DNA of 64,000 nucleotides from contig JAZGAD010000014.1 of NCBI GenBank assembly GCA_036444275.1, positions 8,131-72,130 on the forward strand, in the 5' to 3' direction. A program made the position numbers and the translations under genes. The notes under the pieces are model-generated. The model searched no databases. It worked only from the letters and a program-made list of their open reading frames with translations, and was not told the origin of the DNA. How positions within the stretch are numbered: position 1 is the first letter of the stretch; every line of letters starts with the position of its first letter. This document shows positions 1-64,000 of this stretch, piece by piece. This stretch comes from Candidatus Hydrothermarchaeales archaeon (GTDB lineage: Archaea > Hydrothermarchaeota > Hydrothermarchaeia > Hydrothermarchaeales > JAZGAD01).

Positions 1-2052
1 TTCGAACCTAAGAAGATCACAAACGCCATCCATAAGGCCATAGTGGCGCTAAACGAAGGTGACGAAGAACTATCGGAGCAGTTAACGAAAGAAGTGGTCG
101 GGATAATAGAAAAGGACTACACCGGTAGAATACCAAGTGTCGAGGACGTCCAGGATATCGTGGAGGAGGCCTTGATAGAGTCTGGCCACGTTAAGGTGGC
201 GAAGGCTTACATTATATACCGTCAAAAGCGAAGTGAGGAGAGGGACAAAAAGGCGCTCATGGGTATACGGGACGATCTCAAGCTCACATTGAATGCAGCC
301 AAAGTTCTGGAAAGAAGGTACCTGAAGAAAGATGATAAGGCTAACACTATAGAGACTCCTAGTGAGATGTTTCGTCGTGTCGCTAGGAATGTTGCGCAGG
401 CTGATTTACTCTATGATCCTGACGCGGACGTGGCTGTGACTGAAGAGGAGTTTTATCGTCTCATGTCCAGTCTTGACTTCCTGCCTAATTCTCCGACGCT
501 AATGAACGCTGGTACTGAAATACAACAGCTTTCAGCATGCTTCGTCCTTCCAGTGGATGACTCAATGGATGGAATATTCGGGGCTTTAAGGGCTATGGCC
601 CTAATCCACCAGAGTGGTGGCGGTACCGGTTTCTCATTCTCGAAACTACGTCCAAAGGGGGATATCGTCAAATCTACTATGGGCGTTGCATCGGGCCCCC
701 TTTCTTTTATGAGAATATTTGATGTTTCTACTGATGTGATAAAGCAGGGCGGCAGGAGGAGAGGTGCCAACATGGGCATCCTCCGCGTGGATCACCCTGA
801 CATCCTAGAATTCATAGTATCCAAGGAGACAGAAGGCTTTCTGGCGAATTTTAACATATCTGTTGGAATAACCGACGAATTCATAAAGGCTGTGCAGGAG
901 GATCGAGAACTTGCCTTAGTGAACCCGAGGAACAGTAAGCAGATAAAGAAGCTCAGAGCCAAGGACGTTTTTGACCTCATAGCCACCATGGCTTGGCGTA
1001 CAGGAGATCCGGGGATAATCTTTTTGGATCGTATTAACAGGGACAACCCTACTCCTGCTTTGGGTGAGATCGAAAGTACTAATCCCTGTGGGGAATTGCC
1101 TCTTCTGCCCTACGAGTCCTGCAACCTCGGCTCTATCAATCTATCCAAGATGGTGACGGATGGAAAGGTCGATTGGGAAAAGTTAGAGAAGACAGTGCAT
1201 TTGGCGGTCCATTTTCTTGATAATATCATAGACATGAACAAGTATCCCTTTCCGGAGATAAAGGAGATGACTAAAGGTAATAGGAAGATCGGCCTTGGCG
1301 TTATGGGCTACGCGGACATGCTGGTCCAGCTGGGTATCTCCTACGGTACCGAGGAGGCCGTTGCCTTAGCTGGCGAAGTGATGCAGTTCATTAACGAAGA
1401 AGCAAGGAAGGCATCTGCCGAGCTGGCTAGAGTTCGAGGCTCTTTCCCGAATTTCGAGAAAAGTGTCTGGAGGAAGAGGGGCTACGAGGCAATGCGAAAC
1501 GCAACCTTGACCACTGTTGCACCTACGGGTACTATCAGCATAATCGCCGGAATCAATAGTGGTATAGAACCCTTGTTTGCCGTCTCCTTCATGCGCAGTG
1601 TCATGGGCACTCAACTCTTAGAGGTCAACCCATTTTTCGAAGAGGATGCCAAGAAAGGTGGTTTCTATTCGAAGGAGCTCATGATAAAGATCGCTCGATT
1701 GGGCTCTATCCAGGCTATAGCGGAGATACCTGAAGGTGTTAGGCGTGCGTTTGTAACTTCTCATGATATTGCTCCTGAGTGGCATGTCAGGATGCAGGCG
1801 GCTTTCCAAGAGCATGTTGACAATGCAGTCTCCAAGACGGTTAACCTGCCCAACAACGCTTCTATTGAGGATGTTAGAATGATTTTCTTATTGGCGCATG
1901 AGCTAGGATGCAAGGGTATTACCGTATATAGATACGGGAGCAAGCCAGAGCAAGTCCTGAACATTGTCTCTACTCCAGAGAAGGGTGAAGAGCTAAGCGT
2001 GGATTCAGAGTTCGCGTCGGGGTGCCGCCCTGATGGGGTGTGCCCTTACTAG
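1..2052 (+). CDS. nrdJ: Class II (adenosylcobalamin-dependent) ribonucleotide reductase; 5' end cut by window edge
   Basis: Frame 1 is open from nt 1 (FEPKKITNAIHKAI...), so the N-terminal ATP-cone continues upstream of the GTG at 43 listed in the ORF track. Catalytic loop TNPCGELPLLPYESCNLGSINL (nt ~1078-1146). C-terminal redox Cys pair ...GCRPDGVCPY. No intein insertion. Confidence 0.9.
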   Translation, partial: FEPKKITNAIHKAIVALNEGDEELSEQLTKEVVGIIEKDYTGRIPSVEDVQDIVEEALIESGHVKVAKAYIIYRQKRSEERDKKALMGIRDDLKLTLNAAKVLERRYLKKDDKANTIETPSEMFRRVARNVAQADLLYDPDADVAVTEEEFYRLMSSLDFLPNSPTLMNAGTEIQQLSACFVLPVDDSMDGIFGALRAMALIHQSGGGTGFSFSKLRPKGDIVKSTMGVASGPLSFMRIFDVSTDVIKQGGRRRGANMGILRVDHPDILEFIVSKETEGFLANFNISVGITDEFIKAVQEDRELALVNPRNSKQIKKLRAKDVFDLIATMAWRTGDPGIIFLDRINRDNPTPALGEIESTNPCGELPLLPYESCNLGSINLSKMVTDGKVDWEKLEKTVHLAVHFLDNIIDMNKYPFPEIKEMTKGNRKIGLGVMGYADMLVQLGISYGTEEAVALAGEVMQFINEEARKASAELARVRGSFPNFEKSVWRKRGYEAMRNATLTTVAPTGTISIIAGINSGIEPLFAVSFMRSVMGTQLLEVNPFFEEDAKKGGFYSKELMIKIARLGSIQAIAEIPEGVRRAFVTSHDIAPEWHVRMQAAFQEHVDNAVSKTVNLPNNASIEDVRMIFLLAHELGCKGITVYRYGSKPEQVLNIVSTPEKGEELSVDSEFASGCRPDGVCPY

Positions 2053-2282
2053 GCGTTTCAATCATATCTTCTAGCTTCCAATACTAACGCGTGTGTTCGA
2101 GTTGTTAAGGTTCTCTAACCATCATCTAAATTTCGGATAGGGGATAGAAACTTTAGTTGATTATTCTAATTTTAGTGACTGTTTATATTAAAAAAATTCA
2201 TTCGAAAGTTTTTTAAAAGGGATAATGGAGTAGGATTTTAATAGTTACTTATAGCAGCGTTAGATAATCAAAGGAGGTGTTC

Positions 2283-4244
2283 ATGGCTTCCAAGTCTGGG
2301 GTCAAGATAGTTAAATCGTCAGGAGACTTAGCGGTATTTGATCCAAATGTGATAACTACTGAGTGTGTGGAAGCCGGGATAGAATTCTGGACCGCTGCCG
2401 ATGCGGCGCTGGCGGTATCCAAGGGCATCTACGACGGTATAAGCACCAAGGATATCCAAGAGCGCTTGGAGAAGGTTCTCTTAGAGACGAGCCCAGAGGC
2501 AGCTGAGCGCTATCGAAGGTTCCACAGCATGCTGGTGAGGACCTCCCGGAATACTATCGAGTCCTTTGATAGGAAACGAATTGCTTCTTCCCTCATGAAA
2601 GAGACAAAGCTCCCCAAGGAGCTCGCTGAGAACGTTGCAAAAGAGAGCGAAGAGGAGCTGAGGCGGGTGAAGCTGGATTTCATATCAGCACCCTTGATAA
2701 GAGAAGTGGTGAATGTCAAGTTATTGGAGCACGGCTTCGAGGACGCCAGGGCTGACTATACTCGGCTTGGAATACCGGTCTTTGATGCCTCTCAACTTGT
2801 TGAAGCAGGTGCAGCCGGAGAGGGCAAGAGCCCCCAAGTCATGCACAAATTAATGGCTGACAACGTGCTTCGGGAATACACCCTACTAAAGGTTCTACCG
2901 CTCCACCAAGCGGATGCCCACATGCGTGGAGAGATACATATCCATGCCCTTGAATGCTTTGTCACCAAGCCATATAGCTTCTGCCACAACCTTAGATATT
3001 TCTTCCAAACAGGCTTAGTTAGCGACTCTCTAGAGGAACGAGTGACTACCGGTCCCGCTAAGAGGCCTGAGGTGGCCATCCTCCATGTAGCGCAGCTGTT
3101 GCAGGATGCGCAGTCGCATTTCTCGGGTCCACAGCGCATCGAGCATTTTAATTACTTCCTTGCTCCGTATCTCGAGGGGTTGAAGCCAGAGGAGGTAATG
3201 CAGTTGGCTCAGAGCTTCGTTTATGAGATGAGCCAGAGGCGGGTGATGAGCGAAATATGCATAGATTACTTCTGCCCCGATAGTATAGGCGATCTTAAGG
3301 CAGTCAAAGCTGGGGGCACAGTAAAAGGTAAGTACCGGGATTATAAAGATGAAGCCAGAGCCTTTGCAGATGCCCTCACTCAAGTATACCTGAAAGGGGA
3401 TCATAAGGGTAGGGCGTTCCTATATCCAAAAGCGATATATTCGATTAAGAAAGAAGGTAAAGATGATAAGGCATTCATGAGTTTAGTTCACAAATTAGCC
3501 CTTAAATACGGCACGCCTACTTTTGCTGTTCTCGATGGTGAAGAGCCTAACCAAGGTACTCTACAGGCTGTAACCTTGAACATGCCCAGGATAGCATACG
3601 AATCTGGCGAGGAGGGTAAATTTTATGAGATACTGGATGACCGCTTGGCTATGGCCAGGGAAGTGATCATGGTGAAAAGGGACGTAATCAAGCGGAGGCT
3701 TGAGCAGGGGATGCTTCCTTTCCTCAGTCAAACGATAGGGGACGCTCCCTACTATTCCCTGGATGAGGTGCTTCATACCATTGCCTTCCTCGGGATAAAT
3801 GAGGCAGCCAAGGCACAAGTAGGTGCTGAACTCCACGAGAGTAACGATGCCTGGAGGTTTGGCTTGCAGGTGATGAGGCATATCTATAAAGTATTGCAAG
3901 AATGGACCGAAGAGACGCAGCTCAAATGGGCACTGACTGAGAGCAATGAGGACACAGCTAGACGCCTGGCCAAGCTTGATTATGGACAGTTCAGCGACAG
4001 ATCCCTAATAGGAGACCCAGAGAATCCATCTTATACCGGTGCGTGCTTCCTTAGCAGCGAGGCAGAGCTGAGCCCCTTAAGAAAGCTCCAGGTCGAGGGG
4101 GCCTTCCATCCTTATTGTAGGGTCATTGCTCAAGCAGAGGTAACGGCAAAGTCTGCAAGTACTCTCTTCGATTTCAGCAAGAAGATCCTTGAGGATACCG
4201 AAGTTAAGCGGTGGCGTTACTTAGCACGGGAAGTGAAAGCTTGA
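2283..4244 (+). CDS. Class III (NrdD-like) ribonucleotide reductase homologue with two N-terminal ATP-cone-like segments; no recognisable glycyl-radical C-terminus
   Basis: The ORF is open from GTG 2277, but ATG 2283 follows AGGAGGTG (2272-2279). ATP-cone-like segments VKIVKSSGDLAVFDP... and IESFDRKRIASSLMKE... NrdD-type motifs GEIHIHAL and AVTLNMPRIAYES. The last ~90 aa lack the CxxC zinc ribbon and the R-x-x-G-Y glycyl-radical motif. Confidence 0.7.
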   Translation: MASKSGVKIVKSSGDLAVFDPNVITTECVEAGIEFWTAADAALAVSKGIYDGISTKDIQERLEKVLLETSPEAAERYRRFHSMLVRTSRNTIESFDRKRIASSLMKETKLPKELAENVAKESEEELRRVKLDFISAPLIREVVNVKLLEHGFEDARADYTRLGIPVFDASQLVEAGAAGEGKSPQVMHKLMADNVLREYTLLKVLPLHQADAHMRGEIHIHALECFVTKPYSFCHNLRYFFQTGLVSDSLEERVTTGPAKRPEVAILHVAQLLQDAQSHFSGPQRIEHFNYFLAPYLEGLKPEEVMQLAQSFVYEMSQRRVMSEICIDYFCPDSIGDLKAVKAGGTVKGKYRDYKDEARAFADALTQVYLKGDHKGRAFLYPKAIYSIKKEGKDDKAFMSLVHKLALKYGTPTFAVLDGEEPNQGTLQAVTLNMPRIAYESGEEGKFYEILDDRLAMAREVIMVKRDVIKRRLEQGMLPFLSQTIGDAPYYSLDEVLHTIAFLGINEAAKAQVGAELHESNDAWRFGLQVMRHIYKVLQEWTEETQLKWALTESNEDTARRLAKLDYGQFSDRSLIGDPENPSYTGACFLSSEAELSPLRKLQVEGAFHPYCRVIAQAEVTAKSASTLFDFSKKILEDTEVKRWRYLAREVKA

Positions 4245-4258
4245 ACAAGAAGGAATTC

Positions 4259-4408
4259 ATGGAATACAAGCGTGAAAGGCTGAAAGAGATCGCTGTGGTG
4301 ATAAAGGAGAGTAGCGGACAGATGAACATGAATCCTCAGAAAATGGAGTTAGAAGATATGCAGGATAGGTTGGAGAAGTTGAAGAACTCCTACCCCTGGT
4401 TGAGATGA
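4259..4408 (+). CDS. Small helical hypothetical protein (49 aa), possible partner of the downstream PIN-like protein
   Basis: The ORF-track start 4211 overlaps the end of the NrdD-like gene. ATG 4259 is preceded by GAAGGAA. Its stop lies 7 nt before the next start (4416). No family recognised. Confidence 0.35.
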   Translation: MEYKRERLKEIAVVIKESSGQMNMNPQKMELEDMQDRLEKLKNSYPWLR

Positions 4409-4415
4409 GTGGGAA

Positions 4416-4742
4416 ATGCCAATAGACATAATCTTAGATGCCAACATACCCAAGAAGGTGAAGAACCTAAATGACAATAGGAGAGTGCTTCACATAGGGG
4501 ACGTAGATACTCACATGGTGGACGAAGACATCCTACACCTCGCTGGTAAGCTGGGCCACTGTCTCTTAGTGACCCACGATAGGGAGTTGGCCTTTCGGGC
4601 TTCGAAGAAGAGGAAAACTCTGTTTATACAAAAGAGCGTCAGCGCCGAGGATATAATCTATTGTATCGAGAAGAATAAGAAGTTGCTCAAGACCGCGAGC
4701 ATCTTCTGCGAGAATGGTGTAAAATGTAAGAATTGCAAATGA
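4416..4742 (+). CDS. DUF5615/Mut7-C-like PIN-fold protein (toxin-like)
   Basis: The pattern IDIILDANIPKKV...DEDILHLAGKLGHCLLVTHDRELAF matches the LDENLP...D.EIL..A....LVT.D.DF layout of DUF5615 PIN-like domains. The C-terminus CENGVKCKNCK is Cys-rich. Confidence 0.5.
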   Translation: MPIDIILDANIPKKVKNLNDNRRVLHIGDVDTHMVDEDILHLAGKLGHCLLVTHDRELAFRASKKRKTLFIQKSVSAEDIIYCIEKNKKLLKTASIFCENGVKCKNCK

Positions 4743-4795
4743 GGGAAAGAGGGCGAGGGCCTATTGACCAAACGGCGTCACCACCTCCTCTGCTG

Positions 4796-4801
4796 TTTTT
4801 T
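4796..4801 (+). terminator. Oligo-T tract between convergent genes (archaeal-type terminator candidate)
   Basis: T6 run (ctgcTGTTTTTTcat) about 55 nt after the 4742 stop, in the 134-bp gap before the convergent V4R gene. Confidence 0.3.
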
Positions 4802-4876
4802 CATCCCTCGTCCTCCCCTTTCTTTGAGTCATATTGTGAACTAAAGGGGAAATCAAATAAAAACTAAATTAGAAAT

Positions 4877-5377
4877 TTATTTTGAGAATATATCTCTCCT
4901 ATCTCGCATGGCGAGCATCCTCTCGTCGTCGCTCGCCTTAACCAGGAATTTGAAGAGGCACTTAGGAGCACCCTTGGAGATGACCTCTGGTAATAACAAT
5001 TCGCCCTCTGGAAAGGCCCCCGTAAAGAGGCTCTTCCAGGTGCCATAGTGGAAGCTGCAAGTAGCATACCTGTCTACCTTCATTATATCCTCAAAGGGGC
5101 ACGTGTTAACCTTCATTATCACGCTATCTGCGCTTGCCTCGAATTCTACATCAGTACCCAGCTCTGAATGGACACCCTGCTTAACAGCTTCTATCCATCC
5201 CTCTATGGTCCATTCCTCTGGCTTACGTACCTTATCTTTGAAGATCTTTTGCCCTGCCTTCTCAGCGCTAATCCTCGCGATCGTAGGATTCCTGGTCAGC
5301 TTCCAAGAGGTCTCAACTGATCTTATGAACCATCTACCATAGAGGTAGACCTTGAAGTCGTTGTTTGTTTTATCCAT
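4877..5377 (-). CDS. V4R (4-vinyl reductase-like) domain protein, last gene of the KaiC/Roadblock operon
   Basis: The C-terminal half NTCPFEDIMKV...ATCSFHYGTWKSLFTGAF...KGAPKCLFKF has the spaced Cys/Gly pattern of V4R domains. It lies 43 nt downstream of the Roadblock gene on the same strand. Confidence 0.55.
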   Translation of the reverse strand: MDKTNNDFKVYLYGRWFIRSVETSWKLTRNPTIARISAEKAGQKIFKDKVRKPEEWTIEGWIEAVKQGVHSELGTDVEFEASADSVIMKVNTCPFEDIMKVDRYATCSFHYGTWKSLFTGAFPEGELLLPEVISKGAPKCLFKFLVKASDDERMLAMRDRRDIFSK

Positions 5378-5420
5378 CTCTATCCTATCCTTTAGGGCTT
5401 AGCGACTATTCTTCATTCCC

Positions 5421-5798
5421 TCATAATAGTCCTTTTACCTTTTCACTGGCTTTCTCCATCTCCACCAATATCAATCCAAGTCCAGCCTCAGGTGTCGTCA
5501 TAACCACGAGCAGCGCCTTCGAGCCAGCACCCGTCGCTATCACCTTACCCTCTTTAGATTCAACTATCACCCTATCTGGCACGCCCTTCTTCAACTCTGA
5601 TATAGCGGTCTCTGCAGCACCGAGCATAGTAGCGCTCATAGCTGCAAAAGTCTCACCATGAATCCCACTCGGAATGTCCGATGCCATAAGCAAGCCATCC
5701 CTAGATACAACTGCACTAGCCTCAATATCCCCAACCCTCTTAATCTGCGCTAGAACCTTCTCCAAATCTTCTTTTAACATTTTTTCAGGCCCCAACAA
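5421..5798 (-). CDS. Roadblock/LC7 (MglB-like) domain protein
   Basis: VGDIEASAVVSRDGLLMASDIPSG...ETFAAMSATMLGAAETA...VIVESKEGKVIATGAGSKALLVVMT is a textbook Roadblock/LC7 pattern. It overlaps the upstream GTPase gene by 14 nt. Confidence 0.85.
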   Translation of the reverse strand: MLGPEKMLKEDLEKVLAQIKRVGDIEASAVVSRDGLLMASDIPSGIHGETFAAMSATMLGAAETAISELKKGVPDRVIVESKEGKVIATGAGSKALLVVMTTPEAGLGLILVEMEKASEKVKGLL

Positions 5799-6948
5799 CC
5801 ATATTGACTATAGTTTCAAAGGCTTCTACTACACCTTTCTTTTCAGTAGCAACAACTGGAAGTATCTTTATCTCTTCCCCTATCTGCATCTTCTCCCTTA
5901 TCTCCTTTTCGCTGAGGGCTCCTTCTAAGTCCTGTTTATTCGCAACTATTATATAAGGCAATCCATGCACTTTGATCAACTCCAGCATAGCCTTCGCCCT
6001 GGCGAAATCCTGGGGCTTCGTTGAGTCTATGACGACGAAGACCCCATACGCCTCTTTGCCCAGGAGCTTGAGAAGGGGATCGAAGCGCTCCTGCCCAGGT
6101 GTCCCGAAGAGGTCGACTGAGAAGCCCATGTGGTCTACGTGCCCATGATCTAGGGCTACCGTTGTGCCCAGTCTATCCACGGATACTGCCCTAGTTGAAA
6201 GTGAATGTATAAATGTCGACTTGCCTGCGTTGAAGGGCCCGGTAACAAGCAGCTTGGGTATGTATACTTTCACACCCCCTGGCTTGGTAACCCTGAAGAG
6301 GACGTATCTCTTTTCAGCTTCACACCAGTTCGCCCTTATTATGCCATAGTACTGTCCAAATAGAATTCTTCCGCCTACGCCTCCAATATCAACGACACAG
6401 TCGAAGAGTTCCTCCTTAATCTTCCTGAGGATCTCTTCAGGATAGGGCCAGGCTGTAAAGTTGTAGATGCCGATACTGTCGTTTAACATGATGTTCTTAT
6501 TCCACTCCTTCAAGTATTCATCGATATTCTCTCCGCAGAGGTCCACGATCTGGGAGAGTGACCCATGGACAACTCCGCCGTGTTCGAAGTCATCGATGGC
6601 CCTGCTGATAGTGTCGTTTAGGTTTTGAATATCGCCTGGGTCATCCACTACATATCGTTCATCGGATTGAATCCCCATTAACCCAGAGAAGGCGTCTAGT
6701 ATGGCAAACCTATCCCCATATCTCTCGATGTCCCAACCATAGTCCATGAACTCCTCCCTGACCATCGAGGGCTCTATAGTAGTGGTTATGAAGAGCCCCT
6801 TACCCCCCTGTTCTAAGTGGCTGATGAGGGTCTGCATCCCGAATACCTCGCCGGCGACACCAGGCTGTGTGTAGTAACATATGCTCTTTCCCTTTGGGAT
6901 CCCTCCATGTAAATAATCGTCCAATTTCGGTATCCCTGTCTTTATCAT
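5785..6948 (-). CDS. Fusion protein: inactivated KaiC/RecA-like N-domain (nt ~6268-6948) + small Ras-superfamily GTPase (COG2229/MglA-like, nt 5785-6267)
   Basis: The N-terminus IKTGIPKLDDYLHGGIPKGKSICYYTQPGVAGEVFG has the KaiC-like entry motif but no GK[ST] P-loop. The C-terminus has G1 GPFNAGKST (6217-6240), G3 DLFGTPGQERF and G4 NKQD. It overlaps the upstream gene by 4 nt (ATGA). Confidence 0.8.
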   Translation of the reverse strand: MIKTGIPKLDDYLHGGIPKGKSICYYTQPGVAGEVFGMQTLISHLEQGGKGLFITTTIEPSMVREEFMDYGWDIERYGDRFAILDAFSGLMGIQSDERYVVDDPGDIQNLNDTISRAIDDFEHGGVVHGSLSQIVDLCGENIDEYLKEWNKNIMLNDSIGIYNFTAWPYPEEILRKIKEELFDCVVDIGGVGGRILFGQYYGIIRANWCEAEKRYVLFRVTKPGGVKVYIPKLLVTGPFNAGKSTFIHSLSTRAVSVDRLGTTVALDHGHVDHMGFSVDLFGTPGQERFDPLLKLLGKEAYGVFVVIDSTKPQDFARAKAMLELIKVHGLPYIIVANKQDLEGALSEKEIREKMQIGEEIKILPVVATEKKGVVEAFETIVNMVVGA

Positions 6949-7655
6949 TCTCGCACCTCCATGATTCTACCCTCTTGGATTGCGTACTTGAAAATTGGAT
7001 TTGATGCAGAGAGGCCGGAGACCCTTATATACTTGCCTCCGCTTTCTTGCTTCATTTCTATTAATCCTTGGCAGAGCTGTCTAACAGTGGCTAAAACTTC
7101 TGGGCCATGCATCCCCTCCTCCAAGGTGTAGATACCGACGCATCCAGCTGCCCTTATCCTGCCGCTGAAGACATAGAGGAACCGGTATAGAATTTGGATG
7201 TTAGAGAACATGAGTAGGTTGGAGAGCGACTCAACAACCACAACCGTCTCTTTCAGGAGCAGTTCCTTGTAAAACCTTGTTAGAAATCGATTCAGGCCTA
7301 TAGAGATGCCATTGAGGTCGACAGCGCTCGAAACCTGTACGACGTTTGAAGCGTGCTTTCCAGTGCTAAAACCTAGGGTTCGTGATATGGAGTCTATGAT
7401 CCCGATTCTATCTTCATGAGGCCTCATATCCATCCCATGGCTTGCAAACCAATCCTTAAGCTGGTCGGCAGTATCCTTTGTGGTGATATATATGCCGCCG
7501 CCGCCGCCCTTTAGGACCTCGTAGAAGAGATTCCTGACTAAAACGCCTTTCCCTACCATAGGGGGGCCGGAGAGCAGAATGTTCGATCTAGGAGCTACAG
7601 CTCCAATTTGCCTATCTAGGAAATCTATTCCAAAAGAATAGGTCACATTATACAC
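6945..7655 (-). CDS. KaiC/RecA-like ATPase-fold protein with degenerate Walker A
   Basis: FGIDFLDRQIG....ILLSGPPMVGKGVL (P-loop at 7545-7568 reads GPPMVGKG; Lys is kept but Ser/Thr is replaced by Gly). The Walker B-like strand VVVVESLSNL has Glu in place of Asp. Confidence 0.7.
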   Translation of the reverse strand: MYNVTYSFGIDFLDRQIGAVAPRSNILLSGPPMVGKGVLVRNLFYEVLKGGGGGIYITTKDTADQLKDWFASHGMDMRPHEDRIGIIDSISRTLGFSTGKHASNVVQVSSAVDLNGISIGLNRFLTRFYKELLLKETVVVVESLSNLLMFSNIQILYRFLYVFSGRIRAAGCVGIYTLEEGMHGPEVLATVRQLCQGLIEMKQESGGKYIRVSGLSASNPIFKYAIQEGRIMEVRE

Positions 7656-7717
7656 CTTTGTATTTATTCTATCCCTTTCTCTTTCTCTTTAATCTATTAA
7701 ATATTTTCTTATCGAGG

Positions 7718-8452
7718 TTATATGAAGACTTTCTCCTCTGGGAAGACGGTGATGCCATTGTCCTCGATGATAAAAGGATGTGTCTCAAGGGAGTGCCTGC
7801 TTTGACGCATCTTCCGTACTGTTAGAGTCCTGACTACTCGTCCCTCAGCCAGTATCAAATCCATATGGATAACGCCACGCAGTAGGAATTCCTCAACGCC
7901 GTATCGGCTTATCTTATTCGGTGCTAAGGTCTCAGTGGTCATGAGGGAGGTGCATCCCAGCTCAAGAAGGAGGGAGGAAAGCCTGAATATTGTTTTCCTT
8001 GTCTCTATGGCATTTTCCAGGCCGAATTCCAACGCCGGGAGTGTATCTACTACAACGCGTTGAGCATCGATCCTCCCGACAGCAGCGGAGATAAGAGTCA
8101 TCAACTTCTCTATGTCGTATCCAGGGCCTATGGCAAAGCCCTTGTTCACCTTTATAGGAATCTTTATGGTAGAGGCATCTATGATCATCAACTTCCTCTC
8201 GTCCTCAAGCTTTTGAAAGTCCCAGCCGAACTCTGCCATTTCAGCCTTTAGGTCCTGGGGCCTCTCCTCTAGGGAGACGAGTACTCCGTTCTCGTCGTAT
8301 TGGGTTGCTCCGTTGTACAGGAACTGGGAGGAAAGAATGCTCTTCCCAGTGCCAGATTCTCCTGCTATCAATATGCTTGAGCCCTTTGGAATACCTCCAT
8401 TAAGGATTTCATCCAGTCCGGGTATTCCGGTCTTAGTCTTAGTTTTAGCCAT
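7718..8452 (-). CDS. KaiC-like (COG0467) single-domain ATPase, intact Walker A
   Basis: TGIPGLDEILNGGIPKGSSILIAGESGTGKS (P-loop 8339-8362) and Walker B LMIIDAS. I prefer ATG 8452 (preceded by GGGAG) over the ORF-track start 8539, because a TATA-like block (8481-8500) lies inside the longer version. Confidence 0.85.
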   Translation of the reverse strand: MAKTKTKTGIPGLDEILNGGIPKGSSILIAGESGTGKSILSSQFLYNGATQYDENGVLVSLEERPQDLKAEMAEFGWDFQKLEDERKLMIIDASTIKIPIKVNKGFAIGPGYDIEKLMTLISAAVGRIDAQRVVVDTLPALEFGLENAIETRKTIFRLSSLLLELGCTSLMTTETLAPNKISRYGVEEFLLRGVIHMDLILAEGRVVRTLTVRKMRQSRHSLETHPFIIEDNGITVFPEEKVFI

Positions 8453-8480
8453 CTCCCAGCCTTCTCTATTGAATTGACCC

Positions 8481-8500
8481 TTATTATATATTATATGTAT
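8481..8500 (-). promoter_or_regulatory. TATA-like AT block, candidate promoter of the KaiC/Roadblock operon
   Basis: The minus strand reads acatacatataatatataataagg, 29-48 nt upstream of ATG 8452. Confidence 0.4.
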
Positions 8501-8601
8501 GTGTTTATTTTCTGTTTCATTTCCCCTTCCCCTTCCCATTTCATTTCTAATGCGGACTATTTTGACTGTGACTGGTATCTTCTCTGAAAACTTCCTCAGC
8601 T

Positions 8602-11600
8602 CTATGGTAGCTTGGCGTCTATTTGGGATAGTCTCTCCTCGTTCTTCTTCGTGAGTTCCTCATATGGCTTGTCAGAGATTATACCCTTATCATGTTGCAT
8701 TTTAATAGTCTCCAGCAGCTTCTTTATCTGCTCTCGCTTCCTCCTCAACTCATCCTCCCGTGAGAGCCTGACTCTCTTCTCTGGCATTGCCCTTGCCCCA
8801 CGCTTCCTCTCCCTCGATAGGACTTCTTTAGTTCCTATTAATGTTTCCAGTCTATGGGACCATCGCAGTGCGAAGTAGCCTACCATCAGCGCTAGTATGA
8901 ATAAGGCGGCGATGATGCCGAAGAAGACCTCTCTTGGTATCAAAGGAGGCACTATGATAGTAGGTGTAGGGGGAAGAGTTGGCGGTAGTGTAGTTGGCGG
9001 TAGTGTAGTTGGCGGTAGTGTAGTTGGTGGAGTTATCACCGTCACTTCTACCATGGCTTTATCTATAAGGGAGCGGGCATCCCTCAGGTAAGTTCTGGCG
9101 CTCTCAAGAGCGGCGAGTGCATCATAGTATCTCTTATCTCTTATAAGATCCTCGGCTCTTCTTATCTCGCTTGTAGCATCTCTCAAGATGGTTAAAGCCT
9201 TGGTTACATTCTTACCTTCCTGAAGTGCTATGAAAGTCTTGTCTTCTACTTCAACTAAGTTTTCCTTGACTTTATCTATCTCCCATTCCAGAAGATCCTC
9301 TATAGATTCGAATACTTTCAGGGTCAGGGATTTCTCGTCTGACGCTTCAATGGACGTGGAGATAAAGGTGATGTTGAATTCCTGGGGGGTTATATTCTTA
9401 GGCACGTCGATCTCGATGACCTGAAGCAGGGTTTTCCCTTTAGCTAGAGTGTCTGCACTGCCCTTTACAAGCTGGAACCACGTAGCTGGTATCCCAATGA
9501 GTTCTGCCGAGACGTTATGTAGGAGTACGCCACCTGTGTTCTCAACTGTTACGGTTAGGTAGCCTGTTCCACCTTTTTCTACGCTTATCTGAGACGGATA
9601 GAAGTCCGTTATGTTCAGTTGAGCTGGTGGTGCTGCCGGTGCTCCCGGTGCTCCCCCTGGGCCTCCTGGAGGGGCAGCAGCTTTTGCCTTTACCTCGAAG
9701 GTTGCACTTGCTGTGGCTGGAGGAGCGTTTGGGTCATAGATGACGCTGACATGCAACGTATAAATTCCGGGGGCAAGATCGATAGCTTTGTCGGTAGTCT
9801 TATTAAAGACATCAGGCACGCCGGTCTCCTTAACTGCCCTAGAGAATGAACTGTTGTATTTTTCTTCTCCAATGATTGTGTAACTAATTATAACATCTTC
9901 CTCGACGAACTCTCCCATGTTGGTCATATTTATGGTGAAGGTGAGATATTCTTCTTGGGCCACTGGATCCTTAATCCATTCAATGATCACATCGTAGGGC
10001 CCGGTTTTGAGTATCCTGAAGGCCTCCATGTCCCAAGACCCAGCCGACCCCTCCTTTGCCTCCAATACCGTTAGATACGAGCCGGTGAGTACTGAGCTCG
10101 AATCGACCTTCTCGGAATAGGTGTAGAAGCCAACTTGGGTGATATTGAAATCTGATTTCGAGAGGTCCCGCCACAGGTCAGGTGAATATCCTTCAGTGCG
10201 ATAGATCTTTACATTTATCGCGTCCGAGTCTATACCGTCTCCTGTGGCTGGATTTATCGTTATTACCGAGACGGTCATTATCTTGTCGAGGTACACGACC
10301 GATGGTATCATCACCTCTGCGAAGAGATCCACAGACACCACGAAGATATCGATGTCGTTGGCTTCATCAAGACCATAAGTCGCTTTTGCTGTCACCAAAT
10401 ATGCCCCAGTGGAGGCATTTGTATCCAGGGTGAAGTTGGCTTTGTATATGAGTCCTACGTCTAGGGTGGCATTGATGTTCTCTTGGATAATGCTACCATT
10501 GGGGGCTGTGACGTTTATGCTCACGTTTGCACCGGGCAATAAGATGCCGTATCCATCCTTGACCACGGCATATATTGTCACAGTTTCTCCGGGTTGATGC
10601 ACATCGCCCGCATCTACATCTAGATACAGAGGTAATCCGGTAATTTCCTTGACAACTTTGAAGGAGTTGGATGCTGAGGCATTCACCCATTTGTCCGCTT
10701 TATCATCGTAGTAGGTGACATTGGCAACCCAGTTATAATCTCCCAGAGTTGCCTTTGAATCCAGCTGGAAGGTTGGATCTGGTCTAGCTTTTCCATCAGC
10801 GCTTGTCGTTGCAGAGAAGTTCAGTATCAGCCAGTTATATGGGTCAATGAGCTGCAGGTTCACATCAGCGTCTCCAACAGGTTGGTCATTCGCATCACCG
10901 ATATAAATTTTGAAGCTCCCAGTGTCGCCCTGCTCATAGGTATCAGCGAGGGTATAGATAGTGAGCTCGAGCTTTGCATAAACCGCGAATTTGCTCTCGT
11001 TTGTTCCCCAGCCGGTGGCGTTGTCGTTGGCATAGACTGTAACAGTATAGTTGCCTCTGAGCGAGGTGTTCGTTACATTGACGGCCCAGCTTGAGGAGCC
11101 TCCTAGTATGTTGGCGGTTATATTACTGAGTTCAAGTAGTTCGGATGTGTTGTCAGGCCGCGTTATGGTTGCCGTGACGTTTGTGATAAGATTCGAAGCC
11201 CTATCAGTGACGTTGACGATTATCATGGCACTGCGTTTCTGCTCGACGTATTGCGAGAGATACACTATTTGCACCGACGGCCCCAGGACTACCGTTATAT
11301 TGGCTGGTATCCACTGGTAGTCTGGGATTGCATCTGCGTCGGTGGCATTAACTGTGTAGTTTGCGGTGTACGTATTATCCACCGCGGCATTCGAGGTGTT
11401 GTAGTTAATCTGGAACCTGTATGCAGAAGTCTTGTTTACTGTAAAGTTGGTCTTATTCGCTAGAGTGAAGTTGCCAGATGCAGGGTTAATGCTTATGTTG
11501 AAGGATATGTTAACGTTCCCGGTGTTGTTTATCTCTACCTCGCATATATTGCCAGTGGCGTTCACCAGCACCGTTTTGGAGCATGATTCGAGAATCTTCA

Positions 11601-14130
11601 TATTCCAGTTCCTGGAGGTGGGCACCGTTATGTTCAAAGTAAGGTTATCCCATCCGCCGTTGACGGAGCTCACGTTTATTGTGCCGTTGTATTCCCCAGG
11701 TGGATAGCCCTCCGGCACACTTACATTGACAGAGATATTCGTCCAATTGCCGGCGTTTACGTAGGCAGTGAAGTTCGGGTAAAAGCTGACGGTGAAGTTG
11801 TCGCATACCTCACCGGAGCCGGAGATGCAGCTTGCAGTGACATTTTCGATTCGATAGTTACCAGTGGAGTTTGCAGTGAAGTTTCCTATCAACCCCTCGC
11901 TTCCCTCTACAACGGTTCCATCCAGCTGGGTCTCGAGTACCTCCAGAATTGGTTGTCTGACTATCTCTATTACTGAAGGCAAATCTGTAGTAGAATTCGG
12001 AGGTGCATCATAGTTCGCCCAGTTCACGGTTGCATTTATCGTGTAGTTCCCAGCCGGCGTTCCAGCTAGCACGGTTATATTGAAGTAGCTCACCCTGAAT
12101 TGGTCCTTTTCTAGGTTATTAAGTAGGAAGGGGAAGGTGACATTGGCTTTGAAGGTTGATGGGAGCGATAGGGTTATATTAGGCGAGTAGGCGGTGCCAT
12201 TTCTGATGTTGGACACATTCGTCATCATCAGGAAGCTCTGGTTGTCGCGTTGCGTCACGTTGTAGACTCTAACGGTGTCATTTGTGAGATTTATCTTGAG
12301 GGTGGTGTTAGTAGCTATTATGGTCCTGAAGTAGTCCTCTCCGTAGCCGGTGTTGTTGTATTTCGAGGCATTGCAGGCAAGGATCCAGGGGTTATATACT
12401 ATGGAGGGAGCTGTGAAGTTCACCGCATAGGTGCCATCATCGTTATCGGTTATGTTTTCAACTACCTTCGGGTCGGTCCCATTAGTATAGTTGCATGTTA
12501 CGTTGGCGTTCGCTATCCATGTGGTGTTTATGTAGTTCTGAACTGATACGTTAGCCTTCACTAGGCCGTCTATGAGGACCACCTTGGAGGAAGGTTGTAT
12601 TATCGAGACAGAAACGCTGTATCTGTCGGTGAGATTGAAGGTGGTGGAACTCAGGTTCAAGAGGTAGCCGTATTTGTCATATACCCTTATGGTGAGATTC
12701 CAGACACCGGTTTGGTTGGCGAGGCCGAAGGTGTAGTTAGCGGTATAGTTGCCGTTCCCTTGGTAGTAAAGGGGTAAGACTATGTCATCGCTAGGATCTG
12801 CAGGGGTGCCCATGTCCAAGGTGGCGTTTGCAGAGGCATTAAGAGTGTGGCTATCATTCGTGACTATGCCAGTTATGTTAACAGTTTCATTTAGGTTGTA
12901 GACGGGGTATTCGGTCTGGGCTTCTACGATGACCTGCCATGCATCTGGTGGACCGCGGGTTGTGATGACATCCTCGTAGAGCCTGTCTTTTAGCTCCTCG
13001 ACTGAGGCGTGAGCCAATGTATCGGTTGATTTGTTGTTGAAAGAGACGACGGCGGTCGCAGAAACTGAGTCTACACTAAACCCGTTAAACCATATGTATA
13101 TCCCTTTTAGTCCGAGTCCTACCTCATACTTATTCCCCGGCGTTCCACTTTCATTTAGATCTATCACTCCTAGACCCAGATTCGAAGTAGGATTGTATGC
13201 GGAGGCATAATATTCAGACGGAACACTTCGAAATTCAACCGTCCCAAAACCTCTAACTGTATCTAACGCAGGGGCGGAGTCAGAGGACGCTCTAGTCTCA
13301 CTACTACCGATCTTCGTGAGGTTGTGTTCGATCTTGATCCAAGGATTATTTTCATAAAAGGTATACCTCTTCTTCATTGCGTATTCGCCAGTTGATGTTG
13401 TTGTACCCCATATTTTCTCGTCTCCAATTTGCTCAACGATTTTCCTGATTGAACCATTAACGACTAGCGTATAATTGTTCCCGAAGTCATACCAATAATA
13501 AGTGACAGCACCATCACTATACTTGATGTACTCCAGAGTATCTTGGTCGGATGGAATGTCAAATATCAGATTTCCGTCCCTAAAGCTCGCATAGTATATA
13601 CCCGAGGTATAATTCACGCTGCGATTAGTATCCACCCTAATCTCCAAGAGGGAATTATTCACCCAGAATTCGTCGCTACTATTTGTATAGGTCAGCTGTG
13701 TGTTGTAGGTGGGAGCTTCTTTAGCTCCGTTTTCTATGGTGTCGAAATAGATGTAGTAGGAATACCTCGTGTTCTCGGGCCTCGTCCCGTTTAGAAGCCA
13801 GACAACCTCGCCTACCGCATTAGATGTGGGTGAATAACCACTTCCCTGGTCGAATTGCGAGGGAATCTCGTACATGAGTTCCCCGGTGGATAAGTTGTAT
13901 TCGAGGACCCTCGTCGAGTTCTCATCAAAGGTCCCGGTTACATTGAGTGCGGTAAAGTTTATCCAGTGCTCAATAGGCCAATCCGTCCTATTGTACGAAG
14001 AAGTATTCACTGTTACGTTAACGCGGTAATGCCAAGAGTTATTCCACCATTTAACAGGTATAGCACTAGCTACCCCTACGTTTAGTACCCAGACTAATAT
14101 ACCTACTACTAATAGGGCTTTTCTATTCAC
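8602..14130 (-). CDS. Large (1,842 aa) type-I membrane-anchored surface glycoprotein-like protein (S-layer/CARDB-like)
   Basis: GTG start. Signal peptide MNRKALLVVGILVWVLNVGVASA. Very dense N-x-S/T sequons. CARDB/COG1361-like segment LNITDFYPSQISVEKGGTGYLTVTVENTGGV. Helical stalk, then the (PPTTL)n linker, TM helix VFFGIIAALFILALMVGYFAL and a ~75-aa basic coiled-coil cytoplasmic tail. Confidence 0.85.
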   Translation of the reverse strand: MNRKALLVVGILVWVLNVGVASAIPVKWWNNSWHYRVNVTVNTSSYNRTDWPIEHWINFTALNVTGTFDENSTRVLEYNLSTGELMYEIPSQFDQGSGYSPTSNAVGEVVWLLNGTRPENTRYSYYIYFDTIENGAKEAPTYNTQLTYTNSSDEFWVNNSLLEIRVDTNRSVNYTSGIYYASFRDGNLIFDIPSDQDTLEYIKYSDGAVTYYWYDFGNNYTLVVNGSIRKIVEQIGDEKIWGTTTSTGEYAMKKRYTFYENNPWIKIEHNLTKIGSSETRASSDSAPALDTVRGFGTVEFRSVPSEYYASAYNPTSNLGLGVIDLNESGTPGNKYEVGLGLKGIYIWFNGFSVDSVSATAVVSFNNKSTDTLAHASVEELKDRLYEDVITTRGPPDAWQVIVEAQTEYPVYNLNETVNITGIVTNDSHTLNASANATLDMGTPADPSDDIVLPLYYQGNGNYTANYTFGLANQTGVWNLTIRVYDKYGYLLNLSSTTFNLTDRYSVSVSIIQPSSKVVLIDGLVKANVSVQNYINTTWIANANVTCNYTNGTDPKVVENITDNDDGTYAVNFTAPSIVYNPWILACNASKYNNTGYGEDYFRTIIATNTTLKINLTNDTVRVYNVTQRDNQSFLMMTNVSNIRNGTAYSPNITLSLPSTFKANVTFPFLLNNLEKDQFRVSYFNITVLAGTPAGNYTINATVNWANYDAPPNSTTDLPSVIEIVRQPILEVLETQLDGTVVEGSEGLIGNFTANSTGNYRIENVTASCISGSGEVCDNFTVSFYPNFTAYVNAGNWTNISVNVSVPEGYPPGEYNGTINVSSVNGGWDNLTLNITVPTSRNWNMKILESCSKTVLVNATGNICEVEINNTGNVNISFNISINPASGNFTLANKTNFTVNKTSAYRFQINYNTSNAAVDNTYTANYTVNATDADAIPDYQWIPANITVVLGPSVQIVYLSQYVEQKRSAMIIVNVTDRASNLITNVTATITRPDNTSELLELSNITANILGGSSSWAVNVTNTSLRGNYTVTVYANDNATGWGTNESKFAVYAKLELTIYTLADTYEQGDTGSFKIYIGDANDQPVGDADVNLQLIDPYNWLILNFSATTSADGKARPDPTFQLDSKATLGDYNWVANVTYYDDKADKWVNASASNSFKVVKEITGLPLYLDVDAGDVHQPGETVTIYAVVKDGYGILLPGANVSINVTAPNGSIIQENINATLDVGLIYKANFTLDTNASTGAYLVTAKATYGLDEANDIDIFVVSVDLFAEVMIPSVVYLDKIMTVSVITINPATGDGIDSDAINVKIYRTEGYSPDLWRDLSKSDFNITQVGFYTYSEKVDSSSVLTGSYLTVLEAKEGSAGSWDMEAFRILKTGPYDVIIEWIKDPVAQEEYLTFTINMTNMGEFVEEDVIISYTIIGEEKYNSSFSRAVKETGVPDVFNKTTDKAIDLAPGIYTLHVSVIYDPNAPPATASATFEVKAKAAAPPGGPGGAPGAPAAPPAQLNITDFYPSQISVEKGGTGYLTVTVENTGGVLLHNVSAELIGIPATWFQLVKGSADTLAKGKTLLQVIEIDVPKNITPQEFNITFISTSIEASDEKSLTLKVFESIEDLLEWEIDKVKENLVEVEDKTFIALQEGKNVTKALTILRDATSEIRRAEDLIRDKRYYDALAALESARTYLRDARSLIDKAMVEVTVITPPTTLPPTTLPPTTLPPTLPPTPTIIVPPLIPREVFFGIIAALFILALMVGYFALRWSHRLETLIGTKEVLSRERKRGARAMPEKRVRLSREDELRRKREQIKKLLETIKMQHDKGIISDKPYEELTKKNEERLSQIDAKLP
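8981..9025 (-). repeat. 3 x 15-bp perfect tandem repeat encoding the PPTTL linker
   Basis: ggcggtagtgtagtt occurs three times in a row (8981-8995, 8996-9010, 9011-9025). It translates on the minus strand as TTLPPTTLPPTTLPP, just outside the TM helix. Confidence 0.9.
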
Positions 14131-14166
14131 TTTCTCTGCCCCTGGGTCATTTGTTCCTCATCGGGT

Positions 14167-14212
14167 AATCCTAATGCGTTTACATAGACAATCCTAATGC
14201 GTTTACATGGAC
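14167..14212. promoter_or_regulatory. 2 x 23-bp tandem direct repeat (aatcctaatgcgtttacatRgac) 37-82 nt upstream of the 1,842-aa gene
   Basis: 14167-14189 and 14190-14212 differ at one base. Each copy carries GTTTACAT[A/G]GAC (14178-14189, 14201-14212). Confidence 0.6.
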
Positions 14213-14217
14213 GGTTC

Positions 14218-14424
14218 CTAAACTCCCTTACGACCCTTACTATGAAGCCCGCATATCCTCCTTATATATACCTTATCACCCGGGGCTATATACCTGGGCC
14301 ACGCATCCGGCTTCTCCAAAGCAGGGAATACGACGCTGTCCAGAACCGGTAAAGCCCCAGTTATTTGTATCTGTGGATCAGATGAAGAACGGATTACATC
14401 CCCCATCTCTCCCTTTGGTCTCAT
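14218..14424 (-). CDS. Hypothetical 68-aa protein
   Basis: The ORF has ordinary amino-acid composition and an upstream GTTAC-rich AT region. No family recognised. Confidence 0.3.
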   Translation of the reverse strand: MRPKGEMGDVIRSSSDPQIQITGALPVLDSVVFPALEKPDAWPRYIAPGDKVYIRRICGLHSKGRKGV

Positions 14425-14547
14425 CTTTGTTTATTATATTCAACAAGGTTAGGCTTTAATTTTGGGTTACAGTTACGTAAACAAAAGTTACAAAAAAGTT
14501 ACAATAAAGGCACCAAGAGCGCTGCTTGCTTTAGCTTGGGGGAGGAC

Positions 14548-15270
14548 TCACTCGGCCTTCCTGCGGCGCTTTTTCAATTTCTGTAGGGCTTCTACCCGTT
14601 TCTCTAACTCGACCAGTTTCAGCTCTCTACTCAGGGTCCTCTTGGAAAGCTTCTCAAAGTCGAATGTCTTTTCTTGGAGCTCTTTCTCCAGAATCTTTAT
14701 CTCGGTCGTGTCCTTACCTATGCACTGGATTTCCAAGAGCCTGCCGTCGCTCTTTATGGCTGCGAGCTTCAACTCCAAGATTTTCTTGCCATACACCGTG
14801 TTTATCTCGGCTTCATAAGGGGGAAGGAATTCTGTCTTGCCCAACTCACCCAGCTTATCGAAGAACGTTCTGATCCCTTCAGATGAGAGGAACATAGCAA
14901 ATGATTTGCCAATGACTTCTTCTCTTTTGTACCCCGTGATCTTTTCGGCCTTTTTGTTGAAGGATATGATCTTCCCCTCTATATCCAGTGTGAAAACAAA
15001 GTCTCCGGTGTTTTCAAGGAGCTCGCGGCGCTTTTCTCCAAGTTCTTTTAGGATCCTTTGCTCCTTGCTCATACCCATGAATAACTTTCCCAGAAGCAAG
15101 CCGAATAAGAAGCCCAGAGCGATATGAAAAAAGATGCGCACCGATGGATCGAAATAGCCCCCTAAAAAGTACCCCAGCACTTGGACAAGGACTGCTAAGG
15201 GGACGACGAGGAAGAACTTGCTCATGAGAGCCATTTTCTGCAGTTTCGTAAAGGTTTCTCTCAGCCCCAT
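14548..15270 (-). CDS. Membrane-anchored PAS-domain protein with C-terminal coiled coil (no output domain)
   Basis: Two N-terminal hydrophobic helices (FFLVVPLAVLVQVLGYFLGG, IFFHIALGFLFGLLLGKLF). PAS core ENTGDFVFTLDIEGKIISFNKKAEKITGYKREEVIGKSF. K/E-rich helical tail. Confidence 0.75.
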   Translation of the reverse strand: MGLRETFTKLQKMALMSKFFLVVPLAVLVQVLGYFLGGYFDPSVRIFFHIALGFLFGLLLGKLFMGMSKEQRILKELGEKRRELLENTGDFVFTLDIEGKIISFNKKAEKITGYKREEVIGKSFAMFLSSEGIRTFFDKLGELGKTEFLPPYEAEINTVYGKKILELKLAAIKSDGRLLEIQCIGKDTTEIKILEKELQEKTFDFEKLSKRTLSRELKLVELEKRVEALQKLKKRRRKAE

Positions 15271-15398
15271 AAATAAGACATATCTCTGTTTGTTTATATC
15301 TTTGTCTACTTTCGTTTTGCAGTTGTGAAGCTTTCACAACAATTTTTGAGTAAGTTAAGTCTTACTTCTCTAGAGTAAGGATTATAAAAGGTGGTCAC

Positions 15399-15656
15399 AT
15401 GGCTGAAGTGGTAAGTGTTTCAAGCAAAGGGCAGATAGTAATCCCAAAAGAGATAAGGGACGCGATGGGAATAGTGAAGGGTGAGAAATTCGCTGTAATA
15501 AGCGATAGAGATGCAATACTTCTGAAGAGGCTCAAAGATAGCGACTTAAAGAAGAGGATGTATAAGCTACTAGACTATTTCTCAGACAAATTCGGAGAAG
15601 CAGGCATAACAAAAAGCGACATTGAGAAAGAGATTGCAGAAGCACGGCGACGCTAA
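15399..15656 (+). CDS. vapB: AbrB/SpoVT-type antitoxin
   Basis: VSSKGQIVIPKEIRDAMGI swapped-hairpin motif. Its stop overlaps the start of the PIN gene. Confidence 0.8.
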   Translation: MAEVVSVSSKGQIVIPKEIRDAMGIVKGEKFAVISDRDAILLKRLKDSDLKKRMYKLLDYFSDKFGEAGITKSDIEKEIAEARRR

Positions 15657-16063
15657 TGCTTAGAGTTGTTTTGGATACAAACGTTTTGATATCTGCTATT
15701 GGTTGGAGGGGACATCCCAGAAAGGTGCTCGCTCTCTGTATAGACGGAAAATTAACCCTCATGCAAACACAAGAAATGTTGAAAGAGTTCGAAAGAGTTT
15801 TGCAAAGGGCGAGATTCACTTTTATACATGCAGAGAAGAAGCAAGAATTATTGCGATATTTAATAGACATTTCAATTAAGGTAACGCCAAAGGAAAACGT
15901 AGAAGTAATCAAGGAAGACCCCGACGATAACAAATTCTTGGATTGTGCTGTAGCCGGAAAAGCAGATTACATAGTTTCTGGTGATCGGCATTTGTTGAAG
16001 TTGAAGGAACACAAAGGCATTAAAATTGTAACCGCCTCTGGATTACTTAAGGTTCTAATCTGA
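15656..16063 (+). CDS. vapC: PIN-domain toxin (VapC-like)
   Basis: VVLDTNVLISAI...DDNKFLDCAVAGKADYIVSGDRHLL carries the conserved acidic residues of PIN nucleases. Confidence 0.8.
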   Translation: MLRVVLDTNVLISAIGWRGHPRKVLALCIDGKLTLMQTQEMLKEFERVLQRARFTFIHAEKKQELLRYLIDISIKVTPKENVEVIKEDPDDNKFLDCAVAGKADYIVSGDRHLLKLKEHKGIKIVTASGLLKVLI

Positions 16064-16170
16064 TAGTAGTGCATTGACGGTGAGGGTGAGAAAGGTAAAA
16101 TACGGCTATCTGGCAAGTATATGTAATGTATAGCCCCTGAGGCTAAGTAGGCTAATTTGCACTTCTTCTT

Positions 16171-16382
16171 TGTATCTAAGATAAAGATTACATTACGCCA
16201 TTTGGATTATCTAACGAATAAGAAATTTCGAAAGATATATAAAATTCTAGTATTAACTAATATACTATCTATTTTTAAGCTTTTTTTAAATTCATTTTTA
16301 AAAATAGAATTAATTTTTATTATATATTGTAATTAAAGACAAAATAATATTCTATATAATCTAAAACATATTTATTCTATCC
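16171..16382. other. Extremely AT-rich ~210-bp block inside a ~890-bp non-coding region
   Basis: Runs such as ttttaagctttttttaaattcatttttaaaaatagaattaatttttattatatattgtaattaaag. It is clearly more AT-rich than the flanks and has no ORF. Confidence 0.7.
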
Positions 16383-16728
16383 CGATACTTGCATGCAGTG
16401 TTGCACTTTTCATGGCAGTGAATATTTATGCAATAGGTCTATGACAGAATTATATAGAGGACTTACAAAGTCCTCGGAATCCAATGTTGAAGGTTAAAGA
16501 TTTAACACTTCATTATTAATACCGTAGTATACCACTGAATCTCTTGACAAACTCGAAGGAAAAGGATTTGAGGCTTATTCAGTTCATAGTGCTTGAGGGT
16601 AGTGGAAAGGGCACTAGTCATTATAAAAAACTTTAACTTAGCTTCCTCTGCGGATTATGCCCGGTAGATTGACCTTTTTTCCCACTTGAGCATTGGATCA
16701 TTTGCCAGCTTTTTCCACCTCGCGATAT

Positions 16729-16746
16729 GTTTACATTGACGTAAAC
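16729..16746. promoter_or_regulatory. Palindrome GTTTAC-attgac-GTAAAC carrying the third copy of GTTTACATNGAC
   Basis: gtttacattgacgtaaac has 6-bp perfect arms and a 6-nt spacer, ~210 nt upstream of the wHTH gene. Confidence 0.5.
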
Positions 16747-16886
16747 CCTTTCACTGGATTCTCTTAGCATTTTCCACTGGAAACATACCTTTTGGCCCCT
16801 ATAAGTGCTTTCTCAGCTCGTTTTTGATCCCAGAAAACCATGTGCATATCTGCTCTAACGCGGTACGCTAGCGTAACTCTAAAAAT

Positions 16887-16912
16887 ATATACTTCCGGGA
16901 CCAGAAGTATAT
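16887..16912. promoter_or_regulatory. 9-bp perfect inverted repeat overlapping a TATA-like box upstream of the wHTH gene
   Basis: ATATACTTC-cgggacca-GAAGTATAT, directly after aaaaatatat (16881-16890). A 12-nt perfect palindrome TACGCTAGCGTA lies at 16864-16875. These sit 40-90 nt upstream of ATG 16954. Confidence 0.45.
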
Positions 16913-16953
16913 CGAGATATTTGGAGCAGTTCGGTAAGTTATAAATATGCACC

Positions 16954-17193
16954 ATGTGGGGGGCAAGAAGCATGCAATTATCCCGAGTCGATAAACGCAT
17001 CATAAGCGTTCTAGTAGAAAAGAAGCCCAAGTCCCGTTCTACCTATCAAATCGCCAAGAAGGCCGGGATTTCTTGGTCTACTGCTATAGCGCACTGCTAC
17101 AAGCTCAAGGCAGATGGAATAATCGATGGAGAGACAGAGAAACCGAAATTTGGAAGCAGAGACACAATAGTTTGGAGGAAGAAGAAGGAATAG
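16954..17193 (+). CDS. Small winged-helix-turn-helix DNA-binding protein
   Basis: RIISVLVEKKPKSRSTYQIAKKAGISWSTAIAHCYKLKADGIIDG follows the wHTH layout seen in MarR/ArsR/TrmB-like small regulators. The start could instead be ATG 16972. It ends 30 nt before the giant ORF. Confidence 0.6.
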   Translation: MWGARSMQLSRVDKRIISVLVEKKPKSRSTYQIAKKAGISWSTAIAHCYKLKADGIIDGETEKPKFGSRDTIVWRKKKE

Positions 17194-17222
17194 GAGACAT
17201 TTTTGGAATCTAACGTGGGAAC

Positions 17223-20200
17223 ATGAAGTTTAAACCTCCCAGTAGGATATTGGCAGCATGGATATTACCATTTATACTAGCTTTAGCTATCTTTAGTTCT
17301 TTATTACAACCTTCTAGTAGTATTACTATACTAAACCCTAATGCTCATCCAAAGCTAGGGGACAACTGGAGCATCCACTTTTCTACCACAGGCTCTGGTA
17401 TTCTGGAGATCTACGACCACTCCTTCCCAGAGGAAGTCGAGTTCATCGGCTTGTACGCCGAGATAGACGATGAGTACAAGAAGGTCCAGGTGAGCATCAA
17501 AGGAGACTTGATAACTGCTAACTGGCACTACTCCTCTGGTGAAGCGATCTTCAAGGTTCTAACACCTCAGGAGCATTCTCTCGAGTTCAGGTTTGGAGAG
17601 CAGGTGGTCTATGCATACAACTTCGCTGACCTGCTTATCAACCTGACTGCTCCGTCTCAAGTCGCCAGGGGGCAGGTTATTGAGATTGGCGGTGAGGCAA
17701 GGAATCACGACTTGGCAGATGTCTCCTTGATCTATGTCTTGCCACAGGGCTTCGAGGTTGTTTCAGGCGAGAAGGTGAAGCACTGTGGAACCGGTTATCT
17801 TTGCGAGAGCAGTTTGGTTGTGGATACCTCTAAGGCAAAGCTTGGAGAAGGCGTAATAAAGCTCCAGGGATGTGCCTACGGCGTATGTGAGAGCGAGAGC
17901 ATTAACATCTTTGTGGATCGGGTGCTGACTGAGAAGGGGGAGCCTGTGCAGGAAGAGGTAGAGGTAGGCAAGCCTGTGCGCTGGAGGCAGCACATCCAGG
18001 TTAGGAATCCCCTGCATGCTCCTGTTTTCAATTATTCTCTGCCCCTGCCAGAGGATGCGTCTGGTATTGCTGCGCCGGTTATTGAGGAAGTTAAGCCTGG
18101 ACAGAAACTAGGCTTCGACGTGATATTCTACACCGGGCCAGTGGAAGTAGAAGAAGAAGATCGTAACATTTCCCTGCGTTCTCTGATTCCAAAGAATGCC
18201 TTGAACATAAAGATAGATGGGAAGGTAGCTGACGCGGGCGCTCTAGATATTGAAATACCTGCTAAATTGGTTCGAGTGAAACATAATGCTTCGTTGCACT
18301 ACCGCGATATACCTGTAAGCATAGGCGTTTCAACGAAAGAGGTGACAGTATTCTATGATGCCAATGCCGGGGTGCTGGATGTTAACTCTGGTCAGCTAGA
18401 AGTTGTGGAGGGCGAGGTTTTGGGAGATCAGCTGACTTGGGTTGTGCCCAAGCTCTCTGAGAAGAGGTATTGGATAGCGCAGGTTCAAAGGACTCAAGGT
18501 AAGGCAGAAGTGAATAAGACTGTTGGTTGGACTCTGAAAGCCGGCGGTACAGTTGTCGAGTACGAGACGCCTGCGCCTGTTATGGAGGAGATACCGGTAG
18601 AGAATGGCACCCAGATGAGGGTTAAGAGCGATGTAAAGTACTCCAATGTAACTGCAACGGCTAGTGTTCCAGAGGGAAAGAATCGCACGTTACGCGTAAA
18701 TGGGAAAGGGGAGTTTAAGTTTGCAGATGTGCCGAGCTTTGAGGTTGAGGCTACTGAAACGGGCCATGCTCTCTATTGGCTCAATGGAAGTGTAGAGCTC
18801 TTCAACGAGAGCAGGGATGTAACTAGCGATTCCGCGCATTCAGTTAGCTTCTTTGACGCTAACGGCAATGGCGTAAATGACAGCGTAACTTGGAACATAC
18901 CCACCCTTTTGGAGCAAAATTACCTATTACAAGAGACAGCAAAGGTAGCGGAGATTCGAGCACGAGTCGAGGATGCCAAGGGCTATAGATTGCCGGTTGC
19001 TCCTGAGATCAGGCTTGTCGACGGGAAGTATAAAGTAACGATCCCGCAGGGCAGGGGGGTAAAGCCTGGGTTATACAAGCTCGTCGTTGAATCGGAGGCT
19101 GGTGTAGAGGAGCTGTGGTTTAAGTGGGGACTGATATCGATAAACACCAAGAAGAGTATGTATCATCCTGGCGAAGAAGCTGAGATACTAATGGTTGTAC
19201 TGGACAAGGAGGGCCATCTCGTCTCTAACGCGGACGTCTCTTTTGTAGTTACTAATCCGATTGGTGTGCCTACGTTCTTCACGACGGACGATGGTTCGAT
19301 CGTTGAAACTCAAAGGGGAATATACGAAGCAAGCTATCTAACTTTTCTGGAAAGCAATTATTCGCTCTTTGCCACTGCTAGTGCAGATGGGGTGGCAAGC
19401 ACTATCAATTCATATTTCACAGTCAAGGAGTACTACGAGTTCGATATCCTAAGGGATACACCAGTGACCATTGATCCTCAAAGAGGACCCTTTGATTCCT
19501 CTATAAAGGTGGTTTCATATACCGATGCATCTACTTTCACCCTGAGGGAATACTTACCGGCAGAATTTTCGATAGTTGATGCGGGCGGAGCTAAAGTTAC
19601 TGTCGTCAACGACACGAAAGTATTGGAATGGAGCGATATTACCAATGGTTCAAAGGTTAGCTACAAGTTCAACACTCCTTACATCTGGCCTTACCTCTAC
19701 ATGATGGGACCGGCGGAAGTGGAGTATGCTTCTGGCACGTTTATAGAGGCAAGGCCGTGGATGCTGGCGGTTGATCCCTCAACTTGTGAAGGTAATACGT
19801 GCTATGAATGGTTTGAGGATACGCCGGGATATAGTGCTTCTGATGGTAGTACAGAAACTTATGAATGGACACCTCAGTCGTGTCCTGGGACATTAAACTG
19901 TTATATCCAAAATATCACGGTTAAGTTTAGGTTTACGAATCCATTTTCAGCGATCCGAACTGGGTTCGAAATCTATTTTAGCAACATGTCTGGGGGAACA
20001 ACGTATTATTACCCAGCATATCATGGGGCACTAAGTGCAGGAGGCCAAGTTGGTCCACAGTGGGCGTGTAACTATACTGACAGTGCACAACCCTCAGGGT
20101 ATTTAAATAACACCTGCAACTTAGCGCCGAGTGACGGATTTAACAAAACTACCCATAATGTAACTCTTGTTGCGCCGGGTAAAACCTTAACAGATGTATT

Positions 20201-23200
20201 AAACATAAAATACAAATGGGTCTGGACTCCAGCAATGCCACAATTGAGCGATGTAACCGTCACGCCTTCTTCCGCTGGTTGGGGAGCCCTCCGGAACTTC
20301 TCAGCATTTTACACAGACCCACAAGGCGACGCAGGCAACGTGACATTGTTCGCGAAGACCTCAACTAGCGGCTCCTTCACCTCCAAAAATCTGACAGCCA
20401 TCACAAACGGTACGACCGCGTCGATATTTTACCGTTTTGACATCACCGACTTCGAAGCGCTCGGCGTCGGGTGGGAGTACAGGCTTAACGCATCTGACAA
20501 TAATACTCCACCAAACTCCTACCTGACCAGTTCCTACACATTCACTGTCACCAAGGATGCCACCACCTTCCAGAACACAGAAGGCGACGGTGCCGTAATC
20601 AACCGCAGTGACTCTCTTCCAAACAATACTGTCCCTCTCTGGTCTTACATCTACGATATGGAAAATGAGAGTCTCGCACGTGCTAATTCCGCCGCAGGAA
20701 AAATAGAGGGGAGAATATGGATTAACAAGAACGCCAGCGCCGGATACGTGGGCACGGATGCCCACAGCGCAGAGACCGACAGTGATGGTAAATTCAAGGG
20801 CACCACAGAACTCTTCAACGCAAGCGGTTATTTCAACCCTGGCTGCACTTACACCACGGGTCAGCACGTCTGGTACGCTGAGACGCTGGCCCACACAAAC
20901 TACACCCAGAACGACACCCTAGCCATCAACAGCGGCAACAACTACACGCTTTACATCTGGGGGACCCTGAGCAACTCCATAACATCGCCAGATCCACCCG
21001 GCAAAGAATATACGGTAGGCGAAAACGTGCCTCTCTACGGCACAGTCTATGATGATTGCAGTGTCCTCGTAACAGATGCAAATGTTACCTTCCGCGTGTA
21101 CAATGCTACCCTTGGAGTAGATGATAACCTAACTGCGAGCTACAACCCTCCCCAGAACCGCTACGAAGCTTCCTGGAATTCCACGGGAAATAGTACTGGC
21201 ATCTACCAGGTGGAGATGATATCTAACAAGAGTTACCACCCCGTGGACACCGCCCAGACGAACTTCACACTCGTGGAGCTGATAACACTGAACTGGACCG
21301 TGGTTCAGGGAAATGGCTCGATCAGCAACAGAACAGGTGAAGAGATTAACACCCTGGTAGTGAGGATAACCGATGACGCCACAAATCCGGTAACGAATGA
21401 GAACGCAACCCTCTGGATCACCTACGATGGGACCAACTCTATACAGAAAATCACCAACGAATCAAACAGCTCCGGATATCTCGTATATGATTTTAATGCG
21501 ACCTGCGACCTCGATGTGGGTGAGCAGGAATGGAAATTGGTTATGCAGGACACAACCGAGTTCCAAAATCCGAACTCTTGGGATGATGGAAATGAGTATT
21601 ACACGGATATATGGGGAACCACAACCCTTGATTTTGCTTATCCAATTGCCGGAATCTATGATATGGGTGGCCTGATAAGGCATGAAGGCTACGTCTACGA
21701 CGACTGTGGCAGCGAGCTTGACGGTGCGACGGTCAATTTCACCATTGTCGGGCCGTCAACCAGTCCATCTCCATATTACTGCGAAAACGTCGAGGCGCCT
21801 CTAGCAGGCTTATACAAATGTAACTCTACCGCGGGGGAAGGTTGGGACTCATCTGGAATGGACGAGGGATGGTACAACTCGACGATAAATGTATCCAAGA
21901 GTTACCACTACAACAACAGCGTGATAAAGACCAATGGAACCCAGTCTCTCTTCAACCTCCGGCTTACACCACCTGACCTGTTCGACGCGGATGTCCAACC
22001 CAGAAAAGACGGCTGGGGCAAAAACTACACCTTCGCGGTTAACATCACCTATGCGGCTGGAAAAAACGTTAGCGTACTCCTGTACTATCAGCCCCAGTTG
22101 ATGGAAGAAGAGCTTCTTGCATCCACCGGAAACTTTACCCTACCCTCATATACATATGCTGTCAACTTCACCGATCAGACCTTTAACTCGACTCTGGTTG
22201 ATAAGACTGTCAAATTCAGGTATGAGATTAAATACTATCCACCCGGTCTGGGTGAACAGAGCGTCTGGACGACAATAACCGAGACGGGAGACTACAACCA
22301 GTCTAATACTACGGGTGTGGATGACAACGAGTTCTATTTGGAGAAGGATGATGTTCTCCTGAATTATTCTGCTGGGAATGAGTCCACCGCAAGCCTCCAG
22401 GTAGAAGCGACTTTTGTACTCCGCATCTGGGATATAACTCGGGGTGTCTGGATTAACGCGACCTCTACTTCTGTGAAGTTCAACGTAACTAAGAACTGGC
22501 CGAGTTCTGAAAATGTGACGGTGAATACTACGACGACGAATGCGACTGGCTATGCTTTTACGGATTTCTTGCCTGACACGAGCTACAGCTCGGGATTGCA
22601 GAAATGGTTCGGATATATCCCGGATACTGATCCCTATTACAAATTCAATGTCTCTGATATCTTTGATGTTAATCTTTCTATTCATCCACCGCAGCTCGTC
22701 AATGCCTCGGTGGATAAGACGACGGCTGGTTGGGGTGTGAATCGCACCTTCAGTGTAGAGGTAACTGATACTGTGGACAACGCCACCGTAAGCCTCTGGA
22801 AGACTGATACAAGTGGATTCGTAGCAGATACAAACTGGACTTTCATAGCTGCGAAGAATTATACGGATGTCGGCAACTGGACGCAGCTTAACTTCACCAC
22901 TAGCTTTTCACCGTCGGATATTGGGGGCTGGTATTACAAGTTCAACGCGAGCGACATCGCTGGAAACACCAATTATACTAGCGAGTCTTCCTATACTTTC
23001 ACCGTCGACAAGGACGATGTTATCTTGGAGTACGTCCAGGGAGATGATTCCCCAGCGAATAGGTCTGACAATCAAATCGACCGCTTGATCGTAAAGGTGA
23101 AGGATGAGAATGGCTCGTACATCGGTAATCTTAGTGTGACTTTCAAGGTGACCTTTGATGGCTCTATCTATGATACGGGTACGGCGAACAATACGAATAC

Positions 23201-26200
23201 CTCCGGCTACGCGATCTACAACTTCAATCCCGGATGCAGTAGTCCAAAGTACGGGGTGGGTGTGCAGAACTGGACCGCGGTGAGCTCGGAAACGAATGCC
23301 TATAAGTCCAATTCATCTTCTATTTACAACCTCACAATATGGGGTGATAACGTCATCACTTTCGATAGGCCTGCCCCGTATCCGACTGGCTATTACGCTG
23401 TAGGTGATAGGGTGCCCTTCCGGGTCCTCATTAAGGATGAATGCGGCGATGAATTAGGGAAAAATGAAGACTCGGATAAGGAGGTGAAGTTTTATGCTAT
23501 AGGCCCGGATACTTCGCCGCAGACATATGACTGTGGAACTGTCTCCTCTAGTCTTACCGGTCTCTATGAATGTGAGAGCGCTGCTGGCGGTTGGAACACT
23601 ACAGGAAAGTCTGCGGGAGACTATAATGCTACTGCGGACGTATCTCTCGCTTATTACTACATCAACAACTCGATAAACAATAGGATCGTACCGGAACGTG
23701 ATAACCTCACTCTGGCATCTGGTTCCGGTTGGTTCAGGCTTTATGTTCCATCTCAGCCCCCTGATCTCACCGCTGCGGACGTTAACCCTAGGAAGGACGG
23801 TTGGGGCAAAAATCGAACCTTCTCGGTGAATGTGACAAGCCCCAAGAGCGGGAAGAACATAACTGTGGTTCTCGAGGTGAAGAAGAGCGGAGAAGATTAT
23901 GCTCAGATCGGCGATGCCCAAAACTGGACTTCAGGCGGTACCGGTAGTTCTAAGATCCTTGAATGGAATGTCTCCTTTTATCCGGCGAATGTCTCTGTCT
24001 TACCCTACAAATTCAAGTTCACTGCGACCGATGAGGATTTGGAAGAAGATGTGACCAACATCCCGGCCGAGTATACGAATACTACACCCCTTGAAGGCAT
24101 AGACGAGAACGAATTCAAAATCGAGAAGGACGATGTTCTCCTGAATTACACCGCTGGAAACGGGTCCCTCGTAAATCTTCAGGTAGAAGCGACTTTTGTG
24201 CTCCGTATTTGGGATATAACTCGGGGTGTCTGGGTCAACACGACCTCTGCCTCTGTGAAGTTCAATGTGACCAAGAACTGGCCGAGTTCTGAAAATGTGA
24301 CGGTGAATACCACGGCGACGAATGCGACTGGGCATGCTTTTACGGATTTCCTGCCTGACACGAGCTATAGCTCGGGATTGCAGAAATGGTTCGGATATAT
24401 CTCGGATACTGATCCCTATTACAAATTCAATGTCTCTGATATCTTTGATGTTAATCTTTCTATTCATCCACCGCAGCTCGTCAATGCCTCGGTGGATAAA
24501 GAGACGGCTGGTTGGGGTGTGAATCGCACCTTTAGTATAGAGGTGAGAGATACAGTGGATAACGCCACATTGAGCCTCTGGAGGTCAAGCCAGATTGTTG
24601 GCCAACCTTGGTATCTCATAGCTGAGAAGAATTATACTGATGTGGGAAATTGGGTTCAACTGAACTTCACCACCAGCTTTTCACCGTCCCTTATAGATAC
24701 GTGGTATTACAAGTTCAACGCGAGCGACATCGCAGGAAACACCAACAGCACGGATGTTGTATCCACGCGTAACTTCACTATCGATAAGGACGACGTCATC
24801 TTGGAGTATGTTCAGGGAGATGATTCTACAGCGAATAGGTCTGGCAATCAAATCGATCCCTTGATTGTGAAGGTGCGGGATGAGAATGGCTCTTATGTCG
24901 GTAATCTTAGTGTGACTTTCAAGGTGACTTATGATGGCTCTAACTACGATAGTGGTACGCCGAAGGATACAAATGGCTCTGGATATGCGATCTACAACTT
25001 TGACCCTGTTTGCACTCCAACAAAGTATCAGGTGGGTGTGCAGAACTGGACAGCGGAAGTCTTAGAGACGAATGCCTACAAGTCGAACTCGTCTTCTATC
25101 TACAATCTCACTGTGAGGGCTGAGTTCAACAACACCATTACTAAGCCGCCGGGAAATGAGAACTATACTTTGGGTGATACCCTTACCTTCCAAGCAGTTA
25201 TCAGGGATGACTGCAACGATAACCTTGACGGGGTAACAGCCAACTTCTATGCCTCCAATGCCACCGTTGAGTATGACTGCGGCAATGTAACACTCATCCT
25301 CTCGGGAACGGGTATATACGAATGTACGTGGGCATCTGGTTTAGCAGAGGAGGGATGGTACAATGTAACATTGAACACTACCTTGGGCAACTACCACTAC
25401 TACAGCGATACCACGAAGTACGATCAACCCGGTCTCTTCTACCTGTTGTTTAAGGAACAACCCCCTGATCTAAACTCGGCTAATGTTACTCCTAGGAAGG
25501 ATGGCTGGAGTCTCAACAGGACTTTCACGGTCAACGTAACAAGCCCCAAGAACGGGAAGAACGTCACCGTATGGCTAGAGTTGAAGAAGGGCGGAGGCTC
25601 CTACAACCCCGAGGGTGACGAGCAGAACTGGACTTCAGGCGGTCCCGGTAGTTTCAGCATCCTCGAATGGAACATTTCCTTCTCCTCAACTGATGTTGAC
25701 CTCTGGTTCTTCAAATTCCAGGCTAAGGATGCGGATGGGGTGACGGATACTACCTCTTTGACCGAGTCTGGCGATTATGTCAATGATACTAACGAGTTCA
25801 ACGTCGAGAAGGACGATGTGAATATATCCTACATCTATGGAAACGAAACCGAGATCGCGACCTTATCCAACCCGTCTACCTTCATACTTAAGATTTGCGA
25901 CGAGGACGCAAACACATGCAACCTGACACCCAGTGCGAAGGTCAAGTTCAACGTGACCAAAGATGGTATTGGAACCGATTACTACGCCGCACGTGGTACG
26001 GATGGGAACGATTATAACTACACCAACGGCACTGGACATGTGGTCTTCGAGTTCCTTCCAGATACTAGCTGGAATTCGACTAAGCAGAGCTGGATCGGCT
26101 ATGTTGTTGATGACTACTACAACTTCACCACGTCAGGCACCTACAATGTCACAGTGGATTTGAATAAGAATCCGGACATCCTAAACGAGACCGTGAACGG

Positions 26201-29200
26201 TGTAACAGAGGATGCTAAACAGGGATGGGGATTCGTCTTCAACTTCTCGGTCATGGTCAAGGACGACAAGAACACCAATACAACCGTCGAGCTGTGGGTG
26301 GATACTGCCAACACCACTGGTAGTACATACAAGAAGGTGAACGAGACCCTATGCGAGAGCTGTGGCTCTGATTGGAAAGAGATCAATCTCACCGTCAGGT
26401 TCAACAGCAGTGACATCGGTCCTGCATCCTACTACTTCAAGGCCATCGATAATACCTCGAACCCGAACCAGACTACCTCCCACGCCTTCACCATAGAAGA
26501 AGACGAGGTAACATTCGAGGTAAGCCCAGGTAGCAATGGGACGAATGTTATAGTCAACAGGAGCGCTGCCCAGGGGAACCTCCGATTGGCCGTCAGATTA
26601 AGGGATGAGAACACCAGCTACGTCGGCGCCAACGCTTCTACAACGCTCTACGTAACCACCTCCGGCTCTACCTTTGATTCCGGACGCGACATAGACACGA
26701 ACGCCTCTGGATATGTAAACTATGATTTCCTGCCCACATGCAGCAACCCAGAATACGAAGTCGGACTGCACAACTGGTACGTCAAGGTAAAGGATAGTGA
26801 TTCCCTTTATCAGCCCAATCAATCAGAGTACTACGTCTTCAGAGTGATAGGTACTCTCAGCAACACCATAACCGAGCCCTTGGGCAGCCCCACCTACAAC
26901 CAGTGGCAGACGATACTTCTCGAAGGCAATGTGTATAACTACTGCGGAGAGGGCATAGAGATCAACAACACTTTGGCAGGCGAGAACCTCACCTTCACCC
27001 TCATCAACGGCACAAACAACTATACGTGCACAGACATCGTTAAAAGCGGTGTCAATACCTACAAGTGCTACTGGGCTCCCTTCGCTTCCAATGCCATCCG
27101 CGGATGGTACAACCTGAACATGTTCTCCAACAAGTCAGGTTACTACGCCAACGAGACGACTCGGCTCAACTCTTTCTACCTGCAGACACCGCCAAAGCTA
27201 GAGGATGCAAAGGTAGACCCAACGGATGAGGGCTGGGGCTACACCTTCAACTTCTCGGTTAATGTAACTGATAACATCGACGACAACGTAACAGTAACGT
27301 TCTACGACAAGCGATCAGGGGATGAATCTTGGACCCTAGTAAGTGAGCAGAACTGGACAGCGGATGGAACTACAGGAAGGCTGTACTGGAACAAGAGCTA
27401 TGCCTCCACATATGCCGGCGAAACAATGTATTTCAAATTCGACGCAGACGATACAGAGGGCTTCGACGACACCATAGGAGGCGTGGGTGAATCTTGGGAG
27501 TTCAAACTCAGAAAGGATGATGTCGAGCTATTGTACATTCAGGGCAACGAGAGTGTGGTGGACCGCTTAGGTGCCCAGACAACTAGGTTCATACTGTATG
27601 CGAATGACACTGATCGCGCTGCACAGGCATATCCTCCGGCTGCTACGGTCTACTTCAACGTAACAAAGGATTGGGAAAACTATACCGCTGCCACCAATCT
27701 AACCGGGCAAAACTACAACTACACTAATGCCTCTGGCTACGTAACCCTCGACTTCAATGCGACCTGCGAGCAAAACGTGGGCAAGCAGAAGTGGATAGGC
27801 TATATCCTCAACGACGACGCCTACAAGGACAATGTTTCAGCTGAATTCAACGTCACTGTAGTCGGCGACTTAATCAACAACATCACCCAACCGGATGGAG
27901 AAGAATACAACCAGACGGATCCCGTGCCGCTAAGGGGTAGGGTTACTGACGAGTGCGGCAATTCCATCCTCGGAATAAACGACACGGTCACCTTCACTGT
28001 GTCCAACGGCACCGCGAACTATCTCTGCACCCCCGTGGAGGACCAGGGCAATGGCTACTACAACTGCACCTTCGACACAAACCTCAGCATGGCCCCGGGC
28101 TGGTACAACATCACCATGAACTCATCGGCCGGAGATAACTACAACAACGCCACTCTTACCAAGCAGGCCTTCAGGCTCACCCCCGGGAACGTAGAACCCT
28201 ACCTGAGCGATGCCCAAGTAACCCCTGCCAGCGAGGGATGGGGGATCACCAGGAACTTCAGCGTGGAGGTTATGGACCTTAACAGTGACGACGTCAACGT
28301 TATATTGTTCCTTTCGCCGGACGGCACAAACTGGGTTGAAATAGGAAACGACACGTGCCCGGGCTGCAGCAACTGGCAGACGCTGACCTTCCCCTACAGC
28401 TTCTCGAGGGAAAACTACTCCACCAACAACACTTGGCAGTTCAGGTTCAACGCAAGCGACGGGAATGTAACCGTAACCCTGTCGAACACAACGGGCGCGA
28501 TCCTTGAGAGGGACAACGTGAGCGTAGTCCTCGATCAGGGAGACGGGGCGATAGTGAACAGGTCGGGAGATCAAACGGTAAGCCCAATCCTGAGACTCCA
28601 GGTGGTGGACAACGACAACTCCAGCATCACTGTGGCCGCCGATGTGACCGGGCGGTTCTACGTAACAGTGGACAATTCCAGCTGGGGCTCCGCCATCAAC
28701 AAAAACACCACTACAGGAGGGAACCTGAGCCTCGACTTCAACCCGAACTGTACCTCTCCAAAGTACTATACCGGCGTCCAGCAGTGGAGGGGGGAGACGA
28801 ATGGAGATTTCTACTACGACGACAACTCCTCCATCAATTATACTTTGTATATATACGGGGAGCTCATCGCCACCATCGACCAGCCCAACGGGACACAGAC
28901 CTACGCCCCGGGGCAGAACGTGACGATGGAGTTCAACGTGGTAGACGAATGCGGCGACAACGTTACGGGCATGACTCCCCAAAACTTCACCGTTAACCTG
29001 ACCCACAGCAACTACAGTGACCTCTGTACAAACATCCAAGTAGTAGGGAACGGCTCGTACAACTGCACATGGAACTCCAGTGGTGCCGTCGGCGGGAACT
29101 ACACCATCGCTATCGACCTAGGGAAGGACTACTACAACTCCAACTCAACTACGAGGCAGGACGCCTTCTCCATCAACGTTGCCCCTACTCTGGAGAACGT

Positions 29201-32200
29201 GGGCGTTGATCCCACCTCCAACTACTGGGGAACCACCTTCACCTTTAACGTCACCGTCACCGACGAGGATGATACCGTTACCCTAAAGCTCTGGCATCGC
29301 TGCATATCCTCTTTGGGAACGAGCGACAGCTGCGACAGCATTAGAGACTGGACCCAGGTGGATACGACCGAGACCTGCCCTGACTGCACAGCTGAGCTAA
29401 GGCAGTTTACAAACACAACGGGCGACACATCTGTCGGCATATGGGAGTGGTTCATAAACGCAACCGACCAGGACGGGAATGAGGTAAACACCACTCCAGA
29501 GAACTACACCGTGACCAAGAGGGGCGTGATCATTTCTTACAACAATAAAGGAAACAATTCGTGGGTCAACAGGTCCGACAACAACGTGACCGTTCTCGAG
29601 GTGAGGATGAGGGATGCAGAAAACCCGACAGGATGGTTGACATCCTCAGATGGAAACGGCTTTTACAGGGTGACTACCAATGGCTCGAATTGGGGTCCGA
29701 ATATGACAGGCGCACAGCTCGACTCGCAAGGACGCCTCAAGGGCCCGGGTGGCGCTGACTTCGAGTTCGACCCAACTTGCACCTCACCCACGTACCAGAC
29801 AGGCGAGCAGAAGTGGTCCGCCGTGTTCAATGGGACCAAGAAGTACTACTACAACGAGTCTGCCAATTACACCCTGTATATACGGGATTATCTGATTAAT
29901 AATATCACCTATCCCGACGGGGAGCCCTTTGATAAAAACACATATATGGACCTGAACGGCACGGTTGTGGACTCCTGCGGCGGGGTGGACAACTCCACGG
30001 CCAACGTGGTCTTTGGCTTCATCCGGAACTTAACAGGCGCATCAGTACCACCTTCCTGCGGGGCTCCGACCAATCCGAGCGGCGGCAATTATACCTGCAA
30101 CGAGTCTCTCGCCAACGATAATTTCGGCTACTATCACGTCTGGATGAACACCACCGTTAACGACTACCCGTACCATCCAAATATCACCCTCTATAGGGAA
30201 TTTGTCTTCAAAGTAGCGGCCACACCCGAGCTCAAAGACCCTGTAGTTGCCCCGACCCTTCAAGGCTGGGGGTACAACTTTGCCTTCAACGTGAGCTACA
30301 GGGATAACGAAGACCTTTCAGGGGAGAACAACAATATATCCCTCTACAAGGCCTACAACCAGAGCGGACCCTGGTACCTCATAGAAACTAAGAACGAGGA
30401 CTACTGGACCACCACCTTTAAAAACATCACCTACTACTCCACCTTCAACAAGAGCGACCTCGATAATGCAACGGCGGCAGATGGGGTCATATACTTCTTC
30501 TTCAACGCAACGGATACCAACAGCTTCACCGACAACACCACCGTAAAGAATTTCACCATCGAGAGGGACAACGTCACCGTAGTTGCCACAAGCGGTGAAG
30601 GGGAGAACGTGACGAGGCTCGGTTCGGGTACCATCCTCCTACAGGTTCAGATAAACGATAATGACACCGCGGGTCAGCCGGCTGTGGCAGGCGCTAATGG
30701 CAGTATCTTCATAATCGGAGTAAATAAAACCACAAACATTACCGATGCAAGCGGCTACCTCTCTTACAACCTGAATCCAGGATGCTCCCCGCTTTATCCG
30801 GCAGGTCTCAATTACTGGACGGGCGGAATAGACGGAGATGCGTATTACTTCGACAGAAATTCATCGCCAAACTCCAACTTCACAGTGATCGGCCAGCTCT
30901 ACAACAACCTCACCGAGCCCTTACAACCCACTTACAACGTCACAGAGAATATAACAATAAAGTTCTACGTCACCACCGACTGCTCTGGCGAAGGGAATCA
31001 GACGGTAAGCGGAAGGACGATAACCCTCATCCACAACCAGTCAGGCGCCAATAGTTCCTGCGGCACCATAAACTACAACCCTGCAGACGCGACATACAAC
31101 TGCACATGGGATCCCACGGGAAAGCCCGAGGGCAACTACACCATAATAATCAACACCTCCAACCAGTCCTTCAACAGTGTCTCTGCTACATGGACCAATA
31201 GGTTTGAGCTTATAAACCAGCCCCCTGTTGTGGATGCAGTAAACCTCACGGTTGACCCGGATGAGGGTGGCTGGGGCGCTACCTACCTCTACAAGGTCTT
31301 CGTGGAGGATCCTGAGGGTGACGATGTGACATGCACCCTCTACGTTAACACCACTGGCTCTTGGGTCGAGAAGGGCTCTAACACTACTACAGGTGGGGTG
31401 GGTAACTGTTCCGTCACTGTGGATGGCTTTAACAAGTCGGACTACGACTACAATGTCACCCAGGCAAATCCCATCTCGTTCATGTTCGAGATAAACGACA
31501 CCGGTTCCAATGAGCCCTTCAACACTTCGGATACCGTTGGGCAGGTATATCAGCCGGCCTTGCAGGAAGACAACATCCAGATAATCCATATACAGGGTAA
31601 TAATTCCGAGGTGAATCGTTCAGGCGTGCAGGCTACGACCTTCATCCTCCTCGTGAATGACTTGGATAAGGGCACCTATCTATCGAACCCCAATGTCACG
31701 GTGAAGTTCAACATCACCACCGACGGAAGCAACTACCAGCTTGATGGGAGCAACTTTACCAACTCTACCGGATACGCGATATACAACTTCGACCCCAATG
31801 GCACTTATGACGTGGGAGTGCAGAACTGGACCGCCTTCGTTGAGGGCGATACCTACTACGCCAACAATGCGTCCGCGGTCTTCAACGTAACCATCTACGG
31901 AATCTTCGAAACCCTAGATGCGGGTCCCTTCAACTTCTCCTCAAACACCTTTGACAAGACCTATCCCAGGGGAGAGAACGTCACCATAAGAGGGAACGTC
32001 ACCGACGACAATAGCACCCTCGTGAGCGGGGCGACGGTCAACTTTACCCTCGTCAGAAACGGGGTATATTATGGCTGTATGCCACCCATCGCAAATGGAG
32101 AGGGGAACGGGAGCTACAACTGCACCTTCGAGACAGGGGGAAAGCCCGCGGGATGGTACAACCTCTCTATGAATGTCACGAAGGGTGACTTCTACTACGA

Positions 32201-35200
32201 GAACACCACAATCTTCGAGGAATTCCTCTTCGTGGAGACAAGTCCGGTACTGACGAATCCGCAGCTCAACACGTCAAAGAACGGAGACAACATCGGTGGC
32301 TGGGGCGAGAAGTTCAACTTCTCGGTGGTCGTGACAGATGAGGATGGGGACACTGTCTACGCAGTCCTGTGGACGCGCCGGAATGCTTCATACTCGTGGA
32401 CCGAGATCGAAAACAAATCCTGCACCAACTGTAACAACACAGTGGTGTATCATGAAGAAACCGGAGCTTACTCGTGTAATAAATTTGATGATAGCGATCT
32501 AGGTACTTGGGAGTTCAAGTGGAATGCCACCGATGTCGCGAGTTATCCCTCCACAGGGGACGGAGATGTATACACCAATGAAACAGTAAACGAGAGCTAC
32601 ACCGTGGAGAAGGACAACGTATCAGTAACCCTCGTTTCAGGAAACAACGAAACCGTCTGGAGAAACGGTTCGGATTCTGAGACCTTAACGGTGCTAGTCT
32701 ATGATATTGACAAGGAAGAGAATCCCACAACTCAAGCAAAGGGAGCGATATGGGTTACAACCACTACATTCAACGGCTCCCTGGAGGGCACATCCTACGT
32801 CTCGGTCTTCAATGATTATGCAAATCCCAGTGGCCAATTAACTAAAAACTTCGACCCCAGCTGTTCATACGAAGTTGGCTGGCAGCATTGGATCGGTGGC
32901 ACATACGGCAGTGAATGCTACATGGATGCCAATTCCACTCAGGGTCCGTTCAACCTAACCATGAAGTCCTACCTCGAGGGCGTGGTCCAGAATGTCAACC
33001 AGACCCCACCTTACTACGAAGTGAGTGAAAAGATCAACATAACATTCTACGTGAATGACGATTGCGAGGGTACCTATGGCGGTATGGGTGGGGCGGATGT
33101 CATCAAGCTCAATCTCTCCAGTGGCGGATGGAGTAATGAATATACAACGGGCTTCATAGACTATGGAAACGGCACTTATGTCTACGAGTGGGACTCTGCG
33201 GTAGGGGTGTACGGATGGTACAACACATCTTTAGAGCTGAACCAGAGCTACTACTATAACAAGACCGGCGGAGACGACAACGTAACCTTCGACAGGGAAG
33301 AGCTCTTCTACCTCGATACTAGGCCTCTATTACAGACTGCGGCAGTTAATCAAACTGACAACGGCTGGGGAGAGACTTGGAAATTCACTGTGGAGTGTAA
33401 GGACTCAGACGGGGATCCCGCCAATCTGACCCTCTGGAAGCGTCTGCAGGACTCTCCCGCGTCGGAATGGGAATATGTAGACTCTCAAACATGTTCCAAC
33501 ACTGGTTTTGAACTCAAAACCTTTATAGAAACCTTCAACTATACCGATATCACCCCGGCGGGGAACGTCACCAACTATAAGTTCAATATCTCCGATCCTT
33601 ATGATTATGGATCTGAGTTGATAGGTCCGGAGGATATTACAGTTGAACCCGACGACATAGGATACACCACGGTCGTAGGGGATGAAGAAGGTGTAGACAG
33701 GCTCGGCAACGACACAGTCCGCCTCGCAATTCTGGTGGTAGACCAAGATAGAGGAAACACACCCGTATTGGAGGGAACAGGAATGACCTTCAATATAACT
33801 TCAGATTACGTCACCTATGACACTATATATCCGGCCACAGTCAACTCCACTGGATGGATGAATCTGGACTTCAATGCCACATGCACTCACCTAGCAGGGC
33901 AGCAGAAGTGGATAGGTGACGAGGCAGATTATAGATATAAAGGTATTCCCTTTGGAGCCTTCGACGTCTTTGTGACGGGTCAGCTCTATACGGACCTCAT
34001 AACTCCTCCAGACGGACAACCCTACAACGTATCCGACCCGGTTCCTACAAACCTCAGCGTGTTCACGGACTGCGCACCAGAAGGAAATGTAACAGGGGCC
34101 ACCGTCACCATCGGCTTCAGCCCCAACGAGACCAGCTGGGAGAACTTTACAGCCACAGACGGTGGGGACGGATACTACAACGTCACCTGGGATTCTACAG
34201 GCAATATCGAGGCCAACTGGAGCATAATAGCAAATGCATCCCTTTCGAATTACACCGACAACGTGACCAAGTGGTCGAGCAGGTTCGAACTTATAAACCA
34301 GCCCCCGGTTGTAGACGCGGTAAACCTCACGGTGGACCCGGAAGAGGAAGGCTGGGGTGCTACCTACATCTATACGGTCTTCGTGGATGATCCTGAGGGG
34401 GACGATGTAACATGCACCCTCTACGTTAACACCACTGGCTCTTGGGTTGAGAAAGGCTCTAACACTACTACAGGCGGGGTGGGCAACTGCTCTGTCACTG
34501 TCAGCGGCTTCAATAAGTCGGACTACGACTATAACCTGTCGAACCCGATCTCGTTCATGTTCGAGATAAACGACACAGGTTCCGGTGAGCCCTTCAACAC
34601 CTCGGATAAAGTCGGAGCGATATATGCCCCGTCCTTCCAGGAAGATAATGTATCGATAACCTATTACGGCGGAGATAACGGCACCACCATCACCAGAAAG
34701 CTCCAGAGCGCAACCTTCATATTCAATACCACGGACACCGACAGCGGAGGCGTGGCCTACAATGCGAGCGGCGCGGTATGGGTCACCAAGACCGGTAGCA
34801 GTGACTGGGACAGCGGCACATCCGACACGACCAACGCTTCAGGATATCTCATTGTCGAGATTGCCCCTGGCTGCGACTATGACACAGGCGTGCGGAACGT
34901 AATGGGAGGAATAAACGACACGTATTACGAGGACGTCAACACCACAGAATCCCTTATGATAACCCTTACGGGCGGCATGAGCCTTCAGGCATGGAGCCAG
35001 AATGAATCCGATGACCAGGACCAAACCATCTATAGAGATGATAACCTCACCATAAAGGCCAACATTACAGACGAGTGTGGTGCGCAAGTTGATGGCGTGA
35101 ATGTAACCTTCACCCTTTCGAACGGGAGCCAGAACTTCACATGCAGCGTCAACAACGAATCAAACGGCATCTACAACTGCACCATAGAGACCAACAGCAC

Positions 35201-38200
35201 AATGTCTGCCGGCTGGTACAACATGACCTTGAACTCTACCAAACAGAACTTTGCACCCAATACCACATTATTTAAGAACTTCCTGTTCATCGAGACCGAG
35301 CCTGTACTGACGGGAGCGGTGGTAAATTCATCCCAGAACGGCGACAACACCGGCGGCTGGGGCGAGACCTTCACCTTCAATGTTACTGCCTCGGACGAGG
35401 ATGGCGACAATATGACGGTATGTCTATATCTAAGTAAAAACGGAGAGAGTTTCTGGCAAGAGTACTGTAACAGCACCGTAAACGGTATCAATCAGCTCGT
35501 CAGCCGTGATAGGATCTTCCCCGATGATAGCTGGATGGGTAACTGGGAGTTCAAGTGGAACGTCACGGATGATGGAGACGATCCCATTACAGGCGACACC
35601 AAATATAATGACACCACTTTGAACATCTCATTCATCGTCGAGAGGGATGACCTATCCATCCTGGAAGAGGACGGCGATGAAGCCACCGTTTCCAGACTCG
35701 GAGATAACAAAACGTTACTCAATGTCAGCATACGGGATATTGACAAACTGGAGAACGTATCTGGTTTCCAAGATCTCCTTACAAAAGCCTACGTCACTTT
35801 GGACAACTACACGTGGGACTGGGGCAAGACCAAAAGCGTCTCGGGCGACTATCGCTACATTGAATTCAATCCCAACTGCTCATACAGCGTCGGTGAGCAG
35901 AAGTGGAAGTTCGTTACAGGGGACATCACTGAGTATAAACCGACGGAGTCCGATAATTACACCTTGTATATAACGTCTATATTGGTTCCCAACCTGACAG
36001 AGCCGCAGGGAGGCATCTATATTAAGGACAGCCAAGACGTCATTATAAATGCAACGGTAGAAGATTACGACACTGACTGCGATCCAGTAGACGATTCAAC
36101 AGTGAATTTCACCTTCACCAATCTTGATGGCACCAAGTATTATGCAGAAACAACAACTCCGACAGTTACCTCTCTTGGGGAGGGCAACTACACCTACAAC
36201 TTAACTGCCGCAAGAAATGACGGCATGAAGTACGGGTGGTACAACGTCACGGTGCACGCAAACAGGAGCTACTACAGTAATGACGAGGTCGTAAATTATA
36301 CCGTTTACAAGGCATTCAAGCTGACCTCAATACCTAAATTTGACCCAGAAGATATTGTTTTTACCGTTCCTTCTGGTAGTGGATATTATTGGGGAGAACC
36401 CTGGACCATCAGTGTCAATATCCGTGACTACGACAACGACAACGTTAACGTGACATTGTATAAGAGGAAAGTAGGGGAAACTAGCTGGGATTATCTCAAC
36501 GATAGTCTCTGCGACAACGACTGCCAGAATACCAAAACCATATCATTCGTACAAAACTTCTCCTGCGCCGACCGCGGAGACATCGAGTGGAACGTGACCC
36601 TGACGGACCTCAACAACTTCACGGTCAGCACGACAGAAAATCAGTCGATAAATAAAGACCTTTCATATGTCACTCATGAGTTTGGAGGCGGAGAAACAGT
36701 AAACAGGACAGGGTTAAACAAATTGCCTATGATAGTCAGGGTGGCGGACAAGACAAGAGGCTATGTGCTTGTAGGCTCCGGAGTAAACGGGAGCTTTTAC
36801 ATTACTAACGGTACTGACAACGTGTGGGCGGAAAGATACACCAACCAGACCAATACATCTTCGCGTTTGACGCTCTTCTTTGACCCAACTGAAAACTACA
36901 CCCTTGGAAACCAGTACTGGGATGGAGGGGTAGAAGGAGACAACTGCTATACGAATAAAAATATCAGCACTGGCAATCAGACCTTTAACATAAAAGGACA
37001 GCTCCTCATCAACATGGAACAGCCGACAACCAATGTCACCCCTGTCATTGTGAACGACAACGTGACCATCCGGTTCAATGTCACCACGGATGCCGCCTGG
37101 GAAGGATACCAAAATGAAACAACCAGTGTAGACGTTCAGCTGTCCCGCGATGGATCCTCAGTAGCCTGCACCTACGGGCCGTATAACGAAGGAAACGGCT
37201 CCTACAACTGTACATGGGTGACGGTGACCCTTGATGGTGGCATGTGGAACATGACGATAACCGTCTCCAAATCTCCGAACTACAATACAAATGTCACCCT
37301 CTTCGAGAACTGGTTCAACCTCTCAAATACAAAGCCCAACGCTACCGACATAAATGTCACTCCGTCCACGGGCGGCTGGGGCAGGAACTTTACCTACCGG
37401 GTATTTGTAAACGATAGCCAGCAGGCCAACGTCACCTGCGCCCTCTACACCAACACCACCGGCGACTTCGTATATAAGGGCAATGATACAGTAGCTGGAG
37501 GACTTGGAAACTGCACAATAAACGTCACCTTTTCCCCTGATGACATCACACCTTCTGCGGAGTTCTACTTCGTAATAGACGACGGGACAGAAGGAAACAA
37601 GTTCAATACATCCACACAGACAGGCCCCATCATAGAGCGGGACAACATTACAATTGCCTTTGTGTATAACAGCACCGACGAAGTCAATAGGTCTGGCACC
37701 AACTCCATCACTTTCATTTTCTTTGTTAATGATACGGATAGGCAGGAGGGGGCCTATACTCCGAATGCCACGGTAGGCCTCTATGTCACCACGGATGGCG
37801 AGAACTATAGCCTTGCCAATACCAGTTATACCAACTCCTCAGGCTACGTGACCTTCGTCTTCGACCCGGACGATACCTACAATGCAGGGGTGCAAGATTG
37901 GAAGGCGAACGTCACCGGTGACTATGCGTATAAGGATGCTAGTACTGGTGTCTTTAACGTTAGGATATGGGGCGACTTGGGCTACCAGTTTGAGCAGCCC
38001 CTTGGCGAGAGGATCATGAGGGGGCAGAACGTGACTGTCAGGCTTAACGTCACAGACGAGAGGGCAACTCCGGTGCTGATCTCGAACGCCTCAGTGGAAA
38101 TCCTCTTGACTTCCAACAGAACAGGGGACGATTTCACGTGTCAGGTGGAAAACGAGACATCCCCCGCTGGCATCTACAACTGCACCTTCCTGACTAACAG

Positions 38201-41200
38201 CTCTGTGCCCACCGGGGCGTATAATATCACTCTTACGGCTAAGAAGTCCTACTACAACAACATCTCTACAGATATAGAATACGTCTTTGGTGTAAGTTCC
38301 TTCTTCTTGGAGACCAAGCCCGCTCTTGAGAGCCCGACCGTGGTTTCTAGGATGGCGAATGGCTCCATAGGGGATGGTGGTTGGGGTGAGGACTGGACTT
38401 TCAGCGTGAACGTGACGGATATTGACCTTGATAATGTGACGGTGAAGCTTTGGCTTAATCTGACTGGCACGTGGTCCGACGAGGGGACTGCCTATGTAGT
38501 GGGGGAGAACCAGACCGTCAGCTTCACGTTCAACGATACTGACAATGTCATTACTTCGTCTCATATTGGGAACAGGAGTTTCAAGTTCAATATTACTGAT
38601 TCTAGATTTGCCAATGAGACAGATATCGTGAATTTCACTGTGTATAGGGACGATGTAGGCTTTGCGGTAGTGAGTGGGAATGGCTCGGCGAATAGGAGTA
38701 GTCGGCCTTCTTTCCTCTTGAGGGTTCAAATGTGGGATGCAGATACTGGAGACCCCGTAGGTACATTCAGGAATGCCCGTTTCTATTATACAAAGGATGG
38801 AAATACGAGTAATTATTATACTTACTCGACTAATACTGGCCCTGGTGGGGAATATGCAGAGAATACATTAGATCTATCAAGTATCGTAAAAAGCTGTGCT
38901 TATACGATAGGTCCTCAGTACTGGTTTGTGGATTACAATTACGACTTGGCGAGTGACAGTGAGTTGAAAGAGACTAACTCCACCCTTTATAACTGGACGC
39001 TCATTACTGATCCCTTGGTTGTCTCTATAGTGAGCCCTGTAGATGAGGAATCCCGTTTGAAGGGGGTAGATTCTGTGAATCTTACGGGGAGGGTTACAGA
39101 TGACTGTGTTTCTGAGCTCGGGGGAGTTGAAAACGCGACGGTGGTCTTTAAGATTGTGGGTTTATCGACAACAGATACGTTCACCGATGTAACTAACGGA
39201 TCAGATGGCTGGTATAATTATACTATCAATGATACCAGCGGTTATCAATACGGGAAATACAATGTCACCATGAATGTGAGCAAGCAGTATTATAATAGTA
39301 CTGTGGAGGTTGAAGTGGATGCGTTTGCTTTGGCATCCGTGCCTGAAGTTTCAGGTCTGGATGCAGAAGACGATCCAAGCGTAAATTCTTATGCGACCGA
39401 GAGCAGTTGGGGAGAAGTCTGGGTGTTCTCTGCTACTGTAAAGGATGCCGATTATGGTAATGGTAACGTAACGTTATGGGTAAACAATTCCGGTTCGTGG
39501 ATACCTCAGAATTCTACACTTCGAAGTTTTACCTCTGCAGGAATAGGTGTAAGCTTTAAAGAATATAGCCTCTTCACCGGTGATGATGTCGGTGTCCAGT
39601 ACTTCAAGTTCAACGCGACGGATAATTATAATTACACGGATGAGAAGATGGCCAATGTTACTGTTAACCCTGATGATCTGTACATTGATTATGTCTCGGG
39701 GGGCGGTGATACGGTTAACAGAGAGGGCAGTGGTACTGTTAGGTTCATTGTTACTGCTTATGATAAGGATAGGATCATGTATCTGGGAGCTGGTAGGAAC
39801 GGGAGCTTCTGGGTCACTACCACTGGCGTTGTTAGCGGGCCGCGGGATTCGGGGACGGTTAACTATACCAACGGCTCTGGTTATTTGATACTGGACTTTG
39901 ATCCGGATTCCAATGTCCATGGTGTTGGGACTCAGTACTTGGATGGAGGGATATATGGTGATTCGTGGTATGTCGATAGGAATCTTTCCCAGGACGATGT
40001 CACGAATTATCCGGTAACTATTGTAGGCCAGCTCAAGGTCAACTTGGAGCAGCCCTATGATCCTTCGGGTCAGTATGAAGCGATTGTCACTGACAATATA
40101 ACCATCAGGTTTAATGTTTCCACCGACAATACCTCCATGGGACCGGCTTCAGACCTGCAGGCCGATGCAACCACTTCTGTTGAGATAATTGACTTCGATG
40201 GAAATGTCCTGCCATCCGCCTGTAGTAGTGCAGGCGAGGGGAATGGCTGGTATAACTGCACGTGGGATACGAGCATAGGCGGGTTGCTTGAAGGAAACTA
40301 CAGCATAAGGATAAACTCCTCTTTCACCCCCAATTACAACCCCAACTCCACTACTTACATTAACCTGACGAGGCTTATAAACACCGAGCCCAATGGGACC
40401 ATCGCAAACACCACCCTCAACGTCACTCCCCCCGCTGGCGGCTGGGGCGAGAACTTTACCTTCACAGTGAACGTAAGCGATACCCAGGGCGACAACGTCA
40501 CCTGCATCCTATTCGTAACAACGGACAATGGCACAACCTGGATGACGAAGGGGGAGAAGTTAATCACGGACACCAAGCCCGAAAATAAAAAGATATGCGA
40601 GATAAATACCACCTTCACCAGCGACGATATAACCTACTCAAATAACGCCACCTTCAAGTTCCAGCTGAACGATAGCACCGAGGGCAACATCTACAACACC
40701 ACGAACGGGAGTGGACCGGTGATAGAGCCGGATAATGTCACGGTTTCATATGTCTTCGGCGGGTTGCGAGTGAATAGAACCTCTGATGGGAGTAGCAGTG
40801 TGCCGTTGATTTTGAGGATCTATGACAACGATACTGAGGGATACGTACCTCAAGGCGTAAACGGAACCATCTGGATAACCGTGAACGGTAGCGATTACGA
40901 TCCAGGTAACAGCAATCTTACGAATGACTCCGGCTACTTGATCTACAACTTCACTCCATCATGCTCCAACTATGACCTAGGCGTACAGTATTGGATTGGC
41001 GGGGCCACGGATCCAGCCTATGAACGGAAAAACACGACGCAGAACTTCACCTTTGAGATACAGGGAGTTTTGGAGACTGCCATTACAGCACCAACCGGAC
41101 AGCCAAGGTACCTGAAAGGCAGTCAGAATGCAACCCTCAAGGGGACCGTAAAGGAGTGCAGTGCCGACCCAAATGTGGACGATGCCAACGTTACCTTCAA

Positions 41201-44200
41201 ACTAACCGCAAAACTAACCAACCAGACCTACCAGTGCACGGGTACTCTCCTATCCACGGGTACATATAAATGCGACTTGGACTTCGCAGCTATGGATGCC
41301 GGCTGGTACGATGTCAAAATGAATTCCTCCAAGGCGTATAATTACAATGACAGCGTAACCAGTACCGATGTATTTTTTGTGGTTTCAAAGCCCGAGCTGA
41401 GCGACGCCAACGTGACGAATAGAACAGGCGGCTGGGGCGAGAGGTTCACCTTCACAGTGAACCTGACAGATGAAGATGAGGACAACGTTACGGTTGGGTT
41501 ATACCTCAACAAAGATGAAAGCTGGGAACTGAAGAATTCCACGAGCGTGATTGGAAACGGAAGTAATCAAACCGTCACCCTGACCTACGCTGGTTTTACC
41601 TTATCCGATATGGGTGTCTGGGAGTTCTATTTAAATGCAACCGATAATAGCACATGTTCGCCATTTTGCCCAAATACAGTGACGACACCGGTTGATAACT
41701 TTACCGTGGAGGAAGATGACGTTCGATTCGAAGTAGTTGCCGGCGATGGAGAGATGGTATGGAGAAATGGATCGGCCAGTGCAACAAGAACACTAGAGGT
41801 CCAAGTTTTCGACGATGATAGGAATGTGAGCATAGACGGACCTAAACTCAACTTCTGGATTACGGTAAATGGCACAGATTGGAGACTCGAACAAGGTGGG
41901 GAAGGAGGTGATAGTAACGGTTACGTGGACATCAACTTCAAGCCAACATGTGCCAATGGCTACCAGGTGGGGATACAAGACTGGAAGGTCGAAACCACTG
42001 GTACCACGTTAGATTATTATAAGGCAGTCAATTCTACAAATTACTCCATAAAGGTTCAAGGGGAGCTGAACTTAAGTATCCTGATTCCCAAGTATCCATC
42101 ATCTTACCTTGCGGGGACTTCTGTTCCGCTATCAGGCAAAGTGATAGATGACTGCGGTGCAGATATGGATAATACCTCCACCTCAGTGACTTATACCTTC
42201 AAGAGGGGAGGTAGCGAATATTCGAACAGCACCACCATCTATGTTGGAAATGGTACCTATAACTCCAGCTGGGACAACCCGCCAACAGTATACGGTTATT
42301 ATAACCTTACGATGACTGTGAGCAAAAGTTATTACGGGATTAACAGCACCAAGGAATTGAATGCGACATTTATATCATCTAAACCTTGGTTAGATGATGA
42401 TACTGCAGACCTAGACTTCGAGAGTGGGGGAGATGGTGGCTGGGGAGAAGACTTTACCTTTAGCGTACAGGTCTTTGACAATGATCTGAACGAAGTAAAT
42501 GTAAGCCTTTGGAAGAGGCAGCAACTCGAGGACGGTAATTGGAGTAACTGGAGCCTGATAGACTCTGCGATGAAAAATGATACACAGTGGACATATTTCA
42601 CGACATCCTTTACATCGAGCGACATGGGCCTCAACTCTTGGAAGTTCATCGCCGTCGATACGTGGAACTATACCAACGAGACCACTGTGAAGAACTTCAC
42701 AATACTTCCAAATGATATAGAAATCAAACAGTATGCCGAGCCGGGAGCTGTAGGGCGACTCTTATCCCCGCAAACTTTAGGGGTCAAATTTAAGGATTCA
42801 GACAGAAACGAATATACCAACGGGATCAATGGGACGATATATATAACCGAAAAAGGCTATGACACAGACCACAACTGGACTTATGAATGCGTAAGTGAAA
42901 ACGTGGGTATTTTTAATGGAGTCTGCGCGGTTGAATATCCTCCGAATTGTACCTCAACTATAGGCATACAGAACTGGATAGTCGAGCTCACGGATCCCAG
43001 ATACAAGACCCCGATCAATTACACTAAGAACATCACGGTGAAGGGACAACTCAACACCACCATATTGACCCCCAGTGAGGATAATACCAGCGTAAATCGG
43101 AACACATCAGTTGTGCTCAAAGTAAATGTATCCGATGAGTGCAAAAACACCATAGACACTGCCCAGGTAAGTTGGAAAAACGAGACAGAAGATGAGATAG
43201 CAATAAACGACACCAAAGACGGGATCAATGGGACGTACATCGCGACTTGGAATATCTCGGGCACCTACAAGCTTGGTCCAGAGACTATTTATGCCACTGC
43301 TTCCAGCGTAGACAACTATTACGATGCCAATTTTGATACTAATTATTCAGATAATATCGGCGTCTTGGTGTACGGCTGGAGCTACATAAAGACCATGTCT
43401 CCAGCTAATGGCACAGAAGTTCGAGCCGGGAACAATCAACAAGTAACCTGCACTGTCTACGACAATAGCACTGGTCAATCCATATCCGACTACAATGTGA
43501 GCTTCTACGTGGACGGCGTATACCGGAATAGCACAACAACGGTTGGTGCTACTGCGACTTGGACATGGTACGTCAACACAAGTCACGGTAACAAGAACGT
43601 ATCCTGCGACATAACCGACGACTCGGAGTTGTATTATAACATCACAAGCCCCAACGAGAACAGCACAATAATAAAGGTCGATAGACCACTCCTTATAGAC
43701 AGCATCTCAGTCAGCCCCGACTCCATTTGGAGGAACGACTCCTTCTGGCCGACCAAGCCTATAGAAACCACCATCACGGTACACGTCTGGGACGCCGACC
43801 TTGGTAATGCTGTAAATGCAACGGTCTGGTTCAACATTTCGGACGAGATAAACAACATATCTTGGAGTCAGACGAACTCCACTGGCTATGCGAATATAAC
43901 CTACAACCCACCTTACAACCTGACACCCGGTATGCACCCAATACGTATCAATGCGACGCCAGCTAATGAAAGTCTCATAGCGGCTTCAGCCACGAACCTA
44001 ACAGAGGTGCAGGTCAGGGGAGTGTTGAACGTGAACATAACCGCTCCTCCCGATCCTCTACTCGAGTTCTCTTTCAAGAAGTCAGAAACGATTTGGCTCA
44101 ATGCTACTGTTACCTCTGAAAACGGCGATGTCGTGAATGCCACGGTAAAATGGTTCAACGTAAGCACTGTCAACATCGGCCTGAACGACACTAACGAGAC

Positions 44201-47200
44201 CATGTGGGATCCTGACTTATTGGCGCAACAGGATACCGGGGAGGACCTCCTCATCAATGCTACAGCCTACAAGGACTACTACGACACGAATTCCGGCTAC
44301 CTTTTTATAAATATAACCGGCACAGCCAACGTCTCCTGGGTCTCGCCAACACAGGGACAACAATATCCAAATCCCTTCAACCTTACCTGCAACGTCACAG
44401 ACAGTGTCTCAGGAGCAATCATCTCTGGATACAATGTTTCCTTCTGGTACAAATATCCAAATGAAAACTTCACCTACAATGGTACCATACCCACAGATTC
44501 CGAAGGAAATGCCACCTATATATGGACGCCTCCAAAACCAGGGGAACCCTATATGACCTTTATGTGCAATATAAGCGACTACACCGAGGAGAACTACAAG
44601 GCCTCCGACGACAAGAACTCCTCCTCCATGAACATTCCGGTAACAGATATGACGCCGCCCTTCTTCGACACCTTCCTAGTCACGCCCAACGAGAGCATAG
44701 AGGCATGGGAGACGATAAACATAACGGTGAATGTTACAGACGACAAGGGGATAAATGTAGTCTATGTCCAGATCGGGGAATACAATGGCACCCTTCAGAA
44801 CTACACAATGAATAACCTCACACCAGTTGAGCCAGACGAGCCAGCTATATACTTCTACAACTATACGCCCGAGTGGGGCGGAGACTACAACGCCACGATA
44901 TACGCCGAGGACACGTCTGCGAGGAACAACGGCAACTGGTCGCATACTGAGTACTTCACTATATGGGGCAAGGCAGATGGAGTTACAGATAATACACCTC
45001 CACCTCCATCCCAAGTGGCACTCTATAACATATACTACGACCGCGGGCAGACCTTCAATTTGACCATAAACTTCACAAACAATGGTGATGGCACAGCATA
45101 TGCTGTCAACCTCACGATCTACGATAACCAGCCTACTTTAGTCATCAACTATACACCTAACTATAAGTATCCTAACTATATGCAGCTGTATGACGTAAAT
45201 GCAGGCGTTACGAACCTAACGGAGGTTAATGTCACGATACCAGCTGCAACTACAGCAAGAACTATTTATATCTATGGAAACGTGACCTGGAGAAATCCTG
45301 ATAAGACAATTAACTCGAGCATAGCGCAGACAGTCGTGCTGGTATATGAGAACCCGGTGCTAAACGTTACCGACGACTCCTATCAGCCAGAGTTGCAACT
45401 GGAAGACGTCCGCCATGGAGATAAGAAGGAGGGCACAGTAATAGTGCAGTCCATCGGGAACGCGAACATCAGGAATATCAACATATCAAGGGACGATGGA
45501 GCGCTGGACAACCTCGGTACCGATTGTCCGTACTGCAATGTAACCTTCAACGACGATACTGTATACAGCATCCCCAGCCTACCCTTAGGCGTAACCTCTA
45601 CGGTTACAGTAGTCGTGGATGTGCCTTTCGGTCAGGCTCCAATGTCGTACACAAGCCACATAAAAACAATATCAGAGAATGCAGCGGCAAAGACCATTCT
45701 TATGAATGTTACTGTGGCAGGGAATGCAACGTGGTATGCTGAAACGTCGTATGCCGACCCCAGTACACTCGGCAATATAACCGCCTTCCACCCCAATCAA
45801 AGCGGGTACACCAAAGGCACTATGGGCAAGATCACTCTTACAAATATAGGCAACGTGAGGATATCCTATGCGATTACAGTCCCGCATAAAAACACCGAGA
45901 TGAATGGAACCACGATAGAGGTTAATGGCCAGTATCCACCGGATCCAGTCTCGATCCCTGAGCCCTACCTACAGCCTGCTGGAACGAAGCGTACGCTGGA
46001 GATAAACTACACCATCCCAACTACTGCCGATAGAGGGCTGTACTGCAAGAATATAATGATAGATGTAACTAAGGCAGAGCCCGTAAAGGTTGAAGACGCG
46101 AAGCCGTTTTCACTCAATATTCCCTTCTGCCTTGAGGTAACTGACCCGAAGTACAACTGGAGCCATTCCAAGACAAACATCTCCATGGAGGTCATACAGG
46201 GCACAGACGGCTTCCTCGGCACCTTGAACATAACCAACCTCGGGAATGTCGAATTTTACTTGGAGGTGAACAAATCCGTCGAGATCATAGCTGTCTCCAA
46301 TCTCACCCTAGGCCTAGGTGTTAACAAGACCCAAGAGGTATCCTTGAACTACTCAGCTCCAGTAACTCATGAGCTAAAGAACTATACGTATTACTTCAAG
46401 ACCGTGAATGCATCAGGAGAGCCAACTGAGAGGATAACGTACATCAACCTAACGGTCCAGCCCTACTTCATAAACATAACCCAACCCACAAAAGACGCTC
46501 AGAAGAAGGGCGTGTTCGGTGGCGATGAGATTCTTATCAGGGTGAACGTGACCTATAATGGTACAGCGGTAAACGACACGGGCGATATGAACTGGATTGT
46601 AACGCTGTTCAACAGCACCTACTCGAAGGACTATACTCCATCTGCTCCGCTTGATGAAGTTTACGACAATGTAACTGAGCAATTCAACCTCACCATACTT
46701 GTCCCCAATATAGCCCAGAGGGCCTATGATTTGAAGGTAACAGCCACTTACTCACCAAAGAACCTTGTGCTCGCTGATGTCGAGAATGATGCCATAGTCT
46801 ATAATGATACTATCGACCCAGTGCTTAACCTGGTGGTGCCAGGAGAGGTAACCGTGGGACAGTCCGTGGAAATCCTCCTGAACGTGACAGACGCTGGATC
46901 GATAAATGAGTCGACGGTAAGCGCGAACATAACGGATCCCAATCAAATCACCTTCGATCTGAACATGAGCTCTATCGACAAACAGGGCGATACTTACCGG
47001 TACAACAACGTATCCATCCCAACCCTGGAGGGCACCTACACCATAGATGTCACGGCCTGCGACGTAAGCGGACGTTGCGCGTCCAACAGCACGTCCTTCA
47101 ACGCCTACATAAAGGTAGACATCAATGGCACTGCTAAGGATTCAACTAGTCAACTCGCGGAGGTCAGCTTCAAATTCTATGACAACGGCACCACTAATCT

Positions 47201-50200
47201 CGCCCCGAATGGTAGCTTCAGCAATAACGTGACTGAAGGATACTCCCGCACCTTCTACGCAAGGTTCTATGACCTTGAGATAAGTGCGTTTGGCCATGTC
47301 ATAAAATTCGAGAACCTGAATGTGAGTGACCACTTGAACGATCCAATACGCCTCGACGAGTTCAAGGAGGGCGATATCTCAGAGAACAACTTGAATCTAC
47401 CTCTCGGAAGAAGGCTTCTGAAAGGCATTGGGGTTAAGACCAACTTTACGAATCTGACTACGGAGAAGGTGACTTTGATCCTCAACTACTCCGGTACAGT
47501 GCCAAATGATGAGGACTCGATAAAGATATACAGGTGCCCTGGCTCAAGCTGGACCTTCGAGCCAGATAGCGCGAGGGGATGCACAAACTGGGAGGAACTC
47601 GGAGGTACCCCATACAAGCCGGCGCAGACCATACAATTTGAGGTTGAAAACTTCTCAGCCTACGCTATCACCGAGGAAAAGCCAACAGTGCCTCAGATAA
47701 CTCTTACCGCTCCAACGGGCGGCGAGACATGGGCCGACAATCAGAGCATTACCTATACCTACTATGATCCAAACGGCAACAACCTGGATGTCTACATATG
47801 GTATAGCAACGACTCCGGTGCGACATGGAACTATATATATAATAAGACTTACACCGACACTGGTACTCAGAAGACAGGTTCCTATTCTTGGGATACTACA
47901 AGCAGACCAGATGGAAGCTACCTGATCAACATCACCGTCACAGATACAGATGGAATGACGAATGAAGACATCTCTGGAGCTTCCTTCACCATAGACAATA
48001 TCGACGATGATCCACCTACGGTAACCCTCACAAAGGAGCCCTCGGATTCGACGTGTTCCCAAGACCTATTCTTTGAGGGAAAGGCAATCGATGCGAGATC
48101 AAACATCAGCGCAGTAGAATACCGGGTGGACGGCGGCAGTTGGATAAACGCTACTCCAATAGATGGTGCCTTCGATTCCCTAGAAGAAGAGTTCAACTTC
48201 ACCACAGGTACCCTATCCTTCGAGAGCCATGCCATCGAGATCAGGGCTAACGACAGTTCTGGCACATCTGGGTATTCAACACCCCTCTACAAACCCAAAG
48301 AGGTTACGAGGGCCTGCCAGGAGATAAAAATACCCTCCGGCGGAGGTGGCGGTGGAGGTGGCGGTGGAGGCATCTCCCCCACCTGCGGTAACGGCATTTG
48401 CCAGCCAGGTGAGAACAGTGAGAACTGCCCACTGGACTGCGCACCCACAAACGCGACGAACGCATCAGTGATCATGCAGAGGGAGATAGAGCGCCTACGT
48501 GAACAGCTCGAAGAGATCAGGCAGACGATAAGTGATACCGCGAATGAAACCGCTGAGAGGGTAAGGACGATGCCTACGATTTCTCCCTTCACGATACAGA
48601 CGAATCTCGCTGAGGTAGAGCTTCATCCAGGAGAAGAGAAGTGGTATTCCATCTGGATAAGCAACCACTTGAGCAGGGACCAGAAGGCAAGGCTCTCAGC
48701 CATGGGCGTTGGAGCGCAGTTCATCGAGATGTACGTAGATAGTGTCAAACTCTTCACCGAGGCGACTGTCACCCTAAAGCCGGAGAGCACGCAGCACATA
48801 AAGGTCAGGGTCTATTCCCTGCCGACAACGATACCAAGCATATACACTGCCGATATCCTTCTGAGGGTAAACGGCCAGAACCATACCATACCTGTGACCA
48901 TAACTATAACGCCTGAGAGAGAAGCCCTGCTCGATGTCAAGGTAGAGGCGCTGACCAAGAGGCTCACTCCAGGGAAGCTCATCAAATATCACGTCTCGCT
49001 TTACAATCTCGGCTTCAAGAAGAAGTTCGATGTGCACATGGTATACAAGATAAAGGACGTCGAAACAGAGAAACTCATCGACTGGTACGAAGAGGAGCTA
49101 GCCCTAGAGACGACGCTCTCCTTCGTGAAAACATATCCAATGGAGAACCTCACCCTCTCAATCGGCAGTTACTTCATTGAGATAGAGGCGATATACGAGA
49201 AAAATAGGACCGCTTCTGCAGCTGATATATTCGAGATAGTGCAGCCGTTCTGGAATAGAACGAGGAGGCTGGGTGTTCTAGCTCTCATCCTGCTCATTAC
49301 TGCCAGCGCAGCTGGATATAGAGCTAGAAAATGGTACTTAGCCCAGAAACTCGCGAAGGCCAGATACCTGTTCCCAGTCGCGGAGGATAAGCTCCCCAAG
49401 GGCGAGCTCTGGCTCGGCAAGATAGCTGAGACAGACATCAAGGCAACCTTCGATATGGACGACCTCATGGTGCACTGTATCACTGCTGGTGCAACCGGCT
49501 CTGGAAAGAGCGTCTCGGCCATGGTAATAGTTGAGGAGGTATTGAAGCAGAATATACCGGTAATAGTCTTCGATCCAACCGCGCAGTGGACAGGCTTCGT
49601 TAGGCCGTGTAGAGCAGAAAAGATGCTTGCTTTCTATCCCAACTTTGGGTTGAAGGAGACTGACGCTAGGCCCTTCAAGGGTATGATCTTCGAAGTGACT
49701 GATCCCTTCGAGATGGCTGATATAGACTACCGCAAGTACATGAATCCAGGCGAGGTAACAATATTCGCCTTGGACAAGCTCGAGCCGCAGGAGTTCGACA
49801 AGGCGGTAAAGAACATCATTGACGCGCTTTTCAAGATATCCTGGGAGGAGTCGCCTCACCTCAAGGTCCTTATAGTGATGGACGAGGTCCATAGGCTGCT
49901 TGAGAAATACCTGTCGATGGGCGGCATAGTCTCGGAACTGGAGGGCTATAAGTCCATCGAAAAGGCATGCAGAGAGTTCAGGAAGTGGGGTATAGGAATA
50001 ATCATGGCCTCCCAGATATTGTCTGATTTCAAGGAGACACTTAGAGGAAACGTCATGACTGAGATACAGCTCTTTACAAAGGCAGAGGAGGACCGGCAGA
50101 GGGTAGCTGACAAGTACGGCGCAGAGTACGCCCAGAGGATAACCAAACAGGAGGTGGGCGTTGCACTCGTGCAGAATCCGAAGTACAACGATGGTAAGCC

Positions 50201-50459
50201 CTACTTCGTCAACTTCAGGCCTTTGTTGCATTCGCCCCACAAGATCCCTGAAGCGGAGCTCGAGACATACAAGAAATATGATGCGAGGTTACGAAAATGC
50301 GAGCTAATAATAGATGATATGAAAGCGAAAGGGATAGATACTTTCGACCTCGACCTCGAACTCAAGCTCGCGAATGACAAGCTCAAGCAGGGTGCGTTTA
50401 GGATGGCCGAGATCTACGTGGAGTCATTGGAGGGCAACGTGGAAAGGCAGATGAGGTAA
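17223..50459 (+). CDS. Giant (11,078 aa) membrane-anchored surface protein with C-terminal cytoplasmic HerA/FtsK-like ATPase domain
   Basis: Single uninterrupted ORF of 33,234 nt plus TAA. N-terminal hydrophobic signal/anchor ILAAWILPFILALAIFSSLL. About 23 kb of repeated beta-sandwich-like modules saturated with N-x-S/T. CARDB-like domains, poly-Gly, Cys-knot and one TM helix. Walker A GATGSGKS and Walker B VLIVMDEVH in the last ~380 aa. Confidence 0.9.
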   Translation: MKFKPPSRILAAWILPFILALAIFSSLLQPSSSITILNPNAHPKLGDNWSIHFSTTGSGILEIYDHSFPEEVEFIGLYAEIDDEYKKVQVSIKGDLITANWHYSSGEAIFKVLTPQEHSLEFRFGEQVVYAYNFADLLINLTAPSQVARGQVIEIGGEARNHDLADVSLIYVLPQGFEVVSGEKVKHCGTGYLCESSLVVDTSKAKLGEGVIKLQGCAYGVCESESINIFVDRVLTEKGEPVQEEVEVGKPVRWRQHIQVRNPLHAPVFNYSLPLPEDASGIAAPVIEEVKPGQKLGFDVIFYTGPVEVEEEDRNISLRSLIPKNALNIKIDGKVADAGALDIEIPAKLVRVKHNASLHYRDIPVSIGVSTKEVTVFYDANAGVLDVNSGQLEVVEGEVLGDQLTWVVPKLSEKRYWIAQVQRTQGKAEVNKTVGWTLKAGGTVVEYETPAPVMEEIPVENGTQMRVKSDVKYSNVTATASVPEGKNRTLRVNGKGEFKFADVPSFEVEATETGHALYWLNGSVELFNESRDVTSDSAHSVSFFDANGNGVNDSVTWNIPTLLEQNYLLQETAKVAEIRARVEDAKGYRLPVAPEIRLVDGKYKVTIPQGRGVKPGLYKLVVESEAGVEELWFKWGLISINTKKSMYHPGEEAEILMVVLDKEGHLVSNADVSFVVTNPIGVPTFFTTDDGSIVETQRGIYEASYLTFLESNYSLFATASADGVASTINSYFTVKEYYEFDILRDTPVTIDPQRGPFDSSIKVVSYTDASTFTLREYLPAEFSIVDAGGAKVTVVNDTKVLEWSDITNGSKVSYKFNTPYIWPYLYMMGPAEVEYASGTFIEARPWMLAVDPSTCEGNTCYEWFEDTPGYSASDGSTETYEWTPQSCPGTLNCYIQNITVKFRFTNPFSAIRTGFEIYFSNMSGGTTYYYPAYHGALSAGGQVGPQWACNYTDSAQPSGYLNNTCNLAPSDGFNKTTHNVTLVAPGKTLTDVLNIKYKWVWTPAMPQLSDVTVTPSSAGWGALRNFSAFYTDPQGDAGNVTLFAKTSTSGSFTSKNLTAITNGTTASIFYRFDITDFEALGVGWEYRLNASDNNTPPNSYLTSSYTFTVTKDATTFQNTEGDGAVINRSDSLPNNTVPLWSYIYDMENESLARANSAAGKIEGRIWINKNASAGYVGTDAHSAETDSDGKFKGTTELFNASGYFNPGCTYTTGQHVWYAETLAHTNYTQNDTLAINSGNNYTLYIWGTLSNSITSPDPPGKEYTVGENVPLYGTVYDDCSVLVTDANVTFRVYNATLGVDDNLTASYNPPQNRYEASWNSTGNSTGIYQVEMISNKSYHPVDTAQTNFTLVELITLNWTVVQGNGSISNRTGEEINTLVVRITDDATNPVTNENATLWITYDGTNSIQKITNESNSSGYLVYDFNATCDLDVGEQEWKLVMQDTTEFQNPNSWDDGNEYYTDIWGTTTLDFAYPIAGIYDMGGLIRHEGYVYDDCGSELDGATVNFTIVGPSTSPSPYYCENVEAPLAGLYKCNSTAGEGWDSSGMDEGWYNSTINVSKSYHYNNSVIKTNGTQSLFNLRLTPPDLFDADVQPRKDGWGKNYTFAVNITYAAGKNVSVLLYYQPQLMEEELLASTGNFTLPSYTYAVNFTDQTFNSTLVDKTVKFRYEIKYYPPGLGEQSVWTTITETGDYNQSNTTGVDDNEFYLEKDDVLLNYSAGNESTASLQVEATFVLRIWDITRGVWINATSTSVKFNVTKNWPSSENVTVNTTTTNATGYAFTDFLPDTSYSSGLQKWFGYIPDTDPYYKFNVSDIFDVNLSIHPPQLVNASVDKTTAGWGVNRTFSVEVTDTVDNATVSLWKTDTSGFVADTNWTFIAAKNYTDVGNWTQLNFTTSFSPSDIGGWYYKFNASDIAGNTNYTSESSYTFTVDKDDVILEYVQGDDSPANRSDNQIDRLIVKVKDENGSYIGNLSVTFKVTFDGSIYDTGTANNTNTSGYAIYNFNPGCSSPKYGVGVQNWTAVSSETNAYKSNSSSIYNLTIWGDNVITFDRPAPYPTGYYAVGDRVPFRVLIKDECGDELGKNEDSDKEVKFYAIGPDTSPQTYDCGTVSSSLTGLYECESAAGGWNTTGKSAGDYNATADVSLAYYYINNSINNRIVPERDNLTLASGSGWFRLYVPSQPPDLTAADVNPRKDGWGKNRTFSVNVTSPKSGKNITVVLEVKKSGEDYAQIGDAQNWTSGGTGSSKILEWNVSFYPANVSVLPYKFKFTATDEDLEEDVTNIPAEYTNTTPLEGIDENEFKIEKDDVLLNYTAGNGSLVNLQVEATFVLRIWDITRGVWVNTTSASVKFNVTKNWPSSENVTVNTTATNATGHAFTDFLPDTSYSSGLQKWFGYISDTDPYYKFNVSDIFDVNLSIHPPQLVNASVDKETAGWGVNRTFSIEVRDTVDNATLSLWRSSQIVGQPWYLIAEKNYTDVGNWVQLNFTTSFSPSLIDTWYYKFNASDIAGNTNSTDVVSTRNFTIDKDDVILEYVQGDDSTANRSGNQIDPLIVKVRDENGSYVGNLSVTFKVTYDGSNYDSGTPKDTNGSGYAIYNFDPVCTPTKYQVGVQNWTAEVLETNAYKSNSSSIYNLTVRAEFNNTITKPPGNENYTLGDTLTFQAVIRDDCNDNLDGVTANFYASNATVEYDCGNVTLILSGTGIYECTWASGLAEEGWYNVTLNTTLGNYHYYSDTTKYDQPGLFYLLFKEQPPDLNSANVTPRKDGWSLNRTFTVNVTSPKNGKNVTVWLELKKGGGSYNPEGDEQNWTSGGPGSFSILEWNISFSSTDVDLWFFKFQAKDADGVTDTTSLTESGDYVNDTNEFNVEKDDVNISYIYGNETEIATLSNPSTFILKICDEDANTCNLTPSAKVKFNVTKDGIGTDYYAARGTDGNDYNYTNGTGHVVFEFLPDTSWNSTKQSWIGYVVDDYYNFTTSGTYNVTVDLNKNPDILNETVNGVTEDAKQGWGFVFNFSVMVKDDKNTNTTVELWVDTANTTGSTYKKVNETLCESCGSDWKEINLTVRFNSSDIGPASYYFKAIDNTSNPNQTTSHAFTIEEDEVTFEVSPGSNGTNVIVNRSAAQGNLRLAVRLRDENTSYVGANASTTLYVTTSGSTFDSGRDIDTNASGYVNYDFLPTCSNPEYEVGLHNWYVKVKDSDSLYQPNQSEYYVFRVIGTLSNTITEPLGSPTYNQWQTILLEGNVYNYCGEGIEINNTLAGENLTFTLINGTNNYTCTDIVKSGVNTYKCYWAPFASNAIRGWYNLNMFSNKSGYYANETTRLNSFYLQTPPKLEDAKVDPTDEGWGYTFNFSVNVTDNIDDNVTVTFYDKRSGDESWTLVSEQNWTADGTTGRLYWNKSYASTYAGETMYFKFDADDTEGFDDTIGGVGESWEFKLRKDDVELLYIQGNESVVDRLGAQTTRFILYANDTDRAAQAYPPAATVYFNVTKDWENYTAATNLTGQNYNYTNASGYVTLDFNATCEQNVGKQKWIGYILNDDAYKDNVSAEFNVTVVGDLINNITQPDGEEYNQTDPVPLRGRVTDECGNSILGINDTVTFTVSNGTANYLCTPVEDQGNGYYNCTFDTNLSMAPGWYNITMNSSAGDNYNNATLTKQAFRLTPGNVEPYLSDAQVTPASEGWGITRNFSVEVMDLNSDDVNVILFLSPDGTNWVEIGNDTCPGCSNWQTLTFPYSFSRENYSTNNTWQFRFNASDGNVTVTLSNTTGAILERDNVSVVLDQGDGAIVNRSGDQTVSPILRLQVVDNDNSSITVAADVTGRFYVTVDNSSWGSAINKNTTTGGNLSLDFNPNCTSPKYYTGVQQWRGETNGDFYYDDNSSINYTLYIYGELIATIDQPNGTQTYAPGQNVTMEFNVVDECGDNVTGMTPQNFTVNLTHSNYSDLCTNIQVVGNGSYNCTWNSSGAVGGNYTIAIDLGKDYYNSNSTTRQDAFSINVAPTLENVGVDPTSNYWGTTFTFNVTVTDEDDTVTLKLWHRCISSLGTSDSCDSIRDWTQVDTTETCPDCTAELRQFTNTTGDTSVGIWEWFINATDQDGNEVNTTPENYTVTKRGVIISYNNKGNNSWVNRSDNNVTVLEVRMRDAENPTGWLTSSDGNGFYRVTTNGSNWGPNMTGAQLDSQGRLKGPGGADFEFDPTCTSPTYQTGEQKWSAVFNGTKKYYYNESANYTLYIRDYLINNITYPDGEPFDKNTYMDLNGTVVDSCGGVDNSTANVVFGFIRNLTGASVPPSCGAPTNPSGGNYTCNESLANDNFGYYHVWMNTTVNDYPYHPNITLYREFVFKVAATPELKDPVVAPTLQGWGYNFAFNVSYRDNEDLSGENNNISLYKAYNQSGPWYLIETKNEDYWTTTFKNITYYSTFNKSDLDNATAADGVIYFFFNATDTNSFTDNTTVKNFTIERDNVTVVATSGEGENVTRLGSGTILLQVQINDNDTAGQPAVAGANGSIFIIGVNKTTNITDASGYLSYNLNPGCSPLYPAGLNYWTGGIDGDAYYFDRNSSPNSNFTVIGQLYNNLTEPLQPTYNVTENITIKFYVTTDCSGEGNQTVSGRTITLIHNQSGANSSCGTINYNPADATYNCTWDPTGKPEGNYTIIINTSNQSFNSVSATWTNRFELINQPPVVDAVNLTVDPDEGGWGATYLYKVFVEDPEGDDVTCTLYVNTTGSWVEKGSNTTTGGVGNCSVTVDGFNKSDYDYNVTQANPISFMFEINDTGSNEPFNTSDTVGQVYQPALQEDNIQIIHIQGNNSEVNRSGVQATTFILLVNDLDKGTYLSNPNVTVKFNITTDGSNYQLDGSNFTNSTGYAIYNFDPNGTYDVGVQNWTAFVEGDTYYANNASAVFNVTIYGIFETLDAGPFNFSSNTFDKTYPRGENVTIRGNVTDDNSTLVSGATVNFTLVRNGVYYGCMPPIANGEGNGSYNCTFETGGKPAGWYNLSMNVTKGDFYYENTTIFEEFLFVETSPVLTNPQLNTSKNGDNIGGWGEKFNFSVVVTDEDGDTVYAVLWTRRNASYSWTEIENKSCTNCNNTVVYHEETGAYSCNKFDDSDLGTWEFKWNATDVASYPSTGDGDVYTNETVNESYTVEKDNVSVTLVSGNNETVWRNGSDSETLTVLVYDIDKEENPTTQAKGAIWVTTTTFNGSLEGTSYVSVFNDYANPSGQLTKNFDPSCSYEVGWQHWIGGTYGSECYMDANSTQGPFNLTMKSYLEGVVQNVNQTPPYYEVSEKINITFYVNDDCEGTYGGMGGADVIKLNLSSGGWSNEYTTGFIDYGNGTYVYEWDSAVGVYGWYNTSLELNQSYYYNKTGGDDNVTFDREELFYLDTRPLLQTAAVNQTDNGWGETWKFTVECKDSDGDPANLTLWKRLQDSPASEWEYVDSQTCSNTGFELKTFIETFNYTDITPAGNVTNYKFNISDPYDYGSELIGPEDITVEPDDIGYTTVVGDEEGVDRLGNDTVRLAILVVDQDRGNTPVLEGTGMTFNITSDYVTYDTIYPATVNSTGWMNLDFNATCTHLAGQQKWIGDEADYRYKGIPFGAFDVFVTGQLYTDLITPPDGQPYNVSDPVPTNLSVFTDCAPEGNVTGATVTIGFSPNETSWENFTATDGGDGYYNVTWDSTGNIEANWSIIANASLSNYTDNVTKWSSRFELINQPPVVDAVNLTVDPEEEGWGATYIYTVFVDDPEGDDVTCTLYVNTTGSWVEKGSNTTTGGVGNCSVTVSGFNKSDYDYNLSNPISFMFEINDTGSGEPFNTSDKVGAIYAPSFQEDNVSITYYGGDNGTTITRKLQSATFIFNTTDTDSGGVAYNASGAVWVTKTGSSDWDSGTSDTTNASGYLIVEIAPGCDYDTGVRNVMGGINDTYYEDVNTTESLMITLTGGMSLQAWSQNESDDQDQTIYRDDNLTIKANITDECGAQVDGVNVTFTLSNGSQNFTCSVNNESNGIYNCTIETNSTMSAGWYNMTLNSTKQNFAPNTTLFKNFLFIETEPVLTGAVVNSSQNGDNTGGWGETFTFNVTASDEDGDNMTVCLYLSKNGESFWQEYCNSTVNGINQLVSRDRIFPDDSWMGNWEFKWNVTDDGDDPITGDTKYNDTTLNISFIVERDDLSILEEDGDEATVSRLGDNKTLLNVSIRDIDKLENVSGFQDLLTKAYVTLDNYTWDWGKTKSVSGDYRYIEFNPNCSYSVGEQKWKFVTGDITEYKPTESDNYTLYITSILVPNLTEPQGGIYIKDSQDVIINATVEDYDTDCDPVDDSTVNFTFTNLDGTKYYAETTTPTVTSLGEGNYTYNLTAARNDGMKYGWYNVTVHANRSYYSNDEVVNYTVYKAFKLTSIPKFDPEDIVFTVPSGSGYYWGEPWTISVNIRDYDNDNVNVTLYKRKVGETSWDYLNDSLCDNDCQNTKTISFVQNFSCADRGDIEWNVTLTDLNNFTVSTTENQSINKDLSYVTHEFGGGETVNRTGLNKLPMIVRVADKTRGYVLVGSGVNGSFYITNGTDNVWAERYTNQTNTSSRLTLFFDPTENYTLGNQYWDGGVEGDNCYTNKNISTGNQTFNIKGQLLINMEQPTTNVTPVIVNDNVTIRFNVTTDAAWEGYQNETTSVDVQLSRDGSSVACTYGPYNEGNGSYNCTWVTVTLDGGMWNMTITVSKSPNYNTNVTLFENWFNLSNTKPNATDINVTPSTGGWGRNFTYRVFVNDSQQANVTCALYTNTTGDFVYKGNDTVAGGLGNCTINVTFSPDDITPSAEFYFVIDDGTEGNKFNTSTQTGPIIERDNITIAFVYNSTDEVNRSGTNSITFIFFVNDTDRQEGAYTPNATVGLYVTTDGENYSLANTSYTNSSGYVTFVFDPDDTYNAGVQDWKANVTGDYAYKDASTGVFNVRIWGDLGYQFEQPLGERIMRGQNVTVRLNVTDERATPVLISNASVEILLTSNRTGDDFTCQVENETSPAGIYNCTFLTNSSVPTGAYNITLTAKKSYYNNISTDIEYVFGVSSFFLETKPALESPTVVSRMANGSIGDGGWGEDWTFSVNVTDIDLDNVTVKLWLNLTGTWSDEGTAYVVGENQTVSFTFNDTDNVITSSHIGNRSFKFNITDSRFANETDIVNFTVYRDDVGFAVVSGNGSANRSSRPSFLLRVQMWDADTGDPVGTFRNARFYYTKDGNTSNYYTYSTNTGPGGEYAENTLDLSSIVKSCAYTIGPQYWFVDYNYDLASDSELKETNSTLYNWTLITDPLVVSIVSPVDEESRLKGVDSVNLTGRVTDDCVSELGGVENATVVFKIVGLSTTDTFTDVTNGSDGWYNYTINDTSGYQYGKYNVTMNVSKQYYNSTVEVEVDAFALASVPEVSGLDAEDDPSVNSYATESSWGEVWVFSATVKDADYGNGNVTLWVNNSGSWIPQNSTLRSFTSAGIGVSFKEYSLFTGDDVGVQYFKFNATDNYNYTDEKMANVTVNPDDLYIDYVSGGGDTVNREGSGTVRFIVTAYDKDRIMYLGAGRNGSFWVTTTGVVSGPRDSGTVNYTNGSGYLILDFDPDSNVHGVGTQYLDGGIYGDSWYVDRNLSQDDVTNYPVTIVGQLKVNLEQPYDPSGQYEAIVTDNITIRFNVSTDNTSMGPASDLQADATTSVEIIDFDGNVLPSACSSAGEGNGWYNCTWDTSIGGLLEGNYSIRINSSFTPNYNPNSTTYINLTRLINTEPNGTIANTTLNVTPPAGGWGENFTFTVNVSDTQGDNVTCILFVTTDNGTTWMTKGEKLITDTKPENKKICEINTTFTSDDITYSNNATFKFQLNDSTEGNIYNTTNGSGPVIEPDNVTVSYVFGGLRVNRTSDGSSSVPLILRIYDNDTEGYVPQGVNGTIWITVNGSDYDPGNSNLTNDSGYLIYNFTPSCSNYDLGVQYWIGGATDPAYERKNTTQNFTFEIQGVLETAITAPTGQPRYLKGSQNATLKGTVKECSADPNVDDANVTFKLTAKLTNQTYQCTGTLLSTGTYKCDLDFAAMDAGWYDVKMNSSKAYNYNDSVTSTDVFFVVSKPELSDANVTNRTGGWGERFTFTVNLTDEDEDNVTVGLYLNKDESWELKNSTSVIGNGSNQTVTLTYAGFTLSDMGVWEFYLNATDNSTCSPFCPNTVTTPVDNFTVEEDDVRFEVVAGDGEMVWRNGSASATRTLEVQVFDDDRNVSIDGPKLNFWITVNGTDWRLEQGGEGGDSNGYVDINFKPTCANGYQVGIQDWKVETTGTTLDYYKAVNSTNYSIKVQGELNLSILIPKYPSSYLAGTSVPLSGKVIDDCGADMDNTSTSVTYTFKRGGSEYSNSTTIYVGNGTYNSSWDNPPTVYGYYNLTMTVSKSYYGINSTKELNATFISSKPWLDDDTADLDFESGGDGGWGEDFTFSVQVFDNDLNEVNVSLWKRQQLEDGNWSNWSLIDSAMKNDTQWTYFTTSFTSSDMGLNSWKFIAVDTWNYTNETTVKNFTILPNDIEIKQYAEPGAVGRLLSPQTLGVKFKDSDRNEYTNGINGTIYITEKGYDTDHNWTYECVSENVGIFNGVCAVEYPPNCTSTIGIQNWIVELTDPRYKTPINYTKNITVKGQLNTTILTPSEDNTSVNRNTSVVLKVNVSDECKNTIDTAQVSWKNETEDEIAINDTKDGINGTYIATWNISGTYKLGPETIYATASSVDNYYDANFDTNYSDNIGVLVYGWSYIKTMSPANGTEVRAGNNQQVTCTVYDNSTGQSISDYNVSFYVDGVYRNSTTTVGATATWTWYVNTSHGNKNVSCDITDDSELYYNITSPNENSTIIKVDRPLLIDSISVSPDSIWRNDSFWPTKPIETTITVHVWDADLGNAVNATVWFNISDEINNISWSQTNSTGYANITYNPPYNLTPGMHPIRINATPANESLIAASATNLTEVQVRGVLNVNITAPPDPLLEFSFKKSETIWLNATVTSENGDVVNATVKWFNVSTVNIGLNDTNETMWDPDLLAQQDTGEDLLINATAYKDYYDTNSGYLFINITGTANVSWVSPTQGQQYPNPFNLTCNVTDSVSGAIISGYNVSFWYKYPNENFTYNGTIPTDSEGNATYIWTPPKPGEPYMTFMCNISDYTEENYKASDDKNSSSMNIPVTDMTPPFFDTFLVTPNESIEAWETINITVNVTDDKGINVVYVQIGEYNGTLQNYTMNNLTPVEPDEPAIYFYNYTPEWGGDYNATIYAEDTSARNNGNWSHTEYFTIWGKADGVTDNTPPPPSQVALYNIYYDRGQTFNLTINFTNNGDGTAYAVNLTIYDNQPTLVINYTPNYKYPNYMQLYDVNAGVTNLTEVNVTIPAATTARTIYIYGNVTWRNPDKTINSSIAQTVVLVYENPVLNVTDDSYQPELQLEDVRHGDKKEGTVIVQSIGNANIRNINISRDDGALDNLGTDCPYCNVTFNDDTVYSIPSLPLGVTSTVTVVVDVPFGQAPMSYTSHIKTISENAAAKTILMNVTVAGNATWYAETSYADPSTLGNITAFHPNQSGYTKGTMGKITLTNIGNVRISYAITVPHKNTEMNGTTIEVNGQYPPDPVSIPEPYLQPAGTKRTLEINYTIPTTADRGLYCKNIMIDVTKAEPVKVEDAKPFSLNIPFCLEVTDPKYNWSHSKTNISMEVIQGTDGFLGTLNITNLGNVEFYLEVNKSVEIIAVSNLTLGLGVNKTQEVSLNYSAPVTHELKNYTYYFKTVNASGEPTERITYINLTVQPYFINITQPTKDAQKKGVFGGDEILIRVNVTYNGTAVNDTGDMNWIVTLFNSTYSKDYTPSAPLDEVYDNVTEQFNLTILVPNIAQRAYDLKVTATYSPKNLVLADVENDAIVYNDTIDPVLNLVVPGEVTVGQSVEILLNVTDAGSINESTVSANITDPNQITFDLNMSSIDKQGDTYRYNNVSIPTLEGTYTIDVTACDVSGRCASNSTSFNAYIKVDINGTAKDSTSQLAEVSFKFYDNGTTNLAPNGSFSNNVTEGYSRTFYARFYDLEISAFGHVIKFENLNVSDHLNDPIRLDEFKEGDISENNLNLPLGRRLLKGIGVKTNFTNLTTEKVTLILNYSGTVPNDEDSIKIYRCPGSSWTFEPDSARGCTNWEELGGTPYKPAQTIQFEVENFSAYAITEEKPTVPQITLTAPTGGETWADNQSITYTYYDPNGNNLDVYIWYSNDSGATWNYIYNKTYTDTGTQKTGSYSWDTTSRPDGSYLINITVTDTDGMTNEDISGASFTIDNIDDDPPTVTLTKEPSDSTCSQDLFFEGKAIDARSNISAVEYRVDGGSWINATPIDGAFDSLEEEFNFTTGTLSFESHAIEIRANDSSGTSGYSTPLYKPKEVTRACQEIKIPSGGGGGGGGGGGISPTCGNGICQPGENSENCPLDCAPTNATNASVIMQREIERLREQLEEIRQTISDTANETAERVRTMPTISPFTIQTNLAEVELHPGEEKWYSIWISNHLSRDQKARLSAMGVGAQFIEMYVDSVKLFTEATVTLKPESTQHIKVRVYSLPTTIPSIYTADILLRVNGQNHTIPVTITITPEREALLDVKVEALTKRLTPGKLIKYHVSLYNLGFKKKFDVHMVYKIKDVETEKLIDWYEEELALETTLSFVKTYPMENLTLSIGSYFIEIEAIYEKNRTASAADIFEIVQPFWNRTRRLGVLALILLITASAAGYRARKWYLAQKLAKARYLFPVAEDKLPKGELWLGKIAETDIKATFDMDDLMVHCITAGATGSGKSVSAMVIVEEVLKQNIPVIVFDPTAQWTGFVRPCRAEKMLAFYPNFGLKETDARPFKGMIFEVTDPFEMADIDYRKYMNPGEVTIFALDKLEPQEFDKAVKNIIDALFKISWEESPHLKVLIVMDEVHRLLEKYLSMGGIVSELEGYKSIEKACREFRKWGIGIIMASQILSDFKETLRGNVMTEIQLFTKAEEDRQRVADKYGAEYAQRITKQEVGVALVQNPKYNDGKPYFVNFRPLLHSPHKIPEAELETYKKYDARLRKCELIIDDMKAKGIDTFDLDLELKLANDKLKQGAFRMAEIYVESLEGNVERQMR
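22341..23340 (+). repeat. Copy 1 of a ~1-kb near-identical intragenic duplication (offset 1,782 bp)
   Basis: gagaaggatgatgttctcctgaatta at 22341 matches 24123. The ~140-aa core LQVEATFVLRIWDITRGVW...AGWGVNRTFS..DTVDNAT.SLW differs at ~11 residues by my count. The antisense ORFs 22146..22685 and 24000..24467 begin with the same 33 residues. Confidence 0.9.
24123..25116 (+). repeat. Copy 2 of the ~1-kb near-identical intragenic duplication
   Basis: See copy 1. The offset shrinks from 1,782 to 1,776 bp at the distal end through in-frame indels. Confidence 0.9.
31200..31580 (+). repeat. Copy 1 of a ~380-bp near-identical segment (offset 3,081 bp)
   Basis: RFELINQPPVVDAVNLTVDPDEGGWGATYLYKVFVEDPEGDDVTCTLYVNTTGSWVEKGSNTTTGGVGNCSVTVDGFNKSDYDYN... 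recurs at 34281 with few substitutions and one 9-nt indel. Confidence 0.9.
34281..34652 (+). repeat. Copy 2 of the ~380-bp near-identical segment
   Basis: RFELINQPPVVDAVNLTVDPEEEGWGATYIYTVFVDDPEGDDVTCTLYVNTTGSWVEKGSNTTTGGVGNCSVTVSGFNKSDYDYN... Confidence 0.9.
48339..48440 (+). other. Poly-Gly run (33 nt) followed by Cys-knot motif CGNGICQPGENSENCPLDC
   Basis: ggc gga ggt ggc ggt gga ggt ggc ggt gga ggc at 48339-48371. Four Cys fall within 19 aa at 48384-48440. Confidence 0.9.
49270..49320 (+). other. Single C-terminal transmembrane helix of the giant protein
   Basis: RRLGVLALILLITASAAGYRARKWY: a hydrophobic 17-18 aa stretch flanked by basic residues. It is the only strong hydrophobic helix after the N-terminal one. 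Confidence 0.75.
49321..50456 (+). other. Cytoplasmic HerA/FtsK-clade (DUF87-like) P-loop ATPase domain
   Basis: HCITAGATGSGKSVSAMVIVEEVLKQNIPVIVFDPTAQW (Walker A at 49488-49511). LKVLIVMDEVHRLL (Walker B, ~49866-49898). ACREFRKWGIGIIMASQILSDF resembles the EGRK.G.G..L.SQRPS segment of HerA-like ATPases. Confidence 0.7.
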
Positions 50460-50471
50460 TTAAAGAAACAG

Positions 50472-52136
50472 GTGCGTGCTATGGCTGACGAAGAGAGGGA
50501 CCCGACATTACAGGAGATCTTACTCAAGCTTGAGAAGATAGATGGAAAGCTGGAGATAGTGGATAGATTCAGAGAAACCACTGACGAGAGATCCTCCAGG
50601 CTGTCTGAGCAGATAGGCGAACTGCGCACCATGCTCCTGGAGAGGGAGCGGACCTCGCGGAACATGGAGATGGACTTCGAGAAGATAAAAGTCCTGGTGA
50701 AAGAACTAGATCCAATGGCCCTTGTAAAGGAGTCAGAAAAGAAAGAGAAGAAGATCATCGAGAACAAGGTCAAGGTAGAGAAACTTGAGAACATGATCGC
50801 AAAGCTCGGTGAGGAGGTCGGAGCTTTCAGAGATGTGATGGAGAAGATAAAGAGCTTTGAGAACCTCGTGGAGATGGCCAAGGATGTGAAGAAGAAGATC
50901 TCAGATATAGAGGACAGTAAGAGATACACAGATAGGCTTGCTGGGAAGGTGGAGAGCATCTTCTCAGAGCTGAACGAGAAGATCCTAGAGCTGGAGGAGT
51001 ACAAGGGGAAGATAACGAAGGCAGACGAGCTGACCAAGGAGCTTGTGAAATCGACGGACAGGCTCGAATTAAAGCTCGGCGACGTAGCAGAAAGGACAGA
51101 TAGGCTTCCCACAGTTGTTGAATTCGAGGACAAGATCGAGGGTCTCGCTGCCTCGATGCGTTTCCTGACAAAGAAGATCAGAATGCAGGAGCTGGATGAG
51201 GTAAGCAGCGACCTGGGCAGAAGGATGAAGGAACTCAGCACAGGGATGCCTGAGCTGGAGAGGGTGAGGGAGCTTGCAGGGGAGAGGAGGAGAATCATGG
51301 AGCTCATGATGAGTGTTGATGAGGACTACAAAAAAGAATTAATTTCCAAGGAGAGCTACGAAGAGGTGAAGCGGAAGAACGAGGAGATGCTCAAAGGCAT
51401 CAAAGAGTCTATAAAGACAGATCTGGGCCACCTGGTGAGCTCTCTAGAAGTGGAAGTCGAGCAGGAACTGGAGAAGTTTGCTGAGACTATGCCCACCGAG
51501 GAAGAATTGGAGGCAGAGATAGAGGTGCCTGAGCCTCTGATTCCAGCTCCAGAGGAATTCAAAGCAGAAGCACCTGCGTTTGAGGCACCGCCACTAGAAA
51601 TAGGGGCAGAAAAAGGAGAATTTGAGAAAGCCTTTGAGAGGCAGGCAGAGGCTTTCCCAGAATTTAAACCGATTCCGCCGCCCGCTGGAGTAGAGCCCGA
51701 ACCGAAAGTAGTTAAGCCAGAGCTTAAGGTGGAGCCTAGGGTGGAGCCTGTGAAGCCGAGGATAGAACCAAAAGTAGAGCCTAGGATAGAGCCGAAGGTA
51801 GAAGCGAGAGTAGTTAAACCAGAGCCTCCGACGCCTGTGAAAGTACCGGTTGCCGCAGAGCAAGCGGTAAAGCCAGAAGCAGTAACTGTTAAGGCAGAAG
51901 CACCTACCCCAAAACCATCGTTGGCGCTTGAAAAATTAGATGCCGCTTCTATCGAGAATAAATTGAATGTAATAGAGACCGAGAGGGGGGTGGTTCAGAA
52001 CCTCCTTGATGGTCTTTCCGCTGAATTGGATTATAGAAAACGAGAGCAAATGGAAAAGAGATATGGGGATAGGCTAGAGAAGATATCTCAGACTCAAGCT
52101 GAGTTAAAGAAGCTGAAAGAGAGGGCAGCGCCCTGA
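50472..52136 (+). CDS. Long coiled-coil protein (554 aa) with P/E/K/V-rich repeat region
   Basis: Starts 13 nt (GTG 50472) or 22 nt (ATG 50481) after the giant ORF stop. It has heptad-like E/K/L composition throughout and no TM helix. Repeat block EPKVVKPELKVEPRVEPVKPRIEPKVEPRIEPKVEARVVKPEPP at nt ~51700-51830. Confidence 0.75.
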   Translation: MRAMADEERDPTLQEILLKLEKIDGKLEIVDRFRETTDERSSRLSEQIGELRTMLLERERTSRNMEMDFEKIKVLVKELDPMALVKESEKKEKKIIENKVKVEKLENMIAKLGEEVGAFRDVMEKIKSFENLVEMAKDVKKKISDIEDSKRYTDRLAGKVESIFSELNEKILELEEYKGKITKADELTKELVKSTDRLELKLGDVAERTDRLPTVVEFEDKIEGLAASMRFLTKKIRMQELDEVSSDLGRRMKELSTGMPELERVRELAGERRRIMELMMSVDEDYKKELISKESYEEVKRKNEEMLKGIKESIKTDLGHLVSSLEVEVEQELEKFAETMPTEEELEAEIEVPEPLIPAPEEFKAEAPAFEAPPLEIGAEKGEFEKAFERQAEAFPEFKPIPPPAGVEPEPKVVKPELKVEPRVEPVKPRIEPKVEPRIEPKVEARVVKPEPPTPVKVPVAAEQAVKPEAVTVKAEAPTPKPSLALEKLDAASIENKLNVIETERGVVQNLLDGLSAELDYRKREQMEKRYGDRLEKISQTQAELKKLKERAAP

Positions 52137-52137
52137 T

Positions 52138-54204
52138 GTGATTAAAATGGTTCGACTAAAGGAAAAGATCAGATCTGTCATCCGCCGCAAGGAAAAGGAC
52201 TATGGGGAACCATATATCGAGGAGGACTACGGCCTTCCACCCGGATTCGAGGATGATGTAGGGATCGAGGAGTCGGAAGGCGAATATGTGCTCTTAAAGA
52301 TCTTTGAAAGAGAGAGCCCTGATATTGGATTCTCATACGCTGCAAACAAGATCGAGGAGTTAAAAAAGGATATATCCGCTCTTAAGGCAGAAGCGGATTC
52401 ACTATCAGGGGTAAACGCCACGCTGAGGGTGGATCTGGAGAGGCTTCTCCCCCTAAAGGGGGCGCTGGACGAGCTGAGAAAAGACATAGAAGAGAAGGAC
52501 GATGTAATCTTTGCGAAGAACCTAGACATAAAGAAAGTGAATAAAGCCCTCGATCGCATGCAGGTAGAAGTAAGCGAACTAAGGAGGGAGTTGAAAGATA
52601 GGGAGCGGTTGCTGGAGAGGGGTAATAAACGGCTGAAGCAGATGGAGGATACGACTCGGCTGGATGAGTTGGAGGCAGAGCTCAGCGAGCTCAGGGTGAC
52701 TGTTACGGAGCAGAAGGATACCCTCGCTATAAAGAGTTCTCAGGCAGAGGAATTCAAGCAGATGGCAGCTGCCCAAGATGAGGAGCTGAACACCATAAAG
52801 GCTACTTGGTGGCAGCAGGGCAAGGAATTAAAGAAGATGAAGATAGAGCTGGAGGAGAAGACGGGCATCCTATCCTCGAAGGAGGGCTTGATAGAGGAGT
52901 TGACAAAGAAAACTACGTCCCTCAACGAGGTATTGGAGAGTATGCGGCAAGATGTGGCTGATAGAGAAAAGAGGCTCTCTACGTTTGGGGACCACATATC
53001 CGATGCAGAGAACCAGCAGAAGAGGCTGGAGAAAGAGCTTCGAGAAAAGGAGGAGGTTATAGGTAAAATCACTAACAATTTAGGCAGAGCTGAGTCTCGG
53101 GTAGATGATTTGAGGAGCCAGCTAGAGGAGAGGGATTTGCAGCTGCAAGGGACTACGAAGAGGGTCAGAGAGCTTGAGGATACGGATAGATTCGAGGATT
53201 TAGAGGCCGAGCTTAGCAAGTTGAAGGTGACTGTTGAGGGGCAGAAGGATACCCTATCTTTAAAGACTTCGGAGGTTGAAGACTTGAAGCAGGCTGCAGC
53301 TGCCCAGGAGGACGAGCTGAGCACCATAAAGGCTACTTGGTGGCAGCAGGGCAAGGAATCAAAGAAGATGAAGATAGAGCTGGAGGAAAAGACGAGTATC
53401 CTCTCTTCAAAGGAGGCATTGGTAGAAGAGTTGAAGAAGAAATCTGCGTCCCTCAGCGAGCTCTTGGAGAGTATGAAGAGGGATGTAACTAACAAAGAGG
53501 ACAGGGTAGAGGAATACGAGGATAGGATCGGCCGTCTACACGGTAAAATAGGCGCCTTAAGGTCAGCTATAGGTATCGAAGAAGGGCAAAGAAAGAGCTT
53601 GAGTAAGAGATTATTTGGTGGTAAGAAGGAACTCACATTGGAGGACGAGTTAGACCTCCTGACAGAGGATATAACCGTAAATCAGGGCAGGGTCGTCGGC
53701 TATGACAAGAAGGTATCAGACTTAGAGATCCAGGTAGAGAGACAGAAAAAAGCCTTGGAGGAAAAGGAGGGGACCATCTCTGCAAAGACCAGCGAGATAG
53801 AAAAACTCTTGGATGTTTCCTCCTCCCTGAAGCAGGAATTAAGAGAATTAAGGGAGAAGACACCTGTGGAAGGTACCAAAGAGGTAGACGCGAAGGAGGC
53901 GGCCTCCCTAAGGCTAGCAAAATTGAAAAGAACAGTTGAGGGCGGACCCGAGGAAATAATCGAGGAAAAACCTGTAATGGGGGAAAGGGAAAGACTAGAG
54001 GAAGCTGAAAAGGAAGCGGAGAAGTTAAAGATCAAAAAAGAATTAAGAATGCTGGAAATTGAGAAGAAATCGACCGAAAAATTATTGGAGAGGCTTCCAA
54101 CTGCTAGTTTTGATGAAACAGAACGCAGTATGAGGGAAGCGAGCTATACGGAGAAGCTGACGAATATATCCCGCAGTATCGAGGAATTGAGAGAAAGGCT
54201 GTGA
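52138..54204 (+). CDS. Long coiled-coil protein (688 aa) with internal ~106-aa duplication
   Basis: Starts 2 nt after the previous stop (GTG 52138; alternative ATG 52147). Segments 52657-52975 and 53188-53506 are paralogous, with a ~70-nt almost identical core encoding TIKATWWQQGKE.KKMKIELEEKT. Confidence 0.75.
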   Translation: MIKMVRLKEKIRSVIRRKEKDYGEPYIEEDYGLPPGFEDDVGIEESEGEYVLLKIFERESPDIGFSYAANKIEELKKDISALKAEADSLSGVNATLRVDLERLLPLKGALDELRKDIEEKDDVIFAKNLDIKKVNKALDRMQVEVSELRRELKDRERLLERGNKRLKQMEDTTRLDELEAELSELRVTVTEQKDTLAIKSSQAEEFKQMAAAQDEELNTIKATWWQQGKELKKMKIELEEKTGILSSKEGLIEELTKKTTSLNEVLESMRQDVADREKRLSTFGDHISDAENQQKRLEKELREKEEVIGKITNNLGRAESRVDDLRSQLEERDLQLQGTTKRVRELEDTDRFEDLEAELSKLKVTVEGQKDTLSLKTSEVEDLKQAAAAQEDELSTIKATWWQQGKESKKMKIELEEKTSILSSKEALVEELKKKSASLSELLESMKRDVTNKEDRVEEYEDRIGRLHGKIGALRSAIGIEEGQRKSLSKRLFGGKKELTLEDELDLLTEDITVNQGRVVGYDKKVSDLEIQVERQKKALEEKEGTISAKTSEIEKLLDVSSSLKQELRELREKTPVEGTKEVDAKEAASLRLAKLKRTVEGGPEEIIEEKPVMGERERLEEAEKEAEKLKIKKELRMLEIEKKSTEKLLERLPTASFDETERSMREASYTEKLTNISRSIEELRERL

Positions 54205-54231
54205 AGCTAACTGACACCGTATTGTTGGCAC

Positions 54232-54237
54232 TTTTTT
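54232..54237 (+). terminator. Oligo-T tract after the giant-gene operon
   Basis: ggcaCTTTTTTagg, 28 nt after the 54204 stop. Confidence 0.3.
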
Positions 54238-54359
54238 AGGGTCTAAGTCTAATGAGGGTACGGGGGAAGTACATAGCATGCATTCTACTTTACTTACTAC
54301 CTCGTCTCCCCTAGGTCAGAGCTTTCGAATTGAATCGAAGACTAAGACGCTTCAAATTC

Positions 54360-54752
54360 TTAGCTTATATACTCTGGGGCTGCGTTTCGCTGTGTCCAAC
54401 CCAAGGTCAGCGTTTTGAATTCTTCCCTCTTCTCCTGTAGTTTCTGCCGTATCTCTATCTCTAGTTGGTCTAAGGCGTCGCTGTCAAGCCTCATAATCTC
54501 TTGGATCTCCGGGCCAGCAGTTTCTGGGAGTTCTAGGTCCAATTTCTTCGCAAGCGTTTTGAATTCTTCCCTCTTTCCTTGTAGTTTTTGCCGGATCTCT
54601 ACTTGTAGGTCGTCTAGTGCGTCGCTGTCAAGCCTCCTAGCTCTAGATATACTTTGGTCCCTCAGTCCTAGGTCTCCTCTATCGAAGGCAAAGAGGTCAC
54701 CAGTTTTTCCCTGGTAGAGCAAGCCTTCTCCAAAGTTTCCAAACTCTATCAT
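54360..54752 (-). CDS. Hypothetical 130-aa protein with internal 48-aa duplication, coupled to an RHH protein
   Basis: RLDSDALDDLQVEIRQKLQGKREEFKTL and RLDSDALDQLEIEIRQKLQEKREEFKTL (DNA copies 54412-54497 and 54556-54641, offset 144 bp). The start overlaps the RHH gene stop by 4 nt. Confidence 0.5.
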   Translation of the reverse strand: MIEFGNFGEGLLYQGKTGDLFAFDRGDLGLRDQSISRARRLDSDALDDLQVEIRQKLQGKREEFKTLAKKLDLELPETAGPEIQEIMRLDSDALDQLEIEIRQKLQEKREEFKTLTLGWTQRNAAPEYIS

Positions 54753-54937
54753 TTCTCGTCCTCCTTTAATTTTTTCGTATACGCTTCTAATGCCGCATCT
54801 ACCACCATTCTTTGGGTAACAGTCTTGCCGGTTCGCAGTTGCATCTTCCCTACCAATCTCCTGATGGTTTCCGCTGTCCGTGTGCCGATCGTAATCGTAG
54901 TCATCGGCTCTCGATGCGGTCCTGTTAAGACTTTCAT
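54749..54937 (-). CDS. Ribbon-helix-helix (CopG/MetJ-like) DNA-binding protein
   Basis: MTTITIGTRTAETIRRLVGKMQLRTGKTVTQRMVVDAALEAY fits a strand-helix-helix layout. The start could be the internal ATG at 54904. Confidence 0.55.
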   Translation of the reverse strand: MKVLTGPHREPMTTITIGTRTAETIRRLVGKMQLRTGKTVTQRMVVDAALEAYTKKLKEDEK

Positions 54938-55146
54938 GTTCCAGCCTCTAAATGTATTAAATTAATTTAATTAAAGAGGGCATCAAGGGTGCTTATATAT
55001 AGCTTATGGTCCAGCCGGCCGGCTAGTTTGGTACATTGTAGCTCACTCCAATTGCGACAAAATAAAACCAACACTAATACAGCAATTCGAACAGTAGAGC
55101 GACAAGTAAAGGTATAGGCCAACAACACAGAAGGTGTCCTCAAAAT

Positions 55147-55440
55147 TTGGGGGTGTATAATAAAAAAGATGAGAGTATAAAAGCATTCAAACGAAATCAA
55201 GTTTTCGTTGCCATTCCGTACGGCAAACGATGGGGTATCGAGACCAGCCTGCATGAAGAAGTGGCTCAAGACAAGGACGGCCCTAAAGAACTATCAGGTA
55301 CGCCTATTTTTTTCCCCTTCTCAGTCGTTTTGTATAATTTGTGGGTGCTAATTAATGCATTTGTAGAGGCATTCATATTCAAAAGGGCGCTAAGGAAGCC
55401 ATGTCTCACTGCTACGATGTTTGAGGATGATCCTGATTAG
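55147..55440 (+). pseudogene. Remnant of an IS4/ISH-type DDE transposase (C-terminal fragment)
   Basis: YGKRWGIETSLHE matches the Y-x-x-R-W-x-I-E signature, and FFPFSVVLYNLWVLINAF matches the helix that follows it in IS4-family enzymes. The sequence between them is scrambled, and there is no N-terminal catalytic region or visible terminal inverted repeat. Confidence 0.5.
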
Positions 55441-55482
55441 CTCTGGTTTCTACATTGATGATAGTGGATGGTAAAAATTAAT

Positions 55483-56385
55483 TTAGATTTCGAGTTGAGG
55501 GTATTTTTCCTTGAACTTCTGTTTCAACTCTTTCGCCTTATCGAGTTTATTCTGATTAGTGTAAATCTCTAAGGCATAGGGTAAATCAATCTTGATTACA
55601 TCCAAAAATCCATTGGGGTATGCAAGTTCCAGTGATTTCTCGTACCATTGTATTGCTTTGTCGGGTTCGCCTTTTATACTGTAGAGGTTTCCTAGGTTGG
55701 TGTAGTCTTTTGCGATGCTTTCTTTTCTTTCTAGTTCTTCATTGATTTTTAGTGATTTCTCGTACCATTGTATTGCTTTGTCTAAGTTATCTGTTATTCT
55801 GTAGAGGTTTCCTAGGTTGGTGTAGTCTTTTGCGATGCTTTCTTTTCTTTCTAGTTCTTCATTGATCATTAGTGATTTCTCGTGGTGTGTGATTGCTTTG
55901 TCGAGGTCGCCTTTTATATTGTAGACGATTCCGAGGTTTCCATTAACAATGGCTTCTCCTAGGGGCTCCATCGCATTATCTAAGGCGTTAGAAAAATTCT
56001 CTTCGGCTTCTGGGAGGTTTCCGAGTGTCATGTGAGAGAGCCCAATGAAGTTGTAGATAGCTGTCTTCTCCTCTCTTGCGGGGTTTTCCTCCAAGGCATA
56101 TTTAAGGAATGCCAACGCATCATTGTATCTTTCTTGATTGAAACAGTCGATGCTCTTCTCAAAACTTTGCCTAATCAGGTCTGATTTCGGGAGATTTGGT
56201 ATTTCATCTTGGTAGAAACTAAGTTCCAGTCCCTCTATACCAATTAAAGTTTTTAATGGGCCCCCTTTTTGAGTAACTAGAATCAAAATGAAAATGAGAA
56301 TTACCACAAGTAAAACTAGAAGTACCTTTATTTCAACTGGAACGTCCTCAAGAATAATTAAGGCTATTCTGTTGCCATCGGCCAT
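55483..56385 (-). CDS. Membrane-anchored TPR-repeat protein
   Basis: N-terminal TM helix VLLVLLVVILIFILILV. Repeated A..Y..AL...P/...LG..Y...G..D.AI..YEKSL motifs. Confidence 0.8.
   Translation of the reverse strand: MADGNRIALIILEDVPVEIKVLLVLLVVILIFILILVTQKGGPLKTLIGIEGLELSFYQDEIPNLPKSDLIRQSFEKSIDCFNQERYNDALAFLKYALEENPAREEKTAIYNFIGLSHMTLGNLPEAEENFSNALDNAMEPLGEAIVNGNLGIVYNIKGDLDKAITHHEKSLMINEELERKESIAKDYTNLGNLYRITDNLDKAIQWYEKSLKINEELERKESIAKDYTNLGNLYSIKGEPDKAIQWYEKSLELAYPNGFLDVIKIDLPYALEIYTNQNKLDKAKELKQKFKEKYPQLEI
55631..55930 (-). repeat. ~2.5 x 120-bp tandem repeat inside the TPR gene
   Basis: 55681-55746 is identical to 55801-55866, and 55631-55662 is identical to 55751-55782. The third unit is diverged. 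The unit encodes the 40 aa ERKESIAKDYTNLGNLY....D.LDKAIQWYEKSL.INEEL. Confidence 0.9.
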
Positions 56386-57026
56386 AAATCAAGAAAAAGG
56401 AAAACGGACATATATAGTTTGTTTATTTTTCCCCGTCCCGGTTGGTCCTGTAAGTCGTCCTGATTCCTGAACCAACTAGGACGCCTATTAAATAAAAAAC
56501 TCGAAAATATTGTCAATTACCGGCAGGCCTTCATTGTTAGGTTTCCCCTTTGGATATGCCTTATAAAGCTTATCAGCATGAGGAACGAATTCGAAAGCTA
56601 TAAATATCAAGCACTCTGAAAAAGTTGAGAAAAAGAGAGCGGACAAAGGAGACTGGGAAGGAGGTAAGAGCACTTGGGGTGGTGCACAAAACTCGGGTCT
56701 CCCTTGCCCATAATTTTCCTATCTTATTAACGACTACAAATTATTACGTGGTGCGTAACAGAGCTTGAAATATAAGATTTATTTCGACAGATTTTTCTGG
56801 CTTTGGAGACTCTGTCACGCTAATTACCTGGGTTAACCCTGGCTGAGTCCCTGGTTCTTGTCCTGGTTGTATAATGCACGCGGAGGAGAAAATTATTCAA
56901 GCGCTTCCAGCCGCCCCTTAGATAACGTACTTCGATATGCTCAAATGGTCCTTTAAAGGTGCCGGGAACGAGATTATTTTAGTACTATTTCTATTTTGAA
57001 AATATGCTGTACATGGTCAGACTGGA

Positions 57027-58358
57027 TTAGAATAGCCTATCTCCCTTCCCAGCCTTACCCAACAAATCACTCGCCTCCTCATAGGCGAACTTGAGCACCT
57101 CTGCCTCGTCCAGCGTGCGCATCTGTCGATTCTCCATGAGTATCTTGCCGTCAACAATTACGGTGTCAACATCACTGCCACTAGCGGCATATACGAGGTG
57201 CGAGACAGGATTTGTAAGCGGTGTTAGGTTCGGCTTATCTAGGTCCACCAATATTACATCAGCGCGCTTACCTACCTCCAGAGAGCCTATCTCCTTTTCC
57301 AGGCCCAACGCTTTAGCTCCGTTTATAGTGGCAAACTCCAGCACGCGCTGAGCCGGCACTACGGAGGCATCCCCTTTGTTAAGCTTGTGGAGGAGGGCGC
57401 AGATCTTCATATCCTCGAAGATGTCCAGGTTGTTGTTGCTCGCTGGACCGTCGGTACCTAGAGCGACTGTGATGCCGGCATCCAAGTACTCAGGCACGCT
57501 AGCAACGCCTGAACCCAACTTCATATTGCATATTGGATTGTGAGCGACCTTCACATCTCTCTTCTTCATGATCCCTATCTCCTTTTTAGACGCCCAAGTA
57601 GCGTGAGCTGCCACCACATTGCTACCAAGGAAACCGATCTTATCAAGGTACTCAAAGGGACGTAACCCTTTATCCTTTACAGAGTTCTCTACCTCGTCGC
57701 TCGTCTCGCTAACATGGATATGGAGGCCTGTATGATATTTCTCTGCCAACTCTTTGGACTTCACTAAAAGTTCCTGGGAGCATGTATAGGGCGCATGTGG
57801 TCCGAGGAATATCCTAACGCGATTCCCTTCCTTTTTGTTCTGGTATTTCTTAATCAGTTCCTCACCTTCAGCGATGAACCTCTTGGCTTTCTCTTCATCG
57901 CCCAGGTCTATCATGGCCCAGGATAACACGCCCCTGATCCCTGCTTCCTTCACACTCCTAGCTATCTCGTCTATGAAGAAGTACATGTCATTGAAGCAGG
58001 TGGTGCCGGACTTAATCAGCGCAAGGCAGCCCAACAGGGAGCCAGCATAGACATGCTTTCCCTCAAGCAAGGATTCTATGGGCCAGATTTCATCTTTTAA
58101 CCACTTGTTCAGTGGGAGATCATCGGCGATACCTCTAAACAAGGTCATGGGTAAGTGAGTATGTGCATTTATCAGCCCAGGCAGGACAAGTTTTCTGCTC
58201 GCATCTATGACGAAGTCAGCCTCCCCTTTTATCTCCTCGGCGATCTCTGTTATCCTGCCCTCTTCTATCCCTATAGAACATTTTTTTAAGATACGCCTCC
58301 CTTCATCCATGGTCACAATGGTGCCGTTTCTTATGAGCACATCCATATTATCATCCAA
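57027..58358 (-). CDS. mtaD: Amidohydrolase: 5'-methylthioadenosine/S-adenosylhomocysteine (or 5'-deoxyadenosine) deaminase
   Basis: [57 protein letters not shown]: the metal-ligand set and spacing of the MtaD/DadD subfamily. Confidence 0.85.
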
Positions 58359-58505
58359 AGCTTATAGAGTTCAGTTCTGGAAAAGCTTGTCTCAGCCCGA
58401 CAGGACCTGGCAAGTATGGATTTGAGTTTTTCCTTAAAGTAGGTTTCGGTGGTAGCTCAGTAGCCGAGAGGAGGGCCAGCTTTCAAGAATTGGAGAGGGA
58501 ATTTT

Positions 58506-58841
58506 TCACAGGACAATTCTAATTAATTCTACTAGCAATATCGTACCTATGACCGCCAGAATGATGTAGATGATTTTCTCGGGATCTAAACCACGTACCA
58601 GCTCTGATAACCTATCTCTCAAGGGCTTTTTTATCTCCCGGCCAGCCTTCTTTTTATGTCTCTCATGGAAGGGCTCATAAATCCATTTCTCAGGCGCCTT
58701 GCTCCTGTTTTCTTTGAACTTCTCTAGCCCGATGCATGTATGGTTCTCTGGTAAGCGATGATCTGCGCAAAACTGGGACCCGCAGAACTTGCAGGTAAAG
58801 GGCATTGTTTCCTCAGCGTTGCAGTAAGAGCAGACACCCAT
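58506..58841 (-). CDS. AN1-type zinc-finger protein with C-terminal TM helix
   Basis: [33 protein letters not shown] matches the AN1 C-x2-C...C-x2-C...C-x2-H...H-x-C pattern. C-terminal [22 protein letters not shown]. Confidence 0.75.
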
Positions 58842-58843
58842 TT

Positions 58844-59719
58844 CTAGTTCACCCCCGTACTATATAGCTCCCTTCGCCTAGCCTCCAACATCTCGTTCTC
58901 CTTGTCCAGAAACTCAGCAGCAGTCAGTATCTTCTTGCCCTCTTCTTCAGCAACCTCCAAAACAGGTTGCAGCCTCTCCCTCCACTTAATATCCCTGAGA
59001 AAATGGTGATCAATAATGAGCTTCGCCACCTTTGTTTCTCTGAGTATCTTGGAGATATTCTCTAGAGAAGCATCTAAGCTTTTTTGGGAATACCTGAAGC
59101 CCAACATATATGACAGAGGCCCATCTAGGTATATAATCCCGGGGTCTTCATCTAGGATAAACTCAGCCTGTTCATCGACACATGGGCCCTCTATATCTGA
59201 AGTGAAGAGAAAGCAGTCGTCACCCACTCTTACAGCAACTTGGGTTACATACCCCAGCTTTGGCCCTGGACCATGGAATACCGGAGGAGAGAACTTTATC
59301 GTGGTCTCTCCGAACTTGAACTCTCTTCCATCTGAATACTCCAGGCTCTTGGGTAGCCCGCTTAATTGCTCCAGAAAGAACTCGGCTCTTGCTGCTTGGC
59401 TGCGGTTGATCTTCTCTGTTGGATGCTTCAGCAAGACGTTTTTATCCTTATAGAGTTCTGGCTCGTTTGGATCGTGATGGTCGTAGTGATAATGGGTTAC
59501 TATAATGATTGAAGCCTTATTGGCAAGTCTTTTTATCGCCTCCCAGTGCTCTTCCATTCTGCGCAACTCAATGGGGTGCGGGGGCAATTTATATCTGGAT
59601 GGACCCAGCGCTACAGCGGGATCGATGAATATCTTGCAATCCTTTGTTTCAACGAAGGTGGCCATGCTCCGTGTGCCCAAGGAATCCGAAGCAACAAGAG
59701 TTATGTCCATCGTTTTCAC
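58844..59719 (-). CDS. Metallo-beta-lactamase-fold protein (archaeal UPF0282-like)
   Basis: [11 protein letters not shown] metal-binding motif after [13 protein letters not shown]. Its stop lies 3 nt before the AN1 gene start. Confidence 0.6.
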
Positions 59720-59757
59720 TTTACCTTTATATCACATGGACCTCAGGCTTCACAACT

Positions 59758-60834
59758 TTATGTAATGAGCAGCTCTTCCTTGCCATCTTTCAGCGCGTTC
59801 TTCAATTCCACAGCTATGCGCCGCCCCATGCTCATGTTGGCGCCGTGGAGGATATAGCTGTATGGAGAGCCATCCATATAGGGATTCGTACCAGCTACTA
59901 TCCTAGCTGAGATCTCGAAGGCTATGAATTTCAGATTACGGGTTACCATGGTCTCAAGGCAGAAAGGACCTATCATGCCTGGGGGCGCTATCTCCTTAGA
60001 GACCTTCGTCAGGTTATCACCCATCTCAAGCACCTTCTCTAGCAAAGATTCCCTAGCGACGAGTGGAGTGTTGCCGACCACGACATAGCTGGGCTCAACG
60101 TAGTCGCTCTGCTCTGCTGCCGGAATTCTTGTAAGACCATCTATATTCGCTTCATAGCGTCTGTCCATCCCGAAGAGTTCCACTTCTTCTTGGAGTGGGG
60201 AATAGAAGTATGATATGTACATGTTCACCCCTGCAATGTAGTCCTGTATCGTGACATTCTCTAGGTCCTCGCGGCTTATGCGTTTCTTCCTCAGCATCTC
60301 CCTAGACTTGTGCTCGAAATCTGAGTAATTGTTCACTAGAAAATATCCTCTTCCCCCTCTAGCACCCGGGAATTTGACGATGGAAAGTACCGAAATATCT
60401 TTAGGGTCCTTGTTTTCGTTTGGCATCTCTACACCCGCCTTCTCCAGCCACTGACGCTCCAGCTTACGGTCAGCCTCCCACCTCAAAATACCTCTATTCC
60501 CGAGGAGAGGGACACTAAGTTCTTTCTCCACGCTCTCTGTGCCTAGGTATGCTACTAGAGAGCCATGTGGCACCAATACACAGCCCTTGTCCCTTAGTTT
60601 CTCCAGCACATCCTCCTGGAGCATATCCCTGTAATCTCCTACAGTGATAATATCGTCAGCTACTCTAAATCTCTTGTAAATTGAACTCCGGCCGGTTTTG
60701 CATATGGCAAGCGTCTTGAAGCCTTCATCTTTAGCGCCCTTCAGGATCTGCAGTGCTGAATGGCTACCCAAAGTTGCAACTGTGACCTCACGGTAGTCTT
60801 TAAAGAGCTCCAGCATCTCGTCTCTAGATATCAT
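59758..60834 (-). CDS. purP: 5-formaminoimidazole-4-carboxamide ribonucleotide (FAICAR) synthetase, ATP-grasp
   Basis: VATLGSHSALQILKGAKDEGFKTLAICK..., VPHGSLVAYLG, GNRGILRWEADR and FCLETMV match archaeal PurP. Confidence 0.85.
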   Translation of the reverse strand: MISRDEMLELFKDYREVTVATLGSHSALQILKGAKDEGFKTLAICKTGRSSIYKRFRVADDIITVGDYRDMLQEDVLEKLRDKGCVLVPHGSLVAYLGTESVEKELSVPLLGNRGILRWEADRKLERQWLEKAGVEMPNENKDPKDISVLSIVKFPGARGGRGYFLVNNYSDFEHKSREMLRKKRISREDLENVTIQDYIAGVNMYISYFYSPLQEEVELFGMDRRYEANIDGLTRIPAAEQSDYVEPSYVVVGNTPLVARESLLEKVLEMGDNLTKVSKEIAPPGMIGPFCLETMVTRNLKFIAFEISARIVAGTNPYMDGSPYSYILHGANMSMGRRIAVELKNALKDGKEELLIT

Positions 60835-60846
60835 CTTGTTCCTGAC

Positions 60847-61941
60847 CTATGTTACAATATCCCCTAACCTATCCTCTGTTCTCGCGGCATCTATCTCCAT
60901 GGCGACCCTCCTACCAGGGCCGACTTCCTTCAAGTATTTGTACTTCATGTATGGTGATGTGGGCTCAACACATGGACAGCCGGGTATCCTGGGACTCACA
61001 TCGAAGACATAGAAATCCAGCTTCTTGTCAACAGCGCCTTGAAGTGCGAACAAACCGAGCATGCCAGGCGGATATTCCTTCTCACAGGCACTGACGAATC
61101 TCTCGCCAGCGTCGAATATCTTCTCTATCTGCGACTCTCTCATTGTAGCACCACAGTGCCCGATCTCTATGTTTTGAACCCTGACCTTTACCTCCCTCTG
61201 TGCAGTAGCTGGAAGATCAAGGACGCCGTCAAGATTCGTCTGGATGCGGCGGTCAAAGCCCAGTAAATCAAGTTCTCTAGTCAGTGGCGACCAGAAGAAG
61301 TTGGCATTGAACTTCGCTCCGACGACGTATTCTTCTATCACCGCCTTCTTTAACTCCTCTTCATCTACTATGTCCCTCTCTATCCTCTCCATTGCACGCT
61401 CCTCAAACTCCTTGGGCGAGGAGGCATAGAAGAAGGCTCGTTCCACGCTATCCTTCTCCATTACCTTGACTATGGCGAGGCGGTCTATCTCCTCAGGCGA
61501 AGTGAATATCTTGGGCATCTTTATTCCTGCCTTTTCAAGCAAGTGGTATTGATTCCTGGGCTCATTCCTCTCCTCGCAACGCAGCATATAGCGGTTGCCG
61601 AGCATTGGAACCAAGAATTTATTCTCTATGTTATCGTAGCCTACATAAACAGAGAACGACCTGCTGGGCACAAAGATGGTGTTCAGCTGACGCAGTTGCT
61701 CTTGATTCTCTTCTTTTATCATGTCGATGAATTTATCAAGGACTAGCACCTCGTCGAAGAGTCCTTTATAGTACTTGGTATAGGTCTTATCCCGGCCTTT
61801 CTGGCATATCACTACTGTTGGAAAGCCCTCCTGCTTCGCCCCATGGGCTATCTCCAATGCTGAATGGCTGCCTATAACACCTATGCTGATATCGTCATCG
61901 TAGTCCTTCAGCACCTCTAGAATGTCGTCTCTCGAAATCAT
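60847..61941 (-). CDS. purP: PurP paralogue (FAICAR synthetase family)
   Basis: IGVIGSHSALEIAHGAKQEGFPTVVICQKGR..., GNRYMLRCEER, LFALQGAV. Same fold and motif order as the neighbour, but clearly diverged. Confidence 0.8.
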   Translation of the reverse strand: MISRDDILEVLKDYDDDISIGVIGSHSALEIAHGAKQEGFPTVVICQKGRDKTYTKYYKGLFDEVLVLDKFIDMIKEENQEQLRQLNTIFVPSRSFSVYVGYDNIENKFLVPMLGNRYMLRCEERNEPRNQYHLLEKAGIKMPKIFTSPEEIDRLAIVKVMEKDSVERAFFYASSPKEFEERAMERIERDIVDEEELKKAVIEEYVVGAKFNANFFWSPLTRELDLLGFDRRIQTNLDGVLDLPATAQREVKVRVQNIEIGHCGATMRESQIEKIFDAGERFVSACEKEYPPGMLGLFALQGAVDKKLDFYVFDVSPRIPGCPCVEPTSPYMKYKYLKEVGPGRRVAMEIDAARTEDRLGDIVT

Positions 61942-61960
61942 GCTAGAAGCTTGGTTAGAA

Positions 61961-61982
61961 TAACTATTTAAATTTAATATAC
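61961..61982. promoter_or_regulatory. AT-rich block in the 60-bp divergent purP/htrA intergenic region
   Basis: taactatttaaatttaatatac lies between the 61941 (minus) and 62002 (plus) starts. It is a TATA-like candidate for one or both promoters. Confidence 0.35.
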
Positions 61983-62001
61983 CATATGCTGAAGGAAGAG
62001 G

Positions 62002-63138
62002 GTGAAGGGTATGGGAGAATTCAAGAAATATGCGGCTATAGCGTTGTTGAGCAGCATCATCACAGGGCTTATACTCTTAGGCGGGGTCACGATATATGTA
62101 GACAGAGCTATCTCTAATCTTCCTCCCTCGACCGTCACCACGTTGGTGGTGAATGAGACCACTGGTAAAGAGGGCTTGGTAACTGCTATCTTTGAGGACG
62201 TCAAGGACTCTGTAGTCTTCATCACATCTCGATCTTTGGAGAGAGATATGTTCAGACGCCTCAGACCCGTAGAAGGTGCAGGCTCGGGTCTTATAATAAG
62301 CAGCGACGGTTACATCGTTACCAATGATCACGTTGTAGAGAATACAGAAGAGCTTACTGTTACACTCTCCAATGGAGAAGAAGTCGAAGCCGAGTTGATA
62401 GGTGCAGATCCCAGCTCTGATATCGCAGTTATAAAGATCGATGTAGCCTTTAAGTTGAAGGCGGCAAAGCTGGGAAGCTCTAGCACGCTAAAGCCTGGCC
62501 AACTCGCTATCGCTATAGGAAACCCCTATAGACTAGAGAATTCTGTGACCGTTGGAGTAATAAGCGCTTTGAATAGGAGCCTGGAAGCTAAGAACGGCTT
62601 CTTGATACAGGGTATAATCCAGACAGATGCAGCGATTAATCCAGGTAACAGTGGTGGCCCACTGCTGAATTCTAGGGGGGAGGTAATAGGGATTAACACA
62701 GCCATCATCTCGACTACAGAGGGCTTCCAGGGAATAGGCTTCGCTGTACCTATTAGCACTGCCAAAAGGATATCCCAAGAGCTTATAGAGCGTGGAAAGG
62801 TGAGTTACCCATGGCTAGGCATAACGGGTACGTCTCTGACACCTGAGATGGCTGAAGAATTTGGAACCAGCATCAAAGAGGGTGTTTTAATAATCGAGGC
62901 CATACCAGATAGTCCAGCAGATAAAGCCGGGCTCAGGGGCACAGTAGAGAAAGCTGGTGAAGAAGGCTTCATCTTGGGGGATATAATCATAGAGATGGAC
63001 GGCGAGAAGTTAGAAGATATAGAGGAGCTGGTAGATGTCATCCTAGCTCATAGAGTAGATGAGACTGTGGAAGTGAAATACATACGGGAAGAGGAAGAGA
63101 AAACTACTCAAGTTACATTGGGTGAGCGCCCAACCTAA
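62002..63138 (+). CDS. htrA: HtrA/DegP-family serine protease with one PDZ domain, N-terminal membrane anchor
   Basis: Catalytic His in GYIVTNDHVV, Asp in DIAVIKI, Ser in GNSGGPLLN. PDZ segment GVLIIEAIPDSPADKAGLR..GDIIIEMDGEKL. The start is GTG 62002 or ATG 62011. Confidence 0.9.
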   Translation: MKGMGEFKKYAAIALLSSIITGLILLGGVTIYVDRAISNLPPSTVTTLVVNETTGKEGLVTAIFEDVKDSVVFITSRSLERDMFRRLRPVEGAGSGLIISSDGYIVTNDHVVENTEELTVTLSNGEEVEAELIGADPSSDIAVIKIDVAFKLKAAKLGSSSTLKPGQLAIAIGNPYRLENSVTVGVISALNRSLEAKNGFLIQGIIQTDAAINPGNSGGPLLNSRGEVIGINTAIISTTEGFQGIGFAVPISTAKRISQELIERGKVSYPWLGITGTSLTPEMAEEFGTSIKEGVLIIEAIPDSPADKAGLRGTVEKAGEEGFILGDIIIEMDGEKLEDIEELVDVILAHRVDETVEVKYIREEEEKTTQVTLGERPT

Positions 63139-63139
63139 A

Positions 63140-63760
63140 TTAGAATCTTACCTTCAACCTGCTGAGGAACTCATGCGTCCTGGTGTGGCTTTCGCATGCT
63201 AGAAAGTCCCTTAGGTCCTCAGGGGTATCTATGTCCAGTGATAGGGAGAAAGAATCGTAGACAAACATCTCCACACCCTTATTTTCGGCTTCTCTTTTAT
63301 GGTCCAAAAAACTCGTCTTGGTAAATCTGCCCCTCATTACATCTGGAGGCCTCCTGAAAAGGATTCCAGTGCCCTCCCGTCTCGAAGGTGAGATCACAAC
63401 TTGATGTTCTTTTCCCAGATGTAGAATATCAATAATATGCCTTTCTTCTAGCAGTGGTGTATCAACTGGGATGAAGAGGGTTGCGTCTGCCCCCCTTGCC
63501 ATTGCGTGCTTATTTCCGAGTCTCACAGCATTATTCAAGCCTCTCCCTTCCTCCACAATTAATTCAAAGTCATAACCCTCTAGCATCTGCCTTAGCTCTT
63601 TAGGACCGACTAGCACTATATCATCCACACTGCTAAGAGAATCTAGAACATCCTTCAACATGCAGATAACTAGTTCTTCCCTCTCTTTTTCCGAGAGTTC
63701 TCCAGCAAGCCGGGTTTTCTGGCTGCTGAGCTTTACAGGCAAGATCGCTATGACACGCAT
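63140..63760 (-). CDS. cofC: 2-phospho-L-lactate guanylyltransferase (coenzyme F420 biosynthesis)
   Basis: MRVIAILPVKLSSQKTRLAGELSEKEREEL...IPVDTPLL has the CofC N-terminal nucleotide-binding motif, and the protein is ~206 aa. Confidence 0.7.
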   Translation of the reverse strand: MRVIAILPVKLSSQKTRLAGELSEKEREELVICMLKDVLDSLSSVDDIVLVGPKELRQMLEGYDFELIVEEGRGLNNAVRLGNKHAMARGADATLFIPVDTPLLEERHIIDILHLGKEHQVVISPSRREGTGILFRRPPDVMRGRFTKTSFLDHKREAENKGVEMFVYDSFSLSLDIDTPEDLRDFLACESHTRTHEFLSRLKVRF

Positions 63761-63800
63761 CTAAAAAACTATTAATACGTTAGATATTAAAGCTTGGACC

Positions 63801-64000
63801 ATGATCGTCAGCGAAGAAAAAGCCCTAAAGGATATCCTAGAGATTCTCACGCCCTACACCGATGTTGCAATCGTGGGCTGCTCAGGTTGCTATGGAGTGG
63901 GTATGCTGAAAAACGTAGAGCGGCTAGCTGACAAACTCGAAGCCGCGGGGAAAAGGATAGTAGCAAAAGGCGCAACTGGTAGGCAGTGCTCCTGGTTCTG
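63801..64000 (+). CDS. Hypothetical protein, 3' end cut by window edge
   Basis: ATG 63801 opens MIVSEEKALKDILEILTPYTDVAIVGCSGCYGVGMLKNVERLADKLEAAGKRIVAKGATGRQCSWF and runs to the window end. It contains a CSGC motif. No family assigned. Confidence 0.35.
   Translation, partial: MIVSEEKALKDILEILTPYTDVAIVGCSGCYGVGMLKNVERLADKLEAAGKRIVAKGATGRQCSWF

Follow-up and report, generated by a model that had tools for sequence, protein, structure and literature searches.

The DNA analysed here, the window, is a stretch of 64,000 nucleotides from an archaeal metagenome contig of 112.8 kb. A giant gene on the plus strand is preceded by a small winged-helix gene and followed by two genes for coiled-coil proteins; a further large secreted protein is encoded on the minus strand. 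The features are listed below by window position, with residue numbers (aa) of the giant where they apply.

8602..14130, minus strand: possible accessory protein of 1,842 aa, secreted, sequon-rich, with MG2 and NPCBM_assoc matches, a C-terminal TM helix and a cytoplasmic helical tail
16954..17193, plus strand: candidate regulator, a 79-aa winged-helix protein (Pfam HTH_24/HTH_11 below cut-off)
17223..50459, plus strand: giant gene, SPEARE-type surface protein of 11,078 aa, ~1,225 kDa, pI 4.3
17223..17312, plus strand: N-terminal signal peptide or anchor, aa 1-30, hydrophobic core at aa 6-25 (Kyte-Doolittle)
17313..20192, plus strand: non-repetitive distal tip, aa 31-990, without self-matches; one weak MG2 match in Pfam
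20193..43022, plus strand: repeat region, aa 991-8,600, ~22 super-repeats of ~335 aa
43023..48338, plus strand: non-repetitive Ig-like domains, aa 8,601-10,372 (Big_7, Big_1, NPCBM_assoc [CARDB-like], DUF4625)
48339..48440, plus strand: poly-Gly linker (aa 10,373-10,383) and 4-Cys motif CGNGICQPGENSENCPLDC (aa 10,388-10,406)
48459..48566, plus strand: long extracellular helix, aa 10,413-10,448 (helix 30-65 of the AF2 model)
48588..49238, plus strand: two juxtamembrane beta-sandwich domains, aa 10,456-10,672 (AF2 model; conserved in alignment A1)
49263..49331, plus strand: single TM helix, aa 10,681-10,703 (helix 296-329 of the AF2 model), where the sequons end
49395..50237, plus strand: cytoplasmic HerA-clade P-loop ATPase, aa 10,725-11,005
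49488-49511, plus strand: Walker A, GATGSGKS, aa 10,756
49866-49892, plus strand: Walker B, VLIVMDEVH, aa 10,882
49971-49991, plus strand: REFRKWG motif
50250..50456, plus strand: C-terminal helical hairpin/coiled coil, aa 11,010-11,078 (AF2 helices 627-694, pLDDT >90)
50481..52136, plus strand: partner gene for a 551-aa cytoplasmic coiled-coil protein; 42% of its residues are charged, it has a linker rich in Pro, Glu and Lys, and sequons are absent
52147..54204, plus strand: second coiled-coil protein, 685 aa, internally duplicated, conserved only in Hydrothermarchaeota

The giant gene starts with ATG and continues for 11,078 codons without a stop, and an in-frame stop 9 nt upstream of the ATG fixes the N-terminus of the product. 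The remaining forward frames contain 672 and 673 stops over the same interval, and by chance a run of 11,078 codons free of stops would arise at this composition with a probability of approximately 10^-217. When codon usage was scored as a log-likelihood, with 13 housekeeping genes from the window as the training set, frame 0 was preferred in all 55 consecutive 600-nt segments of the gene. The single uninterrupted frame of the original prediction is therefore upheld, both by this uniform coding signal and by the gene caller of the source collection, which called the same 11,078-residue product.

Repeats in a metagenome contig can mislead assembly, and what looks like one ORF could in reality be an artefact or a dead gene, produced by a chimeric join or by a repeat array that was collapsed or expanded. 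The longest exact nucleotide repeat inside the gene is 97 nt (22621 and 24403, spacing 1,782 nt), and 300-nt segments with the same spacing at 22.3-25.1 kb are 81-88% identical; all other repeats have diverged to 60-77% nucleotide identity. This short maximum and the divergence of the repeats rule out assembly collapse as the main explanation. A copy-number error at the 97-nt repeat would keep the frame, and the assembly risk is small. The even coding signal, the colinearity of the C-terminal 4,170 aa with an orthologue from a separate assembly, the existence of independent homologues of the tip and the presence of genes of the same architecture in closed genomes all make an artefact highly improbable. 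The reading as an intact gene on the chromosome of a Hydrothermarchaeota archaeon, with a SPEARE-family protein as its product, is well supported. At ~1.2 MDa the product belongs to the small number of archaeal proteins that exceed 10,000 aa; proteins of this size had been called very rare in archaea, and it is indeed large for the domain but does not hold the record, a Woesearchaeota protein of 15,808 aa being longer.

Biosynthetic genes lie on both sides of the giant gene, and the genes of the window include those for two PurP paralogues and for two ribonucleotide reductases. The best named matches of the PurP proteins are from Hydrothermarchaeaceae/Pyrohabitans (59-73% identity), and a colinear orthologue of the giant (identity 40% across 3,344 aa and 49% across 824 aa) is found in Ca. 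Hydrothermarchaeum profundi JdFR-18 on a contig of 1.9 Mb; together these place the predicted archaeal host in Hydrothermarchaeota. The assignment as orthologues rests on the colinearity of the ectodomains. In a neighbour-joining tree of 89 ATPase domains, built without support values to compare monophyly of the Hydrothermarchaeota copies with their acquisition from Aenigmarchaeota, the window sequence sits on a long branch away from JdFR-18. The Hydrothermarchaeota genome paper mentions neither adhesins nor an S-layer (PMC6775978). Rfam and tRNA scans of the whole window gave no matches.

The protein has a Sec-type N-terminus followed by ~10,650 extracytoplasmic residues that form ~95 beta-sandwich domains and are very rich in N-X-S/T sequons. 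The ectodomain carries 6.15 sequons per 100 aa, compared with 0.4 in housekeeping proteins, and all 655 sequons of the giant lie N-terminal to the TM helix, with none in the 375-aa cytoplasmic tail. Since the sequons end at the single TM helix, the proposed topology, with the ectodomain outside and the ATPase inside, stands. The other ectodomain segments read from the translation were also recovered: a hydrophobic N-terminal stretch (aa 6-25), a non-repetitive section (~1,000 aa proposed, ~960 aa found), the repeat modules (~7,700 aa proposed; ~7,600 aa in ~22 diverged super-repeats found) and the Ig/CARDB-like section (~1,500 aa proposed, ~1,770 aa found).

The distal tip is, by sequence comparison, lineage-specific. 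Among 5.8 billion proteins it has only two homologues, both partial, one of them from Hydrothermarchaeaceae, and Pfam and NCBIfam gave nothing useful on its function beyond the weak MG2 match. Internal repeats are absent from aa 1-900 and from aa 8,700-11,078. Between them (aa 900-8,600) the sequence repeats with a period of ~335 aa at 25-86% amino acid identity, and younger duplications are visible at aa 1,700-2,600 and between aa 4,600-4,900 and 5,600-5,900. Each super-repeat comprises three macroglobulin (MG)/Ig-like beta-sandwich domains and a conserved GWG motif; the AF2 model of the repeat unit contains the three sandwiches at a pLDDT of 84. The section of Ig-like domains that follows is colinear with the JdFR-18 orthologue. 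Across the ectodomain the Pfam matches are Big_7, Big_1, NPCBM_assoc and MG2.

Foldseek matched the repeat unit to MG domains of complement C5/C3, A2M and CD109 and to the adhesin MpIBP. The best fold matches of the 335-aa unit are in the MG arrays of alpha-2-macroglobulin and complement C3/C5, with weak Pfam MG2 matches alongside, but thioester, bait and CUB domains were not detected in the giant and the likeness is confined to the beta-sandwich fold. The giant bacterial adhesins (Marinomonas MpIBP, 1.5 MDa; Salmonella SiiE; a 7,651-aa Mobiluncus protein) are likewise megadalton strings of tandem Ig-like beta-sandwiches with a distinct distal tip, and MpIBP (5irb) is among the fold matches just mentioned. 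They show no sequence homology to the giant, however, are exported by T1SS or sortase routes and have no cytoplasmic ATPase domain. The adhesin-like reading of the original prediction stands.

The poly-Gly linker and 4-Cys motif mark the junction between the variable fibre and a conserved base module of ~700 aa. The same junction is found in homologues, and in 'minimal' paralogues the 4-Cys motif comes straight after the signal peptide. The poly-Gly tract and the long helix, proposed as an extracellular coiled coil, were anticipated, whereas the supposed Cys-knot is a 4-Cys mini-motif whose fold is modelled with modest confidence. Similarly, the proposed domain order is essentially right but omits the two beta-sandwich domains that the AF2 model places between the long helix and the TM helix; in Foldseek these resemble the tandem beta-sandwiches of RbmA and transglutaminase. 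The single TM helix (aa 10,681-10,703) agrees with the prediction. The C-terminal helical hairpin is conserved in the family.

The cytoplasmic domain had been recognised as a P-loop ATPase, and the profile and structure searches on individual modules that were suggested at the time, which also yielded the beta-sandwich repeat unit, refine it to a HerA-type enzyme. Pfam DUF87/HerA scores 38.7 bits (cut-off 23.2), the best seven matches in a PDB profile search are HerA (E 1.5e-11 to 1e-5), the best Foldseek match is Sulfolobus HerA (4d2i, E 3e-13), and PADLOC also returns HerA. Lower in the PDB search are FtsK (0.04) and DotL (0.08); VirB4 is absent from the PDB sequence, profile and fold matches. 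Across the 51 sequences of alignment A1 there is no variation in the columns of the Walker A, Walker B, REFRKWG and SQ motifs. The ATPase is of the HerA clade, and VirB4/TraG or restriction-enzyme identity is rejected by the agreement of Pfam, NCBIfam, PADLOC, PDB and Foldseek. It has a RecA fold, and every catalytic motif is intact.

The domain nevertheless stands apart from the described HerA translocases (Sulfolobus solfataricus HerA, PDB 4D2I; bacterial SIR2-HerA and HerA-DUF4297). It shares with them the RecA-like core, Walker A/B, R-E-x-R-K-x-G and SQ motifs, but it is fused to an extracellular protein and has no NurA, SIR2 or nuclease partner; NurA and other nucleases are absent among its neighbours in the window. 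The HAS-barrel is missing from the AF2 model, in which the TM helix is followed by ~20 residues and then the core, with only a short beta-hairpin before the P-loop. The NCBIfam HerA models reach 30 and 14.5 bits (cut-offs 800 and 970), and the best NCBIfam match, the DNA-import ATPase CedD (NF053655), scores 45 bits (cut-off 600). An anti-phage defence system was considered and rejected: PADLOC returned only generic HerA/mad8 and coiled-coil (LmuB/JetC) matches and no defence partner genes.

FtsK/SpoIIIE, Streptomyces TraB, VirD4/TrwB, EccC/EssC and Ced are membrane-anchored ring ATPases of the FtsK-HerA superfamily, in which an N-terminal anchor precedes a cytoplasmic P-loop motor that moves DNA or protein across the membrane. 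The giant shares this layout of anchor and then motor, which serves as the working analogy for its mechanism, but it has one TM helix only, its similarity to these proteins is weak and sub-threshold, and none of them carries a comparable ectodomain.

The original prediction held that no described family joins such an ectodomain to an intracellular ATPase. This is not the case. The SPEARE proteins of Nanohaloarchaeota (5,998-9,409 aa) have exactly this architecture, with a signal peptide, a giant Ig-like ectodomain, one TM helix, a conserved cytoplasmic ATPase and a terminal coiled coil, and one member has been detected by proteomics (Hamm et al., 2019, PMC6642349; Reva et al., 2023, PMC10266531). 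Named members are NAR1_1133 (5,998 aa), Ca. Nanopetramus SG9 (8,553 aa), SVXNc_0300 (9,409 aa) and BNXNv_0298 (8,880 aa). The C-terminal module is 39-41% identical to those of described or related giants: the tail matches that of BNXNv_0298 with 39% identity over 628 aa (E 6e-139) and that of the 15,808-aa Woesearchaeota protein with 41% identity over 704 aa. The C-terminal 695 aa have more than 140 homologues (36-55% identity), which occur in Aenigm-, Woese-, Nanohalo- and Pacearchaeota and in Hydrothermarchaeaceae. The proposed search for giant ORFs with the same ATPase proved productive, with at least 485 base-module loci in GTDB species genomes, most of them in ORFs whose length runs from 2,000 to beyond 4,000 aa. 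At E<=1e-30 there are 354 clusters, with the ATPase at the C-terminus of proteins of up to 7,878 aa, and an ORF longer than ~3,900 aa is present in 25 of the 42 loci with a full upstream flank. What is conserved is the base module; the ectodomains attached to it range in length from 250 to over 15,000 aa.

As judged from the sequence, the homologous tail, the common topology, the Ig-like ectodomain and the terminal coiled coil make membership of the giant in the SPEARE family well supported. The downstream coiled-coil gene is homologous as well. The giant differs from the nanohaloarchaeal members in its greater length and in its host, which is not a DPANN episymbiont; outside the Ig-like folds its ectodomain has no detectable sequence similarity to theirs, and WD40/PQQ propeller and protease-like regions were not detected. 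Two observations count against a SPEARE-based reading. Laminin-G, stated for all nanohaloarchaeal SPEARE ectodomains (Hamm et al., 2019, PMC6642349), is absent from the Pfam matches of the whole giant, with a divergent copy in the ~950-aa tip possible. Further, a 'minimal' paralogue adjoins the giant in several DPANN loci, whereas the window locus has no second 'minimal' ATPase gene. It has an extra gene for the 685-aa coiled-coil protein. The Hydrothermarchaeota host, the HerA-clade affiliation of the ATPase and the conserved partner gene do not feature in the SPEARE papers PMC6642349 and PMC10266531.

The partner gene starts 13-22 nt past the giant stop codon; the protein is 554 aa from a GTG at 50472, and the source gene caller starts three codons downstream. 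Homologues lie immediately 3' of the ATPase gene in loci L002-L005 and in 74 of 83 related loci. The 685-aa protein is 34% identical to a 730-aa gene product at the same position in JdFR-18. Searches for a known family gave both proteins only compositional coiled-coil matches, all below cut-off (Rad50, SMC, ATG16, DUF1664). The 1,842-aa protein may be an accessory of the giant: in 15 related loci a homologue is encoded no more than 10 kb from the ATPase gene, and its tail motif recurs in the 551- and 685-aa proteins. The case for the 79-aa winged-helix protein as a regulator is weak; its gene ends 30 nt 5' of the giant ATG, and its one homologue (locus L072) adjoins a gene like that for the 1,842-aa protein.

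By analogy with HerA and FtsK, we infer that the giant works as a contact fibre whose base is a translocase, probably a hexamer. The ATPase would form a ring beneath the membrane, tethered by the TM helices, with the coiled-coil partner docked onto its helical hairpin. The ectodomain would project as a glycosylated fibre of a few hundred nm and make contact, through its lineage-specific tip, with a second cell or some surface. Powered by ATP hydrolysis, the base would then move a polymer through the membrane where the contact is made, or else remodel the complex; as the HerA/FtsK clade suggests, the polymer would most plausibly be nucleic acid and less plausibly protein. We give this explanation as a whole, an intact SPEARE-family gene together with the proposed ring motor and contact fibre, a probability of roughly 0.8. 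Some features count against parts of it. Six ectodomains of 10,000 residues on one ring may be sterically awkward. At one per protomer, at most six TM helices would make a poor channel for DNA or protein, and the window contains no nuclease (NurA-like or other), pilin, T4SS or other channel component.

The ATPase and the coiled coils could instead cluster or position a passive adhesin or matrix fibre, fix it to a scaffold in the cytoplasm or relay its mechanical state to the cell interior, with no translocation at all. The conserved partners are long coiled coils, a ParA/MinD-type positioning ATPase occurs in 23 of 83 related loci, the C-terminal tail motif links the 551-, 685- and 1,842-aa proteins, and one TM helix per protomer speaks against a pore. 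Conversely, the catalytic and ring-interface-type HerA motifs are strictly conserved across very divergent lineages, which suggests real motor work, and no scaffold protein of known type is present. We regard a purely passive fibre as a tenable minority possibility.

Reva et al. (2023, PMC10266531) put forward a T4SS-like 'straw', in which a VirB4/TraG-type ATPase injects effectors into a partner through a channel of the giant protein. Like HerA, VirB4 and VirD4 are members of the FtsK-HerA superfamily, the ATPase has weak sub-threshold Pfam matches to TrwB_AAD_bind (18.2 bits, cut-off 20.5) and FtsK_SpoIIIE, and cytoplasmic bridges have been reported for one nanohaloarchaeal co-culture (PMC11001535). 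In the sequence, profile and structure searches, however, HerA came first and VirB4 was absent; NCBIfam VirB4_plasma scores 17 bits against a cut-off of 590, and neither a CagE_TrbE_VirB domain nor another T4SS component is encoded in the window. The ectodomain, moreover, is modelled as a string of solid beta-sandwiches with no obvious conduit, and the host is biosynthetically competent and without a known partner. Such a straw is unlikely here.

Hamm et al. (2019, PMC6642349) originally proposed DNA uptake and degradation, in which the intracellular part works as a restriction-type enzyme and turns incoming host DNA into a nucleotide supply. DNA translocation is known from HerA relatives, and the P-loop has a ResIII helicase-type match in Pfam, but this match is weak and sub-threshold and no protease or nuclease family was detected in the giant. 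Reva et al. (2023, PMC10266531) likewise found no nuclease and disputed the protease/nuclease-type domains of the founding members. With two PurP paralogues and two ribonucleotide reductases encoded in the window, there is no evident need for nucleotide scavenging, and we consider this proposal quite improbable for the giant.

SPEARE-type giants are the most conspicuous genes in many DPANN genomes, and a role in host capture is widely assumed. The Hydrothermarchaeota orthologue pair is well conserved, in genomes with their own purine, deoxynucleotide and cofactor pathways. The module is thus not tied to a nutritionally dependent episymbiont lifestyle, and the pair weakens both the 'nucleotide scavenging' and the 'host subjugation' readings. 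More broadly, the giant ectodomain, HerA-type ATPase and partner could constitute, rather than a parasitism tool of DPANN, a general and ancient archaeal cell-contact machine, at work also in free-living lineages such as Hydrothermarchaeota, for intercellular transfer of DNA or another polymer, an extension that we hold to be doubtful. A HerA-type motor ring at the base of a glycosylated fibre about 0.3-0.4 µm long would, if real, amount to an archaeal system of the conjugation or uptake type that has so far gone unrecognised and has no relation to Ced or T4SS. The HerA-clade motor, the nearly always neighbouring coiled-coil partner gene and the ~700-aa base module offer handles for biochemistry.

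A single open reading frame (ORF) of 11,078 codons, beginning with an ATG, runs from window position 17223 to 50459 on the forward strand, with an in-frame stop 9 nt upstream of the ATG. The remaining two forward frames contain 672 and 673 stops over the same stretch, and at the stop-triplet frequency of the window a random open frame of this length has a probability of ~10^-217. As a measure of coding potential we computed, in consecutive 600-nt windows, a log-likelihood ratio of codon usage, with 13 of the window's housekeeping genes as the training set. Frame 0 was preferred in 55/55 windows (mean +0.25, compared with -0.34 for the remaining frames); therefore the entire ORF is coding, with the codon usage of the host. 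The gene calls of the source collection contain an identical 11,078-residue product (NCBI record GCA_044240385.1 / JAZHCD010312760.1, a 112.8-kb contig). The stop-free frame, uniform codon signal and matching gene call bear out the single giant ORF of the original prediction.

The internal repeats of the gene are diverged: nucleotide identity is typically 60-77% and peaks at 81-88% across 300-nt segments. No exact repeat exceeds 97 nt; the one of that length (at 22621 and 24403, 1,782 nt apart) lies in the youngest internal duplication (22320-25073), where segments 1,776-1,782 nt apart share 81-88% nucleotide identity. The copy number of this 1,782-nt unit is the only point at which a short-read assembly could plausibly be wrong, and such an error would keep the frame.

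The giant protein has a mass of ~1,225 kDa and a pI of 4.3, and can be divided as follows.

Regions of the giant protein, from N- to C-terminus
aa 1-30: N-terminus, basic and then hydrophobic
aa 31-990: distal tip, free of repeats, weak MG2 match only
aa 991-8,600: repeat region, ~22 copies of a 335-aa super-repeat, each marked by a GWG motif
aa 8,601-10,372: Ig-like region without repeats; Big_7, Big_1, NPCBM_assoc and DUF4625 matches
after the Ig-like region: poly-Gly run of 11 residues
C-terminal to the poly-Gly run: motif CGNGICQPGENSENCPLDC
between this motif and the TM helix: 36-residue helix, then two beta-sandwich domains
aa 10,681-10,703: TM helix
C-terminus: RecA-fold ATPase and helical hairpin

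Only two partial homologues of the distal tip were found in a large protein collection, one from Hydrothermarchaeaceae, and by this comparison the tip is lineage-specific. Super-repeat copies are mostly 25-45% identical, rising to 72-86% in two younger duplications. An AlphaFold model of one 335-aa unit, with the remaining units as alignment input, comprises three beta-sandwich domains (pLDDT 84); its top fold matches are macroglobulin domains of complement C5/C3, A2M-family proteins and CD109, and the Marinomonas ice-binding adhesin. The protein contains 655 N-X-S/T sequons, where ~185 would be expected by composition. Per 100 aa the ectodomain has 6.15, the window's housekeeping proteins 0.4 and the 375-aa tail none; this distribution settles the topology, and the ectodomain is predicted to be heavily N-glycosylated. 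If each of the ~95 beta-sandwich domains spans ~4 nm, a fully stretched ectodomain would measure several hundred nm.

The C-terminal 695 aa have >140 homologues (36-55% identity) in Aenigmarchaeota, Woesearchaeota, Nanohaloarchaeota, Nanopusillaceae and Hydrothermarchaeaceae, annotated only as DUF87, DUF853 or HerA-like. Their genomic context was decisive for the identity of the giant. Genes for such homologues follow an 8,880-aa gene in Ca. Nanohalovita haloferacivicina and a 15,808-aa gene in a Woesearchaeota MAG, and both of these giants carry the same C-terminal module (39% identity over 628 aa and 41% over 704 aa to the window protein, respectively). The 8,880-aa protein is BNXNv_0298, a member of the SPEARE family of giant surface proteins of Nanohaloarchaeota. 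SPEARE proteins were defined as very long and mainly extracytoplasmic, the TM lying close to the C-terminus and the intracellular part being conserved; one was detected by proteomics, and similar intracellular regions were noted in Woesearchaeota, Aenigmarchaeota, Micrarchaeota and Altiarchaeales (Hamm et al., 2019, PMC6642349). They were redescribed as a signal peptide, ~75 Ig-like domains, a TM, a 'VirB4/TraG-like' ATPase and a coiled coil (Reva et al., 2023, PMC10266531). The architecture read from the sequence in the original prediction is therefore that of a described family: the architecture stands, and the claim of novelty does not. The giant is a new, very large SPEARE-family member in an unexpected host lineage.

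The conserved C-terminal ~700 aa (helix, two beta-sandwiches, TM, ATPase and hairpin; hereafter the base module) occur at no fewer than 485 loci in GTDB species genomes. A protein search gave 354 clusters (50% identity, E<=1e-30). The ATPase is always C-terminal, and the longest protein among the best 150 has 7,878 aa. At 42 loci with a complete 10-kb upstream flank, the ORF overruns the flank (> ~3,900 aa) in 25 and measures 1,090-3,591 aa in 17. Minimal members (620-700 aa) have a signal peptide and the base module, nothing more. The base module is thus the conserved unit, onto which variable ectodomains are grafted at the poly-Gly/Cys junction.

At six DPANN loci (L003, L004, L034, L039, L041 and L050) a minimal paralogue lies 3' of the giant gene; the window has none adjacent to its giant. 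In a crude NJ tree the ATPases of giant and adjoining paralogue group within the same lineage (as sisters in L004, L034, L041 and L050), which suggests recent duplication or concerted evolution. The two forms possibly assemble into mixed rings. Further base-module homologues come from MAGs assigned to Heimdallarchaeota (3.4-kb contig), Methanobacteriota (11.9-kb contig) and Methanosarcinales (22.4-kb contig) (the L014, L016, L026 set); because these contigs are short, they are possibly mis-binned DPANN contigs.

All methods assign the ATPase to the HerA clade of the FtsK-HerA superfamily. Its Pfam DUF87 match exceeds the cut-off, and HerA ranks first in a single-sequence PDB search. In a PDB profile search the first seven entries are all HerA (1.5e-11 to 1e-5), followed by FtsK (0.04) and DotL (0.08), with no VirB4 among the matches. 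The top ATPase match in Foldseek is Sulfolobus HerA (4d2i), then anti-phage HerA; PADLOC returned only HerA models and mad8; the top NCBIfam match, the Ced DNA-translocating ATPase, scores far under its cut-off. The motifs are Walker A GATGSGKS, Walker B VLIVMDEVH, REFRKWG and SQ; the catalytic columns are invariant in an alignment of 51 divergent sequences, and the structure model of the C-terminal part has a pLDDT of 88. Domain searches found no nuclease, protease or VirB4-specific domain in the giant. The idea that the giant acts as a T4SS-like 'straw' conflicts with the HerA placement and with the absence of T4SS parts. The giant is no orthologue of repair HerA: it has neither the HAS barrel nor a NurA partner.

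The window encodes two ribonucleotide reductases, KaiC-like ATPases, two PurP paralogues, an amidohydrolase and HtrA, and the contig beyond it encodes CofC and MTHFR.

Genes around the giant gene
43-4244 (+) and 59758-61941 (-): ribonucleotide reductases and PurP paralogues
5785-8539 (-): three successive KaiC-family ATPase genes
8602-14130 (-): 1,842-aa secreted surface protein, MG2 and NPCBM_assoc domains
15399-16063 (+): probable VapBC-type pair, 85-aa AbrB/MazE-type antitoxin adjoining a 135-aa PIN-domain protein
16954-17193 (+): winged-helix-like ORF, 79 aa, ending 30 nt 5' of the giant's start codon
50481-52136 (+): 551-aa coiled-coil partner, 13-22 nt past the giant's stop
52147-54204 (+): 685-aa second coiled-coil protein, common to the window and JdFR-18 only

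The two reductases, side by side, differ in type: one has a large-subunit barrel domain and ATP-cone, the other is an anaerobic NrdD type with ATP-cones. The PurP (DUF1246/DUF1297) paralogues are in tandem; their top named matches are from Hydrothermarchaeaceae (70-73%), Ca. Pyrohabitans (65-67%) and Hydrothermarchaeales/-ota (59-63%), then Bathyarchaeia (53%). The reductase and PurP pairs show nucleotides to be synthesised by the host itself. A restriction or scavenging device conflicts with these biosynthetic genes and with the absent nuclease.

The top genomic match of the base module lies on a 1.9-Mb contig of Ca. Hydrothermarchaeum profundi JdFR-18. There the last 3,948 aa of an ORF that extends further N-terminally are colinear with window aa 6,909-11,078 (40% identity over 3,344 aa and 49% over 824 aa); orthologues of the 551-aa and 685-aa genes lie 3' of it. 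The biosynthetic flanks and this colinearity make the giant gene a conserved resident of its genome, in a phylum outside DPANN that synthesises its own nucleotides. A crude NJ tree of the ATPase domains fits either vertical inheritance or exchange with Aenigmarchaeota. In JdFR-18 a 271-aa gene (L005:11887-12702) overlaps the giant's stop and encodes a signal peptide, the pair of juxtamembrane beta-sandwiches (sharing 42% identity with aa 10,454-10,688 of the window's giant) and a TM, without the ATPase; the window has no counterpart.

The 551-aa protein is cytoplasmic, strongly charged and coiled-coil, with zero sequons, and matches no known family in Pfam or NCBIfam searches. Homologues lie immediately 3' of the giant in every first-examined comparator locus and are present in 74/83 related loci. 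Relative to the published SPEARE descriptions (PMC6642349; PMC10266531), which do not mention this partner, three features appear to be new: a motor of the HerA clade, a coiled-coil partner at nearly every locus, and the grafting of ectodomains onto a base module.

To the established topology, domain folds, intact motor motifs, conserved partner and locus conservation in two Hydrothermarchaeota we add a proposed mechanism. By analogy with HerA, FtsK, TraB, VirD4 and EccC, the ATPase would form a ring beneath the membrane, with the 551-aa partner docked onto the terminal hairpin. The ectodomain would be a glycosylated contact fibre ending in a specific tip, and ATP hydrolysis would move a polymer, most plausibly nucleic acid, or remodel the complex. 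A serious rival is a non-translocating ATPase with an anchoring or positioning role, favoured by the single TM helix per protomer and by the coiled-coil partners.

The 1,842-aa protein averages 5.5 sequons per 100 aa and has a stalk rich in Pro and Thr, a C-terminal TM and, in the cytoplasm, a helical tail. At 15 of the related loci a homologue (30-39% identity over 570-1,320 aa) lies <=10 kb from the SPEARE-type gene, which makes the protein a possible further component of this system. A helical motif, 'LLE.L....(I/L)S...YEE....K.E..L', is common to the last ~55 residues of the 551-aa, 685-aa and 1,842-aa proteins (window 51900-52136, 53950-54204 and 8602-8800 (-)); Pfam made no call on it, and it may be a common docking element. 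The motif resembles SHOCT-type tails and recurs in the JdFR-18 orthologues and in a 331-aa protein of the comparator locus L002 (L002:10874-11869); the 551-aa protein holds an additional internal copy (ELISKESYEEVKRKNEEML). The 685-aa protein contains a long internal duplication, with '...TIKATWWQQGKE(L/S)KKMKIELEEKT(G/S)ILSSKE...' occurring twice, ~185 aa apart.

A ParA/MinD/CbiA-type ATPase gene of ~255 aa (e.g. L002:11871-12608) lies near the SPEARE-type gene in 23/83 loci and is absent from the window. The 79-aa winged-helix-like ORF may be a dedicated regulator; its sole homologue in related loci (L072:14245-14451) is immediately 5' of a 1,842-aa-like gene. The pair in the AT-rich gap 5' of the giant gene is a probable VapBC-type toxin-antitoxin (MazE_antitoxin E 1.5e-9; PIN_3 E 7e-26). 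In one of the KaiC-family genes (5785-6948) a KaiC-like N-terminal domain is fused to a C-terminal Arf/Ras-type small GTPase domain.

Follow-up and report, generated by a model that had tools for sequence, protein, structure and literature searches.

A HerA-clade ATPase tail on an 11,078-residue surface protein of Hydrothermarchaeota, predicted to belong to the SPEARE giants of archaea

Why should an ATPase of the HerA/FtsK type be held, on one and the same polypeptide, behind the membrane helix of a surface protein of more than ten thousand residues? The question is raised by a window of 64,000 nucleotides (the whole stretch of DNA analyzed here) from a Candidatus Hydrothermarchaeales archaeon, in which a single stop-free open reading frame on the forward strand (17223–50459; 11,078 codons plus the stop, with no internal stops) encodes a protein of 11,078 aa; the NCBI gene call in record JAZHCD010312760.1 is the same gene at equal length. 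In the preliminary description, a Walker A motif, a Walker B motif and a third motif had been picked out near the end of this gene, behind a transmembrane (TM) helix placed at 49270–49320. All three motifs lie in frame within the one stop-free reading frame, and a hydrophobic segment at 49269–49325 agrees with the helix. Rfam and tRNA scans over the window were empty. All features described below lie on the forward strand.

The chain begins with an N-terminal Sec-type signal peptide (aa 1–33; 17223–17321; MKFKPPSRILAAWILPFILALAIFSSLLQPSSS), whose hydropathy reaches a maximum of 2.41 over a core at aa 5–32, followed by a variable ectodomain (aa 34–10372; 17322–48338) that is acidic and rich in Asn and Thr. 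Protein-level self-similarity reveals diverged repeats of the beta-sandwich type over approximately aa 960–8650 (nt 20100–43172), while no DNA tandem repeats were found in the giant gene; the repeats are old and visible solely at the protein level. The ectodomain also contains 655 N-X-S/T sequons, compared with 185 ± 11 after shuffling (3.5 times the expectation), and this region of about 10,370 aa is probably adhesin-like and heavily N-glycosylated. A Pfam search over all 11,078 aa returned only weak MG2, PITM and Big_7 matches in the ectodomain and detected no serine-protease, laminin-G/adhesion or toxin-like modules. Ca. Hydrothermarchaeum profundi has a giant whose ectodomain is collinear with this one and 39% identical to it.

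Behind the variable ectodomain the chain continues for about 700 aa as a constant core module, in the order Gly linker, Cys-rich mini-domain, beta-sandwiches, TM helix, HerA-clade ATPase and C-terminal helical region. An 11-glycine run (aa 10373–10383; 48339–48371) links the ectodomain to the module, whose first element after this linker is the Cys-rich mini-domain CGNGICQPGENSENCPLDC (aa 10388–10406; 48384–48440). Gly/Ser/Pro-rich linkers likewise stand upstream of the Cys motif in many family members, and the motif itself lies 465–515 aa ahead of the REFRKWG motif of the ATPase in 44 of 76 family reading frames, long and short alike; P0030, P0043 and P0009 carry it too. The juxtamembrane beta-sandwich domains that follow (aa 10407–10682; 48441–49268) end in a conserved PFW motif and align with the entire ectodomain of short family members of 550–700 aa. 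The single TM helix (aa 10683–10701; 49269–49325; hydropathy 1.74) comes next; in an AlphaFold2 model (pLDDT 91.7), juxtamembrane strands at model residues 18–28 and 32–42 precede a continuous helix at 49–82.

The topology of the chain follows from the same data. A hydropathy scan of the 11,078 aa finds just two hydrophobic segments, the signal helix at aa 5–32 and the segment at aa 10683–10701; the net charge flanking the latter is +1 on the outside and +5 on the inside, and the 377-aa tail behind it contains no sequon at all. The orientation is N-out and C-in, and the tail is cytoplasmic, as the preliminary description had supposed. The same description had tethered the ATPase to about 10,700 extracellular residues. 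The extracellular part in total amounts to about 10,650–10,680 aa ahead of the TM helix, covalently joined in a single reading frame.

The tail opens with a RecA-like ATPase domain of the HerA clade (aa 10702–11009; 49326–50249), identified by profile, PDB and fold searches and by motif alignments. It holds an ARYLFP motif (49359–49376), the Walker A motif GATGSGKS (49488–49511) followed by IPVIVFDPTAQW (49554–49589), the Walker B motif VLIVMDEVHRLL (49866–49901), the arginine-finger motif REFRKWG (49971–49991), the third motif of the preliminary description, FRKWGIGIIMASQ (~49977–50015), an SQ sensor (49998–50015) and the family motif NPKYNDGKPYFVNFRP (50175–50222). Across 51 homologues no variation occurs in GATGSGKS, the DE of Walker B (VLIVMDE), REFRKWG or SQ; the Walker A lysine is K10762, and the RK pair of REFRKWG is R10920 and K10921. 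Moreover, the motifs of the tail align with EEAH, REGRK[FY]G and VSQRP of solved HerAs, REFRKWG...ASQ falling on the REGRKFG...VSQ of 4D2I and others; the assignment of the arginine finger is based on these alignments and on DUF4297-HerA, in which the RK pair acts as an arginine finger in trans (PMC11291478). Judged by sequence, the tail retains intact every catalytic motif of a ring ATPase that works as an oligomer. It ends in a three-helix region (50250–50456; model helices 380–405, 411–425 and 429–447) with the conserved motif LELKLANDKLKQGAFRMAEIYVESL, in which E416, L419, K423, K425, G427, F429, M431 and Y435 are conserved at 90–100% in the homologue alignment.

Which branch of P-loop ATPases the tail belongs to has been answered in two conflicting ways for its relatives, and both answers can be weighed against the searches made here. 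The tail is an ATPase of the FtsK-HerA superfamily and of the HerA clade, because four independent lines agree on it: Pfam, NCBIfam and PADLOC profiles, a PDB profile search, a single-sequence PDB search and Foldseek. The Pfam DUF87/HerA central domain is matched at E = 2e-10 (41.6 bits; cut-off 23.2) and the PADLOC HerA profile at 6e-15; the PDB profile search places HerA 4D2I at 1e-10, ahead of DotL at 0.012 and FtsK at 0.09; all six single-sequence PDB matches are HerA or YjgR; and Foldseek, started from the AlphaFold2 model, ranks HerA 4D2I (2e-13) above TcpA (5e-9) and FtsK (5e-8), with VirB4 not among the top 50. The best NCBIfam match is CedD at 1.1e-12, reaching 47 bits against a cut-off of 600 and lying mainly in the Walker A region, and FtsK_SpoIIIE in Pfam stays at 21.5 bits, under its cut-off of 24. 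The HerA/FtsK-type domain proposed from the letters alone is therefore borne out and narrowed to HerA by Pfam, PADLOC, PDB profile and Foldseek, with FtsK, coupling proteins and VirB4 far lower and no unrelated P-loop family as the best match.

One of the two published answers, given when SPEARE proteins were first annotated, made the tail a type III restriction-like, DNA-degrading enzyme (Hamm et al. 2019, PMC6642349) that would cut imported DNA. A Pfam ResIII match at 2.4e-5 can be quoted for it; however, this match extends no further than the motor region around the P-loop and falls short of the HerA matches, the Pfam, NCBIfam, PADLOC, PDB and fold searches of the tail turned up neither a nuclease domain nor a nuclease motif, and PMC10266531 concluded likewise, which leaves this reading almost no probability. 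The other answer re-reads the tail as a VirB4/TraG-like ATPase and the whole protein as a "straw" similar to a type IV secretion system (T4SS), which would inject effectors into a host cell with the giant Ig-repeat ectodomain as its conduit (Reva et al. 2023, PMC10266531 section 11). In its favor, VirB4 and VirD4 are likewise members of the FtsK-HerA superfamily, TrwB_AAD_bind (1.5e-4) and T4SS-DNA_transf (4e-3) give marginal Pfam matches with no significant stretch, TraD and VirB4-like NCBIfam models match weakly, and the coupling protein TcpA is found by fold. HerA nevertheless stands above every T4SS ATPase in all four types of search, and the VirB4 N-terminal domain PF03135 is absent both from the window protein and from the Pfam list of the short paralogue BNXNv_0297 (P0114); with the genomic evidence given below, we consider the straw distinctly unlikely.

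HerA proper (Sulfolobus, PDB 4D2I; HerA-NurA; SIR2-HerA and DUF4297-HerA) is the best sequence-profile and fold match of the tail. Both share Walker A, Walker B with a following His, the [RK]E[GF]RK[FWY]G arginine-finger motif, the SQ sensor and a helical region after the RecA core. Unlike HerA, to which its identity is only about 14–21%, the tail is anchored in the membrane rather than soluble, the TM helix and ectodomain replace the HAS barrel, and a NurA, Mre11, Rad50, SIR2 or DUF4297 partner is absent. In the AlphaFold2 model there is no HAS barrel, as only about 40 residues (a short hairpin) separate the TM helix at 49–82 from the Walker A strand at 122–125. A defense-system HerA was considered and rejected, given the membrane-bound architecture and the lack of an effector partner: the operon holds no NurA/Mre11/Rad50 or SIR2/DUF4297 gene, and the neighbors encode coiled-coil proteins solely.

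The covalent union of ectoprotein and ATPase, implied by the preliminary description to be an oddity of this protein, is the rule in a large published family. It defines the SPEARE giants described from DPANN archaea (PMC6642349; PMC10266531 section 11), among which the window protein, judged by its sequence, is a member from Hydrothermarchaeota; literature on the family is found solely under "SPEARE" or "giant surface protein", with nothing relevant under HerA. The homologous family comprises 353 clusters at 50% identity (E ≤ 1e-30) and at least 558 genomic relatives. Across the 353 clusters, with proteins of about 360–7,878 aa, the ATPase occupies the C-terminus or a position close to it; the same holds for the best 150 cluster representatives and 84 loci, with ectoproteins of 450 to 15,808 aa, and nearly all relatives found carry the ATPase C-terminally on ectoproteins. 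Three giants whose tails are homologous to this one, at 50–58% identity, are BNXNv_0298 (8,880 aa; 50–52% over the whole tail, locus L003), a Woesearchaeota protein of 15,808 aa and a further protein at least 10,543 aa long.

Compared with the SPEARE proteins of Nanohaloarchaeota (NAR1_1133, 5,998 aa; that of Ca. Nanopetramus SG9, 8,553 aa; SVXNc_0300, 9,409 aa; and BNXNv_0298) (PMC6642349, PMC10266531), the window protein has in common the signal peptide, the giant repeat-rich ectodomain, the single C-terminal TM helix, the homologous cytoplasmic ATPase, a coiled coil at the C-terminus and, downstream, a homologous gene for a coiled-coil protein. With its 11,078 aa it is larger than all SPEARE proteins so far described from archaea in culture and smaller than the Woesearchaeota relative; the cultivable nanohaloarchaea that bear such proteins include Ca. 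Nanohalococcus occultus and Ca. Nanohaloarchaeum antarcticus. It differs from them in its host, which PurP homologues and the best genomic relative place in Hydrothermarchaeota and not in DPANN, in an additional SMC-like coiled-coil gene, and in that the searches detected none of the serine-protease, laminin-G or toxin-like domains; Reva et al. (PMC10266531) dispute such modules as family-defining. Elsewhere, a gene for a short ecto-TM-ATPase paralogue lies directly downstream of the giant, as in SVXNc and BNXNv; in contrast, tblastn found no second, short ATPase copy in the 64-kb window. In such tandem long/short pairs the cytoplasmic domains are 77–89% identical, whereas the 190–250 aa just outside the membrane are 23–36% identical, a contrast between sequences that may hint at co-assembly; concerted evolution or a recent duplication could each underlie the near-identity of the cytoplasmic domains.

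Two further explanations can be weighed. The first holds that a giant ectoprotein gene and a separate membrane ATPase gene were joined by a sequencing or annotation error, which stand-alone ecto-TM-ATPase genes directly downstream of giants in other genomes might seem to suggest. In those genomes, however, the giant also ends in a TM helix and ATPase. The junction here is the standard one of the family (poly-Gly, Cys motif, beta-sandwiches, TM helix), with no remnant of a signal peptide, the Ca. Hydrothermarchaeum profundi orthologue is collinear across it, and the same fusion recurs in dozens of independent assemblies; an artefact is extremely improbable. The second explanation, raised in the preliminary description, is that the ATPase powers export or assembly of its own ectodomain. 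The crossing of a membrane by 10,650 residues is demanding, the motor is covalently joined to its putative cargo, and archaea are not known to possess SecA. Against this stand the normal N-terminal signal peptide, the translation of the ATPase last, when the ectodomain has already emerged, and the short family members, which retain the same fully conserved ATPase on ectodomains of only about 150–300 aa, so that the motor does not scale with the size of the cargo. Self-export is disfavored on these grounds, and we rate it as quite improbable.

The genes next to the ATPase narrow the choice further. The giant's stop codon is followed after 12–21 nt by the start of a partner gene (50472–52136) for a soluble coiled-coil protein of 554 aa (551 aa in the NCBI call), in which no TM segment was found. 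Its AlphaFold2 model consists of long helices only (pLDDT 76, pTM 0.28), for which Foldseek against the PDB finds nothing at E < 0.6, and there is no Pfam or PDB match beyond coiled-coil noise in Pfam, NCBIfam and PADLOC (Rad50, SMC, LmuB, DUF6218). In 68–69 of 84 loci the gene or genes for the ATPase are followed immediately by a homologue of this partner, whose family has the motif E-x-I-G-E-L-R, and clustering of all reading frames in these loci leaves the ATPase protein and the coiled-coil partner as the only conserved families. A third operon gene (52138–54204) abuts the partner gene and encodes a 688-aa SMC/Rad50-like coiled-coil protein lacking the ATPase head; it is lineage-specific, with its one conserved counterpart in Ca. 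Hydrothermarchaeum profundi (L004; 37% identity). The Rad50, SMC and LmuB profile matches of these neighbors fall on coiled-coil regions and include no ATPase heads. The C-terminal three-helix region of the tail is a candidate docking surface for the coiled-coil partner.

No VirB6/CedA-like channel, pilin, second type of ATPase or other T4SS gene is conserved in the 84 loci, nor is a polytopic membrane protein near the ATPase gene or a nuclease, relaxase or other DNA-processing gene, and the missing channel and pilin count further against the T4SS-like straw. So does the occurrence of the family in a Hydrothermarchaeota genome of about 1.9 Mb with its own purine and F420 biosynthesis genes, in which injection into a host is not expected. 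The same gene neighborhood speaks for a mechanical anchor, in which ring ATPase and partner would tie the surface fiber to a cytoplasmic scaffold and ATP would serve to assemble, tension, retract or release the fiber under inside-out control, with no substrate crossing the membrane: the sole conserved partner is a long soluble coiled-coil protein, to which Hydrothermarchaeota add an SMC-like one, no channel component is conserved, and conservation is high in the helical region that ends the tail. However, known HerA/FtsK-type rings work on polymers threaded through the pore, the partner has no recognized cytoskeletal fold and the idea is pure conjecture; we regard the anchor as unlikely.

Membrane-held relatives of HerA offer closer parallels. 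CedB and CedD are paired membrane-anchored HerA-clade ATPases that import DNA in crenarchaea (PMC11868833); as in the tail, an N-terminal TM anchor precedes a HerA-like ATPase, and the cooperation of these paralogous ATPases parallels the giant-plus-short pairs of other genomes. Unlike the Ced system, the tail lacks a VirB4-like N-terminal domain and has no genes for a CedA/CedE channel or for pilins close by, and a giant ectodomain is missing from the Ced proteins. Similarly, FtsK, SpoIIIE, Streptomyces TraB and EssC/EccC of type VII secretion (T7SS) are ring ATPases of the same superfamily that are anchored in the membrane through TM segments at their N-terminus, and FtsK/SpoIIIE-type translocases move DNA or protein across or along a membrane. 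Their similarity to the tail is much weaker (below the cut-off in Pfam, E = 0.09 in the PDB search and 5e-8 by fold), they have several TM helices compared with the one of this protein, and they lack a large ectodomain.

Taken as a whole, the best explanation, to which we give about an even chance of being right, is that this SPEARE family member forms a HerA-type ring that works with its partner to move or pull a polymer at sites of surface contact. The ATPase domains would assemble into a HerA-like hexameric ring lying flat below the membrane, in which the TM helices would stand in for the HAS barrel of HerA; because of the hexameric ring, several ectodomain chains would be bundled. In genomes with a short paralogue the ring may be mixed from giant and short subunits; no such paralogue is found in the window, and therefore the ring here would consist of giant chains only, or of fewer than six. 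At the expense of ATP, ring and coiled-coil partner would move or pull a polymer at right angles to the membrane, at the place where the ectodomain holds another cell or surface. The substrate would most likely be nucleic acid, by homology with HerA, CedB/CedD and FtsK, with a polypeptide as the alternative. Hexamerization of giant chains and inside-out control of a surface structure, both proposed in the preliminary description, are plausible predicted roles.

Several observations weigh against this polymer-moving ring. It is not obvious that six single TM helices could form a channel of sufficient width for DNA or protein, genes for polytopic membrane proteins or DNA processing are not conserved nearby, the HAS barrel is absent, and the window contains no short paralogue. 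Moreover, proteomics of one SPEARE protein found its extracellular part and its TM-plus-cytoplasmic part in different size fractions (PMC6642349), and the two parts may be cleaved apart; a cut at the Gly-rich linker would account for the split.

A bolder reading, which we offer tentatively and hold to be rather doubtful, sees in the core module and its coiled-coil partner a previously unrecognized class of self-contained archaeal trans-envelope machine, often with a mixed giant/short ring. One or a few giant subunits would then be combined with several short paralogue subunits; gene conversion or a co-assembly constraint would keep the cytoplasmic domains near-identical and leave the outer parts free to diverge; and ATP hydrolysis in the cytoplasm would either drive the transfer of DNA or protein where cells touch or power mechanical work on a surface fiber of megadalton size. 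Such a machine would not be a T4SS because a conserved channel, pilin and VirB4 are all lacking.

The HerA-clade assignment, the sole conserved coiled-coil neighbor and the non-DPANN host in Hydrothermarchaeota seem to be additional to published work. Giants of the SPEARE type are among the largest archaeal proteins and are leading candidates for the means by which DPANN symbionts hold and exploit their hosts, and their tail has hitherto been annotated as either a restriction enzyme or VirB4/TraG. The questions now narrow to assembly of the ring, binding of the partner, the substrate and any processing of the chain at the Gly linker, with soluble domains that can be expressed. The picture, cleaner than the conflicting annotations, is that of a catalytically intact HerA-clade ring ATPase within a core module of about 700 aa, combined with an ectodomain of any size, one partner and no secretion genes; and because Hydrothermarchaeota with genomes of about 2 Mb and biosynthetic genes of their own carry the family, the function of the tail is not specific to host parasitism.

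The giant gene (17223-50459, forward strand) translates into 11,078 codons with zero internal stops in the window, and the same gene is annotated at equal length on the 112.8-kb contig JAZHCD010312760.1 (GCA_044240385.1). The three tail motifs quoted in the preliminary description are all present in the translated 3' end, where the Walker A GATGSGKS (nt 49488-49511) is followed on the same strand by IPVIVFDPTAQW (nt 49554-49589), VLIVMDEVHRLL (nt 49866-49901), and FRKWGIGIIMASQ (about nt 49977-50015). In a hydropathy scan of the entire giant, only two hydrophobic segments were detected, namely an N-terminal signal-type helix (aa 5-32) and a TM helix (aa 10683-10701, nt 49269-49325) that agrees with the one described earlier; the 15-residue flanks of the TM helix carry net charges of +1 on the N-terminal side and +5 on the C-terminal side. 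The ectodomain has a strongly acidic, Asn- and Thr-rich composition and carries 655 N-X-S/T sequons (61.5 per 1,000 aa), as compared with 185 ± 11 in composition-preserving shuffles, and the 377-aa tail carries zero. Owing to the signal peptide, the flanking charges, the sequon distribution, and the ectodomain composition, the sequence supports a type I, N-out/C-in protein whose ATPase lies in the cytoplasm.

The tail is a catalytically intact, HerA-clade member of the FtsK-HerA superfamily, as follows from profiles, solved-structure matches, fold, and invariant catalytic motifs. Its top Pfam match is DUF87, the HerA central domain (2e-10, above cut-off), with HerA_C second and marginal matches to TrwB, FtsK_SpoIIIE, AAA_10, and T4SS-DNA_transf; the NCBIfam matches (CedD, HerA, TraD) are all far under their cut-offs, and PADLOC returns HerA at 6e-15. 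A profile built from 51 homologues and run against all PDB sequences matched Sulfolobus HerA 4D2I (1e-10), several anti-phage HerAs, and YjgR, with DotL (0.012) and FtsK (0.09) far weaker, and a single-sequence search with the tail recovered HerA and YjgR chains only. Similarly, AlphaFold2 modeled the segment from the last beta-sandwich through the TM helix and tail with confidence (pLDDT 91.7, pTM 0.82), and the best Foldseek match of this model was again HerA 4D2I (2e-13), followed by SIR2-HerA, DUF4297-HerA, and HerA-NurA, and at about 1e-8 by the TcpA coupling protein, the STIV2 B204 packaging ATPase, and FtsK. A VirB4 identity was rejected, HerA being ranked first and VirB4 missing from the Foldseek top 50 for the tail model. 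In the alignment with HerA, DEVH corresponds to EEAH, REFRKWG to REGRK[FY]G, and ASQ to VSQ; these residues of the tail are invariant across the 51 homologues, and the trans-acting arginine finger of a solved HerA complex is an RK pair (PMC11291478). Whereas HerA has a HAS barrel, the giant has none, and about 40 residues link the TM helix to the Walker A strand in the model. A 7-residue insertion after Walker B (aa 10894-10906, about nt 49902-49940; YLSMGGIVSELEGY versus YGGKGGY) is peculiar to the window protein relative to all 50 aligned homologues and coincides with the sole low-confidence loop of the model. The HerA/FtsK-type assignment first proposed by eye is thereby borne out, with HerA leading the Pfam, PADLOC, PDB, and Foldseek searches; neither an unrelated P-loop family, nor a lack of matches, nor an extracellular domain was found.

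The fusion itself had been regarded as a peculiarity of the window protein, which it is not, since the same architecture is family-wide and already published. Tail homologues of up to 59% identity occur in Aenigmat-, Woese-, Pace-, and Nanohaloarchaeota, and in three genomic contexts a giant is followed by a short gene: 15,808 aa then 699 aa in Woesearchaeota, at least 10,543 aa then 553 aa, and 8,880 aa (BNXNv_0298) then 628 aa in Ca. Nanohalovita haloferacivicina; these giants likewise end in a TM helix and the same ATPase. Reva et al. (PMC10266531, section 11) portray BNXNv_0298 as a giant anchored in the membrane, to which they assign a coiled coil and an ATPase of 'VirB4/TraG-like' type. 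It is one of the SPEARE surface proteins of Hamm et al., who reported relatives in Woese-, Aenigm-, and Micrarchaeota and Altiarchaeales and took the conserved intracellular portion for a type III restriction domain (PMC6642349); a restriction enzyme identity for the tail is superseded by the HerA-clade assignment. Among GTDB species representatives there are at least 558 relatives. Within the best 80 loci the ATPase almost always terminates a long ORF (about 1,150-3,100 aa, or overrunning the 10-kb flank), and most ORFs of 550-730 aa are second copies located behind a giant. Moreover, when 1.84 billion cluster representatives were searched exhaustively with HMMER, 353 clusters reached E <= 1e-30, and their proteins, of about 360-7,878 aa, carry the ATPase at or close to the C-terminus. 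The window giant is a very large, non-DPANN member of this known family.

Short members are built, from N to C, of a signal peptide, a Cys-rich motif (CGNxxCExGENxxNCPxDC), one to three beta-sandwiches, PFW, the TM helix, ARYxFP, the ATPase, and C-terminal helices. Because this series recurs in the window giant from aa 10388 on, after an 11-glycine run (aa 10373-10383), the giant is a variable N-terminal ectodomain joined through a flexible linker to a constant module some 700 aa long; the junction, comprising the glycine run and the Cys-rich motif CGNGICQPGENSENCPLDC, lies at 48339-48440 on the forward strand. Of 76 family ORFs, 44, both long and short ones, have the Cys motif 465-515 aa N-terminal of REFRKWG, usually behind a Gly/Ser/Pro-rich linker. 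Hamm et al. recovered ectodomain peptides above 315 kDa and TM/cytoplasmic peptides only below 315 kDa (PMC6642349), and proteolytic processing near this junction is possible. Residues 960-8650 of the ectodomain consist of old, diverged repeats, with no tandem repeats at the DNA level. A second large surface protein (8602-14130, reverse strand; 1,842 aa) combines a signal peptide with MG2 and NPCBM_assoc (NEW3) domains and a stalk rich in Pro and Thr; its C-terminal TM helix leads into a coiled-coil tail of ~85 aa on the cytoplasmic side, and it has no ATPase. Its ectodomain resembles portions of SPEARE ectodomains in 34 loci.

Directly downstream of the giant, a forward-strand gene (50472-52136) encodes a 554-aa coiled-coil protein without a TM segment; at 68-69 out of 84 loci a homologue stands directly behind the ATPase gene(s). 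Identity between loci is 30-49% over the N-terminal 200 aa, and the invariant residues include an E-x-I-G-E-L-R motif. The protein has no Pfam family, its predicted model of long helices has no significant fold neighbor, and the label 'chromosome segregation ATPase', where any is given, mirrors its coiled-coil character; the protein seems to represent a partner family that is dedicated to the SPEARE-type ATPase and has not been described before. When all ORFs of the 84 neighborhoods were clustered, no other conserved family emerged, and hence no polytopic channel, pilin, VirB4, or nuclease. This conservation of the partner and of nothing else argues against the T4SS-type role proposed in print (PMC10266531) and in favor of a self-contained two-gene module. 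A third gene (52138-54204, forward strand), common only to the window and Ca. Hydrothermarchaeum profundi, abuts the partner gene and encodes a 688-aa SMC/Rad50-like coiled coil without ATPase heads, in which a ...TIKATWWQQGKE..KKMKIELEEKT... segment occurs twice by internal duplication. Two reverse-strand ORFs (49338-50240, 300 aa; 50414-51307, 297 aa) were rejected as genes, their cross-locus conservation being that of the sense-strand ATPase and partner. Upstream, a 79-aa winged-helix ORF (16954-17193, forward strand; weak HTH_24/HTH_11 matches) ends 30 nt before the giant's start codon; comparable small winged-helix ORFs directly precede the long ATPase genes at loci L018 and L020, and in another clade (7 loci) their place is taken by a small ORF with a TM segment plus coiled coil. 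The AT-rich gap further upstream holds a toxin-antitoxin-like pair (15399-16063, forward strand), in which an 85-aa MazE/AbrB-type antitoxin (Pfam 1.5e-9) overlaps the start of a 135-aa PIN_3 protein (6.7e-26).

Tandem long and short ATPase genes were compared at loci L001, L002, L003, L025, L046, and L052. Within a genome, the cytoplasmic domains of the two copies are 77-89% identical, and the 190-250 aa adjoining the membrane on its outer side only 23-36%, the step sitting exactly at the TM helix and ARYxFP motif; between lineages, the cytoplasmic domains are 55-70% identical. In one closely related trio, identities are 94-97% (long-long), 92-95% (short-short), and 84-87% (long-short). The sharpness of this boundary suggests gene conversion, or a shared co-assembly constraint limited to the cytoplasmic domain, either of which would be expected if giant and short copy built one ring and bound one partner. 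No short paralogue lies within the 64-kb window.

Topology, intact ring-ATPase motifs, the constant core module, and the dedicated partner are directly supported, as opposed to the mechanism, for which a HerA-like hexamer under the membrane may be envisaged, with TM helices occupying the HAS-barrel position. In solved HerA complexes the effector docks on the HAS face, with DNA entering at the opposite base (PMC11291478), and an analogous arrangement here would set the pore axis perpendicular to the membrane. Such a ring would bundle several chains and work with the coiled-coil partner, its most likely activity being ATP-driven polymer movement at contact sites held by the ectodomain, with nucleic acid as a first-guess substrate from homology with HerA, CedB/CedD (PMC11868833), and FtsK. 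Weak points of this model are the lack of an obvious channel and of conserved DNA-processing genes nearby, and the main rival is a purely mechanical anchoring role together with the partner. The earlier suggestion that the ATPase powers export of its own ectodomain is disfavored, because members with short ectodomains retain the motor and because its translation follows that of the ectodomain.

Elsewhere in the window, besides HtrA, adjacent ribonucleotide reductases (43-4244, forward strand) comprise a B12-dependent NrdJ (E = 1e-298) and an NrdD-like anaerobic enzyme scoring under the NrdD cut-off. Three consecutive KaiC/RecA-like ATPase genes (5785-8539, reverse strand) include a 387-aa protein in which a small-GTPase domain (TIGR00231, 1e-17) is fused to a KaiC-like N-terminal part. 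The reverse strand also encodes two tandem PurP paralogues and CofC of F420 biosynthesis (59758-61941 and 63140-63760); among named relatives, PurP is closest to those of Hydrothermarchaeaceae (70-73%) and of Ca. Hydrothermarchaeum profundi (68%). The latter also provides, on a 1.9-Mb contig, the closest genomic relative of the tail, a giant that is collinear with the window giant for its final 3,772 aa (ectodomain 39% identical, tail 49%) and is followed by the same two genes. The window host is a member of the Hydrothermarchaeota and not a DPANN symbiont; therefore, the function of the SPEARE family, known from DPANN archaea, is not specific to parasitizing a host. The HerA-clade assignment, the constant core, the coiled-coil partner, the absence of T4SS genes, and the paralogue identity step at the membrane are refinements that make the family's functional question more directly testable.
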